This document shows, piece by piece, positions 1 to 64,000 of a stretch of DNA of 64,000 nt; position 1 is the first letter of the stretch, and the number at the start of each line of letters is the position of its first letter. Under the pieces are notes generated by a model that searched no databases, had not been told where the DNA came from, and saw only the letters and a list, made by a program, of their open reading frames with translations. This DNA comes from Leucoraja ocellata. Lineage: Eukaryota. The position numbers and the translations under genes are program-made. The stretch spans positions 3,906,001 through 3,970,000 of the forward strand of contig JAWMAR010000070.1 in the NCBI GenBank assembly GCA_036785375.1. Reading direction: 5' to 3'.

Positions 1-147
1 GGCCGAAACCCTTCTTCAGTCTGAAGAAGGGTTTCGGCCCGAAACGTTGCCTATTTCCTTCGCTCCATAGATGCTGCTGCACCCGCTGAGTTTCTCCAGC
101 TTTTCTGTGTAACCTTCGATTCTCCAGCATCTGCAGTTCCCTCTTAA
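1..147. mobile_element. Penelope-like terminal repeat / short element with head-to-head CTGAAGAAGGG...CCCGAAACG units
   Basis: Palindromic junction CCCTTCTTCAG-T-CTGAAGAAGGG followed by the family tail ...CTGAGTTTCTCCAGC...CAGCATCTGCAGTTCC, also seen at 7040-7720, 27589-27682 and 50098-50160; absent at the equivalent site of gene C (35890). Confidence 0.6.
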
Positions 148-269
148 ACACTTGTTCCTCACCGGGATTATTAGTTTTGAGTCTGAATGCAAATTTCTGA
201 CGGGTGACATTTCATACAGTTCAGAGGAAGAGAAATGCGCTGAGTATTCCACTTGAAGTGAAAAGTGAA

Positions 270-684
270 GTTAAATCCCACTTTTCAAGAAAGGAGCGAG
301 AGAAAACGGGAAATTACAGAGCAGTTAGCCTGACTTCGGTGCGGGAAAGATGCCGGAGTCAATTATTAAAGAGGTAATAATGGGGCATTTGCATAGCAGT
401 AAAATAATTAGTCCAAGTCAGCATGGATTTATGAAAGGAAAATCATGCCTGACTAATCTTCTGGAATTTTTTGAGGAGGTGGCAAGTAAAATGGAGGAAG
501 GTGCGCCAGTGAATGTAGTGTATCTAGACTTCAAGAAATCCTTTGATAAGGTTCCGCACGGGAGACTGGTGACTAAATTGAGAGCGCATGGAAGGGTGTT
601 GACGTGGATAGGAAATTGGTTGGCAGACAGGAAGCAAAGAGTAGGAGTGAACGGGTCCTTTTCAGAATGGCGGGAAGTGGCGAG
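270..684 (+). mobile_element. CR1-clade LINE reverse transcriptase fragment (intronic, antisense to gene A)
   Basis: ORF 350-748 has SQHGFMKGKSCLTNLLEFFE...VYLDFKKSFDKVPH, typical CR1 RT; same insertion at 18441-18859 and 36017-36439. Confidence 0.9.
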
Positions 685-721
685 TCAGTGGAGACGACAA
701 GTCAATCGCTGCGAAACGTAC

Positions 722-1042
722 CGTCAGATACAAGGAGTTCTACGGTAAACATTGGGAGGCCGTTAGATGTTGCAATTCCACATCTGTACCACCCTGTATC
801 GCCAGAGAGAAGATCCTCCACAGTCACAGTAAATATTCCTCGTGCCCGGTTATCTGTGATTGACACTCTTCCACTCCTTCCGTGTTGCCCAATTGTTTCC
901 ACCATATCTGTACATTGGCGATTCTGCACACGGCACCAGTATTTTGTGTGTGAGCGGTACTCTGCTGCATAGTGACAATCGATTGTAAACACACTTCCCA
1001 CAACTGCTCTTACATACGGCTCTCCCCACACTGCACCTGAAA
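722..1042 (-). CDS. Gene A exon V2: CD300/pIgR-type Ig V domain
   Basis: 321-bp open phase-1/1 exon, CCTTCAG acceptor, G|GTACGT donor; IDCHY..KYWC-x6-C..GRVSITD..DTGWYRC. Confidence 0.92.
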
Positions 1043-1645
1043 CTGAAGGGGAGAAACTTTCAGATGGAGAGCAAATGAACAGTTTAGTGGAAATAGATAC
1101 ATTTTCAAGATTCCATGAAAGAAAACTTAAATAGTTCCATGATGTGTCATATTGCTTCACGGCCAATGTCTCCGGTCTGAAGTGCAGACAGTGCTGTTAT
1201 TGTACCAGTTGTGTCAGTGTTCTATCCCCGCGTCAGTGCAATTAGGGTTCACTTCCCACTCCAGATCCCTGAGCAGAAACTGGGCTGGGATCGCAGTGCG
1301 GTACTGAGGGAGCGCGGCAGTTTTGCAGGAGCTGCCTTTCAACAATCCCAGGCGGTGCCCGGCCTCTCACCCCACGAAAGACCCTACTTTGCTATTTCAT
1401 TGGCGGTGACAATTTCTTCACAGCAGTTATCAGGCATCTGAATCATCCTACCACGCCCAGAGATCTGTCCTGAACTCCCATCTACCTCTTTGACGACCCT
1501 CGGACCACCCTTGATCGTACTTTGCTGCCTTTACCTTACACTAAACGTTATTTAATATTCATGTATCTATGCACTGTAGGAGAATCGATTGTAATCCTGT
1601 ATTGTCTTTCTGCTGGAGACGTCAATCAATCGCTGCGAAACGTAC

Positions 1646-1966
1646 CGTCAGATACTTCGAGATGAACGTTAAATATTGGATGGTCGGCAGATGTTGTAAT
1701 TCCACATCTGTACCATCCTGTATCTCCATCCTGAAGATCGTCCACAGTCACAGTAAATATTCCTCGTGCCGGGTTATCTGTGATTGACACTCTTCCATTC
1801 CGTCCGTGTTGCTCATTTGTTTCCACCAAAACTGTACATTGGAGACTCCTCCCACGGCACCAGTATTTTGTGTGTGAGCGGTACTCTGCTGCATAGTAAC
1901 AATCGATTGTGGTCGCTCTTCCCACAACTCCTCTTACATCCCACTTTGCCCACAGTGCACCTGAAA
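1646..1966 (-). CDS. Gene A exon V1: CD300/pIgR-type Ig V domain
   Basis: 321-bp open phase-1/1 exon, CCCTCAG acceptor, GTACGT donor; ALWAKWDVRGVVGRATTIDCYY..KYWCRGRSLQC..DTGWYRC. Confidence 0.92.
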
Positions 1967-2033
1967 CTGAGGGGAGAAACTTTCAGCTGGAGAGAAAATG
2001 AACTGTTTAATGGAAATAGATACATTTTGAAGA

Positions 2034-2602
2034 TTACTTCTTCATATAAACTACTTCATCGCCCCCAATGCATTCAGAACTCTGCAGCCCGGATCATCAC
2101 CCGCACCAGATCATCGGACCACATCACACCCATCCTCACTCAGCTCCACTGGCTCCCTGTGCACCACCGGATTAACTACAAGAATTTACTGCTGACCTTC
2201 AAAGCCCTACACCACCTTGCTCCCCAATATCTCTCTGACCTGCTGCCACCATACACTCCTTCCCGGTCACTTCGTTCCTCCTCATCTGCAATTTTAACTG
2301 ACCCCACATTTAGACTCAGCACAATGGTTGCCAGAGCCTTTGGCTGCTCTGCCCCACGTCTCTGGAACACTCTCCCACCTCCCTTCCGTCACCTGGACAC
2401 TATCGATCAATTCAAATCACAACTCAAAACACACCTGTTTAGATTAGCATACCCGACATAACTTCCACCATGTTCACCCTGATTTTAATGACTTAAAATA
2501 TTTTGTGTATTTTTTTGTTTTTTGTTTTTTGGCAACTTAATTTTAATATTGATAATTGTATTGTGATTTTATGTCCTGTAAGGTGTCCAAGGGTGTCGAG
2601 AG
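2034..2602 (+). mobile_element. L2-clade LINE 3' fragment
   Basis: IQNSAARIITRT..HITPILTQLHWLPV..LLLTFKALH.LAPQYLSDLL C-terminal L2 ORF2 motif; same insertion at 20207-20885 and 37806-37910. Confidence 0.88.
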
Positions 2603-2799
2603 NNNNNNNNNNNNNNNNNNNNNNNNNNNNNNNNNNNNNNNNNNNNNNNNNNNNNNNNNNNNNNNNNNNNNNNNNNNNNNNNNNNNNNNNNNNNNNNNNN
2701 NNNNNNNNNNNNNNNNNNNNNNNNNNNNNNNNNNNNNNNNNNNNNNNNNNNNNNNNNNNNNNNNNNNNNNNNNNNNNNNNNNNNNNNNNNNNNNNNNNN
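2603..2799. other. Assembly gap (N run)
   Basis: 197 N; matches the position of the (TTA)n L2 tail in gene B. Confidence 1.
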
Positions 2800-3111
2800 C
2801 GCCCCATGATGTGTCATATTGCTTCACGGCCAATGTCTCCGCTCTGAAGTGCAGGCAGTGCTGTTATTGTACCAGTTGTGTCAGTGTTCTGTCCCCGGTT
2901 CAGTACAATTTGGGTCCAGATCCCTGAGCAGAAACTGGGCTGGGATCGCAGTGCGGTACTGAGGGAGCGCGGCAGTGTTGCAGGAGCTGCCTTTCAACAA
3001 TCCCAGGCGGTGCCCGGCCTCTCACGCCACAGAAAGACCCCACTTTGCTATTTAATTGGCGGTGCCGCCGGCTACGCTGCCAACATTCATCTCTCAACCG
3101 ACACTGGGCAG

Positions 3112-3374
3112 GACCCGTGTTTTTTTTAATTATCAAATAATTTATTCAATTATTAAAAATAATATTTACACTACAATAAAACAAGAACCCAGCACCATAA
3201 TACCAGACAAACAAATATACTAAATACACTACTATACAACTATGTTACAATACTTGTCAAGGATGTATTCAACCGCAGGCGATGCCCAGATGTCCCGGAA
3301 ATCCCCCAGGTGCCCGTGGACAGCGCCTGGTCCTTCTCGAGTCCCACCCGGACGCGGAAAGCCGACCCGTGTTT
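3112..3374 (-). mobile_element. 5'-truncated Tx1-like LINE 3' end with 11-bp target-site duplication
   Basis: GACCCGTGTTT at 3112-3122 and 3364-3374, A-rich tail, residual RVRVGLEK..ALSTGT peptide; empty site visible at 58649-58660 and 60033-60044. Confidence 0.7.
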
Positions 3375-4292
3375 AGACATTCACCGCCGCCAATGCTTTC
3401 CAACGCCCTGACTGAGGACAGAGGACGGACGAGTTACGGGTCCATTAACGGAGAGCGGGTCCATTAACGGAGAGCGTTAGTAGCGTGACAACGCACACCG
3501 CCAGATTCGGGGAATGTTTCTTCCCAGCTGTTATCAGACATCGGAATCATCCTCCCATAACCAGAGAGCAGTGCTGAACTATCTACCTCTTTGGTGACCC
3601 TCGGACTACCCTTGATCGGACTTTGCTGGCCTTACCTTACACTAAACTTTATTTCCCATTCATGTGTGTAAGATGATCGATTGTAATCATGCATCTGGCA
3701 GGTTAGCATGCAACATAAAGCTTTTCTCTGTACCTCGGTACACGTGACAATAAACTGAACTTGGATTTCAGCAGGACTGGGCCGTGGATCCGAGAACGGA
3801 TGGAGAGAGTGTTGGGAGTGGGTGGATAGAGCGAGGACAGTGGTTCAGTCTCAGACTCCGGGGAATTGTTGGGTTTGCGACAGAGTTGAGATGGACAAAT
3901 GCAGGGAATATTTGAACTGACACAATGAGACCTCAATCCTGACTTCCACCTCAGTTGTAAACACATTTTGTTAGTGTAGAATTAACTTCCTGGTGATGTT
4001 GGAACCTCTGTCCTTCGGTCCAGGTGTCTTGGAGTATCTGCTCCAAATACATTCGCTATTTAATGCCTATAAACTACCATCAGGATGCAATTAGACCTAG
4101 TGTTAGCGGTGGTTAAACTACGAACATAGTCTAGATATTCAAATGTGATATCAGATCCGTCACCACAATGCACTGAGTTCCATCTCGCCCATTACATGTC
4201 TACACACACTTAACCATCTCTGCTGTAGAAAGGGTGCACGGGACCCCAACCTACGTTGATCATTGGAATATCAAGATCTGGCTTTCACTCAC

Positions 4293-4329
4293 CCGGCAGC
4301 GAGGCGATGAGAAGAATGGGAATCCACAT
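4293..4329 (-). CDS. Gene A leader exon (signal peptide MWIPILLIASLP)
   Basis: 37-bp ATG exon ending phase 1 at G|GTGAGT; joins V exon to give MWIPILLIASLPVSGALW; conserved at 22404-22440 and 54978-55014. Confidence 0.88.
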
Positions 4330-4432
4330 TGTTTTATCCACAGTGACAAAAGCAGCACTTTTCTGTCTGTTGCTCAGCTCTGAGCTTTCAGAGACAACCG
4401 CGTCTCTCAAATAGCAATGACTTAGAAGGGAA

Positions 4433-4456
4433 CAGGACGTCAGATCGTGAACCACA
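4433..4456 (-). promoter_or_regulatory. Gene A proximal promoter: RUNX site intact, ETS site mutated
   Basis: AACCACA 4450-4456; CAGGACGT 4433-4440 where genes B and E have CAGGAAGT. Confidence 0.4.
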
Positions 4457-6371
4457 GCGAGCCAGCAGCAGCTCGACACGATGTAGTGTGAAAGGCTCAG
4501 GGTTATATTTAGCAAATGGTTGGGTCAGATGATCACAGAGTCATACGTCACGGAAACAGGCCCATCTCCCCAACTCGTTAGACCAATATGCTCATCTAAG
4601 TTAGTCAAATTTGCCCACGCTCGACCCATATCTCCCCAAACCTTCCCTATCCATGGACCTGGCCGAATGCCCGTTCCATGTTGTTATTGCAGCTGCTTCA
4701 GCCGCTTCGTCAAGTGTGATGTATACGTAAGGATGGAGCGGCGGTTATCTCTGTACTGAGAGTCTGTTAACACTGAACTGTGGTGGAAATATTGACAGAC
4801 AAAAAAAATGCAGGAGCAACTCTGCGGGCCCGTCAGCGCCTCTGGAGAAAATGGATAGATGGCGTTTCGGGTCGGGACCCTTCGTGTAAACAATGATACG
4901 TTGTATAAAATATGACATTTACAAGAGTAAAAATTAGGTTCCACTGCACCGTTTTGTACTGTATTAACTTCTAATAAAATAAACAAAAAAAAAGAGAGTA
5001 AAAACGTCTAAGATGTGTACACTTCCGGATCATTCCCTCTTGATGATTTTGTAAGTGGACCGGCAGACCAAAAACATGGAACTTTTGTTTTGGAATATTG
5101 CTGAACTGATACACTTAGTGAAGTTAAAGCAAGTTAGAATATACACGGTGAATTGAATTGTTAACTTGTCTTCTTCACAAGTGCTAATAAATTATCAGAG
5201 TTGTGGTCATGTACATTCCATTGGTTGATTTTGTACATCTGCTTGCAACGATTTAATTCTGTAGGCAACTAGTTGTATTATAATATGACTTAATATCTGC
5301 TGCGGGCTATCGTTCTGGATGTGTTACTTTCAGGGGAACAGTGCAGTTTATTCGGGTTGTGTCCGTCAGTGGCATTGTTGTGTATCACGTGGTATCGGTG
5401 TAACACACAGATGTGTCCGCCACTGATGTTAGCTGAGCGCTGGCGACCCCCAGTAAAGGATATTTTGTTCGGAGTTATTTCCTGTTTACTTGCCCAAACA
5501 CTGCAGAGAGGAACCGACGATGCAGCAAAACAATTTAATCCTGTCTTCATTCGCCATTGACCCATGACTTCTGCAAACACTGCTCAGCAATCAGTGTTAC
5601 ACCGAGCTGCTCGCAAGATGCGGTTCAGAGATACGAATCTACACACTCTTGTTTCAGCAGCGCGAGCAAAGTGTCAGCACTGCAGAACAATTCAGTGTAA
5701 AGGGAGAATGACTGTTTGATCATATTAGATTAAAGTACATTGCAAGTCAGCACCCACCGCTAAACACAACAGTGGCATCGACCCGAAATGTCACCCGTTC
5801 TTTCCCTCGAGTGATGCCGCCCTTCCCGCGGAGTTGCTCCAGTATTTTGTATATATCTGTGGCATCTCAGACCATTTATCTCTCGTTATCTGAGAGGCTC
5901 TTTGGGATGTCCTGCAGTGGGGAAATGATCCAACTCAAGATCATTCCTCCCATTAGACCATTAACAAGCTCTATTTGAACGGGCCAGGCAGCATCAATGT
6001 GACCACAGAATCTGCAAGTATCTCTGGCTATTCAGCACCCCTCTGTTATCCCTGACCTGGGGGTTTGTGAGTTCAAATCAGTTTCTGGTCTCATTTCCGC
6101 GTCTCCCCGCTTACTGTATGGAGAATATTTATCTTTGTCAGTGGGACATTTTAGCAATCTTTGAATCTTTCTGAACTTTATGGCGGTTACTCCGTTATTG
6201 CAGGTCACCATTTTGTATTCGCAAACAACATCCTTCAAAGTTCTTTCATGGGCGGGGCTACAGTCACGAGTCAGACTAAGGAAAGCAACACAATGTATTT
6301 GCAGTTTCACACCCCGCGCTTTGCAAGCTGCAACTCACCAATTTTGTTCTGCACAAGAATAGACTTTCCTC

Positions 6372-6672
6372 TAGTTTAGTTTAGTTTAGTTTAGTTTGGA
6401 GATACAACGAGGAAACAGGCCCTTCGGCCCAACGAGTCCACACTGACCAGCAATCCCCGCACATTACACGACCCCACACACACTGGGGACGATTTACATT
6501 TATAGCATGCCAATTAACCAATCGACATGTACGTTCTTGGAGATCTCGGAGAAAACACGATGTTATGGGGAGAACGTACAAACTCCGCACAGACAGCTCC
6601 CGCAGTCGGGATCGAACCCGGGTCTTCGGCGCTGCAAGCGTTGTAAGGCAGCATCTCTACCGTTGCACCACA
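6372..6672 (-). mobile_element. V-SINE/HE1-like SINE with (TTTAG)n tail
   Basis: Core GTCTGTGCGGAGTTTGTACGTTCTCCCC on minus strand; related copies at 10820-11090, 29523-29800, 39305-39597, 49080-49300 and 49795-50320. Confidence 0.7.
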
Positions 6673-7039
6673 TTGGCCATTGTTTGTAGTCCTTTAACTC
6701 CTTTGCACGGTGGCAAAATGAACAACTCGTTGCAGCATTAAAATGTTTATCAATATTACGGTACTCAAAACACGCGAACGTGGTGTGATATAGAACTCGT
6801 GTGAAAGGGTTGATTACTGGTTGACGTGGACTCGGTGGGCCAAATGGTCTGTATCCATGCTGTATCTTTCAATTACTTAATCCAAAAAAATTGTTAGAAA
6901 CATAGAAAATAGGTGCAGGAGTAGGCCATTCGGCCCATCGAGCCTGCACCGCCATTCAATATGATCATGGCTGATCATCCAACTCAGCATCCTGTACCTG
7001 CCTTCTCTCCGTACCCCCTGGTCCCTTTAGCCATGTACA

Positions 7040-7720
7040 ACATGCTGGAGTAACTCAGCGGGACAGGTAGCATATCTGGATGAAAGGAATGGGTGACGTT
7101 TCGGGTCGAGACCCTTCTTCAGATTAAAGTCACAGGAGAGGGATAAGGAATGGTGAGGTGTGAAAACGGGACAAAGGGTTTGCAGATCAAAGGAAATGTA
7201 GAATAGGTCATTGTTAGCTGGGAGAAGGTAACAACAAAGCAATTAGAGATAAAATGTAGTCGGAGACCGTTCGGATACCTGGGAAGGTGGTGGGGGGAGG
7301 GGGTGGTGGATTGAGAGGGAATGCAAGGGTTACTTGAAGTTAGAGAAGTCAACGTTCACACCGCTGGGATGTAACCAGCCCAAGCGAAATATGAGGTGCA
7401 GTTCCTCCAATTTGCGTGGCAACTTACGCTGACAATGGAGCATGCCCAGGACAGGAATGTCAGTGTGGGAACGGGAGGGAGGAGTTACCGTGTTTAGCGA
7501 CCGGGATATCAGGTAGGGGCGGACTCAACGGAGGTGTTCAGCAAAACGGTCGCCGAGAAGCGAGAACAATCGCAGGCTCAGCAATCGTTTCGCTGAACAC
7601 CGCCCCCCAGTCTGCCTACCCCTACCTGATCTATCTACTGATGCCGCCTGTCACGCTGAGTTACCCCAGCAATTTATGTGTATCTTCAGTTTAAACCAGC
7701 ATCTGCAGTTCCTTCCTACC
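7040..7720 (-). mobile_element. Penelope-like element remnant
   Basis: Contains CTGAAGAAGGGTCTCGACCCGAAACGTC (7095-7122) and degraded GIY-YIG-type sequence similar to 16885-17250 and 34440-35220. Confidence 0.6.
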
Positions 7721-8333
7721 TAAAAATTAGTTGCAGATCGGAAATGAAATCTGCAGATGTTGGATGTGCTTAGCGCGTCAGTCAGCGTCTGTGCAGAGAA
7801 AAATAAGGCTAATAGTCAGAACAATGCCGTTGCATAATTTGGGTCTGATGGGATAGCATAGTCTGAAAGATTAATTGAATGCCTTCCCAAATCGCCTTTA
7901 ATGTATGGCAACAAGAGGAATATCCAGCAGTCTAATCAAAACAAATTAGACAAACCGTTTATTGACAACAACCATTTATTAAGAAGCATTCTGTTGCATT
8001 ATTATTCATTAATCTGTGAAAAAAAATCTAGGAAATTGTATGCATATAATATAGTTTAACAGAGGATAAAACTCTGAAGCAGCAGAAACCACGCAAAGGT
8101 TAAAACAGTAGTTCGAAGCTGACGAAAGAAACCTTGGAAGAGGTGGCAAAAATTAAGATGGTGCAAGCTAGGAGTCTTCATTGTAATTGGTGGGTCGAGT
8201 GGCGAGGTTCTGTGTCATCGCGTCTCTGCAAAAGACAATGTGAAGTCATCAGACAGACTGACAGTGGGAACCACGCTTTATTTGTCCCGGCCACTCCCAA
8301 CACATTGCTGTCTGCAAGATGCTAACCCACGAA

Positions 8334-8474
8334 TTAGTTAATCCCATGCAAACGAACCCACACCGGGCACAGAAATCCACCCTGCACGCGTACAACCTGA
8401 CAGAACCTCGTGATATCATCAACATAGAGATTTGGTTTAACTTCAGGATATGAAAACGTGCACGATTTTTGTTT
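8334..8474 (-). CDS. Gene B putative terminal (cytoplasmic) exon, KQKSCTFSYPEVKPNLYVDDITRF...GIN*
   Basis: CAATAG acceptor, phase 0 matching the TM exon, 46 codons to TAA, AATAAA about 50 nt downstream (plus-strand TTTATT 8277-8282). Confidence 0.55.
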   Translation of the reverse strand, partial: KQKSCTFSYPEVKPNLYVDDITRFCQVVRVQGGFLCPVWVRLHGIN

Positions 8475-8869
8475 CTATTGATGGACAGGATATTTGAAAG
8501 CATTAATGGAAACCGTTTGGAAACACTCGGCGAAGAGAAGGGATTGCTTTGGGCGAATCCCTTCTGGTGAATCTATGGATTTCATTGCCACAGGAGGCTG
8601 TGGAGGCCAAGTTAATTCACACCGGAGATGCTGCCTGTCCCGCTGAGCTACTCCAGCATTTTTGTATCTGTCCAAATTAATTGATATTTTTAAGGCGGAG
8701 ATTTTCATTTTCTTGATAAATAAGGATGTCAGTGGTTACGGGGAGAAGGCAGGTGAATGGGATCGAGTGAAGGATAGATCAGCCGTGATTGGGGGCCGAT
8801 TAGATATGATGGGATGAATGGCCTAATTCTGCTCCTATAATTTATGAACATGATGACAATACAACCTAC

Positions 8870-8960
8870 CTTAGAGCCTCTTGTGAACACCGCGGTTGAG
8901 ATACTCCAGATCACAAGCAGGAGAAAGAACATCCAGCGCCCCATTTCCCATGAGATGTAA
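8870..8960 (-). CDS. Gene B transmembrane exon with Arg (SYISWEMGRWMFFLLLVIWSISTAVFTRGSK)
   Basis: 91-bp exon, polypyrimidine CCCAG acceptor, AAG|GTAGGT donor, phase 2 to 0; conserved at 27204-27294. Confidence 0.85.
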
Positions 8961-10576
8961 CTGGGCAAAGGGCAAGAAATACGGAGTCAATGGGAGGAAA
9001 CGAGACGGTTAATCTTTGAAGCATTTACCTGTTATTTGCTTCATAATCTTGATGAAGAGGAGCGGGGCGAAGCGGCAGCGTCAGTGGAGACCATCTTTGT
9101 AAAAGAACGGGTGTGGGACTGGGGGAGGCGGGGGGGGGGGGGGGGGGGGACAATATATGATCACCAATTGTTGACCTCATTGCTGGGGCATGGCTACAAG
9201 ACTGGGAATGAGAGACTACGCGGTTAAATGGATTCAGAGAAGACAGACAAATAAGTCATGAGTCGGGACAGTGAATACAAAACAGTGGACACAAAATGTT
9301 GGAGAAACACAGCGGGAGAGGCAGCATCTCTCTGGAAAGAAGGAATGCGTGAAGTTCCGGGTCGAGACCCTTCTTCAGACCAAGAGTCACGGGAGAGGGA
9401 ACTGTGGATGTGGAAGGATGCAAAGAACAGTGTGATATCCTGGAAGAAAGAAAATGCAGCTGCAAGGAAGTTTATAATAAAATCCATTTGGATAGGAATA
9501 ATAAAACGGATCAATTCCAATGGTGGATGGGAGATGTGCAATAAAAATGGAAACAGATGAGGCCAATTAATAAAATTAATTAAAAATGATTATACATAAT
9601 CTCACACCCTCGATACTTCGTGGGTCAACGCGGTAGGTGTGTGGATGGAGGAATTGTGCTCGAAAAACCGGTTAAAGGTTCGCTCATAACGGCGTGGCTT
9701 TCATGAACATTTGCTAACGCAAGTATAACACAAGAGTGTGATAGAAAGTCAGATCTATTTGAATTGTGATAAGATAAACAACAAAACGTTCCCACTTTCA
9801 TGACTATATTATGATTGAATATTTAATGGTTTCAAGTATCAACGAGTAAGAGAGAGTCAGTTAACTCATTTTGCTGTATTCGGATGAGGTGAGTGATGTA
9901 GCAATCATGTTGAATACTGCAGGGAGCGCTCTCTGAAAAGCATCAAATGGAGGAACTTGTTCTCATCATCCAAGCATGTACACAACACAATGAGATGTAC
10001 ACCAGTGCGATTCCCCCTCTGATGAGTTAACTAATAACTGGTTTGTAAGTTATATTTATTGTATTAAATAATATTTAATAGATACGTTTATATTTGGTCA
10101 GGCTTGAAACTTGTACAACAATTGGTTATGCTTCGTGACATTTAGGTTCATTGGATCAAAGACCCATAGAGAAACATAGTATAGAAACAGGCCATTTCCG
10201 TCAACTGCATTCACATGATTCCTGTGTCAATCCTATTTTTATTTCCCTCACTTGCTCATCAACTACCACCCCCACCCCCACCCCAGCAATTCTTCACAGA
10301 TTCAGCCACTCTCCTGTACACATGGGGCAATTTACAACTGGCTCATCTTTGGGAGCTGGGAGGAAACTGGAGCACTTGAATGAAACCAACACAATTAAAG
10401 GCAAAACATGCAGACCACGCACAGACAGCTCCTAATGAACCAATGTCGTGGCGTTGTGAGACTGTGGCTCAACACTCTCACGCATTTAATGCCAGTTTCT
10501 CCCAATTAAAGCATTCCCCAATCAAAACACCAGCAAATAGTACATTGTAACTTTCATTGGAAACAGAGCATTTTAC

Positions 10577-10625
10577 CTTGCAGAGTAATTGGATGGTATC
10601 GAATTTTCACAATAACATTCAAGAC
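10577..10625 (-). CDS. Gene B stalk exon (GLECYCENSIPSNYSA)
   Basis: 49-bp exon, CCAACAG acceptor, AAG|GTAAAA donor; phase 1 to 2 exactly bridges the C2 and TM exons; conserved at 29330-29378. Confidence 0.8.
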
Positions 10626-11849
10626 CTGTTGGAACATGAAATAAAAGTCAGTTTCACTGCTTTTCACTTGCAGTTTAACAAGTAGCTATGATTTTCCGAT
10701 GCAAGCAGTTGATAGGCTTAACAGACAGGGCAATGCTTCTTCTGTGTGATTTGCAGCAAATGGGAGATGTTATCATGACAAACAGGAGTGCTGGTAACAA
10801 CTCTGGCTCCAGGTGTAGATGGCACGGTGGCGCAGCGGTAGAGTTGCTGCCTTACAGCCAGAGGCACGGGTTCGATCCTGACCACGGATGCTGTCTGCAC
10901 GGAATTTGTACCTCCTCCCTTTGACCGCGTGGGTTTCTACAAGTGCTCCAGTTACCCCACAGTCTGAACTCTTGCAAGTGTGTCGGTTAATTGGCTTCTG
11001 TAAATTTTCCCAAATGGAACTAGGATACTGGTGATTACTGGACGTTGTGTGCTCAGTGGGACGAAGAACCTGCTTCCACGATGTATCCACAAATTAATCA
11101 AAAGGGTCCAATTTCACTTGAGAGGAGTATTGCTTGGGATGAAACATTACAGTGATGGGGAGGGGTTGGATAGGCGTTTTATAAAATTCCATGCAGAACG
11201 GGTGAGGACGGGAGGATCTATTACAGGTGTGCAAAACTATGAGCAGCGTAGATAGGGTATTTTTGGAACATTTTACACGACAGATATGTGTAAAAGTGGA
11301 GAACATATGGGTACGTTAAGGAGCAGGATGTTTCAAGGGTATAAATAAATATTTTTAAACCGAGAAGATAGAGGTACCTGAATTGCCTCAATGGACGAGG
11401 TGCTGGTAAGTGGGATGAGTATTGATAGTACTGAATGGTCAACATTAATACAGTGACCCAAATGCGATACCGTCGTCTAGGAGTTAATTGTGGGCACATT
11501 TACTGATAATTTCTGATCCCTTCACATATTTGAGTGTCGGTCATGTGGAGATGATGGAAAGTGAAAATGCTTGGACTGATGTCACTACAAACCTAGTTTA
11601 AAGCTGTGTGAACATAAGAGGCAGTTCTAGCCGGGAAGCTGGTCTACACCAGCACTGGGAAATCTATTTATGGAGCCCAACAACCAAGTATTGACAAATG
11701 GGCCATAATTCCATCATGAATTATGGGGTGAAGAGGGGAAGATAGATCAGCCATGATTGAATGGTCTATTTCTGCTTCTATCACATGTGATTTTATGAAC
11801 CACCCCACCCCCACTTCCCCTTCTTCTCCCCATTCCCTCCACTACTTAC

Positions 11850-12170
11850 CAGTGCCGTTGATTTTCACCAGGAAACTACAGGGCGCGTCACTGCTGGAGA
11901 TGGACACGTTGACCATTTCACTGGATTTTGATCCATGTTGATTTGAGGCGGTGCAATAATATTGATGGTGCTGGTGTTTGAAGGATTGGCAATGTAGATC
12001 CAGGATATTGTTGTCTGAGATCTTTGAATCCCCAGATGGGGTCTTTTCATACCAGGTATAGCTAATGGGAAGGGATCCCCGGACCGACTCACAGGACACT
12101 GTCACTGAGCCCCCGAGACAATAGACATCGGCTGGTGACAGACACCCGAGCACAGGAACAGACACGGGTT
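11850..12170 (-). CDS. Gene B exon C2b: Fc-receptor-like C2-type Ig domain
   Basis: 321-bp open phase-1/1 exon; EPVSVPVL..GGSVTVSCESVRGSLPISYTW..YYCTASN..G|GTAAGT. Confidence 0.9.
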
Positions 12171-13052
12171 CTGTGGGAAAGGAGCAAACAGTCAGATACT
12201 GAGTGAACATCTGAAAATCAAACACTCGCCAATATCCACCATTTCTGGATCTTCGCCAGAGCCGCCAGGTTGGAATCGGACCCATCCATCTGCACGGAGT
12301 CATAGAGGCATATAGTGTAGAAGCAGGCCAACATGTCCATCCACACTAGTTCCACCTGCCCTTGCTTAGCCCATAAGCTTCCAAACGGAAGAGACCGTGC
12401 ATTTACTCGATCTATTCGTCGCATGATTTTGTAGCTGCCATAAGATCATCCCTCATCTTCCTGCTCTCCCAGAAATAAAGTCCTAGTCTGCTCAATCCCT
12501 CCCTGGAGTTCAGGCACTCAAGTCATGGCAGCATCCTTGTAAATCTTCTCTGCACCCAATCTTACTTGATAGCATCTTTCCTATAACATGGTGATGAATA
12601 CTGACCACAGAGCAGACATATCATGAGACAATCTTCGATTCTCTTTTCCATTACAGGAATTGCCAGCAGGAAAAAGGGAGCATTGTTTATTTAACTGTCG
12701 GACCCATCCCATCTACATAGATTCGTAGAGTCATACAGTAGAAACTTCGACCTAACTTGCCCGCGCTGACCAACACGCCCAATCTACACTAGTTCCACCT
12801 GTTCTTTCTTGGCCCTTAACCCTCTAAACATATCCTATTCATGTAACTGTCCAATATTTTCTGAAACGGTACGATAGTACCTGCCATAACTACTTCCGTC
12901 GGCAGTTCGTTCCATGGACCTACCAACCTTTGTGTAAACACGTTACTCGCCAGGTTCCTGTTAAATCATTCCCTCCTGATATTAAAACTATGTCCTCCGG
13001 TTCTCGATTCCCCTACTCTGGGCAAAAGACTGTGTATTTACTCGATCTATTC

Positions 13053-13937
13053 CTCGCGTGATTTTTGTGATTTTTGAAAAATATTAATAAATATTTTTAT
13101 TAGAATCAATGTACAGTAGTATAAACCGTGTTTTACATATTACATTTCGTGTACAACTTCTTGTTTTAAATTTATTAATAGAAAAGTAACAGAAGCATAA
13201 AAGAGGAGAGAGAAAGTTAAGTAAAGTAGTGATATTGATAGTTCGTGAAAGAATAGATAGAAAGAACCCGTAAAGATATAAAGCCGTAAAAAAAACGTGA
13301 ACCCCCCCCCCCCGAAAAATAAATACATAAATTAGTATTTTTATTATTTTTATTAGAATCAATGTACAGTAGTATAAACCGTGTTTTACATATTACATTT
13401 CGTGTACAACTTCTTGTTTTAAATTTATTAATAGAAAAGTAACAGAAGCAAAAAAGAGAAGGAGAGATAAAGTTAAGTAAAGTAAAGTTAGCGAAGGAAT
13501 AGATAGAACGAACCCGTAAAGATATAAAGCCGTAAAAAAACGTGAAACCCCCCCCGAAAAATAAATAAATTAATTAATAAAAACAAATAAAATATACAGA
13601 ATAAAATAAAATAATAAGAAAACAAAACAGAAAAAGAATAAAAGGGAGAAGGGATATGCCTGCTTCATGTCTTTCCACACCCCTCACCCAGATCTGAACA
13701 GTTAACATTTCAGACATGCTTGAAATCCACATTTGTTAGGTGGGAGTCTGGTGCACAGTTCTGGTCGCCGGGGGAGTTCGTTGTTCCAGAATTTGAGTAT
13801 ACGTTTTTTTGCTGTTATCAAGCCATGGTTAAGGAGAGAATTTTGGAACGAAATCAGCTTAGAGCCGGCTTCCATTGTTCCAAAAATAATCAATTCTGTG
13901 TTGGGGTCCAATTTTATTTTAAACTCGCATGATTTTT
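13053..13937 (-). mobile_element. L1-clade 3' fragment with about 14-bp TSD and internally duplicated 3' UTR
   Basis: IIFG...QNSLLNHGLITAKKRILKFW matches the L1 C-terminus at 42345-42848; CTCGCRTGATTTTT at 13053-13066 and 13924-13937; empty site in gene C near 31410. Confidence 0.75.
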
Positions 13938-14637
13938 TACCTGCAATAAAATCACCCCTCATCCTCCTGCGCTCCAAGGAATAAAGCCCTAATCTGCTCA
14001 ACCCCTCCCTGTATACCAGGCCCTCAAGTCATCGCAACATTCTTGTAAGTCATCTCTGCTCCTTCTCCTCACAATCAATTTACCAGATTTATACATCTCT
14101 TTGTCTCTCCACCCTCCCAGCCGCCAGAACTACCACGTCTGCCACTTTACCACTACCACTGCAGCACCATCTCTCTTTGTTTTACAATTCCAGCATCTGC
14201 AGTTAATCTTCTTTTAATCTGAAACTCTGCTTTTAATCTGAACATTCAAACGCCTCATTAGTACAACAGTATCAACAACTTTTTAATTTCCTTGCATAAA
14301 ATTGTTGATGGTGATACTGTTGCACTATTAAGGTGTGTGAATGGCGGTATTGTAGAATAGTGTGTAGGGAGCGAATGGGAAAGTGGAATAACATAGAACT
14401 AGTGTGACCGGTGATCGCTAGGTGGTGTGGACTCGGTGGGCCGAAGGATCCGTTTCCATGTTACATTTGTAAACTATTACTAAATATCCGGGCGAACATT
14501 TTTCTGTAAACTCTACAAACTGTTCACATATTTTGTTTTATAAAGCGGCGACCAGAACTGTGCACCAGACTCCCACCTAACAAATGTTTTGCCCGTTGCC
14601 AAAGTGGAGACATCAAGTCACTCACTGACAAACCTAC

Positions 14638-14955
14638 CTTCAGATACTTGGAGATATACTTTAAATGTTGGTTCGCCAGGTGTAGTAATTCCACATCTGT
14701 ACCATCCTGTATCTCCAGAGTGAAGATCCTCCACAGTCACAGTAAATATTCCTCGTGCCGGGTTATCTGTGATTGACACTGTTCCGTTCTGTCCATGTTT
14801 CCCATTTGTTTCCACTACATGTGTACACTGGCGACTTGTCTCACGGCACCAGTATTTTGTGTGTGAGCGGTACACTGCTGCATAGTGACAATCGATTGTG
14901 ATCGCTCTTCCCACAACCCCTCTTACTTCGCTCTCAGCCCACAGTGCACCTGAAA
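14638..14955 (-). CDS. Gene B exon V4: CD300/pIgR-type Ig V domain
   Basis: 318-bp open phase-1/1 exon; KYWCRETSRQC..ITTPGEPTFKVYLQVSE|GTAGGT. Confidence 0.92.
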
Positions 14956-16153
14956 CTGAAGGAAACATCTTTCATAAATTGAAGAGCAAAATTAGCCTTT
15001 CACAAACATATACATTAGAGTATAATGTACAGGGGAGTCCGCCCACTCAATTTCTTAACTCTGTTGAATTACACCTAGATTGCGATGAGAGACAGATACT
15101 ATACACCGTCCCTCACCATCTGCACAGGTCGTTCCAAAGCGCTTCCCAGCCAATGTGGGCGTGAATCGTGAAGAATGATGTATTGAACACGGAGCCTCTT
15201 GCAATTGGAAGGCGCTGTCTTGGGAATCTTGGTCAGTTGCTGCAGTGCATCGTGCAGATGGTGCAAACTGCTGCTGCTCTGCATCAGCGGGCGAGGTTGA
15301 GGATGGGGTGTCTATCATGCGCGACTCTGGATCATGACAAACCAAACACAAGTGTTCGGCGAAATTGTAGCCTAGGCCAGTGCTTCTTAAACTGATGAAT
15401 GGTTCACCCAAGGGCGAATGAAATTATTTTGGGGTAAATTAGTTAATTTATGTTTTTTGCTCATGTGACAAAATCAATTATCTATAAAATTATGCACAAA
15501 GGAAAATACGATGATAATAGCCAAAAGAACATAAGAACATTTAGTGGAGGGTGAATTAAATTTTGTAATAAAGACTCAAGGGCGAATGACACTGTAATAG
15601 TTTAAGAAGAACTGGCCTTGTATAAAATTGGTCTCGCTGATGTAAACCATTCACACCCTCTTCTGGACTTCCAATCTGAGCGTCTCCACACCTACAGGGA
15701 AGTTCTTTTCAAAATTATCTTTGACAAAAGTAAGGGGTATACTTGATGGAGTGACGGCCAAGTAGATTCCAATTTAATTTTGTGAGATTACTGGAGTTTA
15801 ACACAAATTAACAGAGTTAAAATCATGAAATTGGACATCCTTGGTTATAACTGATGATGGATCCAAACATAATGAATTTGGTTTCTTTCTCTGTCTCAAA
15901 GTGCGGCAGCCAGAAAATAATTTTGATGGAATGCACTCAACCCGCAGGTATTTCTCTCATTTGCTGACATTTCTCACCAACTCCCAGGTGAAAACAACAG
16001 GCAATCATTTACCAGTCCCCCAAACAAACTCTCGCATTTTACACCATGAGCTCCCGGTGGCTGCAATGACGCCGTCTGCAAATAACAAGCAATCCATGAA
16101 CATCATCACAAGGCGAATAGCAGCAGGTTCAGGGACACGAGAAGAACACTCAC

Positions 16154-16474
16154 CTGCATTGTTCATTTCTGTCACATAACTGCACGTTCCTGCTCCTTTG
16201 AAGACTTTCACGTTGAGTATTTCACTGGATTTTGTCCCACGATTATTTGAGGCTGTGCAGTAATATTGACGATATTGACCTCCGAGGATTTCACAACTCA
16301 GATCCAGTTGATTGCCAGACACGATCGTTGAAACCCAATGCTCGTTCTTCTCACACCATGTGTAACGGATGGGAAGGGATCCACGGACAGACTCACACGA
16401 CACTGACACTGAGCCTCCGAGACGTGAGGCATTTGCTGGTGACAGATATCTGAGCACAGGAGCAGACATGGGTT
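16154..16474 (-). CDS. Gene B exon C2a: Fc-receptor-like C2-type Ig domain
   Basis: 321-bp open phase-1/1 exon; EPMSAPVL..SCESVRGSLPIRYTW..YYCTASN; CCCACAG acceptor, GTGAGT donor. Confidence 0.9.
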
Positions 16475-16884
16475 CTGTGGGAATGGAGCAAACATTCAGT
16501 CACCTGTATGAACAGTTAAAAACCAAACACGTGCTAAATCTCAGCAGCCCTTTATCTCAGCCCGAACCGTCCGGTTGATATCTCACCGGCTCATCTACAT
16601 CTCTGTGAGTGTGCGAAGCCCAAAAACCGAAGAAGGTTAGAGTTATAGAGAACCGAAAGATGCCCATCACAACAGCTCATTCATGCCGACCAACATGTCT
16701 TTCTAGGCCATTTCCATATGTTCACGTTCTACCTTTATCACTCGCAATTATCACAATCTACGCAAATATCAAAAAAATATTTTAAATGCTGCTATTCTAA
16801 CTGTCTTAACACCTTCCCCTGGCAGCAGCTTCCATATACATATCACCCAATGTGTGGAAAATGTTGTCCCTTAGAACATATGTT

Positions 16885-17250
16885 GGGATGCAGGGGAGGA
16901 GGTCCGGGACAGAAAGATCAGTTTGGGAATGGGAGGGGGAATAAAGGTGTTTTGCAATCGGGATGTAACGAAGGCCGAGGAACACTGTGCGGAATTGTTC
17001 AGCGAAACGATCGCCGAGCCTGCGTTGGGTCTCCCATCTACTGTATCCGCTTGTTCACACCTGGAACAGCGGATATAGTAGAGGAGGTTAGAAGAGATGC
17101 AACTGAACCTCTGACTCACCCGGAAATACTGTTGGAGCCTTGGACGGAGTAGAGGGGGATACATAGGGACTGGTGTTGCATATCCTGCAGTTATAGGGGA
17201 AGATACCTGGGGACGGGGTGGGAAAGGACGAGTTGACCAGGGAGTTGGGG
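16885..17250 (-). mobile_element. Penelope-like GIY-YIG endonuclease remnant
   Basis: FRVSQRFSCISSNLLYYIRCSRC resembles the N-terminus of PLE GIY-YIG domains; longer copy at 34440-35220. Confidence 0.7.
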
Positions 17251-17549
17251 AGTCTGTCGGATTATTAGTTTGAGTCGGAATGCAAACCTCTGACAGGGTG
17301 ACATTTCATACAGTTCAGACGCAGGGAAATGTGCTGAGTATCCCACTTGAAGTGGGTGGCCGCTCAGTGGGACAGAGCCCGCACTGGGTGAGAGCAACAT
17401 GAGTGGGGTTTCCCGACCCCCGCCCGCTCCCCGCAGGTCTCTGCACTGCTGCGGAGCCTCGGGATATCGGTGCTGCCCTGACCCTTCCCGGAGAGAACAT
17501 AGATTAGGCATTTCAGTGGAGACGTCAAGTCAATCGCTGCGAAACGTAC

Positions 17550-17870
17550 CGTCAGATATTTGGAGATGTACGTTAAATATTGGACGATCGCCAGATGTTG
17601 TAATTCCACAGCTGTACCATCCTGTATCTCCAGAGTTAAGATCCTCCACAGTCACAGCAAATATTCTTAGTGCCGGTATATCTGTGATTGACACTCTTCC
17701 ACTACGTCCGTGTTGCCCATTTGTTTCCACTAAAACTGTACACGGGTGATTCCTCCCACGGCACCAGTATTTTGTGTATGAGCGGTACTCTGCTGCATAG
17801 TGACAATCGATTGTGATCGCTCTTCCCACAACTCCACTTACATCCCTCTCTGCCCACACTGCATCTGAAA
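17550..17870 (-). CDS. Gene B exon V3: CD300/pIgR-type Ig V domain
   Basis: 321-bp open phase-1/1 exon; KYWCRGRNHPC..ITDIPALRIF..DTGWYSC. Confidence 0.92.
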
Positions 17871-18440
17871 CTGAGGGGAGAAACTTTAAGATGGACCAGT
17901 TGACCAGGGGGTTACGGAGGGAACGGTGTCTTCGGAAAGCGGTGGAGATGGAAAGGTGTGGCTACTTATCTAGTTATGGGATCCCGTTGGAGGTGGCGAA
18001 AATGTTGGAGGATTGTATGTTGTGTGCGACGGCTGATGGGGTGAAAGATGAGTTTATTCTGCTTACCACCGGGGAAATGTCCGGGTGGAGAGGCTGGCTG
18101 GCTGCCGGGCGGTGGGTGGACAGTGGCTGTTGGGGGTGAGGGCGCATTGACGGGGCAGAGGGAGAGAGGGAGAGAGAGCGCGGGATGGGGAGGGAATGAC
18201 TGATCGCTGAGGTGGGAGCGGGAAGCGGTATGAACTGCACCGGGAGGACTGATGAGCTCTGGGGACTGATATTTTTTTTTAACTCTCCGGGTATTCAGAC
18301 CGCGAGCAACACTTGTTCCTCACTGTGGTATTATAAGTTTGAGTCTGAATGCAAACTTCTGACGGGTGACATTTCATACAGTTCAGAGGAAGGGAAATGC
18401 GCTGAGTATTCCACTTGAAGTGAAAAGTGAAGTGAAAGTG

Positions 18441-18859
18441 AAGTTAAATGCCACTTTTCAAGAAAGGAGCAAGAGAGAAAACTGGAAATTACAGACCAGT
18501 TAGCCTGACTTCGGTGGCGGGAAAGATGCCGGAGTCAATTATTAAAGAGGTAATAATGGGGCATTTGGATAGCAGTAAAATAATTAGTCCAAGTCAGCAT
18601 GGATTTATGAAAGGAAAATCATGCCTGACTATCTTCTGGAATTTTTTGAGGATGTGGCAAGTAAAATGGACGAAGGTGAGCCAGTGAATGTAGTGTATCT
18701 AGACTTCAATAAATCCTTTGATAAGGTTCCGCACGGGAGACTGGTGACTAAATTGAGAGCGCATGGAAGGGTGTTGACGTGGATAGGAAATTGGTTGGCA
18801 GACAGGAAGCAAAGAGTAGGAGTGAGCGGGTCCTTTTCAGAATGGCGGGAAGTGGCGAG
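18441..18859 (+). mobile_element. CR1 RT fragment (paralogous to 270-684)
   Basis: PLFKKG..GNYRPVSLTS..SQHGFMKGKSC. Confidence 0.9.
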
Positions 18860-18896
18860 TCAGTGGAGACGACAAGTCAATCGCTGCGAAACGTAC

Positions 18897-19217
18897 CGTC
18901 AGATACATGGAGTTCTACGGTAAACATTGGGAGGCCGTTAGATGTTGCAATTCCACATCTGTACCAGCCTGTATCGCCAGAGAGAAGATCCTCCACAGTC
19001 ACAGTAAATATTCCTCGTGCCCGGTTATCTGTGATTGACACTCTTCCACTCCTTCCGCGTAGCCCAATTGTTTCCACCATATCTGTACATTGGCGATTCT
19101 GCACACGGCACCAGTATTTTGTGTGTGTGCGGTACTCTGCTGCATAGTGACAATCGATTGTAATCGCACTTCCCACAACTGCTCTTACATACGGCTCTCC
19201 CCACACTGCACCTGAAA
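18897..19217 (-). CDS. Gene B exon V2: CD300/pIgR-type Ig V domain
   Basis: 321-bp open phase-1/1 exon; KYWCRVQNRQC..IATSNGLPMF. Confidence 0.92.
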
Positions 19218-19819
19218 CTGAAGGGGAGAAACTTTCAGATGGAGAGCAAATGAACAGTTTAGTGGAAATAGATACATTTTCAAGATTCCATGAAAGAAAA
19301 CTTAAATAGTTCCATGATGTGTCATATTGCTTCACGGCCAATGTCTCCTGTCTGAAGTGCAGGCAGTGCTGTTATTGTACCATTGTGTCAGTGTTCTGTC
19401 CCCGGGTCAGTACAATTAGGGTTCACTTCCCACTCCAGATCCCTGAGCAGAAACTGGGCTGGGATCGCAGTGCGGTACTGAGGGAGCGCGGCAGTTTTGC
19501 AGGAGCTGCCTTTCAACAATCCCAGGCGGTGCCCGGCCTCTCACCCCACGAAAGACCCTACTTTGCTATTTCATTGGCGGTGACAATTTCTTCACAGCAG
19601 TTATCAGGCATCTGAATCATCCTACCACGCCCAGAGATCTGTCCTGAACTCCCATCTACCTCTTTGACGACCCTCGGACCGCCCTTGATCGGACTTTGCT
19701 GCCTTTACCTTACACTAAACGTTATTTAATATTCATGTATCTATGCACTGTAGGAGAATCGATTGTAATCCTGTATTGTCTTTCTGCTGGAGACGTCAAT
19801 CAATCGCTGCGAAACGTAC

Positions 19820-20134
19820 CGTCAGATACTTCGAGATGAACGTTAAATATTGGATGGTCGGCAGATGTTGTAATTCCACATCTGTACCATCCTGTATCTC
19901 CATCCTGAAGATCGTCCACAGTCACAGTAAATATTCCTCGTGCCGGGTTATCTGTGATTGACACTCTTCCATTCCGTCCGTGTTGCTCATTTGTTTCCAC
20001 CAACACTGTACATTGGAGACTCCTCCCACGGCACCAGTATTTTGTGTGTGAGCGGTACTCTGCTGCATAGTAACAATCGATTGTGGTCGCTCTTCCCACA
20101 ACTCCTCTTACATCCCACTTTGCCCACAGTGCAC
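19820..20134 (-). CDS. Gene B exon V1: CD300/pIgR-type Ig V domain (in frame only from the second acceptor)
   Basis: CCCTCAG-TTCAG has lost one T; the distal AG gives 320 bp (frameshift), the proximal AG gives 315 bp (open). Confidence 0.8.
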
Positions 20135-20206
20135 CTGAACTGAGGGGAGAAACTTTCAGCTGGAGAGAAAATGAACTGTTTAATGGAAATAGATACATTT
20201 GAAGAT

Positions 20207-20843
20207 TACTTCTTCATATAAACTACTTCATCGCCCCCAATGCATTCAGAACTCTGCAGCCCGGATCATCACCCGCACCAGATCATCGGACCACATCACA
20301 CCCATCCTCACTCAGCTCCACTGGCTCCCTGTGCACCACCGGATTAACTATAAGAATTTACTGCTGACCTTCAAAGCCCTACCGCACCTTGCCCCCCAAT
20401 ACCTCTCTGACCTGCTGCCACCATACACTCCTTCCCGGTCACTTCGTTCCTCCTCAGCTGCAATTTTAACTGTCCCCACATTTAGACTCAGCACAATGGT
20501 TGCCAGAGCCTTGGCTGCTCTGCCCCACGTCTCTGGAACACTCTCCCACCTCCCTTCCGTCACCTGGACACTATCGATCAATTCAAATCACAACTCAAAA
20601 CACACCTGTTTAGATTAGCATACCCGACATAACTTCCACCATGTTCACCCTGATTTTAATTACTTAAAATATTTTGTGTATTTTTTTGTTTTTTGTTTTT
20701 TTGGCAACTTAATTTTAATATTGATAATTGTGTTGTGATTTTATGTCCTGTAAGGTGTCCTTGGGTGTCCAGAGAGGCGCCAGCAAATAAAAATGCATTA
20801 TTATTATTAATATTATTATTATTATTATTATTATTATTTATTA

Positions 20844-20885
<42 letters not shown>
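20207..20885 (+). mobile_element. L2 3' fragment with (TTA)n tail
   Basis: Same L2 peptide as 2034-2602; (TTA)n run about 20797-20885; absent before V1 of gene E. Confidence 0.88.
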
Positions 20886-20887
<2 letters not shown>

Positions 20888-21226
20888 GAAAGAAAACTTA
20901 AATCGTTCCATGGTGTGTCATATTGCTTCACGGCCAATGTCTCCGGTCTGAATTGCAGGCAGTGCTGTTATTGTACCAGTTGTGTCAGTGTTCTGTTCCC
21001 GGGTCAGTACAATTAGGGTTCACTTCCCACTCCAGATCCCTGAGCAGAAACTGGGCTGGGATCGCAGTGCGGTACTGAGGAGCGCGGTAGTGTTGCAGGA
21101 GCTGCCTTTCAACAATCCCAGGCGGTGCCCGGCATCTCACCCCACAGAAAGACCCCACTTTGCTATTTAATTGACGGTGCCGCCGGCTACGCTGCCAACA
21201 TTCATCTCTCAACCGACACTGGGCCG

Positions 21227-21489
21227 GACCCGTGTTTTTTTTTAATTATCAAATTATTTATTCAATTATTAAAAATAATATTTACACTACATAAAACGAG
21301 AACCCAGCACCATAATACAAGACAAACAAATATACTACATAAACTACTATACAACTATGTTACAATACTTGTCAAGGTGTATTCAACCACAGGCGGTGCC
21401 CAGATGTGCCGGAAATCCCCCAGGTGCCCGTGGACAGCGCCTGGTGCTTCTCGAGACCCACCCGGACGCGGGAAAGCCGACCCGTGTTT
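21227..21489 (-). mobile_element. Tx1-like 3' fragment with 11-bp TSD
   Basis: GACCCGTGTTT at 21227-21237 and 21479-21489. Confidence 0.7.
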
Positions 21490-22403
21490 AGACATTCACC
21501 GCCGCCAATGCTTTCCAACGCCCTGACTATGGACAGAGGACGGACGAGATACAATAAAGCGGGTCAATTAACGGAGAGCGTTAGTGGCGTGACAACGCAC
21601 ACCGCCAGATTCGACGAATGTTTCTTCCCAGCTGTTATCGGACATCGGAATCATCCTCCCATAACCAGAGCAGTGCTGAACTATCTACCTCTTTGGGACC
21701 CTCGGACTACCCTTGATCGGACTTTGCTGGTCTTACCTTACACTAAACGTTATTTCCCATTCATGTATCTATGCGCTGTAAGAGGATCGATTGTAATCAT
21801 GTATCCGGCAGGTTAGCACGCAACAAAATGCTTTTCTCTGTAACTCTGTACACGTGACAATAAACTGAACTTGAATTTCAGCACGACTGGGCCGCGGATC
21901 CGAGAGCGGATGGAGAGAGAGTTGGGAGTGGGTGGATAGAGCGAGGACAGTGGTTCAGTCTCAGACTCCGGGGAATTGTTGGGTTTGCGACAGAGTTGAG
22001 ATGGACAAATGCAGGGAATATTTGAACTGACACAATGCGTCCACAATCGTGACTTCCACCTCTGTTGTAAACACATTTTGTTAGTGTAGAATTAACTTCC
22101 TGGTGATGCTGGAACCTCTGTCCTTCGGTCCAGGTGTCTTGGAATATCTGCTCCAAATACATTCGTTATGTTATGCCTATAAACTACCATCAGGATGCAA
22201 TTAGACCACGTGTTAGCGGTGGTTAAACTACGAACATTGTCTAGATATTCAAATGTGATTTCAGATCCATCACCACAATGCACTGAGTTCCATCTCGCCC
22301 ATTACATGTCTACACACACTTAAACCATCTCTGCTGTGGAAAGGGTGCACGGGACCCCAACTAACATTGATCATTGGAATATCAGGATCTGGCTTTCACT
22401 CAC

Positions 22404-22440
22404 CCGGCAGCGAGGAGATGAGAAGAATGGGAATCCACAT
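22404..22440 (-). CDS. Gene B leader exon (MWIPILLISSLP)
   Basis: 37-bp ATG exon, G|GTGAGT donor, phase 1. Confidence 0.88.
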
Positions 22441-22544
22441 TATTTTATCCACAGTGACAAGGCCAGCACTTTTCTGTTCGTCGCCTCAGCTCTGAGCTCT
22501 CAGAGACAACCGCGTCTCTCAAATAGCAATGACTTAGAAGGGAA

Positions 22545-22568
22545 CAGGAAGTAAGATCGTGAACCACA
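22545..22568 (-). promoter_or_regulatory. Gene B proximal ETS + RUNX motif pair
   Basis: CAGGAAGT 22545-22552 and AACCACA 22562-22568, about 110-130 bp upstream of ATG; no obvious TATA box. Confidence 0.45.
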
Positions 22569-25357
22569 GCGAGCCAGCAGCAGCTCGACACGATGTAGTG
22601 TGAAAGGCTCAGGGGTATATCTAGCAATGGTTGGGTCAGATGATCACAGAGTCATACGTCACGGAAACAGGCCCTTCTACCCAACTCGTTAGACCAATAT
22701 GCTCATCTAAGTTAGTCAAATTTGCCCACGCTCGACCATATCTCCCCAAACCTTCCCTATCCATGGACCTGGCCAAGTGCCCGTTCCATGTTGTTATTGC
22801 AGCTGCTTCAGCACTTCGTCAAGTGTGATGTATCCGTAAGGATGGAGCGGCGGTTAACTCTGTACTCAGAGTCTGTTAACACTGAACTGTGGTGGAAATA
22901 TTGACAGACAAAAAAATGCAGGAGCAACTCTGCGGGCCCGTCAGCACCTCTGGAGAAAATGGATAGATGACGTTTCGGGTCGGGAACCTTCGTGTAAACA
23001 ATGATACGTGTATAAAATATGACAATTAGAAGAGTAAAAATTAGGTTCCACTGTACTGTTTTTGTACTGTATTAACTTCTAATAAAATAAACAAAAAAGA
23101 AAGAAGAGTAAAAACGTCTAAGATGTGTACACTTCCGGATCATTCCCATTTGATGATTTTGTAAGTGGACCGGCAGACCAAAAACATGGAACTTTTGTTT
23201 TGGCATATTGCTGAAGTGATACACTTAGTGAAGTTAAAGCAAGGTAGAATATGCACGGTGAATTGAATTGTTAACTTGTCTTCTTCACAAGTGCTAATAA
23301 ATTATCAGAGTTGTGGTCATGTACATTCCATTGGTTGATTTTGTACATCTGCTTGCAACGATTTCATTCTGTAGGCAACTAGTTGCATTATAATATGACT
23401 TAATATCTGCTGCGGGCTATCGTTCTGGATGTGTTACTTTCAGGGGAACAGTGCAGTTTATTCGGGTTGTGTCCGTCAGTGGCAGTGTTGTGTATCACGT
23501 GGTATCGGTGTAACACACTGATGTGTTCGCCACTGATGTTAGCTGAGCGCTGGCGACCCTCAGTAAATGATCTTTTGTTGGGAGCTATTTCCTGTTTACT
23601 TGCCCAACTAAAACACTGCAGAGAGGAACCGACGATGCAGCAAAACAATTTAATCTGTCTTTATTCGCCATGACCCATGACTTCTGCAAACACTGCTCAG
23701 CAATCAGTGTTACACCGAGCTGCACGCAAGATGCGGTTCAGAGATACGAATCTACACACCTTGTTTCAGCAGCGCGAGCAAAGTGTCAGCACGGCAGAAC
23801 AATTCAGTGTAAAGGGAGAAATTACTGTTTGATCAAATTAGATTAAAGTACATTGCAAGTCAGCACCACCGCTAAACACAACAGTGGCATCGACCCGCAA
23901 TGTCACCCGTTCTTTCCCTCTAGTGATGCCGCCCTTCCGCGAGTTGCTCCAGTATTTTGTGTATATCTGTGGCATCTCAGACCATTTATCTCTCATTATC
24001 TGAGAGGCACTTTGGGATGTCCTGCAGTGGGGAATGATCCAACTCAAGATCATTCCTCCCATTAGACCATTAACAAGCTCAATTTGAACGGGCCAGGCAG
24101 CATCAATGTGACCACAGAATCTTCAAGTATCTCTGGCTATTCAGCACCCCTCCCTGACCTGGGGTTTGTGAGTTCAAAGCAGTCTCTGGTCTCATTTCCG
24201 TGTCTCTCCGCTTACCGTGTGGAGAATATTTATCTTTGTCAGTGGGACATTTCAGCAATCTTTGAATCTTTCCGGAGTTTATGGCGGTTACTCCGTTATT
24301 GCAGGTCACCATTTTGTATTCGCAAAACAACATCCTTCATAGTTCTTTCATGGGCGGGGCTACAGTCACGAGTTAGACTAAGGAAAGCAACACAATGTAT
24401 TTTGCAGTTTCACACCCCGCGCTTTGCAAGCTGCAACTCAACCATTTTGTTCTGCACAAGAATAGACGTTCCACTAGTTTAGTTTGGTTTAGTTTAGCTT
24501 AGTTGGAGATACAGCGAAGAAAACGGCCCTTCGGCCCACCGAGTCCACACTGACCAGGAAATCCCCGCACATTAACACTACCCCACACACACTGGGACGT
24601 TTACAATTATAACATGCCAATTGGTGGGGGGGGGGGGGGGGGGTTGTGTGAGTGGGAATGCAAGGGTTACTTGAAGTTAGCAGAAGTCAACGTTCACACC
24701 GCTGGGTATAACCAGCCCAAGCGAAATATGAGGTGCAGTTCTCAAATTGTGCGGCAACTTAATCTGACAATGGAGGATGCCCAGGGACAGTAATGTCAGT
24801 GTGGGAATGGAGGGGAGGAGTTACCGTGGCTAGCGACCGGGTTACAGGTAGGGCGGACTCACGGAGTTGTTCAGCGAAACGATCGCAGTCTAATCAAAAC
24901 AAATTAGACAAACCGTTTATTGACAACAACCATTTATTAAGAAGCATTCTGTTGCATTATTATTCATTAATCTGTGAAACAAAATCCAGGAAATTGTATG
25001 CATATAATATAGGTTTAACAGGAGTATAAAACTCTGAAGCAGCAGAAACCACGTAAAGGTTAAAACAATAGTTCGAAGCTGACGAAGTAAACTTGGAAGA
25101 GGTGGCAAAAATTAAGATGTGCAAGCTAGGAGTCTTCATTGTAATTCGTGGGTCGAGTGGCGAGGTTCTGTGTCATCGCGTCCTCTGCAAAAGACAAATG
25201 TGAAGTCAAATGTGAAGACTCTCTGACAGTGGGAACCACGCTTTATTTGACCCGACCACTCCCAACACATTGCTGTCTGCAAGATGCTAATCCAAGAATT
25301 AGCTAATCCACTGCCAACGAACCACCACCGGGCACAGAAATCCACCCTGCACGCGTA

Positions 25358-27152
25358 TCCTAAGGAAGACATAAATATTTGCCGGAAATAGCAGGGACCG
25401 GGGTCCAAATGAGATGGGGAAATGAGTGAAATCCAGGTTAGCCGGAAGTGATGTTAGGTAAATTGAATGGATTAAAGCCGATAAATCCCAGGGCCAGATA
25501 GGCTGCACCTCAGAGTGCTTAAGGAAGTAGCCCCAGAAATAGTGGATGCATTAGTGATAATTTTTCAACCCTTTAGATTCTGGAGTAGTTAGTGTTCTGA
25601 GGATTGGAGGGTAGCTAATGTAACCCCACTTTTTAAAAAGGAGGGAGAGAGAAAAACGGGGTATTACCGACCAGTTAGTCTAACGTCGGTAGTGGGGAAA
25701 CTGATAGAATCAGTTATTAAAGATGGGATAGCAGCACATTTGGAAAGTGGTGAAATCATTGGACAAAGTCAGCATGGATTTATGAAAGGTAAATCATGTC
25801 TGACAAATCTTATAGAATTGTTCGAGGATGTAATTAGTAGAGTGGATAAGGGGAGAGGATGTGTTATCTCTGGACTTTCAGAAGGCTTTCGACAATGTAC
25901 CACAAAAGAGATTAGTATACAAACTTTAAAGCACACGCATTGGGGGATCAGTATTGATGTGGATAGAGAACTGGCTGGCAGACAGGAAGAGTAGGAGTAA
26001 ACGGGTCCTTTTTCACAATGGCAGGCAGTGACTAGTGGGGTACCGCAAGGCTCAGTGATGGGACCCAGCTATTTACGATATATATTAATGATTTGGACGA
26101 GCGGATTGAATGCAACATCTCCAAGTTTGCGGATGACACGAAGCTGGGGGCAGTGTTAGCTGTGAGGATGCTAGGAGGCTGCAAGGTGACTTGGATAGGC
26201 CTGGGTGAGTGGGCAAATGCATGGCAGATGCAGTATAATGTGGAAAATGTGAGGTTAATCCACTTTGGTGGCAAAACAGGAAAATAGGCTGGGTGAGTGG
26301 GCAAATGCATGGCCAGATGCAGTATAATGTGGATAAATGTGAGGTTATCCACTTTGGTGGCAAAAAACAGGAAAGTAGACTTATATCTGAATGGTGGCCG
26401 ATTAGGAAAGGGGGAGATGGAAACGAGACCTGGGTGTCATGGTACACCAGTCATTAAAAGTAGGCAGGCAGGTGCAGCAGGCAGTGAAGGAAGGCGAATG
26501 GTATGTTAGCATTCATAGCAAAAGGATTTGAGTATAGGAGCAGGGAGGTTCTACTGCAGTTGTACAGGGTCTTGGTGAGGACCACACCTGGAGTATTGCG
26601 TACAGTTTTGGTTTCCTAATCTGAGGAAAGACATTCTTGCCATAGAGGGAGTACAGAGGAAGGTTCACCAGACTGATTCCCTGGGATGTCAGGGCCTTTC
26701 ATATGAAGAAAGACTGGATAGACTCGGTTTGTACTCGCTAGAATTTAGAAGTTTGAGGGGGGATTCTTATAGAAACTTACCAAAATTCTTAAGGGGTTGG
26801 ATTAGGCTAGATGCAGGAAGATTGTTCCCGATGTTGGGGAAGTCCAGAACAAGGGGTCACAGTTTAAAGATAAGGGGGAAATCTTGTATGACTGAGATGA
26901 GGAAAACCTTTTTCACACAGAGAGTGGTGAATCTCTGGAAATCTCTGCCGCAGAAGGTAGTTGAGGCCAGTTCATTGGCTATATTTAAGAGGGAGTTAGA
27001 TGTGGCCCTTGTGGCTAAAGGGATCAGGGGGTATGGAGAGAAGGCAGGTACAGGATACTGAGTTGGATGATCAGCCATGATCATATTGAATGGCGGTGCA
27101 AACTCGAAGGTCCGAATGGCCCTACTACTGCACCTATTTTCTATGTTTCTAT
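25358..27152 (+). mobile_element. CR1 LINE ORF2 3' half with CTATGTTT tail, replacing part of the gene C tail exon
   Basis: SQHGFMKGKSCLTNL, SKFADDTKLG, FFTQRVVNLW motifs; homology to gene B stops at 25357 and resumes at about 27151. Confidence 0.9.
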
Positions 27153-27203
27153 GGCCTAATTCTGCTCCTATAATTTATGAACAGTGATGACAGTAAACCC
27201 TAC

Positions 27204-27294
27204 CTTTGAGCCTCTTGCGAACACCGCGGTTGAGATACTCCAGATCACAAGCAGGAGAAAGAACATCCAGCGCCCCACTTTCCATGAGATGTAA
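27204..27294 (-). CDS. Gene C transmembrane exon with Arg (SYISWKVGRWMFFLLLVIWSISTAVFARGSK)
   Basis: Intact 91-bp exon, CCCAG acceptor, GTAGGG donor. Confidence 0.8.
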
Positions 27295-29329
27295 CTGGGC
27301 AAAGGTCAAGAAATACAGAGTCAATGGGAGGAAAACGAGACGGTTAATCTTTGCAGCATTTCCCTGTTATTTGCTTCATAATCTTGGTGAAGTGGAGCGG
27401 GGCGAAGCGGCAGCGTCAGTGGAGACCATCTTTGTAAAATAACGGGTGTTGGACTGGGGGGGAGGCGGGGGGGACAACATATGATCACCAATTTTTGACG
27501 TCATTGCTGGGGCATGGGCTACAAGACTGTGAATGAGAGACTACGCGGTTAAATGGATTCAGATAAGACATATAAATAAATCACGAGATTACACAAAAAA
27601 GCTGGAGAAACTCAGCGGGTGCAGCAGCATCTATGGAGCGAAGGAAATAGGCAACGTTTCGGGCCGAAAACCCTTCTTCAGACTAAATAAGTCATGAGTC
27701 GGGGCAGTGGGAATACAATGAGTTGGGGCAGTGAATACAAAACAGATGGACACAAAATGTTGGAGAAACAGCAGGAGTGGCAGCATCTCTCTGGAGAGAA
27801 GGGAATGCGCGAAGTTCCGGGTCGAGACCCTTCTTCAGGACTGAGAGTCACGGGAGAGGGAAACTGTGGATGTGGAAGGATACAAAGAACAGTGTGATAC
27901 CCTGGAAGAAATAAAATGCAGCTGCAAGGAAGTTTATAATATAAAATCCATTGGGATAAGAATAATAAAAAACGGATCAATTCCAATAATGGAAGGGAGA
28001 TGGGCAACAAAAATGGAAACAGATGAGGCCAATTAATAAAATAAATTAAAAAAATGATTATGCTTAATGTCACGCCCTGGATACTTCGTGCATCAACGCG
28101 GTAGGTGTGTGGATGGAGGAATTGTGTTCGAAAAAATCGGTTAAAGATTCCGCTCATAACGGCGTGGCTTTCATGAACATTTGCTAACGCAAGTATAACA
28201 CAAGAGTGTGATTAGAAAGTCAGATATATTTCAATTGTAATAAGATAAATAACAAAGTGTTCTCACTTTCATGAATATATTATGATTGAATGTTTAATGG
28301 TTTCAATTATCAACGAGTAAGAGAGAGTCAGTTAACTCATTTTGCTGTATTCGGTCTGATTCAAGACAATTTTCTGACATTCTGCGCCAGCGACTTTATG
28401 GTGTATGGTCCCCATCAATGACAAGCGGTGGTTGCCCACAAGTGATATCATGGGGAGTGTGGCGTAGCCCATCATTCATAAAGCATTTTCCTATCAGCAC
28501 CACACAAGTGCAAGTCACAGCAAAGCCAAACTGGAAGACTAAGGTTTGGGAACTATATTAATCTCACAGCATGGGATGAGGGTTAGTGATGGAGCAGTCA
28601 TGTTGAATACTGCAGGAGCGCTCTCTGAAAAGCATCAAATGGAGGAACTTGCTCTTATCATCCAAGCATGTACACAACACAATGAGATGTAAACCAGTGC
28701 GATTCCCCTTCTGATGAGTTAACTAATAACTGGTTTGCAAGTTATATTTATTGTATTAAATAATATTTAATAGATACGTTTTATATTTGGTGTCAGGCTT
28801 GAAACTTGTACAACAATTGGTTATGCTTCGTGACATTTAGGTTCATTGGATCAAAGACCCATAGAGAAACACAGTATAGAAACAGGCCATTTCCGTCAAC
28901 TGCATTCACATAATTCCTGTGTCAATCCTATTTTTATTTCCCCCACTTTCTCATCAACTACCACCCCCACCCCCCACTCCCCCCCCTCCCCCCACCCCAC
29001 CCACTCTTCACAGATTCAGCCACTCTCCTGTACACATGGGACAATTTACAACTGGCACATCTTTGGGAGCTGGGAGGAAACTGAATGAAACCAACCAAAT
29101 TAAAGGCAAAACATGCAGATCACACACAGACAGCACCCATTAAACCTATGTCGTGGGCGTTGCGAGACTGTGTTTCTATAGGCTTTGCCACTGTGCATTC
29201 AGATCAATACTCCTCACGCATTTAATGCCAGTGAAAGGAAGGCACAACTTTCCCCCAATTAAAGCATTCCCAATCAAAACACCAGCAATTAGTACATTGG
29301 CAATTTTCATTGGAAACAGAGCGGTTTAC

Positions 29330-29378
29330 CTTGCAGAGTAATTGGATGTTATCGAATTTTCACAAGAATATCCATGAC
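29330..29378 (-). CDS. Gene C stalk exon (GHGYSCENSITSNYSA)
   Basis: Intact 49-bp exon, phase 1 to 2. Confidence 0.78.
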
Positions 29379-32300
29379 CTGTTGGAACAAGGAAATAAAA
29401 ATTCAGTTTCACTGCTTTTTCACTTGCAGTTGAGCAAGGGAGGTATGATTTTTCCGATTTGCAGCAAATGGGAGATGTTGTCATGATAAGCAAGAATGCT
29501 TTTAACCACGTTGGCTCTGTAGACGGCACGGTGCCGCAGCGGTGGAGTTGCTGCCTTCCAGGGCCAGAGACCCAGGTTTGATCCTGACTACGGATGCTGC
29601 CTATACGGAATTTGTCCCTCCTACCTGTGATCGCGTGGGTTTCTTCAAGTGCTCCAGTTTCCCCCAGCGTTCCAAGTCGTGCATGTTTTGTAGGTTAATT
29701 GGCTTCTGTAAATATGTCCCCTATGGAACTAGTCTATTGGTGAATACTGGACTGTGTGCACTCAGTGGGCCGATGAGCCCTGTTTCAAACCTGTATCCAT
29801 AATGTAATCTAAAGAGTGCAATTCTCACTTGAGAGGAATATTGCTTGCGATGAAACATTACAGTTATGGGGAGGGGTTGGAAGGGGCTTTATAAAAGTCC
29901 ATGCAGAATAGGTGAGGAATGGGGAACCTATTACAGGTGGCAAAACTGTGAGCTGCAAAGATTGTATTTTTAGAAAAATTTGCACGGCAGACATGTGTAA
30001 ATGTGGAGAACATATGGTTAGGTTCAGGAGCAGGATGCTTCAAGGGTCTCAAGACATATTTTTAAACGCAGAAAATTGAGGTGCCTGAATTGTCACAATG
30101 GACGAGGTGCTGGTAAATGGGATTGTATCGAATGGTACTGAATGGTCAACATTAACACAGTGGGCCCAAATCTGATACCGTCCGTCCACGAGTTAACTGT
30201 GGCCACATTTACTGCTAGTTTCTGTTCCCTTCCCATATTTGAGTGTCGGTCATGTGGCGATGATGGTGGGAAAGTGAAAGTGCTTGGGCTGATGTCACTG
30301 CAAACCCAGTTTAAAGCAGTGTAAACATAAGAGGAAGTTTCTAGCCGAGAAGCCGGTCTACACCAGCACTGGGAAATCTATGTCTGGAGCCCAGCAAACA
30401 AGTATTGACAAATGGGCCATAATTCCTTCATTTAAATAACGTGCATGGATTTCAGGGCGTCGGGGGTTATGTGGCAAAGGCAGGAGAATGGGGTGAAGAG
30501 GGGGAGATAGATCAGCCATGAGTGAATGGTCTATTTCTGCTTCTATCACGTGATCTTATGAAACACCCCGCCCCCACTTTCCCCCTTCTTCCTCCTCATT
30601 CCCTCCACTACTTACCAGTGCCGTTGATTTTCACTAGGAAACTACAGGGCACGTCACTGCTGGAGATGGACACGTTGACCATTTCACTGGATTTGGATCC
30701 ATTATTATTTGAGGCTGTGCAAGAATATTGATGGTGCTGGTGTTTGAAGGATTGACAATGTAGATCCAGGGCATTGTTGTCTGAGATCTTTGAATCCCCA
30801 GATGGGGTCTGTTCATACCAGCTGTAGTTAATGGGAAGGGATCCCCGGACCGACCTCACAGGACACGGTCACTGAGCCCCCGAAACAGGAGACATCGGCT
30901 GGAAGGTGACAGAAATCCAAGCACAGGAGCAGACACGGGTTCTGTGGGAAAAAGAGCAAAACAGTCAGACACTGAGTGAACATCTGAAAATCGCCCAATA
31001 TCCGCCATCTCTGTATCTTAGCCAGACGCCAAGTTGGAATCTAACCCATCCATCTACATAGAGTCATAGAGTCATTGCAGCATAGAAACAGGCCCTTCGG
31101 TCTAACTTGCCCGCGCTGACCAACACGCCCAATCTGCACTAGTTCCACCTGCTCTTTCTTGGCCCTTAAATCCTCTAAACATATCATATTCAATATAACT
31201 GTCGAATATTTTCTTAAATGTTACGATAGTACCTGCCGAAAACTACTTCTGTCGGCAGTTCATGTCATGTACCTACCAACCTTTATGTAAAAACATTACT
31301 CCCCTAGGTTCTTGTTAAATCATTCCCCCCTCATATTAAACATATGTCCCTCCGGTTCTGGATTCCCCTACTCTGAGTAAAAGACTCTGTGTATTTACTC
31401 GATCTATTCCTCGCATAATGTTTTACCTGCATTCAGATCAACCCACATCCTGCTGCGCTCCAAGAAATAAAGCCCCAATCTGCTCAAACCCCCTCCCTGT
31501 ATGCCAGGCCCTCAAGTCATCGCAGCATCATTGTAAGTCTTCCCTGCTCATTTCTCCACACAATTTACCAGATTTAATTATCTCTGTGCCTCTCCATCTT
31601 CCCAGCTGCCAGAACTACCATGTCTGCCACTGTGCCAGGACACAGCAGCACCATCTCTCTTTGTTTTACAATTCCAGCATCTGCCGTTAATATGTTTTTA
31701 ATCTAAACCTCTGCCACAATTCTACAATATCAACATTCAAACACTTCATTAGTGCAACAGTATCACTATCAACAACTTTTTAATTTCCTTGCATAAAATA
31801 GTTGATAGTTGATACTGTTGCACTAATGAGGTGTCGTGAATGGCGGTATTGTAGAATTGTGTGCAGGGAGTGAATGGGGAAGTGGAATAACATAGAACTA
31901 GTGTGACCGGTGATCGCTAGTCGGTGTGAACTCGGTGGGCCGAAGGATCAGTTTCAATGTTACATTTGTAAACTATTACTAAATATTCCGGGTGAACACG
32001 TTTTCTGTAAACTCTACAAACCTTTCACATCTTTTGTTTTATAAAGCGGCGACCAGAACTGTGCACCAGACTCCCACCTAACAAATATTTTGCCCGTTGC
32101 CAAGGTGGAGACATCAAGTCACTCACTGAGAAACCTACCTTCAGATACTTGGAGATGTACTTTAAATGTTGGTTCGCCAGGTGTAGTAATTCCACATCTG
32201 TACCATCCTGTATCTCCAGAGTGAAGATCCTCCACAGTCACAGTAAATATTCCTCGTGCCGGGTTATCTGTGATTGACACTGTTCCGTTCTGTCCATGTT

Positions 32301-34439
32301 TCCCATTTGTTTCCACTATACGTGTACACTGGGCGACTCTTGTCTCACGACACCAGTATTTTGTGTGTGAGCGGTACACTGCTGCATAGTGACAATCGAT
32401 TGTGATCGCTCTTCCCACAACCCCTCGCACCTTCGCTCTCTGCCCACAGTGCACCTGAAAACTGAAGGAAAAATCTTTCATAAATTGAAGAGCAAAATTA
32501 GGCCTTTCACAAAACATATACATTAGAGTATAATGTACAGGGGAGTCTGCCCACTCAAATTCTTAACTCCTGTTGAATTCCACCTAGATTGCGATGAGAG
32601 ACAGATACTGTACACTGTCCCCTCACCATCTGCACAGGTCGTTCCAAAGCGCTTCCCAGCCAATGTGGGTGTGAATGGTGAAGGAAATGATGTATTGAAG
32701 ATGGGAGCCTGTTGCAATTGGAAGGCGCTGTCTAGGGGAGTCTTGGTCAGTTGCTGCAGTGCATCGTGCAGATGGTGCCAAACTGCTGCTGCTCTGTATC
32801 AGCGGGCGAGGTTGAGGATGGGGTGGTCTATCATGCGCGACACTAGATCATGACAAACCAAACACAAGTGTTCGACGAAAATTGTAGCCTAGGCCAGTGC
32901 TTCTTAAACTGATGAAATGGTTCACCCAAGGGCGAATAAAATTATTTTGGGGTAAATTAGTTAATTTTATGTTTTTTTCTCATGTGACAAAATCAATTAT
33001 CTATAAAATTATGCACAAGGGAAAATACGATGATAATAACCAAAAGAACATAAGAAACATTTAGTGGAGGGTGAAATTAAATCTTGTAATAAATACTCAA
33101 GAGTGAATGACACTGTAATAGTTTAAGAAGAACTGGCCTTGTATAAAATTGGTCTCGCTGATGTAAACCATTCACACCCTCTTCTGGACTTCCAATCTGA
33201 GCGTCTCCACGCCTACAGGAAGTTCTTTTCAAAATTATCTTTGACAAAAGTAAGGGTTATACTTGATGGAGTGACGGCCAAGTAGATTCAAATTTAATTT
33301 TGTGGAGATTACTGGAGTTTAACACAAATTAACAGAGTTAAAATCATGAACATGATCATGAAATTGTACATCCCTTGGTTATAACTGATGATGGATCCAA
33401 ACAGAATGAATTTGGTTTCTTTCTCTGTCTCAAAGTGCGGCAGCCAGAAAATAATTTTGATGGAATGCACTCAACCCGCAGGTATTTCTCTCATTTGCTG
33501 AACTTTCTCACCACCGCCCAGGTGAAAGCAACAGGCAATCATTTACCAGTCCCCCAAACAAACTCTCGCATTTTACACCATGAGCTCCCGGTGGCTGCAA
33601 TGATGCCGTCTGCAAATAACAAGAAATCCATGAACATCATCACAAGGTGAATAGCAGCAGGTTCAGGGGACACGAGAAGAACACACACCTGCATTGTTGA
33701 TTTCTGTCACATAACTGCACGTTCCTGCTCCTTTGAAGAACTTTTCACGTTGAGTATTTCACTGGATTTTGTCCCACGATTATTTGAGGCTGTGCAGTAA
33801 TATTGACGGTGTTGACCTTCGAGGATTTCACAACTCAGATCCAGTTGATTGCCAGAGACGATCGTTGAAACCCAATGCTCGTTCTTTTCAAACCATGTGT
33901 AATGGATGGGAAGGGATCCACGGACAAGACTCACACGACACTGACACTGAGCCTCCGAGATGTGAGGCATTTGCTGGTGACAGATATCTGAGCACAGGAG
34001 CAGACACGGGTTCTGTGGGAATGGAGCAAACATTCAGTCACCTGGATGAACAGTTAAAAACCAAACACGTGCTAAATCTCAGCAGCCCTTTATCTCAGCC
34101 GAACCGTCCGGTTGACATCTCACCGCTCATCTACATCTCTGTGAGTGTGCGAAGCTCAGAAACTGAAGGAAGGTTAGAGTTATAGAGAACCGAAAGATGC
34201 CCCATCACAACAGCTCATTCATGGCCGACCAACATGTCTTTCTGGACCATTTCCATATGTCCACGTTTCTCCCTTATCACTCGCAATGATCCCAATCTAC
34301 GCAAATATCAAAAAAATATTTTAAATGCTGCTATTCTAACTGCCTTAACACCCTTCCCCCTGCATGCAGGTTCCATATAAATATCACCCAATGTGTGGAA
34401 AATGTTGTCCCTCAGAACATATGTTGGGATGTTACGTCC

Positions 34440-35220
34440 CTTTAAGATAGACACAAAAATGCAGGAGTAACTCGGCGGATTAGGCAGCATCTTTCGAGAG
34501 AAGACGTAGGTGACGTTTCGAATCGTGACCCTTCTTCAGCCTGAGAACCATGAGAAAGGGAGACAGAAGAGAAATGGAAGGGTACGGTGTGAAAACAAGT
34601 GATCAAAGGTGAAAATGTTTTAAAAAATGTAGAATGGATCATTGTCAGCTGAAGGGAAGGCATAGAATCAGTAAAATATAATCTGGAGGGCAGTGAAAAT
34701 AATTGGAGGCTTCGGATGGGGCGGGATGGAGACAGGAGTAAAGCAAGGGTTACTTGAAGTTAGAGAAGTCAATATTCAAACCGCTGGGTTGTAAGCTGCC
34801 CAAGCGAAATATGACGGTACTGTTCCTCCAATTTGCTTTTGGCCTCACTCTGCAAGGGGAGGAGGTCCGGGGACAGAAAGATCAGTTTGGGGAATGGGAG
34901 GGGGAATAAAGGTGTTTTGCAATCGGGATGTAGCGTAGGCCGAGGAACACTGTGCGGAATTGTTCAGCGAAACGATCGCCGAGCCTGCGTTGGGTCTCCC
35001 ATCTACTGTATCCGCTTGTTCACACCTGGAACAACGGATATAGTAGAGGAGGTTAGAAGAGATGCAAAATGAACCTCTGACTCACCCGGAAATTACTGTT
35101 GGAACCTTGGACGGAGTAGAAGCGGGATATATAGGGGACTGGTGTTGCATCTCCTGCAGTTGTAGGGGAAGGTATCTGGGGGACGGGGTGGGAAAGGACG
35201 AGTTGACCAGTGAGTTGCGG
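34440..35220 (-). mobile_element. Penelope-like element remnant (longer than the gene B copy)
   Basis: Terminal-repeat sequence plus GIY-YIG-like region; gene B lacks about 410 bp of it. Confidence 0.6.
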
Positions 35221-36016
35221 AGTCTGTCGGGTTATTAGTTTGAGTCGGAATGCAAACCTCTGACAGGGTGACATTTCATGACCAGTTCAGAGGCAGGGAA
35301 ATGTGTTTGAGCATCCCACTTGAAGTGGGTGGCCGCTCAGTGGAACAGAAGCCCGCACTGGGTGAGAGCAACATGAGTGGGGGTTTCCCGACCCCCGCCC
35401 GTTCCCCGCAGGTCTCTGCACTGCTGCGGAGCCTCGGGATATCGGTGGCTGCCCTGACCCTTCCCGGAGGAGAACATAGATAAGGCATTTTCAGTGGAGA
35501 CGTCAAGGTCAATCGCTGCGAAACGTACCGTCAGATACTTGGAGATGTACGTTAAATATTGGACGGTCGCCAGGTGTAGTAATTCCACATCTGTACCATC
35601 CTGTATCCTCCAGAGTGAAGATCCTCCACAGTCACAGCAAATATTCTTAGTGCCGGTATATCTGTGATTGACACTCTTCCACTCCGTCCGTTTTGGCCAT
35701 TTTGTTTCCACTGAATCTGTACATGGGGCGATTCCTCCCACGGCACCAGTATTTTTGTGCGTGAGCGGTACTCTGCTGCATAGTGACAATCGATTGTGAT
35801 CGCTCTTCCCACAACCCCTCCTTACTTCCCTCCTCTGCCCACACTGCATCTGAAACTGAGGGGAGAAACTTTCAGATGGACCACAGATCAAACAACACTT
35901 GTTCCCTCACTGGGATTATTAGTTTGAGTCTGAATGCAAATTTCTGACGGGTGACATTTCATACAGTTCAGAGGAAGGGCAATGCGCTGAGTATTCCACT
36001 TGAAGTGAAAAGTGAA

Positions 36017-36439
36017 GTTAAATGCCACTTTTCAAGAAAGGAGCAAGAGAGAAAACGGGAAATTTACAGACCAGTTAGCCTGACTTCGGTGCGGGAAAGG
36101 TGCCGGAGTCAATTATTAAAGAGGTAATAATGGGGTATGTGAATAGCAGTAAAATAATTAGTCCAAGTCAGCATGGAATTATGAAAGGAAAATCATGCCT
36201 GAATAATCTTCTGGACATTTTTGAGGATGTGGCAAGTAAAAATGGACGAAGGTGCGCCAGTAAATGTAGTGTATCTAGACTTCAAGGAAATCCTTTGATA
36301 AGGTTCCGCACGGGAGACTGGTGACTAAATTGAGAGCGCAGGAAGGGTGTTGACGTGGATAGGAAATTGGTTGGCAGACAGGGAAGCAAAGAGTAGGGAA
36401 GTGAACGGGTCCTTTTCAGAATGGCGGGAAGTGGCGAGT
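36017..36439 (+). mobile_element. CR1 RT fragment (paralogous to 270-684)
   Basis: PESIIKEVIMG..SPSQHG.MKGKSCL. Confidence 0.85.
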
Positions 36440-37910
36440 CAGTGGAGACGACAAAGTCAATCGCTGCCGAAACGTACCGTCAGATACATGGAGTTCTACG
36501 GTAAACATTGGGAAGGCCGTTAGATGTTGTAATTCCACATCTGTACCAGCCTGTATCGCCAGAGAGAAGATCCTCCACAGTCCACAGTAAATATTCCTCG
36601 TACCCGGTTATCTGTGATTGAAACTCTGCCTCTCCTTCCGTGTTGCCCAATTGTTTCCACCATATCTGTACATTGGCGATTCTGCACACGGCACCAGTAT
36701 TTTGTGTGTGAGCGGTACTCTGCTGCATAGTGACAATCGATTGTAAACGCACATTCCTACAACTGCTCTTACATACGGTTCTCCCCACACTGCACCTGAA
36801 ACTGAAGGGGAGAAACTTTCAGAAGGAGAGCAAATGAACAGTTTAGTGGAAATAGATACCTTTTCAAGATTCCATGAAAGAAAACTTAAATAGTTCCATG
36901 ATGTGTCATATTGCTTCACGGCCAATGTCTCCTGCCTGAAGTGCAGGCAGTGCTGTTATTGTAACCATTGTGTCAGTGTTCTGTCCCCGGGTCAGTACAA
37001 TTAGGGTTCACTTCCCACTCCAGATCCCTGAGCAGAAACTGGGCTTGGGGATCGCAGTGCGGTACTGAGGGAGCGCGGCAGTGTTGCAGGAGCTGCCTTT
37101 CAACAATCCCAGGCGGTGCCCGGCCTCTCACCCCACAGAAAGACCCCACTTTGCTATTTCATTGGGCGGTGACAATTTCTTCACAGCAGTTATCAGGCAT
37201 CTGAATCATCCTACCACGCCCAGAGATCTGTCCCTGAACTCCCATCTACCTCTTTGACGACCCTCGGACCACCCTTGATCGGACTTTGCTGCCTTTACCT
37301 TACACTAAACGTGATTTATTTTTCATGTATCTATGGCACTGTAGGATAATCGATTGTAATCCCTGTATTGTCTTTTCTGCTGGAGACGTCAATCAATCGC
37401 TGCGAAACGTACCGTCAGATACTCCGAGATGAACGTTAATATTGGATGGTCGGCAGATGTTGTAATTCCACATCTGTACCAATCCTGTATCTCCATCCTG
37501 AAGATCGTCCCACAGTCACAGTAAATATTCCTCGTGCCGGGTTATCTGTGATTGACACTCTTTCCACTCCGTCCGTGTTGCTCATTTGTTTCCACCAAAA
37601 CTGTACATTGGAGACTCATCCCAACGGCACCAGTATTTTGTGTGTGAGCGGTACTCTGCTGCATAGTAACAATCGATTGTGGTCGCTGTTCCCACAACTC
37701 CTCTTACATCCCACTTTGCCCACACTGCACCTGAAACTGAGGGGGAGAAACTTTCAGATGGAGAGCAATGAACTGTTTAATGGAAATAGGATACATTTTG
37801 AAGATTACTTCGTCATATAAACGACTTCATCGCCTCCAATGCATTCAGAACTCTGCAGCCCGGATCATCACCCGCACCAGATCATCGGACCACATCACAC
37901 CCATCCTCAC

Positions 37911-38110
37911 NNNNNNNNNNNNNNNNNNNNNNNNNNNNNNNNNNNNNNNNNNNNNNNNNNNNNNNNNNNNNNNNNNNNNNNNNNNNNNNNNNNNNNNNNN
38001 NNNNNNNNNNNNNNNNNNNNNNNNNNNNNNNNNNNNNNNNNNNNNNNNNNNNNNNNNNNNNNNNNNNNNNNNNNNNNNNNNNNNNNNNNNNNNNNNNNNN
38101 NNNNNNNNNN
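37911..38110. other. Assembly gap (exactly 200 N, probably a placeholder) hiding the 5' ends of genes C and D
   Basis: N run; gene orientation switches across it. Confidence 1.
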
Positions 38111-38338
38111 GAACCCAAGGACATAAAGGGTGGAATGGGATTGGGAAGGGGACTTAAATGATTAGCAACCAGGATGTCCAGGCTCGCTTGTGTAAAGGCC
38201 GAGGTCATATTGCGAGCACCGAAGTTCGCGAGGTTCGCGTGTACCTCTTCACAAGTCGAGGTACAAGGGTGCCAGAATGGGTGAGTCGTTTATATTCAGT
38301 TGTTGACTTTGTATCCATTGTTTGCTCCTTTCCCACAG

Positions 38339-38648
38339 AACCTGTGTCTGTTCCTGTGCTTGGATTTCTGTCATCAGCCAATGTCTCCTGTGTCGGAGGC
38401 TCAGTGACAGTGTCCTGTAGGTCTGAGCGGGGATCTCTTCCCATTAGCTACAACTGGTATGAAAATACCTTAAAGATCTCAAATAACAACAACCTGGGAT
38501 CTACGTTGTCAATACTTCAAACAACAAAGCCATCAATATTACTGCAAAGCCTCAAATAATCGTGGGACAGAGTCCAGTGAAATGGTTACTGTGGCAGTGT
38601 CCAACACCGGAGAGAATTGCAGTTATGTGGTGCATTTCGGTAAGAATG
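38339..38648 (+). CDS. Gene D C2-type Ig exon (one extra G at 38496-38498)
   Basis: CCCACAG acceptor; EPVSVPVL..SCRSERGSLPISYNW, then after removing one G LDLRCQ..YYCKASNNRG..NCSY; 310 bp vs 309 bp in frame; G|GTAAGT donor. Confidence 0.82.
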
Positions 38649-39207
38649 GTAAGTGCTGGAGGGTATGACTGAATCGTCAGTTTGATTCCTGGGATGTTTT
38701 GGTGTTATGGGAAACGATGGATTGGGGTGATTTTGAGGGCCCCACATGATTCTGAGAGGAAATACATGACGAGAGCAACTCCAGAGCCAATAAAATAATG
38801 GGAGACCCTTCTACCCCTGCAACGGACTGTTCCAGCTGCTACGGTCAGGCAAACGCATCCGTTGCCATGCTGTGAGAACGGAGAGGTTGAGAAGGAGTTT
38901 CTTCCCAGAGTCCATTCGAACTGTAAACTCCTATCTCACCAGGGACTAACTTTACTGAACCTTTTTCTTCCCCCCACAATATTTAACATGTAGAAGAATA
39001 TGTGATTCTGTTTGTAGTTTGTTTGGTTGTTTGTTTGTTTGTCTTTTTGCACAAAGTCCGCGAGCATTGCCACTTTTCATTTCACTGCACATCTCGTATG
39101 TGTATGTGACGAATAGACTTGAGTTGACTTGACGTTGAGAGGAATTCTCACAGAATTTGGAAGTATGTGGTTAGTGTCACTATAAGGATCCATTACTTCT
39201 GTCACAG

Positions 39208-39275
39208 ATGAGAAATTATTTTGTAAACTTTCAGACAAATGTTCACCAAATAGCCCCTTTATCCGAAAATTCAAG
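39208..39275 (+). CDS. Gene D putative stalk exon 1 (DEKLFCKLS...)
   Basis: TCACAG acceptor, AAG|GT donor, Cys at the same position as in the B/C stalk exon; 68 bp, so one base too long for phase 1 to 2. Confidence 0.4.
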
Positions 39276-40589
39276 GTGCTAACATTCTACCTCCAGCCAC
39301 GCAAGTTTACTTTAGAGATACAGGATAGAAACAGGCCATTCGGCCCATCGGGATAGTGCCAACCAACAACCAGCCGCACACCAGTTCCATCATACACCCT
39401 AAGGACAATTAACAGAAGCTAATTAACCTACAAACCTGCACATATTTGGAATGTGGGAAGAAACAAGTGCACCCGGAGAAAACCTACGCGATCACTTGGA
39501 GAACGCATAAACTGCATACAGACAGCACATGTACACATGATCGAAGCCGGGTCTCTGGCGATGTAAGGCAGCAACTTACCTCTGCGCCACCGTGCCGCCC
39601 TCAAAATATAATTCCCATTAGGACATTTCAATATTCTTTGCCAATCGATCAGTTGTCTTGTTACTATGGCAGCTCAGAAAGCCAGATACGAGTGGGCGGG
39701 AGCCAGTGACAGTGGACAATTGCTTAATCTGCGCATGCAATGTTTCTCTATCCATTATTTTTATAGTGATTATGGCGATCGAGTGATATAGTTGATAGTG
39801 ATGTTAATATACTTCATCCAATATGCCCCGGTGTCATGGAGAAATATAGTGTGGAAATAAGCCCTTCAGCCCAACTTGCCGACGCCTATTATCCACACCA
39901 GTCCCACCTCCCTGTGTTTGGCGCAAAACGTTCTACACCTATCCTATCCATGTATCTATCCAGATGTATTTAAACGTCGTGATCGTACTTGCCTCAACTA
40001 TCTCCTTTGGCAGATCTTTCTATACACCGACCACCATTTGGGCAGAAAAGGTGCCCCCCCCCCCACCCCCCCCAGGATCCTACTAACCCCCCTCCCCCCT
40101 CCCCCGATCTTAAACCTGTCATCTGGATCACTATTGAAGCTTGGGTCACGTTTCTAGTATAAGCAAGGCTAGCTCCCTGGTTGGAAATTTCCCTTGTGCT
40201 AGCACACGAGTAGACATGCTTTGCAGTGCCACCAATCTAAACAATTTCACCGTCCCAGCGGCATGTCTGCGTCCCCGCTACAGAGGGATAGGAATAAAGC
40301 AGAAATGATCAGTGAATGCGGGCGACACTCATATTTGGAAACCTCTCTCGTTTGATGCAAAAGACGGCCAATTACACTGAGGAAAAATCTCCTTATACCC
40401 GCAATGAATCAGCCCTTCCCCCAGGTAAAGATTTCCCATCTGCCAAATATGCTCGCTGGCGTGATTGTCCGGGAAGATCAAGTGAAAGTGAATTTTATTT
40501 TTTGTCTTAACAGACAATGCATATTCTTGTGCAACATCCACAACAGAAAAAATGACAAGTGCATCTTCTGCATTTTCAAATGTATCCAG

Positions 40590-40631
40590 CGACCGCCAAG
40601 AGGAAAACAGTGAAGTCCATTACCCAGAAAG
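40590..40631 (+). CDS. Gene D putative stalk exon 2 (DRQEENSEVHYPER)
   Basis: 42-bp open phase-2/2 exon, ATCCAG acceptor, AAG|GTACAG donor; matches the phase-2 start of the TM exon. Confidence 0.5.
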
Positions 40632-41743
40632 GTACAGCGTTTATCATTCGATTAGCCATGCTTCAAGAGAGCAAGATATAAATGGGAGGAGGAATTCCTA
40701 TTGACTTCAATGGGACCTGACGTTAGACGTCGGTATAACTGAAGCACCAGTACCCCTTGGAAGCCGGCCATACAAAGGCAAAATTGCCTCCCAAATTATG
40801 CAATAATTATTTTGGCATTAAAACGAGACAATCAAGCACTATTTTTCACCATAGTTCATTAGAATGGAAATGGAATCAATCGGAGCCGCTGATGCTGGTT
40901 TGTAGCAAAGATGGTCACTAAATAGTGAAGTTACTCTGCGGATCCGGCAACATATGTGCAGAAAATGTATAGATGTGGCAGCATCAGTATGTATCACTCT
41001 GCTGTGCTATGAATGTTGTTGGGAAATGAGATCATGTTCTTCTCGGGTCGTGTTCTGTGCAGTAGTCACAATGACTGCCCCACACTCACCTCACCCAAGG
41101 CTGTATTGGCCAAACTCCAACAATGTTTTGTTTGACCTGCTCTGGCGTGGCACCGATGGGGAAGTTCCTGGTGAATGAATGGCAAGGGCTTGGCCCTTGA
41201 TATCCTTTGTGAGCGCAACCCTGAAAGGTTGGTCAAAGCTTTCATGTCGATCACGGTAAATGGATGAAATGCCCGCATTCTTCAAGGTGACATCTGTGGT
41301 GGCCACATACAGGCACACTAAATGCCCTGAAAACATAATGGATGTCTTCTTCTGGATTTGTTAAAGATGTTCAACCATTGTGTTACAGAACAAATGTTGG
41401 CCAGGCACTCTGTATCTTTCAATTCGCTCCATCTATTCACACGGGTTGGGTTTGATTGGATTTATGAATGTATTTTCTGATTAGATGGCATAACATGCAA
41501 AGCAAAACGTTTCACGGTTCATCTGTACATGTGGCAATAACAAACCAAAACCAAACCCCAAACCTGATCATAAGCCACCTGCCTTGCATTTCCCACAACC
41601 CAACAATGCCGAAATGCATTTACTGGGCTAACCATATTCCAAGGCTCTGCAAGGAGCCGTAGAAATTATATATGTTTCTTCTCTAACAATAGTTAAAAAT
41701 CCGCTGTATTCCGAAAATTACTGTTTCTTTTTCTCTCCAACAG

Positions 41744-41835
41744 ACTTATTTTGATAATTGTTCTCAGTGGCACCGGGGTTCTGCTCGTTGTGGTCTTCGC
41801 TTTCCTACTATTGTATCTAAGGAATAGACACAGGG
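41744..41835 (+). CDS. Gene D uncharged transmembrane exon (RLILIIVLSGTGVLLVVVFAFLLLYLRNRHR)
   Basis: Long polypyrimidine tract plus CAG, 92 bp, G|GTGAGA donor; hydrophobic span followed by a basic stop-transfer cluster. Confidence 0.88.
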
Positions 41836-42196
41836 GTGAGATTCCACTTTTTCTTCATAACTTCAAGCTGTATGTGATAGTTTTTGACCAACTGGGAAGT
41901 CATTGGAATTTATTCCAGTCAACCAAGAACCAGAGTTTAGGTGTCCTTGTCTAGCCTAATGGAGCGTTAAAACTATGGAAGCGCCACTGCATCCGGGTGA
42001 CAGTACTGCTTAACTCCACATAGAAAAATAGAAAATAGACAATAGAAAATAGGTGCAGGAATAAGCCTTTCGACCCTTCAAGCCAGCACCGCCATTGAAA
42101 ATGATCATGGCTGATCATACAAAGTCAGTACCCCGTTTCTGCTTTCTCCCCACACCCATTAATTCCGTTAGCCCTAGGAGCTCAATCTAATTCTTT

Positions 42197-43240
42197 CACG
42201 GCGGAATCAGCTAATTTAATATCGTACCTATATAATATCATTTTAAACATAGAAATACCCACAACAGATGGAATTAGAAAAGATTGGGAACAAGAATTAG
42301 CTATAAAAATCTCAAAAGAGACCTGGGATAATCATTTATTACAGGTGCATAAATGTTCGATCAACGTACGACATACGCTCATCCAATTTAAAACATTACA
42401 TAGATTATATTATTCAAAAACTAAATTAAATAAAATCTTCCCTAATGTTTCACCAATCTGTGATAAATGCCTATGTCAAGAAGCTACCATAGCGCACTCT
42501 TTTGTTTTTTGTACAAAAATCCAAAAATTCTGGTATGAAATATTTGATATTTTTTCAAAATTGATCAAAATAAAACTGGTACCAAAACCAGAATGGATTA
42601 TCTTCGGAATATCGGAAGGTAACCCTGAATTAAACGTGTTTCAGAAGAATTTATTTAATTACGGGCTAATAATGGGAAAAAAGCTTATACTTAAATTCTG
42701 GAAAAATGCGCCGACACCAACAATAAAAATGTGGATATCAAATATGTTTGAAACATTACATCTGGAAGAGATGAGATTCCTCCTAGCAGGTAAAGCAGAC
42801 CAATTCCAAAATACGTGGTCTATGTTTCTGGACCTATTACAAGTATGAGGTGCAATAGTAATCTAAAAAAAAACAAATATATAAATAAGCGGAATCAGGA
42901 CCTGGTAACGGGAGGTAAAATAACAAAAACAGACTTGGTTGGTAGTCTCCTTTCTGCGGAGTTTAATGTTATAATAGAGCGATTGTTTCTATTTTCTCTT
43001 TCTTTCTTTTCTAGGGTTTATTTTCTCACTTTACTTCCTTCTCTAACTTCTTTCCTAAGGGGCTTTCTTTTCCTTACACTCTTGCACTGCACGACTCTCT
43101 TGCACTTTCTTTACTTTCCTTACTTCTACCTTTTTCTTAAAGCTCAAAAAAAAATGAAGCGGTACAAAAAATGTATTAAGATATATGTGTTGTGTAGGAT
43201 TGTAATTTACCGTACTTCTAATAAAAATAAAATTAAAAAA
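42197..43240 (+). mobile_element. L1-clade ORF2 C-terminal (zf-RVT) fragment with 3' UTR and A-rich tail
   Basis: IQFKTLHRLYYS..SPICDKC..H.F.FC.KIQKFW; inserted into a CR1 3' end. Confidence 0.88.
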
Positions 43241-43676
43241 ATAATAATAATTATTATTATTATTTCACATGACGGGAACTCAGCCTCAATATGGAGAGGA
43301 AAAGTTGCATCACAGCTATGAAGTTGGTTTGAAGTGAGATGCTGATAGTTTCTGTTGGAAGAAATTGTAGATGCTGATTTACACAAAAGATAGACACAAA
43401 ATGCCGGAGTAATTCAACGGGACAGGCAGCATCACCAGAGAGAAGGAATGGGTGACGTTTCGGATGGAGATCCTCCTTCAGACTGAGAATCAGGGGAGAG
43501 GGAAACTAGAGATACGGAAGGGTACAAAGAGCATGTAAGGCGTGAACAAGAGCAGATCAAAGCAGATGACGCTCATTGAAATAAGAATGTAACTGTATCA
43601 GAATGTAACGCATAGATGTTGAAACATGGCCTGTACATTGACATGGTCCTTACAACAATAGCATTGTATATTGCAG

Positions 43677-43723
43677 AATCCAAGTGCAACACACAACGCA
43701 GAGACAGGGCAAATGGAACCCAG
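43677..43723 (+). CDS. Gene D cytoplasmic exon 1 (ESKCNTQRRDRANGTQ)
   Basis: TTGCAG acceptor, CAG|GTAAGG donor; 47 bp, phase 1 to 0, links the TM and terminal exons in frame. Confidence 0.8.
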
Positions 43724-44197
43724 GTAAGGACATGAAATATGGATTCATTGAATGTTTAAATCTTTTCAAAATCAGGTTTTAGGGGACTACACAGGACATT
43801 CAGCCCCACCAGCCCTCCCCAGTATCCATGCTATACACAAACCTCCAAATACCTCTGTACATGGAAGCACATCAGCATATCCTTGCAATCCTTATTTTCC
43901 CTCTTGTGTTTTTCCAGACTTTACTTAAAAGCGTCCATGATATTTTACTTGACTAGTCATTGGAGTGACGTCAATCTTTAATTGCGATTGGCAGCTGCAG
44001 AATAAGTTTAGCCTTGTATCTAATGTTAGAGAAAGGCTTTGCTAATTGCTACACAGACGTGCCTCTTGTTCCCAAATATCCATGTGCAATCAGAAAAAAA
44101 ACTAGTCTGGGAAGCCAGTTGATTGATCAGTGGTCATGGTTTTTCATACTTTATTATCTCTTAAACCTGACCCCCTCCTGATATCTTAGCATTCATT

Positions 44198-45092
44198 ATG
44201 GTTTTGGATAATGAAGTAGATTTTCAAAGTCTACAGAGGGATTTATGTCAGTTGGAAGAGTGGGCTGAAAGATGGCAGATGGAGTTTAATGCTGATAAGT
44301 GTGAGGTGCTACATCGTGGCAGGACAAATCAAAATAGGACGTACATGGTAAATGGTAGGGAATTGAAGAATGCAGGTGAACAGAGGGATCTGGGAATAAC
44401 TGTGCACAGTTCCCTGAATGTAGAATCTCATGTAGATAGGGTGGCGAAGAAAGCTTTTGGTGTGCTGGCCTTTATATCAGAGCATTGAGTATAGAAGTTG
44501 GGATGTAATGTTAAAATTGTACAAGGCATTGGTGAGGCCAATTCTGGAGTATGGTGTACAATTTGGTCGCCTAATTATAGGAAGGATGTCAACAAAATAG
44601 AGAGAGTACAGAGGAGATTTACTAGAATGTTGTCTGGGTTTCAACAACTAAGTTACAGAGATAGGTTGAATAAGTTAGGTCTTTATTCTCTGGAGCGCAG
44701 AAGGTTAAGGGGGGACCTGATAGAGGTCTTTAAAATGATGAGAGGGATAGACAGAGTTGATGAGGACAAGCTTTTCCCTTTGAGAATAGGGAAGATTCAA
44801 ACAAGAGGACATGACTTCAGAATTAAGGGACAGAAGTTTAGGGGTAATATGAGGGGGAACTTCTTTACTCAGAGAGTGGTGGCGGTGTGGAATGAGCTTC
44901 CAGTGAAGGTGGTGGAGGCAGGTTCGTTTTTATCATTTAAAAATAAATTGGATAGTTATATGGACGGGAAAGGAATGGAGGGTTATGGTCTGAGCGCAGG
45001 TAGATGGGACTAGGGGAGAAACGTGTTCGGCGCGGACTAGAAGGGTCGAGATGGCCTGTTTCCGTGCTGTAATTGTTATATGGTTATATGGT
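44198..45092 (+). mobile_element. CR1 LINE 3' fragment with (TTATATGG) tail
   Basis: WQMEFNADKCEVLH, ERVQRRFTRM, FFTQRVV..WN motifs. Confidence 0.9.
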
Positions 45093-45950
45093 ATTAGCGC
45101 TGCTGTGAACAGTGTTTGTGGGGAAACATATACCAATTTACGTGCCACAACTGAACTTGATCACACTTGAACATTTGACAAATTAACTCTGTATTAGTGA
45201 CCACCAAGTTGAATGATGTTTTTGTCACATTAAATACATTGCGATAGATTTGTCAATTTCTTGCAAAATTTCAATGTTAACAGCAGCCTCTCCGCTTTTT
45301 GAAGCTAATTACTGAAGAGAGAATGCCACAATCTTCTGCTCTAAGCATGACAGCAGGAGCAGGGCTATAATAAATATCCCGAAGGAACTTCCATGGCTGA
45401 ACGATGATGAGGTTTGGTTTGGTTTGGTTTATTGTCACGGTGTGCAGTGTACTAGGTACCGTGAAAATCGTTGCATTCTGTGCTATCCAGTCAGGGGAAA
45501 GACTTTTCGTGATTACAAAGTACTCCGTCCACAGATACAAATACAGGATAAAAGGAATAAAGTTTAGTGCAGGATAAAGTCTACTAAAGTCCGATTAAAA
45601 ATAGTTCGAGGGACCCTAATGAGGTAGACGATAGTTCTGTGATTGTTGATAGGACAGTTCAGTTGCCTGATAATAACTGGGAAGAAACTGTCCCTGAATC
45701 TGGAGGGGCGCGTTTTCGCACTTTTGTCCCTCGTCGCAGCCTTTTTTTGGCAATGAATTCAACAGATTCACCACCCATTGACTAAAGAAATGCCTTCTCG
45801 TCTCCTTTCTAAAGGTACGTCCTTTTAGTCTGACACCCCCCACTAGTGGAAACATCCGCAAACTCGCTGTGTTATTGACTTGGAAGAGTAGACTACGCCT
45901 TCCGCCTTCCGTCAGATTGTAAATTGGATCTTCATTTTTGTTTCTGTTAG

Positions 45951-46268
45951 GAAATACCAACACGGCGAGAAAGAGCTGCTCGTGTGAACCTGCAGCATTC
46001 CCGAGACGACGAGGCAGCTGACCAGTTGGCCAACAATGACAGCGGGATCATGTATGCAGCCGTGCAGTTTCAAAGGCGATCGAGGATGGGACAGTCCGTT
46101 ACCAACAAAGACGACGTCATCTCACAAGGAAAGCATTCTGTCACCAGTGAGGACAATGTCACCTATGCAAATGTTAACTTACCAAGCCGTACCCGAAAGG
46201 GCAATGTCAGGTCCCCTGGCAACCTGCAAGATTCTGCACAGCCAATTTATGCCAGCGTTGTTTCTTAG
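45951..46268 (+). CDS. Gene D terminal exon with ITIMs (IMYAAV, VTYANV, C-terminal PIYASV)
   Basis: TTTCTGTTAG acceptor, phase 0, open to TAG; two (I/V)xYxxV consensus ITIMs and a third YxxV motif. Confidence 0.88.
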   Translation, partial: EIPTRRERAARVNLQHSRDDEAADQLANNDSGIMYAAVQFQRRSRMGQSVTNKDDVISQGKHSVTSEDNVTYANVNLPSRTRKGNVRSPGNLQDSAQPIYASVVS

Positions 46269-46746
46269 GGAAACTATTTATTGGAACTGTATTCTTTGCG
46301 GCCTTGTCTTCGCTCCTCTGTTTTATCAAGCTCCTGCGGCATAATCTATGCACATGCTAAATTTGGCAAGCTTTCACAAATTTATTCTTTCAAGTTGCAT
46401 CCCCTTTCCCAATTAGCCCATAATTGGCTAATGTATTCAATTGCCATTATTTTCAATGTCTTCTATCCATACGATAGTTGTCTAGTGGCGATATCCATCC
46501 TCACACACATTCCAACCTAATTCCTTCCATTGGTCTGGCTAAAAAGCTGAGATCAAAATCAAAAGTGTTTTATTGTCGCATGTCCCATACAGAACAATGA
46601 AATTCTTACCTGCAGCAGCATAACAGAATATATAAACATAGGACTATGTAAATAATTTAAACGATAAAAAGTTCAGTGTGTATGTGTAAGTATGTGTGTG
46701 ATATTTAATATATTATATTATAATATTATATCATATATCCGATATC

Positions 46747-47058
46747 NNNNNNNNNNNNNNNNNNNNNNNNNNNNNNNNNNNNNNNNNNNNNNNNNNNNNN
46801 NNNNNNNNNNNNNNNNNNNNNNNNNNNNNNNNNNNNNNNNNNNNNNNNNNNNNNNNNNNNNNNNNNNNNNNNNNNNNNNNNNNNNNNNNNNNNNNNNNNN
46901 NNNNNNNNNNNNNNNNNNNNNNNNNNNNNNNNNNNNNNNNNNNNNNNNNNNNNNNNNNNNNNNNNNNNNNNNNNNNNNNNNNNNNNNNNNNNNNNNNNNN
47001 NNNNNNNNNNNNNNNNNNNNNNNNNNNNNNNNNNNNNNNNNNNNNNNNNNNNNNNNNN
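46747..47058. other. Assembly gap (N run) next to an AT-rich repeat
   Basis: 312 N. Confidence 1.
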
Positions 47059-47149
47059 AAAATAAGCACACAATAATATTGCAAAAAGACAAAATTAATC
47101 CCATCCTAGTCTATGTCGGTCAGAGTTTATTTGGAGGTTATTGTGTTTA

Positions 47150-47370
47150 CTAACCTGATGGCTGTTGGGAGGAAGCTGCTCTGAAGCTAGTCATTATAGT
47201 TTTCAGGTTCCTGTACCGTCTTCCCGATGGTAGGGTTGAGATGGGTTCGTGGCCATGGTTGTGTGGGCCTCTGATCATGCTGGCTGTCCTTTTGAGGCAG
47301 CGATTCTTGTAAATCCCTGCGAGGGTGGGGAGGTGAGAACCATCGACGGAATGGGCAGTATTCACCACTT
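47150..47370 (-). mobile_element. Rex1/Babar-like LINE 3' fragment
   Basis: LP.L..IY..RCLKR..S.I..P.H.GH...STLPSGRRYR motif. Confidence 0.75.
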
Positions 47371-47580
47371 TTGTCGAATCTGTCTGTGTGGAGTTTGCAT
47401 GTTCTCCATGTGACCACGTTGCATTATGGTTACTGTATTGATCTCATCCTCAGATGAAAGTATTTCACTATAGTACCTATCATTTCCATCTATTCTATCA
47501 TTTACGTATGAAACCTGTCAGTTCAGACTTCTGCACAAATGACAGTAATCTAATTACTGGGTCCTCCAGTTTTCGTGCGG

Positions 47581-47662
47581 ATTAGATTAGATTAGATTAG
47601 ATTAGATTAGATTAGATTAGATTAGATTAGATTAGATTAGATTAGATTAGATTAGATTAGAT
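47581..47662 (+). repeat. (ATTAG)n microsatellite, 3' tail of the adjacent Rex1-like element
   Basis: About 16 perfect ATTAG units. Confidence 0.97.
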
Positions 47663-48372
47663 TCAACTTTATTGTCATTGCACAAATACGAGTACAGGTA
47701 AAACGAAATGCAGTTTAGCATCTAATCAGAGTGCAAAGTAGTAAAAATACTGGTTAAAACAATATGTACAATGTGGATGAATTAAACAAGTACATAGGCA
47801 AATAAATATGTACAGATAAAAGAGTATAAAAGATACCTAGCGTTGTGGGACTCTGAGTTCAGCAGTATAATGGTGTTATTGAAAAAGCTGTTCCTCAGCC
47901 TGCTTGTGCGAGACCTGAAGCTCCCGTACCGCCTCCCTGATGGGAGGAGGGCAAATAGTCCATGGTTAGGGTGAGAGGGGTCCTTAATGATTTTCCCGGC
48001 CCGTCTCAGACACGGTTTGCGGTGGAGGGCATCCATGGCAGGGAGCGGGGCACCGATGATGTGATGAGTGGTTTCCACCACGCGTTTCAGTGCCTTCCTG
48101 TCAGCTGTTGTGCAGCTGCTGTACCATACCGTGAAGCAGGTGGTCAGGATGCTTTCAATGGTACAGCGGTAGATGGTGGACAGGAACTGGGGGGGGGGGA
48201 CAGGTGAACTTTCTTAAGCCTCTTCAGAAAGTAAAGGCGCTGCTGTGCCTTTTTGATCAGTTTGGTGACATTGAGGAATCAGGACAGATCCTCTGAGATA
48301 TCTATCCCGAGGAATTTGTAGTTGGAGACGCGCTCCACCTCAGTCCCGTTTATGCGGATGGGGGTATGTCTG
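47663..48372 (-). mobile_element. Rex1/Babar-like LINE 3' portion
   Basis: IIGAPLP...RRAGKIIKDPSHPNHGLFALLPSGRRYGSFRSRTSRLRNSFF. Confidence 0.85.
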
Positions 48373-51300
48373 CCTCCTCCCAAAAGACGTGTGGGTTTGT
48401 TGGTTAATGGGCCTCTGTAAATAAAATGCCACTAATATGCAGGGAGTAGGTGAGAAAGTGGAATAACACAGAACAAATGCGAACCTGTGCTCAATAGCTG
48501 ACCTGGACTCGTTGGTCTGAATGGCCTGTTTCTATATTTTTTAAACTGAAACTATAGGTTAGTGCAGGATAGTGGTTCGTGCAGGATAGTGAGGCTGGGA
48601 TAAAAGATCAGCCATGATTCCATTCAGTGGCTCATTAGGTCCAAAGGGCCAAACTATCTACTCCCGCTTCTAATTCTTCTGGTCTTATTTTCTCAGAACT
48701 ATATGCGCTGTGCGGTATGATTTTAGGCACAGTGCTGCTGGTTGTTATTTTTCACCAATAAAGGAAGTTTGATTCGATGTTCCACACTGTTACCATTTCT
48801 CAGAAGTAACACACAAGAGAACGCACACAACCGACAAGATGATTCGGCGCTTATATCCTCTTGCTCCGCCCTGTAGACTTTACTTCACTTAGAGATTCAA
48901 GAAAGATATTCAAGAGAGAGTTAGATGTAGCTCTTAGGGCTAACGGTATCAATTAATATTGGGAGAAAGGAGGAACGGGGTACTGATTTTGGAAGATCAG
49001 CCATGATCATGTTGAATGGCGGTGCTGGCTCAAAGGGCCGAATGGCCTACTCCTGCACTTATTTTGTTTCTATCTATGTAAAGATGCAGCGGGGAAACAG
49101 ACCCTTCGGCCCAGCGAGTCCACGCCTACCAGCGATCAACCCGTACACTAGCCCTTTCCTACAAACTCGGGACAATTTACATTTTTTTTCAGAAGCCATC
49201 AAATTCTATGTCCATGGTGTGTGGGAGGAAACCGGAGCTCCCGGAGAACCCCCACGCAGTCACAGGTAGAACGTACAAACTCCGTAGAGACAGCACAACT
49301 TGCAGCAACTGACCGGAACACCCTTCACGACTGCAGCACTCCTGGCAGTTGAGAAACCTTACCCAAATATAATCTGTCCTAGACCTAATTAGAAGAATTG
49401 AAAGAGAGACAATGTGGCTAATATTACCAGGGATGACATTAAATCTTAAACTGTGCTCTGCAGTTATGGTCAGGCATGATGACACACTTGCTTCAACAGC
49501 TGGCGATGGCATGAACAGCTGATGCAATCGTGGATTTTCATCACTGTTCAAAGGAAGTAGATAAAGGGGAACTGAAAACTGGAGGAGACGGTTGAGTTGC
49601 CACAGAGACTGCTGAAATTAAACCAAGGTTCAAATTGAGGGGAAACATCTGTTGGGTTGCTTAAGCTGGTTAATAATATTAGGAACTGATGCAAAGTGTT
49701 ACAGTAAAATTGAAAGTCTATAAGGCATTATTGTGTGCAGCAAACGTGATATCTTATACTACCTCAGGGTGACTAAAGTCATCCCCTTTGCTACACCGTG
49801 GCGCAGCGGGAGAGCTGCTACCTGACAGCGCCAGAGACCAGCGTTAAATCGTGACAACGGGTGCTGTCTGTACACAGTCTGTACGTTCTCCCCGTGACAT
49901 CCATTGGTTTTCTCTGGGATCTCCGATACCCCCCCCCCCCCCCCCCCAAGAAGTACAAGTTTGCAGGTAAATGAGCTTCGGTAAATATTGTAACCTGTCC
50001 TTCGTGTATAGTATAGTGCTAGTGTACGGGGATCACTAGCCGGTGCGGGCCTGTTACCACGCTGTATCTCCAAACTTAACTCAACTAACCGTATAGGCCT
50101 ATTTCCTTCGCTCCATAGATGCTGCTGCACCCGCTGAGTTTCTCCAGCTTTTTTGTGTAACCGTATAGGTTTGTAGGTTAATGAGCTTCGGTAAAGATGG
50201 TAAATTGTCCTTAGGGTGTAAAATAGTGCTGGTGCACGGGAATCGCTGGTAGGAGCGGGCTTGGTGGGCCGAAAGGCCTGTTTCCGCGCTGGATCTTTGA
50301 ACCAAACTAAACTAAACTAAACAGAAAATTGCTTCCAATATTTTTGCTTCTGTTTCAGATATCCTTCATCGGTTTATGTTCAGGTCCCTGCTAGCTAACC
50401 GATACTCTACATACGATGTGAGTGTAAATACCGTATTTAAAGATATAAAGTCATCTTTACATGAATAGACACATTTTCATGCAATGGTGATCATTTGTCT
50501 TTCTAATTTCTTACTGTCTTTCTGGTAATATTCAAGGATTTGTGTAAAAGAATACCCAACTCTTTCCACACAACAATACTTTAATCCATCACCATCTAAT
50601 AAATACACCACCCTTCAATATTTGCCACCAACGTGGATAAGTTCACATCTTCCACATTCTTTTTCACCCATTCTGTTTGCCTGTCTCCATCCCCTTGAAG
50701 TCTCCCAATAACCTCCCCATACCTATTCTGCCGGATAATACACCTGATCAAGTTACAATCCTAACATATCCATTTTATAAATCAAATGCCCTTTAATAAC
50801 CTTGTGCCATCTTATAAAATGCTATCTTAAAGTCCAAATCAGAACCTTTGGTTTCCACTTTTTTTGCCCTGCGCTTTAAAACTCTAACCATTGACAGAGT
50901 AAATGAACATATCCTTTTATTCAGAGTTAAAGAGGATCAAGAACCAGAGGACGTATATTGCCAAACGTCAAGACCATAACTTTTTCCAAAACTCCTCCCC
51001 TATACTTATCGTTTCCCGCTCTGATTTTAAATGTGTCATCTCTCAAATTGTATTTCGCTACATTGGAGCTATGTTTAAACAATTGCACGGTTACCAGCTG
51101 CTGTAGAACCTTTTACTCTGTTAACCCCTGTTCAATGCATTCAAATTACTGTAATTATTTTTATAACGATCAATGAATAATAATGTATTACAATGCTTCT
51201 TAATAAACTGTTGTCAATGAAGTGTTTGTCTCATTTGTATTGTTTTGACTGTAACTTTATTGATGAAGAACATTCTGCATTCAGACTGCTGGATATTCAT

Positions 51301-52827
51301 CCTGCTGACAATCGTTAAGGACGTTTAACAAAGGCAATCAATTACTATTTTGGACTATGGTATCCCGTCAGAACAATATGATGCCACGACCTTGTTCTGA
51401 ATATTAACATTATGTTTCTCTCCACAGATGCTGCCTGACACGCTGAGCACATTTAATATCTCAGGATTTTAAGTACGATATGCAATTGATGTTTGTTTTG
51501 TTTTGGCTGAGTGATTGAAAGACACAACAAGGGTATAGAACATTTGGACCACCGAGTCCACATCAACCAACAATCAACCATTTCACGCTAGTTCTACGTC
51601 CTTTGAGTTCAGTAATATAGACTTTAAAAAAATATTGCTGCAACGAGTTATTCAATTTGTCCACAGAGGAGTTGAAGGACTGTAAATAGTGGAAAGTCTA
51701 TTCGTGTGCAGAACAAAATGGTTGACTTGACTTTGCAAAGGGCGGGGTGTGAAACGACAAACACATTATGTTGCTTTCCTCAGTCTAACTTGTGACTGCA
51801 ACCCCGCCCATGAAAGTACTATGAAAGATGTTGCTTGCAACATGTAGACCTGCAATAATGGAGTCACGACCATAAAGTTCGGTTAGAGTCAAAGATTGCT
51901 TCGGGTAAAATCCTTCACTGACAAAGATAAATGTTCTTTACACAGTAAACGACGAGACGCGGAATTTACATTTATACACTAATCAAATATTTACAAAGCC
52001 ACACAAAAAGAGAGAGAAACAAATGTAAAAGAAAAACCCCTCACTATACAGTATCTGTATCTGCAAAGTGAAGTGAAAAAGCCCTCACGATACAGTAACC
52101 ATCAATATGTACAGTACAGAATCTCTTAGTCATATATACAACCCATCACCCTTCCCAATACAATCAGTATAACAAACATCCCACTTAAATTACAAATGTA
52201 ATTTCTCTACCCTGTTTCCCACTTTGATCTACGTGCTGTGGCATCTTTAGACAAACATCTGCACTGTCCATTACAGCGCTCATTTTAATATACAACGCGT
52301 GAATATTAGGGAATATTAGCCCTTCGCTTCAAATAATATAAAGTCTATTTATATTTAGAACAAACCGGTTGAGTGCAGTTTGTTGCGGTTTGCATTGATG
52401 AACTACAAACTACAAATATGTGTTATATTTCTCAGTCCGACTTGTGACTGTAACTCCGCCCATCAATGAACTACGTCCATAAGTTCATAGATCTTGGAGC
52501 AGAATTTGGGCGATTCAGCCCATCAAGTTATCTCCGCCATTCAATCCTGGCTGATCTTTCCCTCTCAACCCCATTCTCCCGCCTTCTGTCCATAACCACT
52601 GGCACGCGTTAGGACAGAATAGAGGATTGTATCAAGTAAAATACCCCACTGACAGAGAGGAATGTGATATAAAGTCCTTCACATAGTAAGCGGGGAGACG
52701 AGAAAATGAGAGCAGGGGCCCAGCTTTGAACTCACAAACCGCCAGATCAGTGATATCGGAGGGGTGCTGAATAGCCAGAGATACCTTTGTAGATTATGCG
52801 GTCACACTAATGCCACATAACCTGTTC

Positions 52828-53135
52828 ATAGAAACATAGAAACATAGAAATTAGGTGCAGGAGTAGGCCATTCGGCCCTTCGAGCCTGCACCGCCATTCA
52901 ATATGATCATGGCTGATCATCCAACTCAGTATCCCGTACCTGCCTTCTCTCCATACCCCCTGATCCCCTTAGCCACAAGGGCCACATCTAACTCCCTCTT
53001 AAATATAGCCAATGAACTGGCCTCAACTACCCTCTGTGGCAGAGAGTTCCAGAGATTCACCACTCTCTGTGTGAAAAAAGTTCTTCTTATCTCGGTTTTA
53101 AAGGATTCCCCCCTTACCCTTAAGCTGTGCTTATC
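52828..53135 (-). mobile_element. CR1 3' end with (CTATGTTT)n tail
   Basis: FFTQRVVNLWNSLPQRVVEA..GIRGYGEKAGTGY, nearly identical to 26860-27150. Confidence 0.9.
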
Positions 53136-54850
53136 CTTAAGCACTCGAGCTTATTAATGGTCTAATGGGAGGAATTAACTTGAATTTGAGCTTTTCCCTA
53201 CTGCAAGACGTTCCAAAGTGCCTCACAAATATTGAGAGATAAACAGTCTGAGATGTCACAGAGAGACAGACACAAGATACTGGAGCAACTCCGCGGGATA
53301 GGCAGTGTCAGTGGAGAAAAAGAATGTTGTTTTTAGTGGTGGGTTCTGGCTAGGAATGTACTTTATGTTCAAACAGCCATTTCTTTACACGGAATTGTTC
53401 TGACAGTGCTGACACATTGATGTAGCTCCTGAAACAAAGATGTGTAGATTCGCATCTCTGAACCGCATCTTGCGAGCAGCTCTTTGCAATACTGACTGTT
53501 GAGCAGTGTTTGGAGAAGCCATGGGACAAAGCAGAACGAGAATTAAAATTAATTGATTTGCAGCATCGTCGGTTCATTTCTCCAACGTGTTTCGTAGGAC
53601 AAGTAAAGAGGAAATCGCTCCCAACAACAGATCCTTTACTGAGGGTCGCCAGCGCTCAGCTAACATCAGTGGCGGACACATCAGTGTGTTACGCCCATAC
53701 CACGTGATGCACAACATTGCCACAGATGCACACAACCCGAATAAACTGCACTGTTCCCCTGAAAGTAACACACCCAGAACGATAGCCCGCAGCAGATATT
53801 AGATATATTATAATGCAATTATTTGCGTTCAGATTGAAATTAATCGATGCAAGCAGGTGAACAAACTCAGTAATGACAGGTACATCGACACAACCCTGAT
53901 TATTTATTAGCTCTGCATTGCAAAGAAGACAAGTTAACAAATCTATTCACCGTGCACATTCCACATTGCTTTAACTTCACTAAGTGTATCACTTTGCCCT
54001 TGTTTGAGTTACATTACACATGTCAGTTACATTCCACATCCCGCTTTCCCAGCTGATCTCCATCCTGTGGTAATTCCAGACAAACTTCTTCACAGTCCAC
54101 TACACCATTAATTGTCATTTTCAAAACGTGAATATCATGACATTAGTGTTTCAAAGTTTGAATTGAAGAGTCCAAGCAGAGAGGAGAGGGACAAACGCCA
54201 ATTAACCTCAGCTGGTTACAGGTGAAAAGCCCCTACTTCCTAACGCCAGCTTCCTGTTTTGCCCCTTGTGAACAGCAATATGCCAAAACAAAAGTTCAAA
54301 TTATTATATTTTTGATCTGCCGGTCCACTTACAAAATCATCAATAGGGAATGATCCGGAAGTGTACACATCTTAGACGTTTCTACTCTTCTAAATGTCAT
54401 ATTTCATCCAAAGTATCATAGTTTACATGAGAGGTCCCGACCCGAAACGTCACCTATCCATTTTCTCCAGATGTGCTGCCTGGCCCGCAGACTTGCTCCT
54501 GCATTTTCTGTCTATCAATATTTCCACCACAGTTCAGTGTTAACAGACTGAGTACAGAGATGACCGGCGCTCCATCCTTACGGATACATCACACTTGACG
54601 AAGTGGTTGAAGCAGCCGCAATAACAACATGTAACGGGCAATTGGACAGGTCCGTGGATAGGGAAGGATTGGGGAGATATGGGTCGAGCGTTGGCAAATT
54701 TGACCAACTTAGATGAGCATATTGGTTTAACGCGTTGGGGAGATGGGCCTGTTTCCCGCTGTATGACTCTGTGATCATCTGACCCAACCATTTGTTAAAT
54801 ATAACCCTGAGCCTTTCACACTACATCGTGCCGAGTTGCTACTGGCTCGC

Positions 54851-54889
54851 TGTGGTTCACGATGTGACTTCCTGTTCCCTTCTTAGTCA
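54851..54889 (+). promoter_or_regulatory. Gene E proximal RUNX (TGTGGTT) + ETS (ACTTCCTG) + AP-1-like (TTAGTCA) motifs
   Basis: 54851-54857, 54867-54874 and 54883-54889; positions conserved in the A and B promoters. Confidence 0.45.
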
Positions 54890-54977
54890 TTGCTATTTGA
54901 GAGATGCGATTGTATCTGAGAGCTCAGACCTGAGCGACAGACAGACAAGTGCTGGCCTCGTCACTGCGGATAAAACA

Positions 54978-55014
54978 ATGTGGATTCCCATTCTTCTCAT
55001 CGCCTCGCTACCCG
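54978..55014 (+). CDS. Gene E leader exon (MWIPILLIASLP)
   Basis: 37-bp ATG exon, G|GTGAGT donor. Confidence 0.88.
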
Positions 55015-55920
55015 GTGAGTGAAAGTCAGATCTTGATAATCCAATGATCAATGTTAGTTGGGGTCCCGTGCACCCTTTCTACAGCAGAGATGGTTAAGTG
55101 TGTGTAGACATGTAATGGGGGAGATGGAACTCAGTGCATTGTGGTGATGAATCTGAAATCACATTTGAATATCTAGACTATGTTCGTAGTTTAACCACCG
55201 GTAACACGTGGTCTAATTGCATCCTGATGGTAGTTTATCGGCATAAAATAGCGAATTAATTTGCAGCAGATACTCCAAGACACCTGGACCGAAGGATAGA
55301 GGTTCTAACATCACCAGGAAGTTAATTCTACACTAACAAAATGTGTTTACAACAGAGGTGGAAGTCAGGATTGATGTCTCATTGTGTCAGTTCAAATATT
55401 CCCTGCATTTGTCCAACTCAACTCTGTCGTAAACCCAACAATTCCCCGGAGTCTGAGACTGAACCACTGTCCTCGCTCTATCCACCCACTCCCAACTCTC
55501 TCTCCATCCGCTCTCGGATCCGCGGCCCAGTCGTGCTGAAATCCAAGTTCAGTTTATTGTCACGTGGACCGAGTTACAGAGAAAAGCATTTTGTTGCGTG
55601 CTAACCTGCCAGATACATGATTACAGTCGATCCCCTTACAGCGCTTAGATACATGAATGGGAAATAACGTTTAGTGTAAGGTAAAGCCAGCAAAGTCCGA
55701 TCAAGGGTAATCCGAGGGTCACCAAAGAGGTAGATAGTTGAGCACTGCTCTCTGGTTATGGTAGGATGATACCGATGTCTGATAACAGCTGGGAAGAAAC
55801 TTTCCCCGAATCTGGCCGTTTGCGTTTTCACGCCAATAACGCTCTCCGGTAATGGACCCGCTTTTTTGTAACTCGGCCTCTGTCAGGGCGTTGTAAAAGC
55901 ATTGGCGGCGGTGAATGTCT

Positions 55921-56167
55921 AAACACGGGTCGGCTTTCCGCGTCCGGGTGGTACTAGAGAATGACTAGGCGCTGTCCACGGGCACCTGGGGGATTTCCGG
56001 GACATCTGGGCACCGCCTGGGGTTGAATTCATCCTTGACAAGTATAGTCGTTTATTTAGAATATTTGTTTGTCTTGTATTATGGTGTTCGGTTCTTGTTT
56101 TATTGTAGTGTAAATATTATTTTTAATAATTGAATAAATAATTAGATAATTTAAAAAAACACGGATC
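55921..56167 (+). mobile_element. Tx1-like 3' fragment with TSD
   Basis: AAACACGGGTC 55921-55931 and AAACACGGATC 56157-56167. Confidence 0.68.
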
Positions 56168-56580
56168 CGGCCCTGTGTCGGTTGAGAGATGAATGTTGGC
56201 AGCGTAGCCGACGGCATCGCCAATGAAATAGCAAAGTGGGGTCTTTCTGTGGGGTGAGAGGCCCGGCACCGCCTGGGATTGTTGAAAGGCAGCTCCTGCA
56301 ACACTGCCGCGCTCCGTTAGTACCGCACTGCGATCCCAGCCCAGTTTCTGCTCAGGGATCTGGAGTGGGAAGTGAACCCTAATTGTACTGACCCGGGGAC
56401 AGAACACTGACACAACTGGTACAATAACAGCACTGCCTGCACTTCAGACCGGAGACATTGGCCGTGAAGCAATATGGCACATCATTGAATGATTTAAGTT
56501 TTCTTTCATGGAATCTTCAATATGTGTCTATTTCCATTAAACAGTTAATTTTCTCTCGATCTGAATTTTTCTCCGCTCAG

Positions 56581-56901
56581 TTTCAGGTGCAGTGTGGGCA
56601 AAGAGGGAGGTAAGAGGAGTTGTGGGAAGAGCGATCACAATCGATTGTCACTATGCAGCAGAGTACCGCTCACACACAAAATACTGGTGCCGTGGGAGGA
56701 GTCTCCAATGCACAGTGTTGGTGGAAACAAATGAGCAACACGAACGGAATGGAAGAGTGTCAATCACAGATAACCCGGCACGAGGAATATTTACTGTGAC
56801 TGTGGACGATCTTCAGGATGGAGATACAGGATGGTACAGATGTGGAATTACAGCATCTGCCGACCATCCAATATTTAACGTTTATCTCGAAGTATCTGAC
56901 G
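56581..56901 (+). CDS. Gene E exon V1: CD300/pIgR-type Ig V domain
   Basis: 321-bp open phase-1/1 exon; KYWCRGRSLQC..ITASADHPIF. Confidence 0.92.
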
Positions 56902-57214
56902 GTACGTTTCGCAGCGATTGACTTGACGTCTCCAGCAGAAAGACAATACAGGATTACAATCTATCCTCTTACAGCACATAGATACATGAAAATTAAATAC
57001 CGTTTAGTGTAAGGTAAAGCCAGCAAAGTCCGATCAAGGGTAGTCCGAGGGTCGTCAAAGAGGTAGATGGGAGTTCAGGACAGATCTCTGGATGTGGTAG
57101 GATGATTCAGATGCCTGATAACAGCTGTGAAGAAATTGCTTCCGAATCTGGCGGTGTGCGATTTCACGCTCGTAACGCTCTCCGGTAAGGGACCTGGAGG
57201 CGGGTGGTGAGTGA

Positions 57215-58090
57215 GCGAGTGGTGAGTGGGCGAGTGGTTGTGCCAGTGGTCAGATGCGTGGCAGATGAAGTTTAATGTGGATAAATGTGAGGTTATCCAC
57301 TTTAGTAGCAAAAGCAGGAAGGCAGATTATTTTCTGGATGGTGTCAGGTTGGGGAAAGGAGAAGTACAATTAGATCTGGGTGGTCCTTGTTCATCACTCA
57401 CTGAAATAAAGCATGCAGGTGCAGCAGGCAGTGAAGAAAGCTAGTGGCATGTTGACCTTAATAACACGATGATTTGAGCACAGGAGCAAAATAGTCCTTC
57501 TGCTGTTGTACATGGCCACTGTGAGACCACACCTGGAATATTGGGTGCAGTTTTGAACTCCAAATTTGAGGAAGGACCTTCTTGCTATTGAGGGATATAA
57601 ACATATAAGATTATTAAGGGATTTGACACGCTAGAGGCAGGAAACAGTCTGAAGAAGGGTTTCGGCCCGAAATGTCGCATATTTCCTTCGCTCCATAGAT
57701 GCTGCTGCACCCGTTGAGTTTCCCCAGCATTTTTGTGTACCTAACATGTTTCCGATATTGGCGAGTCCAGAACCAGGGGGCCACAGATTAAGAATAATGG
57801 ATAGGCCATTTAGAACGGAGATGAGGAAAAACTTTTTCAACCAGAGAGTTGTGAATCTGTGGAATTTTCTGCCTCAGACGGCAGTGGAAGCCGATTCACT
57901 GGGTGCATACTTTTGAGTTAGATAGAGCTATTTGGGCTGGCGGAATCAAGGGATATGGGGAAAGGCAGGAACGGGGTACTGATTGTGGATGATCAGCCAT
58001 GATCACATAGAATGGCGGTGCTGGCTGGAAGTGCTGAATGGCATACTCCTGCACCTATTGTCTACGCATCTATGTATCTATGTATGTATC
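57215..58090 (+). mobile_element. Degraded CR1 3' fragment with a nested Penelope-type short repeat (57646-57742)
   Basis: WQMKFNVDKCEVIHF motif, CR1 3' UTR and TATG tail. Confidence 0.8.
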
Positions 58091-58570
58091 TACAGTTCCA
58101 TGTGTCTCCAACTCTCATATGGAAAAGTAAGGCCAATCAAAACTTGAGCAACAGAACATTACACCCGTGAGAGAAACTGGGCGCAGTGGTTTCCTGATGA
58201 CTGTTTTCGGGTGTTACTTTTGTATTTGAACTGAACGCTACAGTTGTTAACGACTCGCGAATAGATTCAGATTCTGTTGAGAAAAGGAAATAAAAGTCAA
58301 TTAAAGATAGACAAAAAAAAAGCTGGAGTAACTCAGCGGGACAGGCAGCATCTCTGGAGAGAAGGAATGGGTGAAGTTTCGGGTCTGAGCATGGGTCTCG
58401 GCCCTAAACGTCAGGTAGGGAGAGTTAGATGCAACTCCAAATGATAGCGGCGCTAGGGGGTATATGGTAAGTTAGGAACGGGGTACTGATTGTGGATGAT
58501 CAGCCATGACCATAGTGAATGTCGGTGCTGGTTCGAAGGGCCGAATGGCCTACTCCTGCACCTATGGTCT

Positions 58571-58680
58571 CTTATCTTTTGATCTGCTTTATTGTAACCC
58601 GTCCGTCCTCTGTCCTCAGTCAGGGCGTTGTAAAGGCGGTGAATGTCTAAACACGGGTCCGGCCCAGTGTCGGTTGAGAG
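58571..58680 (+). repeat. 110-bp direct repeat, left copy
   Basis: Matches 59955-60064 with 4 mismatches. Confidence 0.92.
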
Positions 58681-59044
58681 CCTGAAGCATGACTTGAGTG
58701 CCTGAACTCCAGGGAGGGATTGAGCAGACTAGGACTTTATTTCTGGGAGAGCAGGAGGATGAGGGATGATCTTACGGCAGCTACAAAATCACGCGACGAA
58801 TAGATCGAGTAAATGCACAGTCTCTTCCGTTTGGAAGCTTATGGGCTAAGCAAGGGCAGGTGGAACTAGTGTGGATGGACATGTTGGCCTGCTTCTACAC
58901 TATATGCCTCTATGACTCTAAGTAGATGGATGGATCAGATTCCAACCAGGCAGCTGTGGCGAAGATACAGAGATGGTGGATATTGGCGAGTGTTTGATTT
59001 TCAGATGTTCACTCAGTGTCTGACTGTTTGCTCCTTTCCCACAG

Positions 59045-59365
59045 AACCCGTGTCTGTTCCTGTGCTTGGGTTTCTGTCACCAGCCAATGTCTCTTGTCTC
59101 GGGGGCTCAGTGACAGTGTCCTGTGAGTCGGTCTGGGGATCCCTTCCCATTAACTACAGCTGGTATGAAAAGACCCCATCTGGGGATTCAAAGATCTCAG
59201 ACAACAATGCCCTGGATCTACATTGTCAATCCTTCAAACACCAGCACCATCAATATTATTGCACAGCCTCAAATCAACATGGATCAAAATCCAGTGAAAT
59301 GGTCAACATGTCCATCTTCAGCAGTGACGTGCCCTGCAGTTTCCTGGTGAAAATCAACGGCACTG
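59045..59365 (+). CDS. Gene E inserted C2b-type Ig exon
   Basis: 321-bp open phase-1/1 exon closely similar to 11850-12170 and 30616-30941. Confidence 0.9.
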
Positions 59366-59954
59366 GTAAGTAGTGGAGGGAATGGGGAGAAGAAGAGGAA
59401 GTGGGGGCGGGGTGGTTCATAGGATAGCGGCAGAAATAGACCATTCAATCATGGCTGGTGTATCTTCCCCTCTTCTCCCCATTCTCCTGCCTTCTCCCCA
59501 TAACCCCCGACACCCTGAAATCCATGCACGTTATTTAATTACGTTATCAAGATTAAAATGATGGCATTATGGCCCATTTGTCAATACTTGGTTGCTGGGC
59601 TCCATAAATAGATTTCCCAGTGCTGGTGTAGACCGGCTTCCCGGCTAGAACTGCCTCTTATGTTCACACAGCTTTAAACTAGGTTTGCAGTGACATCAGT
59701 CCAAGCATTTTCACTTTCCATCATCTCCACATGACCGACACTCAAATATGTGAAGGGATCAGAAATTATCAGTAAATGTGGCCACAATTAACTCCTAGAC
59801 GACGGTATCAGATTTGGTCTACTGTGTTAATGTTGACCATTCAGTACAATCAATACTCATCCCACTTACCAGCACCTCGTCCATTGAGGCAATTCAAGTA
59901 CCTCTATCTTCTCGGTTTAAAAATATTTATTTATACCCTTCAAACATCCTGCTC

Positions 59955-60064
59955 CTTATCTTTTGATCCGCTTTATTGTAACCGGTCCGTCCACTGTCCT
60001 CAGTCAGGGCGTTGTAAAGGCGGTGAATATCTAAACACGGGTCCGGCCCAGTGTCGGTTGAGAG
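59955..60064 (+). repeat. 110-bp direct repeat, right copy
   Basis: Matches 58571-58680. Confidence 0.92.
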
Positions 60065-60460
60065 AAGAATGTTGGCAGCGCAGCCGGCGGCACCGCCAAT
60101 TAAATAGCAAAGTGGGTCTTTCTGTGGGGTGAGAGGCCGGGCACCGCCTGGGATTGTTGAAAGGCAGCTCCTGCAACACAGCCGCGCTCCCTCAGTACCG
60201 AATTGCGATTCCAGCCCAGTTTCTGCTCTGGGATCTGGAGTGGGAAGTGAACCCAAATTGTACTGACCCGGGGACAGAACACTGACACAACTGGTACAAT
60301 AACAGCACCGCCTGCACTTCAGACCGGAGACATTGGGCGTGAAGCAATATGACACATCATGGAACGTTTATGTTTTCTTTCATGTGATCTTCGAAATGTA
60401 TCTATTTCCATTTTACAGTTCATTTGCTCTCCATCTAAAAGTTTTTCCCCTCCATTTCAG

Positions 60461-60775
60461 TTGCAGTTTGGGGGAAGAAGAATGTAACAGGAGATGTGGG
60501 AAGAGCGATCACAATCGATTGTCACTATGCAACAGAGTACAGCTCACACACAAAATACTAGTGCCGTGGGTGGAGTCGCCAATGTACAGATATGGTGGAA
60601 ACTAATGGGCAACACGGACGGAGTGGAAGAGTATCAATCACAGATATACCGGCACTAAGAATATTTACTGTGACTGTGGAGGATCTTCACTCTGGAGATA
60701 CAGGAAGATACATCTGTGGAATTAGAACATCTGCCGCCCATCCAATGTTTTCCCTACATCTCCAAGTATCTGACG
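60461..60775 (+). pseudogene. Gene E V3-position exon with nonsense codon at the invariant Trp
   Basis: KY-TAG-C at 60559-60561 (TGG in all other V exons); distal acceptor CTCAG changed to CTCCA; 315 bp otherwise in frame. Confidence 0.88.
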
Positions 60776-61929
60776 GTACGTTTCGTAGCGATGGACTTGA
60801 CGTCTCCACTGAAATGCTTGATCCATGTTTTCTCCGGGAAGGGTCAGGGCAACACCGATATCCCGAGGCTCCGCAGCAGTGCAGAGACCTGCGGGGAGCG
60901 GGCGGGGGTCGGGAAACCCCACTCATGTTGCTCTCACCCGGTGCGGGCTCTGTCCCACTGAGCGGCCACCCACTTCAAGTGGGATGCTCAGCACATTTCC
61001 CTGCGTCTGAACTGTATGAAATGTCACCCTGTCAGAGGTTTGCATTCCCGCTCAAACTAATAACCCGAGAGATCAGTGAGAGACAAGTGTTGCTCACGGT
61101 CTGAATACCCGGAGAATAATAAACAGGGAATCCGGCCCCAGAGCTCAACAGACTGCGTTCAGTCCACCCGGGGCAGGTCAGCCCCCTGGTCCGACGCTGC
61201 CTGGACAGGACGTGATTGACGCAGGGAGCGATTGGACAAACTCAGACTTCATTCCTTGGTGTGGAAATGATTGAGCGAGGAGCCTATAGAAATGTATCAA
61301 TCACGAGAAGCATGCTCATTTTCCCACGATGTGTGGAATCAAAAAGTGGAGGACGGACGCAATGGGAACTATTTAAAGAGGGGTGGGGGGGGGGGGGGGG
61401 GGGTAGTAAGCTGTCACTTACTGTAATGGCATGTTTTGTACAGGTGAGTGGCCGAAGCTGAACACAATTCGCCCAAGTTCCACCTCAACAACATATGTAC
61501 AACTGAAACATAACATCCCAACTTCTGTTCTGATGGACAACATTGTCCACACATTGGGTGATATTTATATGGAACCTGCTGCCAGAGGAAGTTGTTGAGG
61601 CAGTTAGAAGAACAGCATTTAAAATATTTCTTTGATATTTGCGTAGATTGGGATCATTGCGAGTGATAAGGGAGAAACGTGGACATATGGCTATGGACTA
61701 GAAAGACATGTTGGTCGGCATGAATGAGCTGTTGTGATGGGCATCTTTCGGTTCTCTATAACTCTAACCTTCTTCGGTTTCTGGGCTTCGCACACTCACA
61801 GAGATGTAGATGAGCCGGTGAGATATCAACCGGACGGTTCGGGCTGAGATAAAGGGCTGATGAGATTTAGCATGTGTTTGGTTTTTAACTTTTCATACAG
61901 GTGACTGAATGTTTGCTCCATTCCCACAG

Positions 61930-62250
61930 AACCCGTGTCTGCTCCTGTGCTCAGATATCTGTCACCAGCAAATGCCTCACGTCTAGGAGGCTCAGTGTCA
62001 GTGTCGTGTGAGTCTGTCCGTGGATCCCTTCCCATCCGTTACACATGGTTTGAGAAGAACGAGCATTGGGTTTCAACTACCGTGTATGGCAATCAACTGG
62101 ATCTGAGTTGTGAAATCCTCGCCGGCCAACACCGTCAATATTACTGCACAGCCTCAAATAATCATGGGACAAAATCCAGTGAAAGTCTCAACGTGAAAGT
62201 CTTCAAAGGAGCAGGAACGTGCAGTTATGTGACAGAAATCAACAATGCAG
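61930..62250 (+). CDS. Gene E exon C2a: Fc-receptor-like C2-type Ig domain
   Basis: 321-bp open phase-1/1 exon, paralogue of 16154-16474. Confidence 0.9.
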
Positions 62251-63468
62251 GTGAGTGTTCTGATCTATTCGCCTTGAGGTGATGTTCATGGATTTCTTGT
62301 TATTTGCAGACGGCATCATTGCAGCTCGTGGTGTAAATGTGAGAGTTTGTTTGGGGGACTGGCAATTAATTGGCTGTTGCTTCCACCTGGGATGTGTTGA
62401 GCAATTTTAGCAAAGGAGAGACAAACGTGCACGTATCACAACGTGTTTAGTGCATTCCATCAAATTTCGGCCTTCCAACTTAAAAATATTATTTCTGGCT
62501 GCCACTTAAGGTCTCATACTCACTTTGAGTCGGAGAACGCACCAAATTCATTCTGTTTGGATCCGCCATCATTTCCAATGAAGGGTGTACAATTTCATGA
62601 TTATGTTCATGATTTTAACTGGTAATTTGTGTCAAATTCCAGTAATCTCACAAAATTAAAGTGGAATCTACTTGGCCGTCACTCGATCAAGTATAACCCT
62701 TAATTTTGTTAAAGAGAATTTTGAAAAGAACTTCCCAGTAGGTGTGGAGACGTTCAGATTGGAAGTCCAGAATAGAGTGTAAATCAGAGTGACCAAGTTT
62801 ATACAAGGCCAGTTCTTCTTAAAATATTTCAGTGTCATTCACCCTTGAGTCTTTATTACAAGATGTAATTCCCCCTCAACTAAATGTTCTTATGTTTTTT
62901 TGGTTATTATCATCTTATTTTCCCTTATGCATAATTTCATATATAATTAATTATGTCTCATGAGCAAAAAACATAAATTAACTAATTCACCCCAAAATAA
63001 TTTCATTCACCCTTGGGTGAACCATTCACTAGTTTAAGAAGCACTGGCCTCGGCTACAATTTCGCTGAACACTTGTGCTTGGTCTGTCATGATCCAGAAT
63101 CGCACTTGATAGACACCCCATCCTCAACCGCTGATGCAGAGCAGCAGCAGTTTGCACCATCTGCACGATGCACTGCAGCAACCCACCAAGACTCCCTAGA
63201 CAGCGCCTTCCAATTGCAACAGGCTCAGCGTTCAATGCATCATTATTCACCATTCACACCCACATTGGCTGGGAAGCGTTTGGAACGACCTGTGCAGATG
63301 GTGAGGGACAGTGTATAGTATATGTCTCTCATCGCAATCTAGGTGGAATTCAACAGAGTTAAGAAAATCATTGCGCGGACTCCCCTGTACACATTGACGC
63401 ATACTATAATGTATATGTTTGTGAAAGGCTAATTTTTCTCTTCAATTTATGAAAGATGATTCCTTCAG

Positions 63469-63786
63469 TTTCAGGTGCACTGCGGGCAGAGAGCGAAGTA
63501 CACGGGGTTGTGGGAAGAGCGATCACAATCGATTGTCACTATGCAGCAGTGTACCGCTCACACACAAAATACTGGTGCAACGGGACAAGTCGCCAGTGTA
63601 CACATGCAGTGGAAACAAATGGGGAACATGGACAGAGTGGAAGAGTGTCAATGTCAGATAACCCGGCACGAGGAATATTTACTGTGACTGTGGAGGATCT
63701 TAACTCTGGAGATACAGGATGGTACAGCTGTGGAATTACTACACCTGGCGAACCAACATTTAAAGTATATCTCCAAGTATCTGAAG
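63469..63786 (+). CDS. Gene E exon V4: CD300/pIgR-type Ig V domain
   Basis: 318-bp open phase-1/1 exon; KYWCNGTSRQC..ITTPGEPTF; gene continues past the window end. Confidence 0.92.
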
Positions 63787-64000
63787 GTAGGTTTCTCAAT
63801 GGGTGACTTTATGTCTCCACCTTGGCAACGGACAAAATATTTGTTAGGTGGGAGTCTGGTGCACAGTTCTGGTCGCCGCTTTATAAAACAAAAGATGTGG
63901 AAGGTTTGTAGAGTTTACAGAAACATGTTCACCCGGATATTTAGTAATAGTTTACAAATGTAACATGGAAACGGATCCTTCGGCCCACCGAGTCCTCACC

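What the first reader, a model, noticed from the sequence alone, without database searches (positions are those of the whole stretch)
722..63786. Paired activating/inhibitory receptor cluster built from swappable CD300/pIgR-type V and FcR-like C2 modules
Seen: at least five genes share one leader type and a kit of 318-321-bp phase-1/1 exons, but end either in an Arg-bearing TM with a short tail (B, C) or in a neutral TM with an ITIM tail (D). Domain orders differ: B is V-V-V-C2-V-C2, E is V-C2-(V)-C2-V-... Established: the WC-x-C second disulfide marks CD300/TREM/pIgR V domains; C-x5-GSLPI-x-Y-x-W marks FcR/FCRL-type C2 domains; mammalian CD300/pIgR proteins are V-only; skate MDIRs are modular activating/inhibitory relatives. 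Inference: this is a rapidly remodelling elasmobranch paired-receptor system whose diversity comes from germline domain shuffling, possibly binding Ig or lipids. How much of this architecture is already described needs a database check.
Basis: partly seen in the sequence, partly recalled or inferred. Interest (0 to 1): 0.88.

Follow-up and report, generated by a model that had tools for sequence, protein, structure and literature searches.

The report
Skate MDIR immune receptor gene cluster
This stretch of a skate genome holds a tandem cluster of immune receptor genes built from two kinds of immunoglobulin-domain exons, and it belongs to a family (MDIR) already described from another skate, so it is a real but largely known feature.

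Summary
The exons are real. The window holds five gene units (A-E) built from 318-321-nt phase-1/1 exons of two kinds. The V exons resemble pIgR D1 and CD300. The C2 exons resemble FCRL5 domains 4-9.

B and C end in an Arg-flanked transmembrane (TM) exon and a 15-residue tail. D ends in a neutral TM and a tail with two canonical ITIMs.

Corrections:
- Only 3 leader exons exist, not 5.
- C and D meet head to head at the gap 37911-38110, and both lack a 5' end.
- The many frameshifts in C, and the one in D, are single-base homopolymer insertions confined to about 27-38.5 kb. They are probably assembly errors.

This is not a new system. The exons are 74-90% identical (the short B/C tail exons 62-67%) to the named clearnose-skate proteins MDIR2, MDIR3 and MDIR5. 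They are 87-100% identical to Leucoraja erinacea RefSeq models. Mixed V+C2 models occur across sharks, rays and chimaera.

RNA reads from a related species were too sparse to show splicing. First-stage notes report the same family in neighbouring windows of this genome (unchecked).

What remains of interest: two papers state that cartilaginous fish lack PIGR/FCRL homologues, and one TM exon is read in two frames.

The parts
4293..4329 (-). Gene A leader exon (12 codons plus 1 nt, phase 1)
   Evidence: ATG, hydrophobic leader, GT donor. Exact 24-nt leader pattern, one of 3 in the window.
1646..1966 (-). Gene A V1 exon, 321 nt, intact
   Evidence: Pfam V-set E 1.7e-12.
722..1042 (-). Gene A V2 exon, 321 nt, intact. 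The gene then runs off the window.
   Evidence: Pfam V-set E 1.3e-10.
22404..22440 (-). Gene B leader exon
19820..20139 (-). Gene B V1 exon, 320 nt as assembled. It has one T fewer at the acceptor than A, C and E. The frame is kept only if the next AG, 5 nt on, is used (315 nt).
18897..19217 (-). Gene B V2 exon, 321 nt, intact
17550..17870 (-). Gene B V3 exon, 321 nt, intact
16154..16474 (-). Gene B C2a exon, 321 nt, intact
   Evidence: 82.6% identical to MDIR5.
14638..14955 (-). Gene B V4 exon, 318 nt, intact
   Evidence: 88.3% identical to MDIR3.
11850..12170 (-). Gene B C2b exon, 321 nt, intact
   Evidence: 84-85% identical to MDIR5/MDIR3.
10577..10625 (-). Gene B stalk exon, 49 nt, phase 1 to 2
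8870..8960 (-). Gene B TM exon, 91 nt. Arg is at residue 9 of the 31-residue exon product, followed by 18 uncharged residues.
   Evidence: 87% identical to MDIR5.
8178..8225 (-). Gene B last coding exon: 15 residues and a stop, no tyrosine
37413..37736 (-). Gene C V1 exon, with 4 single-base insertions and 1 deletion relative to A's V1
36478..36801 (-). Gene C V2 exon, 3 single-base insertions
35529..35855 (-). Gene C V3 exon, 6 single-base insertions
33716..34012 (-). Gene C C2a exon (first 294 reference positions), with a 1-nt and a 2-nt insertion
32139..32460 (-). Gene C V4 exon, insertions of 1, 2 and 1 nt
30643..30941 (-). Gene C C2b exon (first 294 reference positions), with a 4-nt and a 1-nt insertion
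29330..29378 (-). Gene C stalk exon, 49 nt, intact
27204..27294 (-). Gene C Arg-TM exon, 91 nt, intact
   Evidence: 90% identical to MDIR5.
25136..25184 (-). Gene C last coding exon, 49 nt. One extra G relative to B puts it out of frame.
38339..38648 (+). Gene D C2 exon, 310 nt. It has an in-frame 12-nt shortening, as MDIR2 has, plus one extra G in a G run that shifts the frame.
40514..40631 (+). Gene D stalk exon, 118 nt
   Evidence: 94% identical to L. erinacea LOC129708882.
41744..41835 (+). Gene D TM exon, 92 nt, with no charge inside the hydrophobic span
43677..43723 (+). Gene D cytoplasmic exon, 47 nt
   Evidence: 100% identical to LOC129708882 over 16 residues.
45951..46268 (+). Gene D tail exon: 105 residues and a stop, with two canonical ITIMs and a third YxxV
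   Evidence: 99% identical to LOC129708882 and 82.6% to MDIR2.
54978..55014 (+). Gene E leader exon
56581..56901 (+). Gene E V1 exon, intact
59045..59365 (+). Gene E C2b exon, intact. It lies inside a 1.27-kb cassette (58688-59958) that is 94-96.5% identical to B's C2b block.
58571..58680 (+). 110-nt direct repeat, left copy, flanking E's C2b cassette. The right copy is at 59955-60064 (96% identical).
60455..60775 (+). Gene E third Ig exon (V), 321 nt, with TAG at 60559-60561 in place of the conserved Trp
61930..62250 (+). Gene E C2a exon, intact
63469..63786 (+). Gene E V4 exon, intact. The gene then runs off the window.

Best explanation
The window is part of a tandemly duplicated locus of MDIR (modular domain immune-type receptor) genes in a skate close to Leucoraja erinacea.

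Each gene has a 37-nt leader exon. A variable string of symmetrical phase-1/1 Ig exons follows. Several subtypes are CD300/pIgR-type V domains with the extra C-C' disulfide. Two subtypes are FCRL5-type C2 domains. Each gene then ends in one of two terminal modules.

One module is a 49-nt stalk exon, a TM exon with Arg at its outer boundary, and a 15-residue tail without tyrosine (B, C; MDIR5 type). By inference this pairs with an ITAM adaptor, or otherwise needs a partner to signal.

The other module is a longer stalk, a neutral TM and a tail with two ITIMs (D; MDIR2 type). By inference this recruits SH2 phosphatases.

Shown: the exon anatomy, the homologies, a duplication unit of about 18.16 kb, and one cassette insertion.

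Inferred: cell-surface expression on leukocytes, opposing signals, the ligand, and diversification by block duplication made harmless by the symmetrical exon phase.
For: Exon anatomy with AG/GT sites and phases.

V exon:
- Pfam V-set E 1.3e-10 to 2.3e-13 for 4 of 4 V exons tested.
- PDB matches to pIgR (2.4e-49 for the whole chain, best single domain 1.9e-12), CD300 family chains (2.4e-18 to 3e-17), NKp44 and TREM2. Both extra cysteines align with pIgR D1.

C2 exons:
- FCRL5 4.2e-44 and 5.3e-41 for the whole chain, best domains 7.3e-10 and 3.3e-07.

Named MDIR2, MDIR3 and MDIR5 of Rostroraja eglanteria were found with E 2e-74 to 5.8e-227. All three have mixed V and C2 domains and the same two terminal modules. 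Per-exon identity to the window is 74-90%, with the short B/C tail exons at 62-67%.

The domain trees group the window's V4, C2a and C2b exons with the MDIR domains of the same type. Support is 100/98 for V4 and 100/100 for C2a. The C2b group is weaker, 85/80 and drawn open.

L. erinacea models match E's five exons in order at 94-98% and D's exons at 87-100%.

133 of 275 fetched relatives with a domain hit mix V and C2. 31 of 245 carry the same Arg-TM motif.

Duplication structure.
Against: - No transcript evidence from this species. Of four runs laid on 8820-14819, the two RNA runs (a species about 5% divergent) gave depth 0-2.6 on B's C2b and V4 exons. No splice joint was among the 15 joints listed (723 more were not shown).
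- As assembled, C, D and E's third exon are broken, and B's V1 is 1 nt short.
- C and D have no 5' end.
- The Arg lies at the membrane boundary, not mid-helix. As I recall, the MDIR authors did not count MDIR5 as having an activating motif. I could not read that paper.
- The MDIR literature itself could not be opened, so 'already described' rests on database names and sequences, on two passages in PMC3031540, and on my recollection of the abstract.
Confidence: 0.85

Rival explanations
1. The cluster is mostly a graveyard. Gene C (all six Ig exons and the tail exon broken), gene D (C2 exon frameshifted, no 5' end) and E's third exon are true pseudogenes. On this view the window shows birth-and-death decay rather than a working paired system.
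For: Frameshifts or stops in 7 of 9 gene C exons, in D's C2 exon and in E's third Ig exon. No leader for C or D.
Against: The breaks in C are almost all single-base insertions next to an identical base. In three-way alignments there are 57 unique to that copy (53 in homopolymer context) over about 5.2 kb, against 0-2 in the other copies. Its unique substitutions are not clearly in excess.

Pairwise, there are 98 against 15 such insertions between 27,151 and 37,910, but 17 against 24 between 18,308 and 25,357.

Decay usually favours deletions. This pattern, next to an assembly gap, looks like unpolished long-read sequence. E's TAG is a substitution and may be real.
Confidence: 0.2
2. These genes are the cartilaginous-fish orthologues of pIgR or of Fc receptor-like genes, and they work as immunoglobulin transport or Fc receptors.
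For: RefSeq names the relatives 'polymeric immunoglobulin receptor-like' and 'Fc receptor-like protein 5'. The best PDB matches are pIgR and FCRL5.
Against: Per single domain the V exon is nearer to CD300 chains (about 1e-18) than to isolated pIgR D1 chains (3e-12 to 3e-14). pIgR and CD300 are V-only and FCRL is C2-only, whereas these genes mix both. The tails are ITIM or very short. No pIgR-type cytoplasmic tail was seen, although no PDB chain covers that tail. The genes are multi-copy. The names are automatic. No binding data exist.
Confidence: 0.12
3. Part of the apparent tandem array is an assembly artefact: haplotypes or collapsed and expanded repeats placed in tandem around the gap at 37911-38110. 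The true locus would then have fewer genes.
For: There is a gap with broken collinearity and an error-rich stretch beside it. The third copy (35,893-37,910) is 95-96% identical to the other two.
Against: Copies 1 and 2 diverge from 97% down to 82% along the unit, with different TE content. That is unlike haplotypes. The plus-strand genes D and E have distinct module orders. First-stage notes (unchecked) report more copies in neighbouring windows.
Confidence: 0.1

Closest known systems
MDIR2, MDIR3 and MDIR5 of the clearnose skate (Rostroraja/Raja eglanteria; UniRef names seen; paper Cannon et al. 2006, Immunogenetics 58:362, not readable here)
   Same: - Same leader.
- Same V and C2 domain types: V4 83-88%, C2a 78-83%, C2b 84-85% identity.
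- Same Arg-TM module (87-90%) with a short tail (62-67%, MDIR5).
- Same neutral-TM/ITIM tail (MDIR2: TM 74%, tail 83%).
- Variable domain number and order.
   Different: - Different species.
- Gene B's predicted V-V-V-C2-V-C2 with Arg-TM is not among MDIR2/3/5, nor among the 275 fetched proteins with a domain hit. The nearest are VVCVC and VVVC.
- MDIR1 and MDIR4 were not retrieved, so they could not be compared.
- The genomic layout is seen here: an 18-kb tandem unit and a head-to-head junction.
Leucoraja erinacea RefSeq models: 'Fc receptor-like protein 5' (1078 aa), LOC129708882 (413 aa, XP accession not retrieved), and XP_055511094
   Same: - E's five exons match the first five domains of the 1078-aa model, in the same order, at 94-98%.
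- D's C2, stalk, TM, cytoplasmic and tail exons match LOC129708882 at 87-100%.
   Different: - Not identical, so this is a close species, another haplotype or a paralogue.
- In those models the exons that are broken in the window are intact.
Mammalian and teleost pIgR; the CD300/CMRF35 family; NKp44; TREM2
   Same: V-set fold with the extra C-C' disulfide and the KYWC-type motif. CD300 also comes as ITIM and charged-TM forms (established knowledge, recalled).
   Different: Those proteins have V domains only: one in CD300/TREM/NKp44 and two to five in pIgR. None of the V-only relatives fetched here carries the FCRL-type C2 domain (138 of 275 are V-only).
Human FCRL5 (PDB 9loc), domains 4-9
   Same: The C2 exons align over the whole domain, including the motif around the first cysteine. 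Best-domain E-values are 7.3e-10 and 3.3e-07.
   Different: FCRL proteins have no CD300-type V domains. Classical Fc-gamma/epsilon receptors, KIR and LILR did not appear among the listed matches for the C2 queries. The one KIR row (9lrh_H, E 0.22) is an scFv fusion.
Carp SITR and zebrafish MDIR-like/CD300-like genes (PMC3031540, passages read)
   Same: That paper describes the CD300-like V domain as homologous to skate MDIRs. [quoted passage not shown]
   Different: SITR is a soluble two-domain protein. It was not compared by sequence here.

Membership tests
MDIR (modular domain immune-type receptors) | Sequence homology to the named MDIR proteins | tested here: met
   74-90% identity per exon to MDIR2/3/5 (short B/C tail exons 62-67%); the window's V4 and C2a exons fall in starred clades with MDIR domains of the same type.
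MDIR (modular domain immune-type receptors) | Ectodomain built from a variable number and order of two classes of Ig domain (CD300-like V/I type and C2 type) | tested here: met
   B is VVVCVC and E is VC(V)CV. MDIR2 is VC, MDIR5 is VCVC and MDIR3 is VVCVC.
MDIR (modular domain immune-type receptors) | Members with ITIM tails alongside members with other TM/tail types | tested here: met
   D has two canonical ITIMs. B and C have the MDIR5-type Arg-flanked TM and a short tail.
MDIR (modular domain immune-type receptors) | Large multigene family | tested here: met
   five gene units in 64 kb on an 18.16-kb tandem unit; unchecked notes report more copies nearby.
MDIR (modular domain immune-type receptors) | Expressed as spliced mRNA in immune tissues | tested here: inconclusive
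   the RNA runs (related species) gave depth 0-2.6 on B's exons. No splice joint was among the 15 listed (723 more were not shown). The MDIR database entries have no contig on record. This fits a cDNA origin, but that is my inference.
pIgR | V-type domains with the extra C-C' disulfide, homologous to pIgR D1 | tested here: met
   5 domains of 7jg2_E matched, best i-Evalue 1.9e-12. Both cysteines aligned.
pIgR | Ectodomain of V domains only, and a single-copy gene | tested here: not met
   C2 exons are interleaved, and there are five gene units in the window.
pIgR | Binds polymeric Ig and is transcytosed | not testable with these tools
   No binding or localisation data.
CD300/CMRF35 | CD300-type V domain | tested here: met
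   CLM-6, CD300A and CLM-1 chains at E 2.4e-18 to 3e-17.
CD300/CMRF35 | Single V domain followed by stalk and TM | tested here: not met
   genes whose exon run is seen whole have several Ig exons (B and C six each). D shows only one because its 5' end is missing.
FCRL | FCRL-type C2 domains | tested here: met
   FCRL5 is the top hit, with six matched stretches.
FCRL | Ectodomain of FcR-type Ig domains only, without V-set domains | tested here: not met
   four of B's six Ig exons are V-set.
Paired activating/inhibitory receptors (in the KIR/LILR/CD300 sense) | Near-identical ectodomains on opposite signalling modules | tested here: inconclusive
   Within the window, B/C and D share only the C2b type, at 78% DNA identity. 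The MDIR3-type ITIM partner of the B/E-type ectodomain was not found in the window. A and E leave the window before their 3' ends.
Paired activating/inhibitory receptors (in the KIR/LILR/CD300 sense) | Charged residue within the TM that binds an ITAM adaptor | not testable with these tools
   Arg at residue 9 of the TM exon product bounds an 18-residue uncharged span. Adaptor binding needs experiment.

The most novel reading that the evidence does not exclude
MDIR-type receptors could be the functional stand-ins for poly-Ig and Fc receptors in cartilaginous fish. On this reading their pIgR/CD300-type V domains or FCRL-type C2 domains bind IgM or IgW. Two papers (one from 2014, one from 2026) say these fishes lack PIGR, FCRL and classical FcR homologues, and this would fill that gap.

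A linked possibility is a membrane/secreted switch. If the 49-nt stalk exon is skipped, the Arg-TM exon is read in a second frame as a conserved 16-residue secretory end.
Probability: 0.15. Interest if true: 0.75.

Novelty: new member of a known kind. Interest (0 to 1): 0.3.

Why it matters
As an annotation, it places MDIR genes on a genome and shows how they are laid out. There is an 18-kb tandem unit, one leader type, symmetrical 318-321-nt exons, and two alternative terminal modules. One C2 cassette has been copied between genes together with 110-nt flanking repeats.

It also bears on a statement that is still repeated. PMC4016189 (2014, passages read) and PMC13337447 (2026, passages read) say that no PIGR, FcRL or classical Fc receptor homologues exist in cartilaginous fish. 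The 2026 review asks how these fish then manage opsonic phagocytosis and Ig transport.

The domains here match pIgR/CD300 and FCRL5 well above chance. Mixed V+C2 models exist in skates, rays, sharks and chimaera. The building blocks of both families therefore predate bony fish, and MDIRs are obvious candidates to test for Ig binding.

None of this is a new kind of system.

Tried and rejected
- In one search, one of my five window-derived queries (the 11845 C2) was cut in the wrong frame. Its hits were self-matches in that frame. The C2b map was redone in frame.
- My first C2 exon ends (294 nt) were wrong. MDIR5 and the RefSeq models showed that the exons run to the next phase-1 donor (321 nt).
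- RNA test. The one read-laying run (8820-14819; two RNA and two DNA runs; 90% likeness) was swamped by repeats at 8820-8848, 9220-9419, 10820-11019 and 11620-11819. It gave only 0-2.6x on B's exons, and no splice joint was among the 15 joints listed (723 more were not shown). It neither supports nor refutes splicing. No run holds half or more of the stretch's words (best share 0.37), so the window's own individual was probably not among them. I therefore could not test the suspected assembly errors with reads.
- Literature. The MDIR paper (pmid 16738934, PMC3701310) and a review (PMC2823954) are not held. Four searches for MDIR terms and one more found only PMC3031540 using the name. 'Already in print' therefore rests on that paper's passages and reference list, on database names, and on my recollection of the 2006 abstract. 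Supplements were not consulted.
- MDIR1 and MDIR4 did not appear in two homologue searches that together covered 221-1223 aa. I ran no further search on them.
- I considered a dN/dS argument for diversifying V domains. In one search, dN/dS is above 1 in 5 of 5 informative V pairs and 0.53-0.64 in 2 of 2 C2 pairs. The counts are 7-47 differences per pair, so this is only a hint.
- I considered the reading that C is a true pseudogene and gave it low weight.
All searches used single exons or public proteins.
- No structure prediction was run, because the sequence matches to solved structures were already clear.

Full report
**What is in the sequence**

A six-frame scan and a tblastn of window-derived domain queries found two recurring kinds of Ig exon.

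The first kind is a V-type exon of 321 nt (318 nt in one subtype). The second is a C2-type exon of 321 nt. Every intact copy has an AG acceptor and a GT donor in phase 1/1.

Pfam scored 4 of 4 V exons tested as V-set (E 1.3e-10 to 2.3e-13). It scored the two C2 types as Ig_3/Ig_2 and Ig_C17orf99 (1.6e-06 and 5.2e-07). The ITIM tail matched no family.

Against solved structures, the V exon matched:
- pIgR at 2.4e-49 for the whole chain, with five domains matched and the best at 1.9e-12;
- CD300-family chains at 2.4e-18 to 3e-17;
- NKp44, TREM2 and the Fc-mu receptor.

Both cysteines of the extra C-C' disulfide aligned to pIgR D1.

The two C2 exons matched FCRL5 first, at 5.3e-41 and 4.2e-44 for the whole chain (best domains 3.3e-07 and 7.3e-10). 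FCRL4, CD22 and VSIG4 followed far behind. No classical Fc receptor, KIR or LILR chain was among the listed matches; the one KIR row is an scFv fusion at E 0.22.

**Gene map**

A self-comparison shows a tandem unit of about 18.16 kb: 147-18307, 18308-35893, and the start of a third copy at 35894-37910. Identity falls from 97% to 82% along the unit. Inverted copies of its parts lie on the plus strand beyond 38 kb.

Public relatives served as guides for mapping. I searched exon by exon and never joined exons. The units are:

| Unit | Strand | Content |
|---|---|---|
| A | minus | leader, V1, V2, then off the window |
| B | minus | leader, V1, V2, V3, C2a, V4, C2b, 49-nt stalk exon, 91-nt TM exon, 15-residue tail |
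| C | minus | the same nine exons as B after the leader; no leader |
| D | plus | C2, 118-nt stalk, neutral TM, 47-nt exon, 105-residue tail |
| E | plus | leader, V1, C2b, a V exon with a TAG stop, C2a, V4, then off the window |

D's tail has two canonical ITIMs and a third YxxV.

The leader pattern occurs 3 times, with 0 in each of 100 shuffles. 'Five genes with one leader' is therefore not borne out.

**Gaps**

- The first gap (2603-2799) sits in A's first intron. Its flanks are collinear with the sister copy, at a place where that copy has a 133-nt simple repeat.
- The second gap (37911-38110) is where minus-strand C and plus-strand D meet head to head, and where homology to the other copies stops. 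C's leader, and D's leader and V exon, are absent. Continuity across this gap is not supported.
- The third gap (46747-47058) lies 479 nt past D's stop codon.

I filled no N.

**Are C and D pseudogenes?**

Each of C's six Ig exons carries two to six small insertions (C's V1 also one single-base deletion). C's tail exon carries one extra G, and D's C2 exon carries one extra G in a G run.

In three-way alignments, the stretch 31.9-37.9 kb has 57 single-base insertions unique to it. Of these, 53 lie next to an identical base. The other copies have 0-2. Its unique substitutions are not clearly in excess.

Pairwise, the counts are 98 against 15 between 27,151 and 37,910, but 17 against 24 between 18,308 and 25,357.

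An insertion-only, homopolymer-bound excess confined to the flank of a gap looks like unpolished long-read sequence, not decay. I put about 75% on that reading. I could not test it with reads.

Two other defects differ in kind. E's TAG is a substitution of the conserved Trp codon and may be real. B's V1 lacks one T at its acceptor, and the frame survives only if the next AG is used.

**What it is**

A HMMER search of a V exon against 1.84 billion representatives gave 2474 proteins at E of 0.001 or better, and 119 at 1e-30 or better. The best were RefSeq models from skates, rays and a shark. They are named 'polymeric immunoglobulin receptor-like', 'CMRF35-like molecule 5' or 'uncharacterized'.

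Searching with an Amblyraja model then returned proteins named 'Modular domain immune-type receptor' 3, 5 and 2 of Rostroraja eglanteria, at E 5.8e-227, 3.1e-162 and 2e-74. Their sequences and domain parsing are:

| Protein | Domain order | End |
|---|---|---|
| MDIR2 | V-C2 | neutral TM and ITIM tail |
| MDIR3 | V-V-C2-V-C2 | neutral TM and ITIM tail |
| MDIR5 | V-C2-V-C2 | the same stalk, Arg-TM and short tail as B and C |

Exon-by-exon identities to the window:

| Window exon | Identity to MDIR |
|---|---|
| V4 | 88% (MDIR3) |
| C2a | 83% (MDIR5) |
| C2b | 84-85% |
| Arg-TM exon | 87-90% |
| B/C tail exon | 62-67% (MDIR5) |
| D's TM | 74% (MDIR2) |
| D's tail | 83% (MDIR2) |

In the domain trees, the window's V4 and C2a exons fall in starred clades with MDIR domains of the same type (100/98 and 100/100). 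The C2b exons group with the MDIR C2b domains more weakly.

The window genes are therefore MDIR genes.

The nearest species is Leucoraja erinacea. LOC129708882 matches D's exons at 87-100%. A 1078-aa 'Fc receptor-like protein 5' model matches E's five exons, in the same order, at 94-98%.

Among 277 fetched proteins:
- 275 have a domain hit;
- 133 mix V and C2, in about 45 combinations of order and tail, including sharks and a chimaera;
- none has B's exact VVVCVC with Arg-TM.

Among the 245 proteins held:
- 31 carry the Arg-TM motif;
- 12 carry an ITIM tail by a strict pattern.

**How it probably works**

Shown: modular genes whose symmetrical exons let Ig domains be added, lost or moved without breaking the frame.

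Also shown: one such move. E's C2b block (58688-59958) is 94-96.5% identical to B's and is bracketed by 110-nt direct repeats.

Inferred:
- The products are type I membrane receptors of leukocytes.
- D-type tails recruit SH2 phosphatases.
- B/C-type receptors, which have no tyrosine, signal through a partner bound at the Arg.

The Arg bounds an 18-residue uncharged span rather than sitting mid-helix. 'Activating' is therefore likely but unproven.

V exons show dN/dS above 1 in 5 of 5 informative pairs. C2 exons show 0.53-0.64 in 2 of 2 pairs. This hints that the V domains face the ligand, but the counts are small.

**Novelty**

The family, its mixed domains and its ITIM and other forms are known. 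The evidence is the database entries, the passages in PMC3031540, and my recollection of the abstract of Cannon et al. 2006. That paper could not be opened.

RefSeq already models close relatives. What this window adds is the locus layout and a predicted six-domain member.

One point of wider interest remains. PMC4016189 and PMC13337447 (passages read) state that cartilaginous fish lack PIGR, FcRL and classical Fc receptor homologues. The data here show both domain types at clear significance.

First-stage notes list the same family in neighbouring windows of this genome. They are unchecked, except for the 110-nt repeat, which I confirmed.

Noticed in passing
window 8870-8960 and 27204-27294 (TM exons), with stalk exons 10577-10625 and 29330-29378: If the 49-nt stalk exon is skipped, the Arg-TM exon is read in another frame as a 16-residue end followed by a stop. 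That same end is the C-terminus of 3 of 245 fetched RefSeq models (Amblyraja, and Leucoraja twice). B and C differ at 2 nt in this stretch. Both changes are silent in the alternative frame and change the residue in the TM frame. This may be a membrane/secreted switch.
   Followed up: partly
window about 27,150-38,650: There is an excess of single-base homopolymer insertions relative to the paralogous copies: 98 against 15 pairwise, and 57 unique in three-way alignments. The stretch lies beside the gap 37911-38110. It is probably low-quality assembly, so any frameshift called here is suspect.
   Followed up: yes
window 58149-58292, minus strand: A stalk-like exon lies on the opposite strand inside plus-strand gene E. 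It is 62.5% identical over 48 residues (E 2.4e-13) to the stalk that precedes the neutral TM and ITIM tail in a Rhinoraja model. It is probably a relic of an inverted inhibitory gene.
   Followed up: no
window 58571-58680 and 59955-60064: 110-nt direct repeats (96% identical) bracket E's C2b cassette. Related sequence occurs in the leader-to-V1 introns of A, B and E. This is a footprint of the duplication that moved the C2 exon.
   Followed up: partly
window 60559-60561: TAG replaces the conserved Trp codon in E's third Ig exon. The L. erinacea model has Trp there. The exon is symmetrical, so skipping it would keep the frame.
   Followed up: partly
window 20135-20145: B's V1 acceptor region has TT where A, C and E have TTT. 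This is either a homopolymer miscall or a shift to the next AG, which would remove two residues.
   Followed up: partly
window 350-748, 18621-18923, 25692-25994, 44198-45013: Reverse-transcriptase-like ORF fragments of retroelements are interspersed in the cluster and are partly included in the duplicated unit. In one search, high read depth at 8820-8848, 9220-9419, 10820-11019 and 11620-11819 marks dispersed repeats.
   Followed up: no
literature: PMC4016189 (2014) and PMC13337447 (2026) state that cartilaginous fish lack PIGR, FcRL and classical FcR homologues (passages). RefSeq names dozens of elasmobranch models 'pIgR-like' or 'FCRL5-like', and the 2006 MDIR work is not cited in the passages I saw.
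   Followed up: partly

Follow-up and report, generated by a model that had tools for sequence, protein, structure and literature searches.

Exon organisation and domain architecture of gene B

The locus analysed here, a window of 64,000 nucleotides from Leucoraja ocellata (contig JAWMAR010000070.1, positions 3,906,001 to 3,970,000), raises the question of whether its minus strand carries a complete activating-type immune receptor, designated gene B, and of the adaptor through which such a receptor would signal. An original prediction had proposed ten exons encoding a leader, six Ig domains, a stalk, a membrane segment with the motif WEMGRWMFF and a tail with two tyrosines. Nine of these exons were confirmed with GT-AG ends and with phases 0-1 for the leader, 1-1 for each of the six Ig exons, 1-2 for the stalk and 2-0 for the membrane exon, in which the motif was located, while the tail exon and the choice of acceptor at the V exons had to be revised (Table 1). 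The splicing as first proposed resulted in an open chain of 738 aa. The corrected model showed 80.8% identity to the MDIR5 protein over 489 aa and the exons of gene B recur in the same order in the paralogues of the surrounding cluster; judged from these two comparisons, the exon chain is real, far beyond chance.

Table 1. Features of gene B, with positions in the window.
Feature	Position	Strand	Remarks
Leader exon	22404..22440	-	ATG at 22440, phase 1 at end; signal peptide begins as in MDIR5
Ig1, V-type (pIgR/CD300-like)	19820..20134	-	frame open only from downstream AG at 20134
Ig1 tandem acceptor	20135..20141	-	private one-base deletion near 20137; upstream AG 5 nt away, out of frame
Ig2, V-type	18897..19217	-	upstream AG; first proposed start 19211
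Ig3, V-type	17550..17870	-	upstream AG; first proposed start 17864
Ig4, C-type (FCRL5-like)	16154..16474	-	
Ig5, V-type	14638..14955	-	upstream AG; first proposed start 14949
Ig6, C-type (FCRL5-like)	11850..12170	-	85% identity to MDIR3 and MDIR5
Stalk exon, phase 1-2	10577..10625	-	MDIR5 stalk matches
Membrane exon, phase 2-0	8870..8960	-	Arg close to outer end; 87% identity to MDIR5
Candidate last coding exon	8178..8225	-	15-aa Tyr-free tail of MDIR5 type, then TGA
Tyr tail first proposed	8334..8474	-	most likely intron; at best minor alternative last exon
Two candidate AATAAA signals	7958..7980	-	starts 7980 and 7963, 3' of last exon

The domain order is V-V-V-C-V-C, with four pIgR/CD300-like and two FCRL5-like domains. 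The V domains gave their best structure matches with pIgR and CD300 (E 1e-18 for single CD300 domains) and all four V exons encode KYWC and a second Cys, consistent with a putative second disulphide; the YWC motif and the second disulphide are described for the CD300/CMRF35 V domain in an excerpt of PMC3031540. The ectodomain predicted as CD300-like is so in its V domains, but as a whole it is a mosaic with FCRL5-like domains, whereas the CD300s, which likewise occur as paired activating and inhibitory genes, carry a single V domain according to the same excerpt (PMC3031540). The predicted fold of Ig6 was a confident beta sandwich (pLDDT 85.5), for which Foldseek returned no match at E<=0.001, the best being CD22. 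The polymeric Ig receptor, pIgR, binds and transports polymeric Ig; the mixed V/C ectodomain and the predicted 15-aa tail argue against orthology of gene B with it.

Gene B is an MDIR5-type receptor

Skate MDIRs (modular domain immune-type receptors) were reportedly described by Cannon and colleagues in 2006 as modular proteins with a varying number of Ig domains drawn from few domain types, and MDIR5 is said to have been classed there as lacking signalling motifs. An excerpt of PMC3031540 presents the MDIRs as a multigene family with activating and inhibitory receptors. On sequence grounds gene B belongs to this family, as a member of MDIR5 type. It is one further copy within a known family, a real gene but an ordinary one. 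Clearnose skate MDIR5 (ABC86800.1; P0042) shares with it the leader, both V and C domain types, the stalk, the Arg-bearing membrane exon and a 15-aa tail, and from Ig5 to the last residue 225 of 273 positions are identical in a gap-free alignment. The two proteins differ in the number of domains, four in MDIR5 (V-C-V-C) and six in gene B, and gene B has two extra Cys, in Ig6 and the stalk, besides an upstream acceptor at Ig1 that is out of frame.

MDIR3 (ABC86797.1; 77% over 568 aa) and MDIR2 (ABC86796.1), also from clearnose skate, have the domain types of gene B but no charge in the membrane segment, and their long tails are of ITIM type; their counterparts in the cluster are its 11 inhibitory-type genes. 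Ig6 showed 85% identity to both MDIR5 and MDIR3 and 68% to MDIR2, while Ig1 was 67-75% identical to the named MDIR proteins; MDIR1 and MDIR4 were absent among the matches listed for the gene B domains.

The last exon and the cytoplasmic tail

The original prediction placed the tail at 8474-8334, an open frame behind an AG, and the end of the gene at an AATAAA at 8282. MDIR5 and the remaining Arg-type homologues match instead an exon that begins at 8225, where a CAG acceptor is found in all 26 Arg-type genes of the cluster and the full 15 aa in 18 of them, and a contig piece from run X1 of a related organism ends exactly at this position. The last exon of gene B therefore most likely starts at 8225 and would encode a 15-aa tail devoid of tyrosine, so that the two tyrosines most likely belong to an intron and the AATAAA at 8282 becomes intronic, better signals lying at 7980 and 7963. 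The stretch 8474-8334 was accordingly rejected as main last exon.

The same stretch might still serve some Arg-type receptors as a real alternative last exon giving a 46-aa tail. Of the 26 copies, 21 keep an AG at the corresponding position, the first Tyr is retained in all 21 copies holding the stretch, and the frame is fully open in 12/26, with pN/pS of 0.55 among these 12; since the copies are recent duplicates, the open frame is inherited. An excess of synonymous changes (25/75 against 0.23 expected, p=0.033) was equalled by a wrong-frame control (p=0.032), with nine tests made. Across the copies there are four nonsense variants and several frameshifts and deletions, the acceptor region is lost in four, and the acceptor is the weakest of the nine scored (10/17 pyrimidines, TAG). 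Neither Tyr sits in an ITIM or ITAM pattern, and the translation had no homologue among 5.8 billion proteins scored, a weak test with so short a query. Taken together, these data make an alternative tail improbable, and the Tyr-free tail is retained in what follows.

The Ig1 acceptor and the integrity of this copy

The open chain first proposed depends on the downstream AG of the tandem acceptors found at V exons. In database proteins the upstream AG is used at 142 of 162 V-domain starts, including 6/6 in MDIR2, MDIR3 and MDIR5, and run X1 yielded contig pieces whose ends, at 17870/17871 and 17550, are the bounds of Ig3 with its start at the upstream AG. At Ig1 of gene B the two AGs are 5 nt apart rather than 6 nt, the sole such case in 116 cluster V exons, and splicing at the upstream AG leads to a stop at codon 23. 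A full-length protein would be possible if the second AG were used at Ig1, if Ig1 were skipped, which preserves the frame, or if the deletion were an artefact of assembly; otherwise the copy may be broken. The downstream AG is probably usable, as the upstream AG is missing in 7 of the 116 V exons and six of these seven are open from the downstream one.

Gene B might also be a null allele or a young pseudogene, in which the deletion is real, the upstream AG is used and translation ends at codon 23; the mechanism discussed below would then be valid for the intact paralogues only. This reading agrees with the general preference for the upstream AG and with the state of the cluster, where 10 of 26 Arg-type genes, gene B included, are missing the leader or some Ig exon or are otherwise defective. 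It is opposed by the probably usable downstream AG, by the intactness of every other exon of gene B and by the distribution of indels. Gene B has six private one-base indels (0.42 per kb, against a median of 0.12 among 29 genes), three of them deletions within about 820 bases, the neighbouring gene C reaches 2.91 per kb, and the CD3zeta membrane exon of the skate genome (L102) also carries a one-base shift. This pattern suggests a local assembly error, and we regard a true null allele as rather unlikely. The gene claimed to be complete is thus intact in its remaining exons, but its completeness is doubtful and hangs on an atypical Ig1 acceptor or an assembly error. Four RNA runs aligned to the whole of gene B were swamped by repeat reads; no spliced read of gene B itself was seen in them, and none of the 15 joints listed (1627 more were present) connects exons.

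A cluster of Arg-type and ITIM-type genes

Gene B lies in a cluster of about 0.8 Mb with 26 Arg-type and 11 ITIM-type genes, interleaved, whose layouts range from V-C to five V-C repeats; nine of the genes share V-V-V-C-V-C. Gene A, the adjoining ITIM gene, agrees with gene B in 104/104, 98/104, 93/104, 98/106, 94/103 and 94/106 residues of the six domains. In a tree of first V domains (30 rows, two broken rows excluded) the Arg and ITIM classes were mixed, with 8 label changes against 8.6 after shuffling. Among paralogues, pN/pS was close to 1 for all exons (0.76-0.93), so that these tests, which were low in power, gave no sign of selection acting on the membrane exon or the last one.

The membrane arginine and adaptor coupling

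The membrane Arg is present in 26/26 Arg-type copies of the cluster. Among the homologues retrieved, the motif W-x-x-x-R-W, followed by 14 residues without other charge, was counted 49 times; none of the 53 ITIM-tailed ones has it, and it is retained in sharks and rays; in an alignment of 24 homologues chosen for the motif, the invariant Arg is not independent evidence. A search with the membrane exon beyond elasmobranchs, uninformative with a 30-aa query, returned four matches, of which two were skate proteins of MDIR type and the other two unrelated repeat proteins.

In mammals, as set out in an excerpt of PMC13107469, the binding of CD89 (FcalphaRI) to FcRgamma uses an Arg close to the top of the CD89 membrane segment together with the two Asp of the FcRgamma dimer; the same Arg-Asp-Asp rule is assumed for NKp30 and NKp46. 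As in gene B, the Arg of these three receptors lies in the outer membrane segment (PMC13107469, same excerpt); their ectodomains differ from that of gene B, and the search with its membrane exon showed homology only within elasmobranch MDIRs. Mouse LMIR8/CLM-6, a CD300-type receptor, is reported in part of PMC5974347 to couple to FcRgamma, but carries a membrane Lys where gene B has Arg. A 2014 survey did not find FcRgamma in cartilaginous fish (PMC4016189); in the skate genome, exon L101 gave its best match with FcepsilonRI gamma (E 1e-10) and has the membrane Asp. For both skate FcRgamma and CD3zeta the analysis covered the membrane exons.

The coupling of gene B to FcRgamma, as originally proposed, is plausible and fits this evidence. 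The claim of an activating-type receptor with an N-terminal membrane Arg fits it likewise. The reading that we favour, with some confidence, is that gene B encodes an MDIR5-type receptor with six Ig domains, a membrane Arg and most likely a 15-aa Tyr-free tail, and that this receptor is predicted to be the activating partner in a receptor pair, associating within the membrane with a dimer of FcRgamma (or CD3zeta). Its V domains would bind a ligand common to the ITIM partners, the Arg would pair with both Asp in that dimer, and the ITAM of the adaptor, not the receptor tail, would carry the signal.

The Arg might instead lie at the interface and fix the position of the helix in the membrane, or the receptor might pair with DAP10, DAP12 or another membrane partner, in which case the short-tailed genes would be decoys, adhesion receptors or receptors signalling via another adaptor. 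The residue stands between two Trp. By a crude count, its distance to the first basic residue on the inner side is 18 residues in 38 of the 48 motif matches, compared with 15 for the Asp of FcRgamma; being three residues further out, it may sit about one turn higher than the adaptor Asp, at the interface. Moreover, the membrane charge of catfish LITR 2.6b is dispensable for adaptor binding according to an excerpt of PMC4810170, so that mammalian charge rules may not transfer, and NKG2D pairs its Arg with DAP10 (excerpt of PMC13107469). The Arg of NKG2D, however, is in mid-membrane, unlike that of gene B, and a DAP10 family search of the skate genome gave no match, a weak result since the exons are short. 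The restriction of the motif to short-tailed receptors and its retention in sharks and rays also speak against this alternative, which we hold to be less likely than pairing to FcRgamma or CD3zeta.

Whether, among the paired receptors of elasmobranchs, the MDIR5 class forms the chief activating arm, with the 26 Arg-type genes of one skate cluster assembling with FcRgamma, appears to us evenly balanced. If true, ectodomains of pIgR/CD300 type were already coupled to FcRgamma by the Arg-Asp-Asp rule in cartilaginous fish. In a literature search with thin coverage of subscription journals we found no paper testing the adaptor of cartilaginous-fish activating receptors. The cluster map, in which 26 Arg-type genes and 11 ITIM-type genes have ectodomains in common, and the skate FcRgamma membrane exon provide a ready pair for the adaptor question, to which an intact paralogue is better suited than gene B itself.

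Gene B Is a Further MDIR Receptor

On the minus strand, gene B contains six Ig exons between leader and stalk, all with GT-AG borders, and these exons, together with the leader, stalk and membrane exons (see the table), retain the phases of the original prediction, a ten-exon chain whose splicing yields an open product of 738 aa; the predicted last exon, however, most likely gives way to one starting at 8225 that matches MDIR5. The domain order is V-V-V-C-V-C, where Ig1, 2, 3 and 5 are V-type (Ig1: Pfam V-set, top structure matches pIgR and CD300) and Ig4 and Ig6 represent a second type, Ig6 showing FCRL5 as top match and a predicted beta-sandwich fold.

A protein search with Ig6 returned 132 matches, and every named one among the 120 listed came from a shark or ray. 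MDIR5 and MDIR3 of clearnose skate shared 85% identity with this domain and MDIR2 of the same species 68%. Leucoraja and Amblyraja proteins reached 88-92% identity, which points to a skate genome. MDIR5 also carries the stalk and Arg membrane segment found in gene B. The MDIRs are described as multigene activating and inhibitory families, likened to CD300, TREM, FCAR and pIgR (PMC3031540). Judged by sequence likeness, MDIR5 in GenBank already covers the family, domain types and membrane segment of gene B, which is assigned as a further member of the known MDIR family and not as a new kind of receptor. The extra Cys pair of Ig6 and stalk could form an additional or inter-chain disulphide.

Features of gene B, its neighbours and candidate adaptors (window coordinates unless prefixed)
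Feature	Position	Strand	Description
Leader exon, gene B	22440-22404	minus	GT-AG ends, phase as predicted
Stalk exon, gene B	10625-10577	minus	GT-AG ends, phase as predicted
Membrane exon, gene B	8960-8870	minus	GT-AG ends, phase as predicted
Extra Cys pair, gene B	Ig6 (11850-12170) and stalk (10577-10625)	minus	Two Cys, absent from MDIR5
Gene A	147-4329 and G000:C70:3893049-3910349	minus	V-V-V-C-V-C, MDIR3-type uncharged membrane exon, tail with three ITIM-like motifs
Gene C	25100-37750	minus	Arg-type, no leader found, all Ig exons broken
MDIR2-type inhibitory remnant	38300-46300	plus	Membrane exon and ITIM tail with a single, broken C exon
Gene D	54978-64000, continues past window end	plus	Arg-type, V-C-V-C-V-C, second V exon with stop
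Three Arg-type genes	G000:C70:3880000-3883425, 4224079-4227522, 4299953-4308082		Leader, membrane and last exons present
FcRgamma membrane exon	L101:1489-1581 (G000:C201)		Cys and Asp intact
CD3zeta-like membrane exon	L102:1504-1606 (G000:C175)	minus	One-base frameshift directly before Asp codon

The Tail Most Likely Lacks Tyrosine

The MDIR5 tail is 15 aa long, and its counterpart starting at 8225 reads RRDDTEPRHSTHQLQ and is Tyr-free. With this exon the gene B model aligned to MDIR5 without gaps through the last residue (225/273 identical from Ig5 on). Its CAG acceptor was present in all 26 Arg-type genes and the complete 15 aa in 18 of them. A contig from X1, a sequencing run from another organism about 90% alike and typed as DNA by the tool, yet with pieces ending at exon borders, aligned to 8042-8225, leaving 34 letters over at the 8225 border. 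Among database proteins with the W-x-x-x-R-W membrane motif, 23 of 49 matches end in MDIR5-like tails of 13-16 aa, six of these (rays) with one Tyr. This comparison makes a Tyr-free, 15-aa MDIR5-type tail the most likely one for gene B.

The tyrosine tail originally placed at 8474-8334 is discarded as the main last exon, since its acceptor was the weakest of the nine scored, a homologue search over 5.8 billion proteins found no match (a weak negative at this query length) and the frame was intact in only 12/26 copies, with four nonsense variants and several indels across copies. That it serves as an alternative last exon is very improbable: its AG is present in 21 copies, open copies gave a pN/pS of 0.55 and a synonymous excess was observed (p=0.033), but a wrong-frame control gave practically the same value (p = 0.032) and the 8225-type exon had no excess.

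The Ig1 Acceptor

In the cluster, 107/116 V exons carry tandem AGs spaced 6 nt, and the upstream one is chosen in 142/162 V starts of database proteins, in 6/6 of MDIR2/3/5 and by the X1 pieces at gene B Ig3. Gene B Ig1 is the sole case among the 116 with a 5-nt spacing, and there the upstream AG leads to a stop at codon 23. The chain earlier called complete escapes this stop solely by taking the downstream AG; the claim holds for that site and fails for the family's usual choice, which would make gene B a null copy. We consider this rather unlikely: seven of the 116 V exons lack the upstream AG and six of them are open, so the downstream site is probably usable, and skipping of Ig1 leaves the frame intact. 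Moreover, the Ig1 deletion may be an assembly error, given the excess of private one-base indels in gene B (0.42 per kb; median 0.12 over 29 genes) and neighbouring gene C (2.91 per kb) and the one-base shift in the CD3zeta-like exon, itself either an assembly error or a broken copy.

Membrane Arginine and Predicted Adaptor Coupling

The membrane Arg was kept in 26/26 cluster copies, its motif occurred in 0/53 ITIM-tailed homologues, and no further charge lies within 14 residues. CD89 is described as engaging the FcRgamma dimer by means of an Arg close to the top of the helix in the membrane and the two Asp of the adaptor, a mode assumed for NKp30 and NKp46, while NKG2D pairs a mid-membrane Arg with DAP10 (PMC13107469). 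By analogy, the V domains of an Arg-type receptor would bind ligand, the receptor would assemble with a gamma or zeta dimer and signal through the adaptor's ITAM, and ITIM partners would oppose this signalling. Against such pairing, counting outwards from the inner basic residue puts the Arg at 18 residues and the adaptor Asp at 15, and, according to PMC4810170, a catfish LITR deprived of its membrane charge still bound adaptors.

FcRgamma coupling by a receptor with a CD300-type ectodomain has a known precedent in mouse LMIR8 (PMC5974347). Our literature search found no study testing MDIR adaptors. The FcRgamma membrane exon in the Leucoraja ocellata genome contradicts, by one exon's worth, a 2014 survey reporting cartilaginous fish to be without FcRgamma (PMC4016189), a point that later studies may since have put right.

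The Receptor Cluster

The membrane exon of gene B had 27 genome matches, all at 3.87-4.57 Mb of contig C70, and 26 Arg-type and 11 ITIM-type genes were counted in 864 kb of this contig. Of these, 16/26 and 10/11 respectively have a leader plus one or more Ig exons and are free of Ig defects, and nine genes have exactly the gene B layout. The cluster follows the usual paired-receptor design. Gene A, which is ITIM-type and adjoins gene B, is likely its inhibitory partner; the two genes do not differ in Ig1, and their remaining five domains are 89-94% identical. In a first-V-domain tree (30 rows; two broken rows excluded) the classes were intermixed, with 8 label changes vs 8.6 in shuffles. Among close paralogues (G000:C70:3.87-4.66 Mb), V exons had a pN/pS of 0.93 and C exons one of 0.82, whole-exon values reflecting either little purifying selection or a mixture with diversifying selection.

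Between the leader and membrane exons of the three Arg-type genes in the table no Ig exons were detected; these are either deletion remnants or genes for tiny membrane peptides. Gene C is either a pseudogene or a region of poor assembly, given its broken exons and 35 private one-base indels, mainly insertions. The MDIR2-type remnant has neither leader nor V exon, and the strand switch of the cluster falls there, likely marking an inversion breakpoint.

What the first reader, a model, noticed from the sequence alone, without database searches (positions are those of the whole stretch)
58571..60064. Exon shuffling footprint: C2 exon cassette inserted between 110-bp direct repeats
Seen: 58681-59954 (1274 bp) is a copy of the membrane-proximal C2b exon with both intron flanks (homologous to 11317-12527). 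It sits in gene E where B has V2. It is bracketed by 110-bp direct repeats of the local pre-V intron sequence (58571-58680 and 59955-60064, 4 mismatches), with CTTA microhomology at the right junction and about 7 nt of filler at the left. There is no poly-A and no terminal inverted repeat. The exon is intact and phase 1-1, so it changes the receptor architecture in frame. Inference: DNA-level templated insertion with a long target duplication (replication template switching or break repair) is a mechanism for generating new domain orders. The repeats would also allow precise loss of the cassette by recombination.
Basis: partly seen in the sequence, partly recalled or inferred. Interest (0 to 1): 0.82.

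Follow-up and report, generated by a model that had tools for sequence, protein, structure and literature searches.

The report
Ig exon copied into paralog's intron
A 1.27-kb piece of DNA carrying one complete immunoglobulin-domain exon was copied from one skate immune-receptor gene into an intron of a neighbouring gene, duplicating 110 bases of the target, which gives a clean natural example of how exon shuffling changes the domain order of a protein.

Summary
58571-58680 and 59955-60064 are direct repeats, 106 of 110 identical. They bracket a 1274-nt segment that is 94-96.5% identical, in reverse orientation, to 11317-12527 of gene B. The exon 59045-59365 is open, phase 1-1, with AG and GT splice signals.

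B and pseudogene C stay colinear beyond both cassette ends, so gene E is the recipient. The repeat includes the last 14 nt of an older LINE block. It therefore arose locally, not from an old module duplication.

The junctions show 4-nt CTTA microhomology and a 7-8-nt filler. There is no poly-A and no terminal inverted repeat. Best reading: one DNA-level templated insertion with target duplication, by template switching or by a staggered break with fill-in and capture.

New here:
- A Leucoraja erinacea protein model (XP_055510906.1) has exactly V1-C2b-V-C2a-V4, 509 of 528 residues identical to E's exons, so the cassette is spliced in frame there.
- In this window the next V exon carries an in-frame TAG.

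Reads could not test the junctions. The scan's unchecked note s1-884924 reports the same structure 541 kb away.

It is a known kind of event, but an unusually clean case.

The parts
56587..56901 (+). Gene E, V1 exon (V-set Ig, phase 1-1, open)
   Evidence: Splice signals read. Pfam V-set E=3e-14. 99 of 105 residues identical to XP_055510906.1 residues 15-119.
57195..58584 (+). Block of interspersed repeats in the V1-to-V intron. It includes a LINE 3' fragment (57245-58074) and a second LINE 3' tail (58422-58570). Its last 14 nt (58571-58584) are the start of repeat copy 1.
   Evidence: Many dispersed copies in the window and very high read depth. Paralog introns are contiguous across this point. 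LINE tail consensus (loose ends at 58565).
58571..58680 (+). Direct repeat copy 1 (target duplication, left)
   Evidence: 106 of 110 identical to 59955-60064. Positions 58585-58680 are homologous to the pre-V1 introns of A, B and E.
58681..58688 (+). Left junction filler (7-8 nt matching neither target nor donor)
   Evidence: No significant template was found: short-word matches are at the chance level.
58688..59958 (+). Copied segment: 5' intron flank, C2b exon and 3' intron flank. The last 4 nt (CTTA, 59955-59958) are shared with the target.
   Evidence: 94-96.5% identical to 12527-11317 on the minus strand. Three-way alignment with B and C: 23 E-only, 32 B-only and 118 C-only substitutions among 1187 sites.
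59045..59365 (+). C2b-type Ig exon of the cassette (321 nt, phase 1-1, open, consensus-like splice sites)
   Evidence: Pfam Ig_3 28.3 bits and Ig_2 24.8 bits, both just under the gathering scores. 105 of 107 residues identical to residues 120-226 of XP_055510906.1. Falls inside the skate membrane-proximal C2b clade (100/97) and pairs with that protein's cassette (95/86).
59955..60064 (+). Direct repeat copy 2 (target duplication, right), continuous with the rest of the pre-V intron (60065-60460)
   Evidence: 60033-60383 is 94% identical to B's pre-V1 intron 21237-20886.
60461..60775 (+). Gene E, next V exon: a V2/V3 mosaic with an in-frame TAG at 60559-60561 in place of the conserved Trp
   Evidence: The L. 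erinacea protein has Trp at this position; 99 of 104 residues are identical.
61930..62250 (+). Gene E, C2a exon (open, phase 1-1)
   Evidence: Pfam Ig_C17orf99 31.8 bits and Ig_2 28 bits. 105 of 108 residues identical to XP_055510906.1.
63475..63786 (+). Gene E, V4 exon (open). The gene runs off the window.
   Evidence: 101 of 104 residues identical to XP_055510906.1.
11317..12527 (-). Donor-type segment in gene B (C2b exon 11850-12170 with both intron flanks). B's homology with gene C continues beyond both ends.
   Evidence: B lacks about 70 nt that E (59488-59557) and C retain, so present-day B is not the exact donor state.

Best explanation
Gene E belongs to a skate cluster of MDIR-type receptors, built from CD300/pIgR-like V domains and C2 domains. 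In the germline of an ancestor, a break or a stalled fork arose in the intron between E's V1 exon and its next V exon, at the edge of an old LINE insertion. It was resolved by copying about 1.27 kb from a paralogous gene. The donor was of the B type, that is the membrane-proximal C2b exon with about 355 nt of upstream and about 590 nt of downstream intron.

Synthesis entered the donor after a few untemplated letters. It returned to E through a 4-nt microhomology (CTTA) 110 nt behind the point of departure, so 110 nt of target now flank the insert.

The same product arises in two ways. One is replicative template switching (FoSTeS/MMBIR type). The other is two nicks 110 nt apart giving long overhangs that were filled in, with a copied fragment captured between them (SDSA or end joining). 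The sequence cannot separate these two.

The exon and the recipient intron are both phase 1, and the exon keeps its own splice sites. It can therefore be spliced in frame, changing V-V-... into V-C2-V-C2-V-(C2).

Shown: the structure, the polarity (E is the recipient), the junction features, and the in-frame product in a public protein model. Inferred: the molecular pathway, germline timing, and function.
For: Repeats and cassette are as described.

Polarity:
- B 12528-12556 still matches C 31521-31547 and B's own upstream copy 14033-14062 beyond the cassette's left end.
- B and C remain aligned below 11317/30026 beyond its right end.
- E diverges into the repeat at both ends.

Local origin of the repeat:
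- Its first 14 nt are the end of the TE block, which the paralog introns lack.
- Both copies lack the ~230-nt insert present in the pre-V1 introns of A, B and E.

Dating: the repeats differ at 4 of 110 sites (3.6%). Cassette against B differs at 55 of 1187 sites (4.6%), split 23 on E and 32 on B with C as outgroup.

Junctions: CTTA microhomology (chance of 4 or more nt is 0.016) and a 7-8-nt filler. No poly-A and no TIR.

Not a misassembly of B reads: the cassette differs from B by about 5% and by three indels, and E keeps about 70 nt that B has lost.

Independent occurrence of the exon order: XP_055510906.1 (L. erinacea) has V1-C2b-V2/3-C2a-V4. It is 509 of 528 residues identical to E's five exons and has Trp where the window has TAG, so it is encoded by other DNA than this window.

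Domain type: the cassette groups with skate membrane-proximal C2b domains, not with C2a.

Known mechanisms giving such products:
- Repair-mediated capture of nearby DNA with microhomology and filler, including whole exons with intron flanks (PMC2671141, abstract and passages).
- Fill-in of staggered 3' overhangs giving duplications (PMC8355091, abstract and passages).
- MMBIR-type insertions flanked by duplicated host DNA (PMC7470373, passages).
Against: - No read-level confirmation. The one read-laying run was swamped by interspersed repeats, and none of the 24 listed contig pieces bridges 58680/58681 or 59954/59955.
- The 110-nt duplication is far longer than the 4-21-nt target duplications tabulated for repair-mediated duplications. 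The insert (1.27 kb) exceeds their 619-bp maximum for closely linked donors (PMC2671141).
- The visible donor-type copy is 46 kb away and inverted.
- The true donor is not identified. Present B has a deletion that E lacks. At protein level the nearest terminal C2b is that of another L. erinacea model, with weak support of 82/74. E's own terminal C2b lies beyond the window.
- The left junction is ambiguous: either a 7-8-nt filler, or a 4-nt insertion plus 3-nt microhomology.
- The exon shows no sign of purifying selection (E versus B: 5 synonymous and 11 nonsynonymous differences).
- This window's copy has a stop codon in the next exon.
Confidence: 0.8

Rival explanations
1. Old architecture plus homogenisation. 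E inherited a V-C2-V order, which is the common alternating pattern of the family. Gene conversion from a B-type C2b module then made exon and flanks look young. On this view the repeats are leftovers of ordinary tandem module duplication.
For: Alternating V-C2 order dominates among homologues in sharks, rays and sawfish, and occurs in skates. Mosaic identity along the cluster genes shows frequent exchange. B against C drops from 93% to about 83% at 13924. E's V exon is a V2/V3 mosaic. B's V1 is flanked by 295-nt repeats at 95% while the V1 and V2 exons are only 86.5% alike.
Against: - Conversion needs flanking homology, yet both cassette ends are abrupt, with filler or 4-nt microhomology.
- Repeat copy 1 lies upstream of the C2 exon, where a V-C2 unit model predicts no pre-V sequence.
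- Both repeat copies carry the 14-nt end of a TE block. A module duplication would then have carried LINE sequence to the left of copy 2, but cassette sequence colinear with B and C lies there.
- 110 nt at 96% is an independent young date that matches the cassette's.
- Among the 64 proteins returned with the V1-C2b-V-C2a query, only the L. erinacea model exceeds 71% identity. No Amblyraja or Rhinoraja model has this order with a C2b-type second domain.
Confidence: 0.08
2. Retro-element-mediated insertion. A LINE reverse transcriptase copied a fragment of unspliced pre-mRNA of a C2b-bearing gene into a nick beside the resident LINE tail, and an unusually long target-site duplication resulted.
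For: The cassette is in sense orientation. It is flanked by a target duplication, and the left repeat starts at a LINE 3' tail.
Against: - No poly-A and no LINE-type tail repeat at the cassette's 3' end.
- The segment begins and ends in mid-intron and keeps both introns' flanks.
- The resident LINE lies outside the duplicated pair, on the wrong side for its own target duplication.
- 110 nt is far above the 4-21 nt listed for retro-insertions in PMC2671141.
- LINEs of this tail type are thought to need their own 3' end for priming. This point is recalled and comes from no call.
Confidence: 0.05
3. Assembly artefact. A chimeric join in a repetitive gene cluster placed a B-like C2b segment inside E's intron.
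For: The window has three N gaps, and gene C is full of 1-nt indels, so local assembly quality is uneven. No contig or read bridging the junctions was seen. The contigs laid on repeat copy 2 in runs X1, X3 and X9 carry the letters of copy 1 at 59984, 59993 and 60029.
Against: - The cassette is not identical to any other sequence in the window. It differs from B by about 5% and by indels.
- The two repeats differ at 4 sites, and the path returns precisely to the same intron.
- A public protein model, encoded by different DNA (19 of 528 residues differ, no stop), has the same exon order.
- An unchecked first-stage note reports the same structure 541 kb away (s1-884924).
Confidence: 0.03
4. Capture and movement by a DNA transposon or Helitron-like element.
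For: A gene fragment with intron flanks has been moved and is flanked by direct repeats.
Against: There are no terminal inverted repeats: 152 of 500 shuffles reach the observed score. No element sequence lies between the repeats and the gene fragment. The 110-nt duplication is far longer than transposase-made ones; that comparison is recalled. Only one such copy exists in the window.
Confidence: 0.02

Closest known systems
[quoted passage not shown]
   Same: A copy of unique genomic DNA is inserted at a break while the donor is retained. Junctions carry microhomology and filler, and there is no poly-A. In that paper's set, two duplicated segments were a full exon with both intron flanks (its Table 2), and one exon was inserted into an intron of its own gene at about 94% identity without evidence of constraint.
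   Different: Here the insert is 1.27 kb (their maximum for linked events is 619 bp). The target duplication is 110 nt (theirs 4-21 nt). The visible donor-type copy is 46 kb away in another gene. The exon is in sense orientation and in matching phase, and it appears in an annotated coding sequence.
FoSTeS/MMBIR template-switch rearrangements. Zhang et al. 2009 was seen only as a reference and in one passage of PMC2926785. MMBIR-type insertions flanked by duplicated host DNA are described in PMC7470373 (passages).
   Same: A templated stretch from elsewhere is joined through microhomology, and the return lands behind the departure point so that target sequence is duplicated on both sides of the insert.
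   Different: Those cases are somatic or pathogenic and often involve kilobases to hundreds of kilobases of duplication. This is a small, evolutionarily retained germline event. Replication dependence cannot be tested from sequence.
Tandem duplications from fill-in of staggered breaks with 3' overhangs (Schimmel et al. 2021, PMC8355091; abstract and passages)
   Same: Two nicks on opposite strands, fill-in of both overhangs and end joining duplicate the stretch between the nicks. This would account for the 110-nt repeat.
   Different: The experimental overhangs were about 43 nt and the products were plain tandem duplications. Here a 1.27-kb copied fragment lies between the two copies.
Classical exon shuffling by insertion of a symmetrical phase 1-1 module into a phase-1 intron. 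This is Patthy's rule, recalled. PMC2926785 (abstract and passages) estimates that such intronic insertions account for under 10% of domain gains in animals.
   Same: A complete Ig domain is encoded by one exon flanked by phase-1 introns and inserted into a phase-1 intron of another gene, giving a new domain order in frame.
   Different: Most documented cases are ancient, with the junctions erased. Here both junctions, the donor-type copy and the target duplication are still readable. Donor and recipient are paralogs, so no new domain type is gained.
Modular domain immune-type receptors (MDIR) of the clearnose skate. The Cannon et al. 2006 paper is recalled and not held. The family is mentioned in PMC3031540 (passages). 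MDIR3 is ABC86797.1 and MDIR5 is ABC86800.1.
   Same: The same gene family. MDIR3 and MDIR5 were returned among the 52 proteins at E<=1e-20 when the C2b domain of a L. erinacea cluster protein was the query. Their terminal C2 domains are 85-86% identical to the cassette exon. The V domains are CD300/pIgR-like V-set. Domain number and order vary between members.
   Different: As far as the passages I read go, the published description is of cDNAs and domain subfamilies. The DNA-level event that moves a domain is what is added here.

Membership tests
Repair-mediated / templated insertional duplication | The inserted sequence is a copy of single-copy genomic DNA whose source type is retained elsewhere | tested here: met
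   94-96.5% match to 11317-12527, and a second, older copy in gene C
Repair-mediated / templated insertional duplication | Junctions with microhomology and/or filler and without extended homology | tested here: met
   CTTA at the right junction and a 7-8-nt filler at the left. The flanks are unrelated beyond these.
Repair-mediated / templated insertional duplication | Size and target-site changes in the published range (insert up to 619 bp for linked donors; TSD 4-21 nt) | tested here: not met
   The insert is 1274 nt and the target duplication 110 nt (against PMC2671141)
FoSTeS/MMBIR template switching | Microhomology at each switch point | tested here: inconclusive
   4 nt at the right switch. 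At the left there is either none (filler) or 3 nt after a 4-nt insertion.
FoSTeS/MMBIR template switching | Arises during replication or break-induced replication | not testable with these tools
   The sequence alone does not record the process
LINE-mediated retroposition | Poly-A or element 3' tail at the 3' junction, and a spliced (intronless) copy | tested here: not met
   No A-run or tail repeat. Both intron flanks and both splice sites are retained.
DNA transposon / Helitron gene capture | Terminal inverted repeats or element termini, and a short fixed-length target duplication | tested here: not met
   The TIR score is no better than shuffles (152 of 500 reach it). The duplication is 110 nt.
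Exon shuffling by intronic insertion of a symmetrical module | The exon encodes a whole domain and is flanked by introns of the same phase as the recipient intron | tested here: met
   The 321-nt exon is phase 1-1. Neighbouring V exons are also phase 1-1. Ig-domain Pfam matches lie just below the gathering score. It falls in the skate C2b clade.
Exon shuffling by intronic insertion of a symmetrical module | The inserted exon is spliced into the recipient's mRNA | tested here: inconclusive
   The NCBI protein model XP_055510906.1 includes it in frame, but I could not see what supports that model. The one RNA run laid gave 0-2 reads per bin on E's exons at 90% likeness, and these cannot be assigned to E.
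MDIR receptor family | Sequence relationship to the described clearnose-skate MDIR proteins, with V-set domains of CD300/pIgR type combined with C2-type domains | tested here: met
   MDIR3 and MDIR5 are among the 52 proteins at E<=1e-20, with C2b domains 85-86% identical to the cassette. V-set and Ig_2/Ig_C17orf99 matches.
MDIR receptor family | Transmembrane region with a charged residue, or a cytoplasmic ITIM | not tested
   Gene E runs off the window after V4. The first-stage note s1-885531 on the C-termini was not checked.

The most novel reading that the evidence does not exclude
The event is not a one-off. Breaks at TE edges in the pre-V introns of this cluster may be resolved again and again by copying a neighbouring Ig exon, so that illegitimate templated insertion, rather than unequal crossing-over, would be the main generator of the family's varied domain orders. 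Three hints point this way. B's own C2b module is preceded by a breakpoint with about 144 nt of unplaced sequence and a partial duplicate of its intron. Identity between genes changes abruptly along their length. A second locus with 110-nt repeats around a C2 exon was noted 541 kb away (s1-884924, unchecked), though it may equally be a later segmental copy of this same event.
Probability: 0.12. Interest if true: 0.7.

Novelty: new member of a known kind. Interest (0 to 1): 0.5.

Why it matters
Exon shuffling is the textbook explanation for modular proteins. Yet recent natural cases are few in which the donor type, both junctions and the footprint at the target can still be read. Large surveys rate intronic exon insertion as a minor route (PMC2926785).

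This locus shows the step directly:
- a whole Ig-domain exon with its own splice sites is copied into a same-phase intron of a paralog;
- the mechanism is homology-independent and leaves microhomology, filler and a 110-nt target duplication;
- the resulting V-C2-V-C2-V order appears in an annotated coding sequence of the little skate.

It gives the "modular" MDIR family a concrete DNA mechanism. It also offers a PCR-testable presence/absence marker among skates.

Tried and rejected
Reads. No run holds more than 0.45 of the sampled words. The single read-laying run covered 5901 letters, three contig runs and one RNA run, at 90% likeness. It was dominated by the interspersed repeats at 56.9-58.7 kb and 59.45-59.65 kb. 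The 24 listed pieces are 111-398 letters long and none bridges a junction. No joint or loose end at 58680 or 59955 was among the rows shown, but thousands of rows were not shown. The junctions are therefore neither supported nor contradicted. The RNA run gave 0-2 reads per bin on E's exons and none on 59652-61227. I draw nothing from this.

Filler origin. Words of 7-9 nt from the filler occur elsewhere at about the number expected by chance: 14 eight-letter hits against about 14 expected by my own estimate. Two hits lie near cassette ends in paralogs, but they were noticed after the fact. I do not claim a templated filler.

Terminal inverted repeats and poly-A: none.

Other bracketed exons. 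The only other close direct repeats are the 295-nt pre-V1/pre-V2 intron pair in B, with its counterpart in A, and a 101-nt pair in B. They belong to tandem V modules and do not bracket a foreign exon.

Donor identity. B is the best match in the window but not the exact donor state. The protein tree does not resolve the donor. E's own terminal C2b is outside the window. In the L. erinacea model that domain pairs with the model's third C2b (89/86) and not with the cassette.

The repeats at that locus, and empty sites in other species, could therefore not be examined.

Papers. One search for the phrase 'modular domain immune-type receptor' found one paper. One search for MDIR, skate and immunoglobulin superfamily listed 12 of 38 papers, and only that same paper uses MDIR. 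I therefore found no paper in the held library describing DNA-level junctions of domain exchange in MDIR genes. The original MDIR paper is not held. Zhang et al. 2009 (PMC4461229) is not held. Supplementary files were not consulted. Those of PMC2671141 list individual events and may include larger target duplications than its Table 1.

Exons were translated and searched one by one, and the long query for searches was a database protein.
Full report
**What is there.** The window holds a cluster of Ig-superfamily receptor genes built from V-set exons and C2-type exons (stop-to-stop frames; Pfam).
- Gene B lies on the minus strand and reads V1-V2-V3-C2a-V4-C2b.
- Gene C, also on the minus strand, is a decayed copy of B.
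- Gene E lies on the plus strand, from about 54.4 kb to the window's end.
- E's exons are V1 (56587-56901), the cassette exon (59045-59365), a further V exon (60461-60775), C2a (61930-62250) and V4 (63475-63786).

**The observation.**
- 58571-58680 and 59955-60064 are direct repeats with 4 mismatches in 110.
- The 1274 nt between them match gene B's C2b exon and both its intron flanks in reverse orientation. The match is 93.8% over 805 columns and 96.5% over 401 columns.
- In the whole window only four direct-repeat pairs of this kind exist (at least 40 nt, at least 90% identity, under 6 kb apart). The others belong to tandem V modules.

**Who gave and who received.**
- At the cassette's right end, B and C go on matching each other below 11317 and 30026, while E turns into repeat copy 2.
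- At the left end, B's sequence still matches C (31521-31547) and B's own upstream duplicate (14033-14062) for 29 nt beyond the point where the match with E stops.
- E therefore holds a sub-segment of a longer ancestral arrangement and is the recipient.
- The cassette has the short form of the upstream intron, which it shares only with the copy next to B's C2b exon. C and B's upstream duplicate have a long form.
- With C as outgroup, 23 substitutions are private to E's cassette, 32 to B and 118 to C, among 1187 sites present in all three.
- B has lost about 70 nt that E and C keep. The donor was therefore an ancestor of B or a close relative not in the window.
- A tree of C2 domains puts the cassette inside the clade of skate membrane-proximal C2b domains (100/97), apart from C2a (100/100), but does not resolve the donor.

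**Where the repeat comes from.**
- Positions 58585-58680 are homologous to the intron upstream of V1 in genes A, B and E.
- In those three introns a piece of about 230 nt is present, with an A-rich end and an 11-13-nt flanking duplication. Both repeat copies lack it.
- The first 14 nt of the repeat are not in the paralog introns. They are the last letters of a 1.39-kb block of interspersed repeats (57195-58584) that interrupts E's intron exactly where the paralog introns are contiguous.
- That block ends in a LINE 3' tail (tail consensus also from the loose ends at 58565). Calling this LINE CR1-like rests on my recall of its 8-nt tail repeat.
- Both repeat copies therefore descend from one sequence that already had the TE block beside it. 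The duplication is local and later than the TE insertion.
- The repeat divergence (4 of 110, 3.6%) fits the cassette-versus-B divergence (55 of 1187, 4.6%), as one event predicts.

**Junctions.**
- Right: the donor type ends in CTTA and the target begins with CTTA. The chance of 4 or more nt of overlap is 0.016.
- Left: repeat copy 1 ends at 58680 and the donor match starts at 58688/58689. The 7-8 letters between match neither side.
- Read another way, the repeat continues for 7 more letters (6 of them matching) after a 4-nt insertion, the last three being shared with the donor.
- I found no significant template for the filler.
- There is no poly-A, no LINE tail at the cassette's 3' end and no terminal inverted repeat.

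**Mechanism.** These features are those of homology-independent, templated repair. A 3' end left the target, copied 1.27 kb from a paralog and came back through microhomology 110 nt upstream of where it left. This is a template-switch reading. Alternatively, two nicks 110 nt apart gave overhangs that were filled in, and a copied fragment was captured between the ends.

Each element has precedent in papers I read in part:
- Capture of nearby chromosomal DNA at breaks, with microhomology and filler, including whole exons with intron flanks (PMC2671141).
- Fill-in of staggered 3' overhangs producing duplications (PMC8355091).
- MMBIR-type insertions flanked by duplicated host DNA (PMC7470373).

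The insert and the duplication here are larger than the ranges tabulated in PMC2671141. The sequence cannot tell the two routes apart.

**Consequence for the gene.**
- The exon is intact, begins after AG and ends before GTAAGT. It is phase 1-1 like the V exons around it, so inclusion keeps the frame.
- E versus B in the exon shows 16 differences, 5 synonymous and 11 nonsynonymous. That is no fewer than in the introns, so there is no sign of constraint.
- In this window the next V exon is a mosaic of V2-like upstream and V3-like downstream sequence. It has TAG at 60559-60561 where every other V exon has the conserved Trp codon.
- This copy of E is thus either a pseudogene or must skip that exon. 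Skipping would also keep the frame.

**A second, coding copy.** I searched the protein collections exon by exon and then with a database protein as the long query. This returned XP_055510906.1 of Leucoraja erinacea, named there 'Fc receptor-like protein 5', 1078 aa.
- Its first five domains are V1-C2b-V-C2a-V4.
- They match E's five exons at 99/105, 105/107, 99/104, 105/108 and 101/104 residues, 509 of 528 in all.
- The second domain shares three of the four amino-acid changes private to E's cassette.
- The third domain has Trp where the window has the stop.
- The model then runs on into a C2b and what looks like a second gene, and has no membrane anchor, so it is imperfect. I could not see what evidence supports it.
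- It is nevertheless encoded by DNA other than this window. It shows the same exon order with the cassette spliced in frame.
- Among the 64 proteins returned when its first 440 residues were the query, no other exceeds 71% identity. No Amblyraja, Rhinoraja or Rostroraja protein has a C2b-type domain after V1 followed by V-C2a. This fits a lineage-restricted event but does not prove it.
- Whether this protein comes from an orthologous locus in another genome, or from the second locus that a first-stage note places 541 kb away in this genome (s1-884924, title only, unchecked), I cannot tell.

**Family and context.** The genes belong to the MDIR family. MDIR3 and MDIR5 of the clearnose skate are among the hits, and their terminal C2 domains are 85-86% identical to the cassette. 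The family is mentioned in PMC3031540; the original description is recalled, not read.

In sharks, rays and sawfish the homologues mostly alternate V and C2. The insertion therefore gives E an order (V-C2-V-C2-V-...) that is common in the family rather than new to it. The other half, that the repeats be explained by ordinary module duplication, is not met, for the reasons given above.

**What could not be done.**
- Read support. No listed piece bridges a junction.
- The contigs laid on repeat copy 2 in three runs carry copy 1's letters at three of the four differing sites. This may mean only that copy 1 contigs were laid twice.
The species of the window is therefore left at 'a skate close to or identical with L. 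erinacea'.

**Verdict.** This is a real, well-preserved exon-shuffling event by templated, microhomology-mediated insertion with a 110-nt target duplication. The kind of mechanism is known. The case is unusually complete and is tied to an annotated product.

Noticed in passing
window 12557-14062 (gene B, minus strand): The intron upstream of B's C2b exon holds a partial duplicate of itself (copy 1 at 14062..12698, long form; copy 2 at 12556..12328, short form). The two are separated by about 144 nt that match nothing else convincingly. Copy 1 is interrupted by a satellite-like block (13067-13924, with two ~245-nt repeats at 89%). This looks like another homology-independent rearrangement scar next to a C2b module.
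   Followed up: partly
window 9882-16890 versus 28574-34431: Identity between genes B and C drops from 93% (13924-16890) to 82-86% (9882-13066). The C2b end of one of them appears to have a different origin from its V4-C2a part, so the cluster genes are mosaics.
   Followed up: no
window 30611-37806 (gene C): C's V1, V2, V3 and C2b exons carry many 1-nt indels, mostly in short homopolymer runs, plus a 4-nt insertion in C2b. It is either a decayed pseudogene or a poorly polished stretch next to the N gap at 37911-38110.
   Followed up: partly
window 21238-21478; also about 3123-3363 and 55932-56156: A piece of about 225-240 nt, with an A-rich 3' end and an 11-13-nt flanking direct repeat, sits in the pre-V1 introns of genes B, A and E. 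It looks like a SINE-type insertion. The homologous site in E's second V module (inside the 110-nt repeat) is empty.
   Followed up: partly
window 19290-19582 and 20886-21179 (also 1137-1408 and 2804-3064): 295-nt direct repeats at 95% flank B's V1 exon, although the V1 and V2 exons are only about 86.5% alike. The intron may have been homogenised between tandem V modules, or partly re-duplicated.
   Followed up: no
window 60559-60561: An in-frame TAG replaces the conserved Trp codon of E's V2/V3 mosaic exon. The L. erinacea protein XP_055510906.1 has Trp there.
   Followed up: yes
window 20659-20967: A long AAT/ATT-type microsatellite lies just upstream of B's pre-V1 intron. It reads as a poly-Asn/poly-Leu open frame in the mechanical ORF list.
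   Followed up: no
protein P0154 (XP_055510906.1), residues 650-1078: The public gene model continues from the first C2b into a second V-C2a-V-C2b set and ends without a transmembrane region. It probably fuses two neighbouring genes. P0003 and P0005 look like similar fusions.
   Followed up: partly
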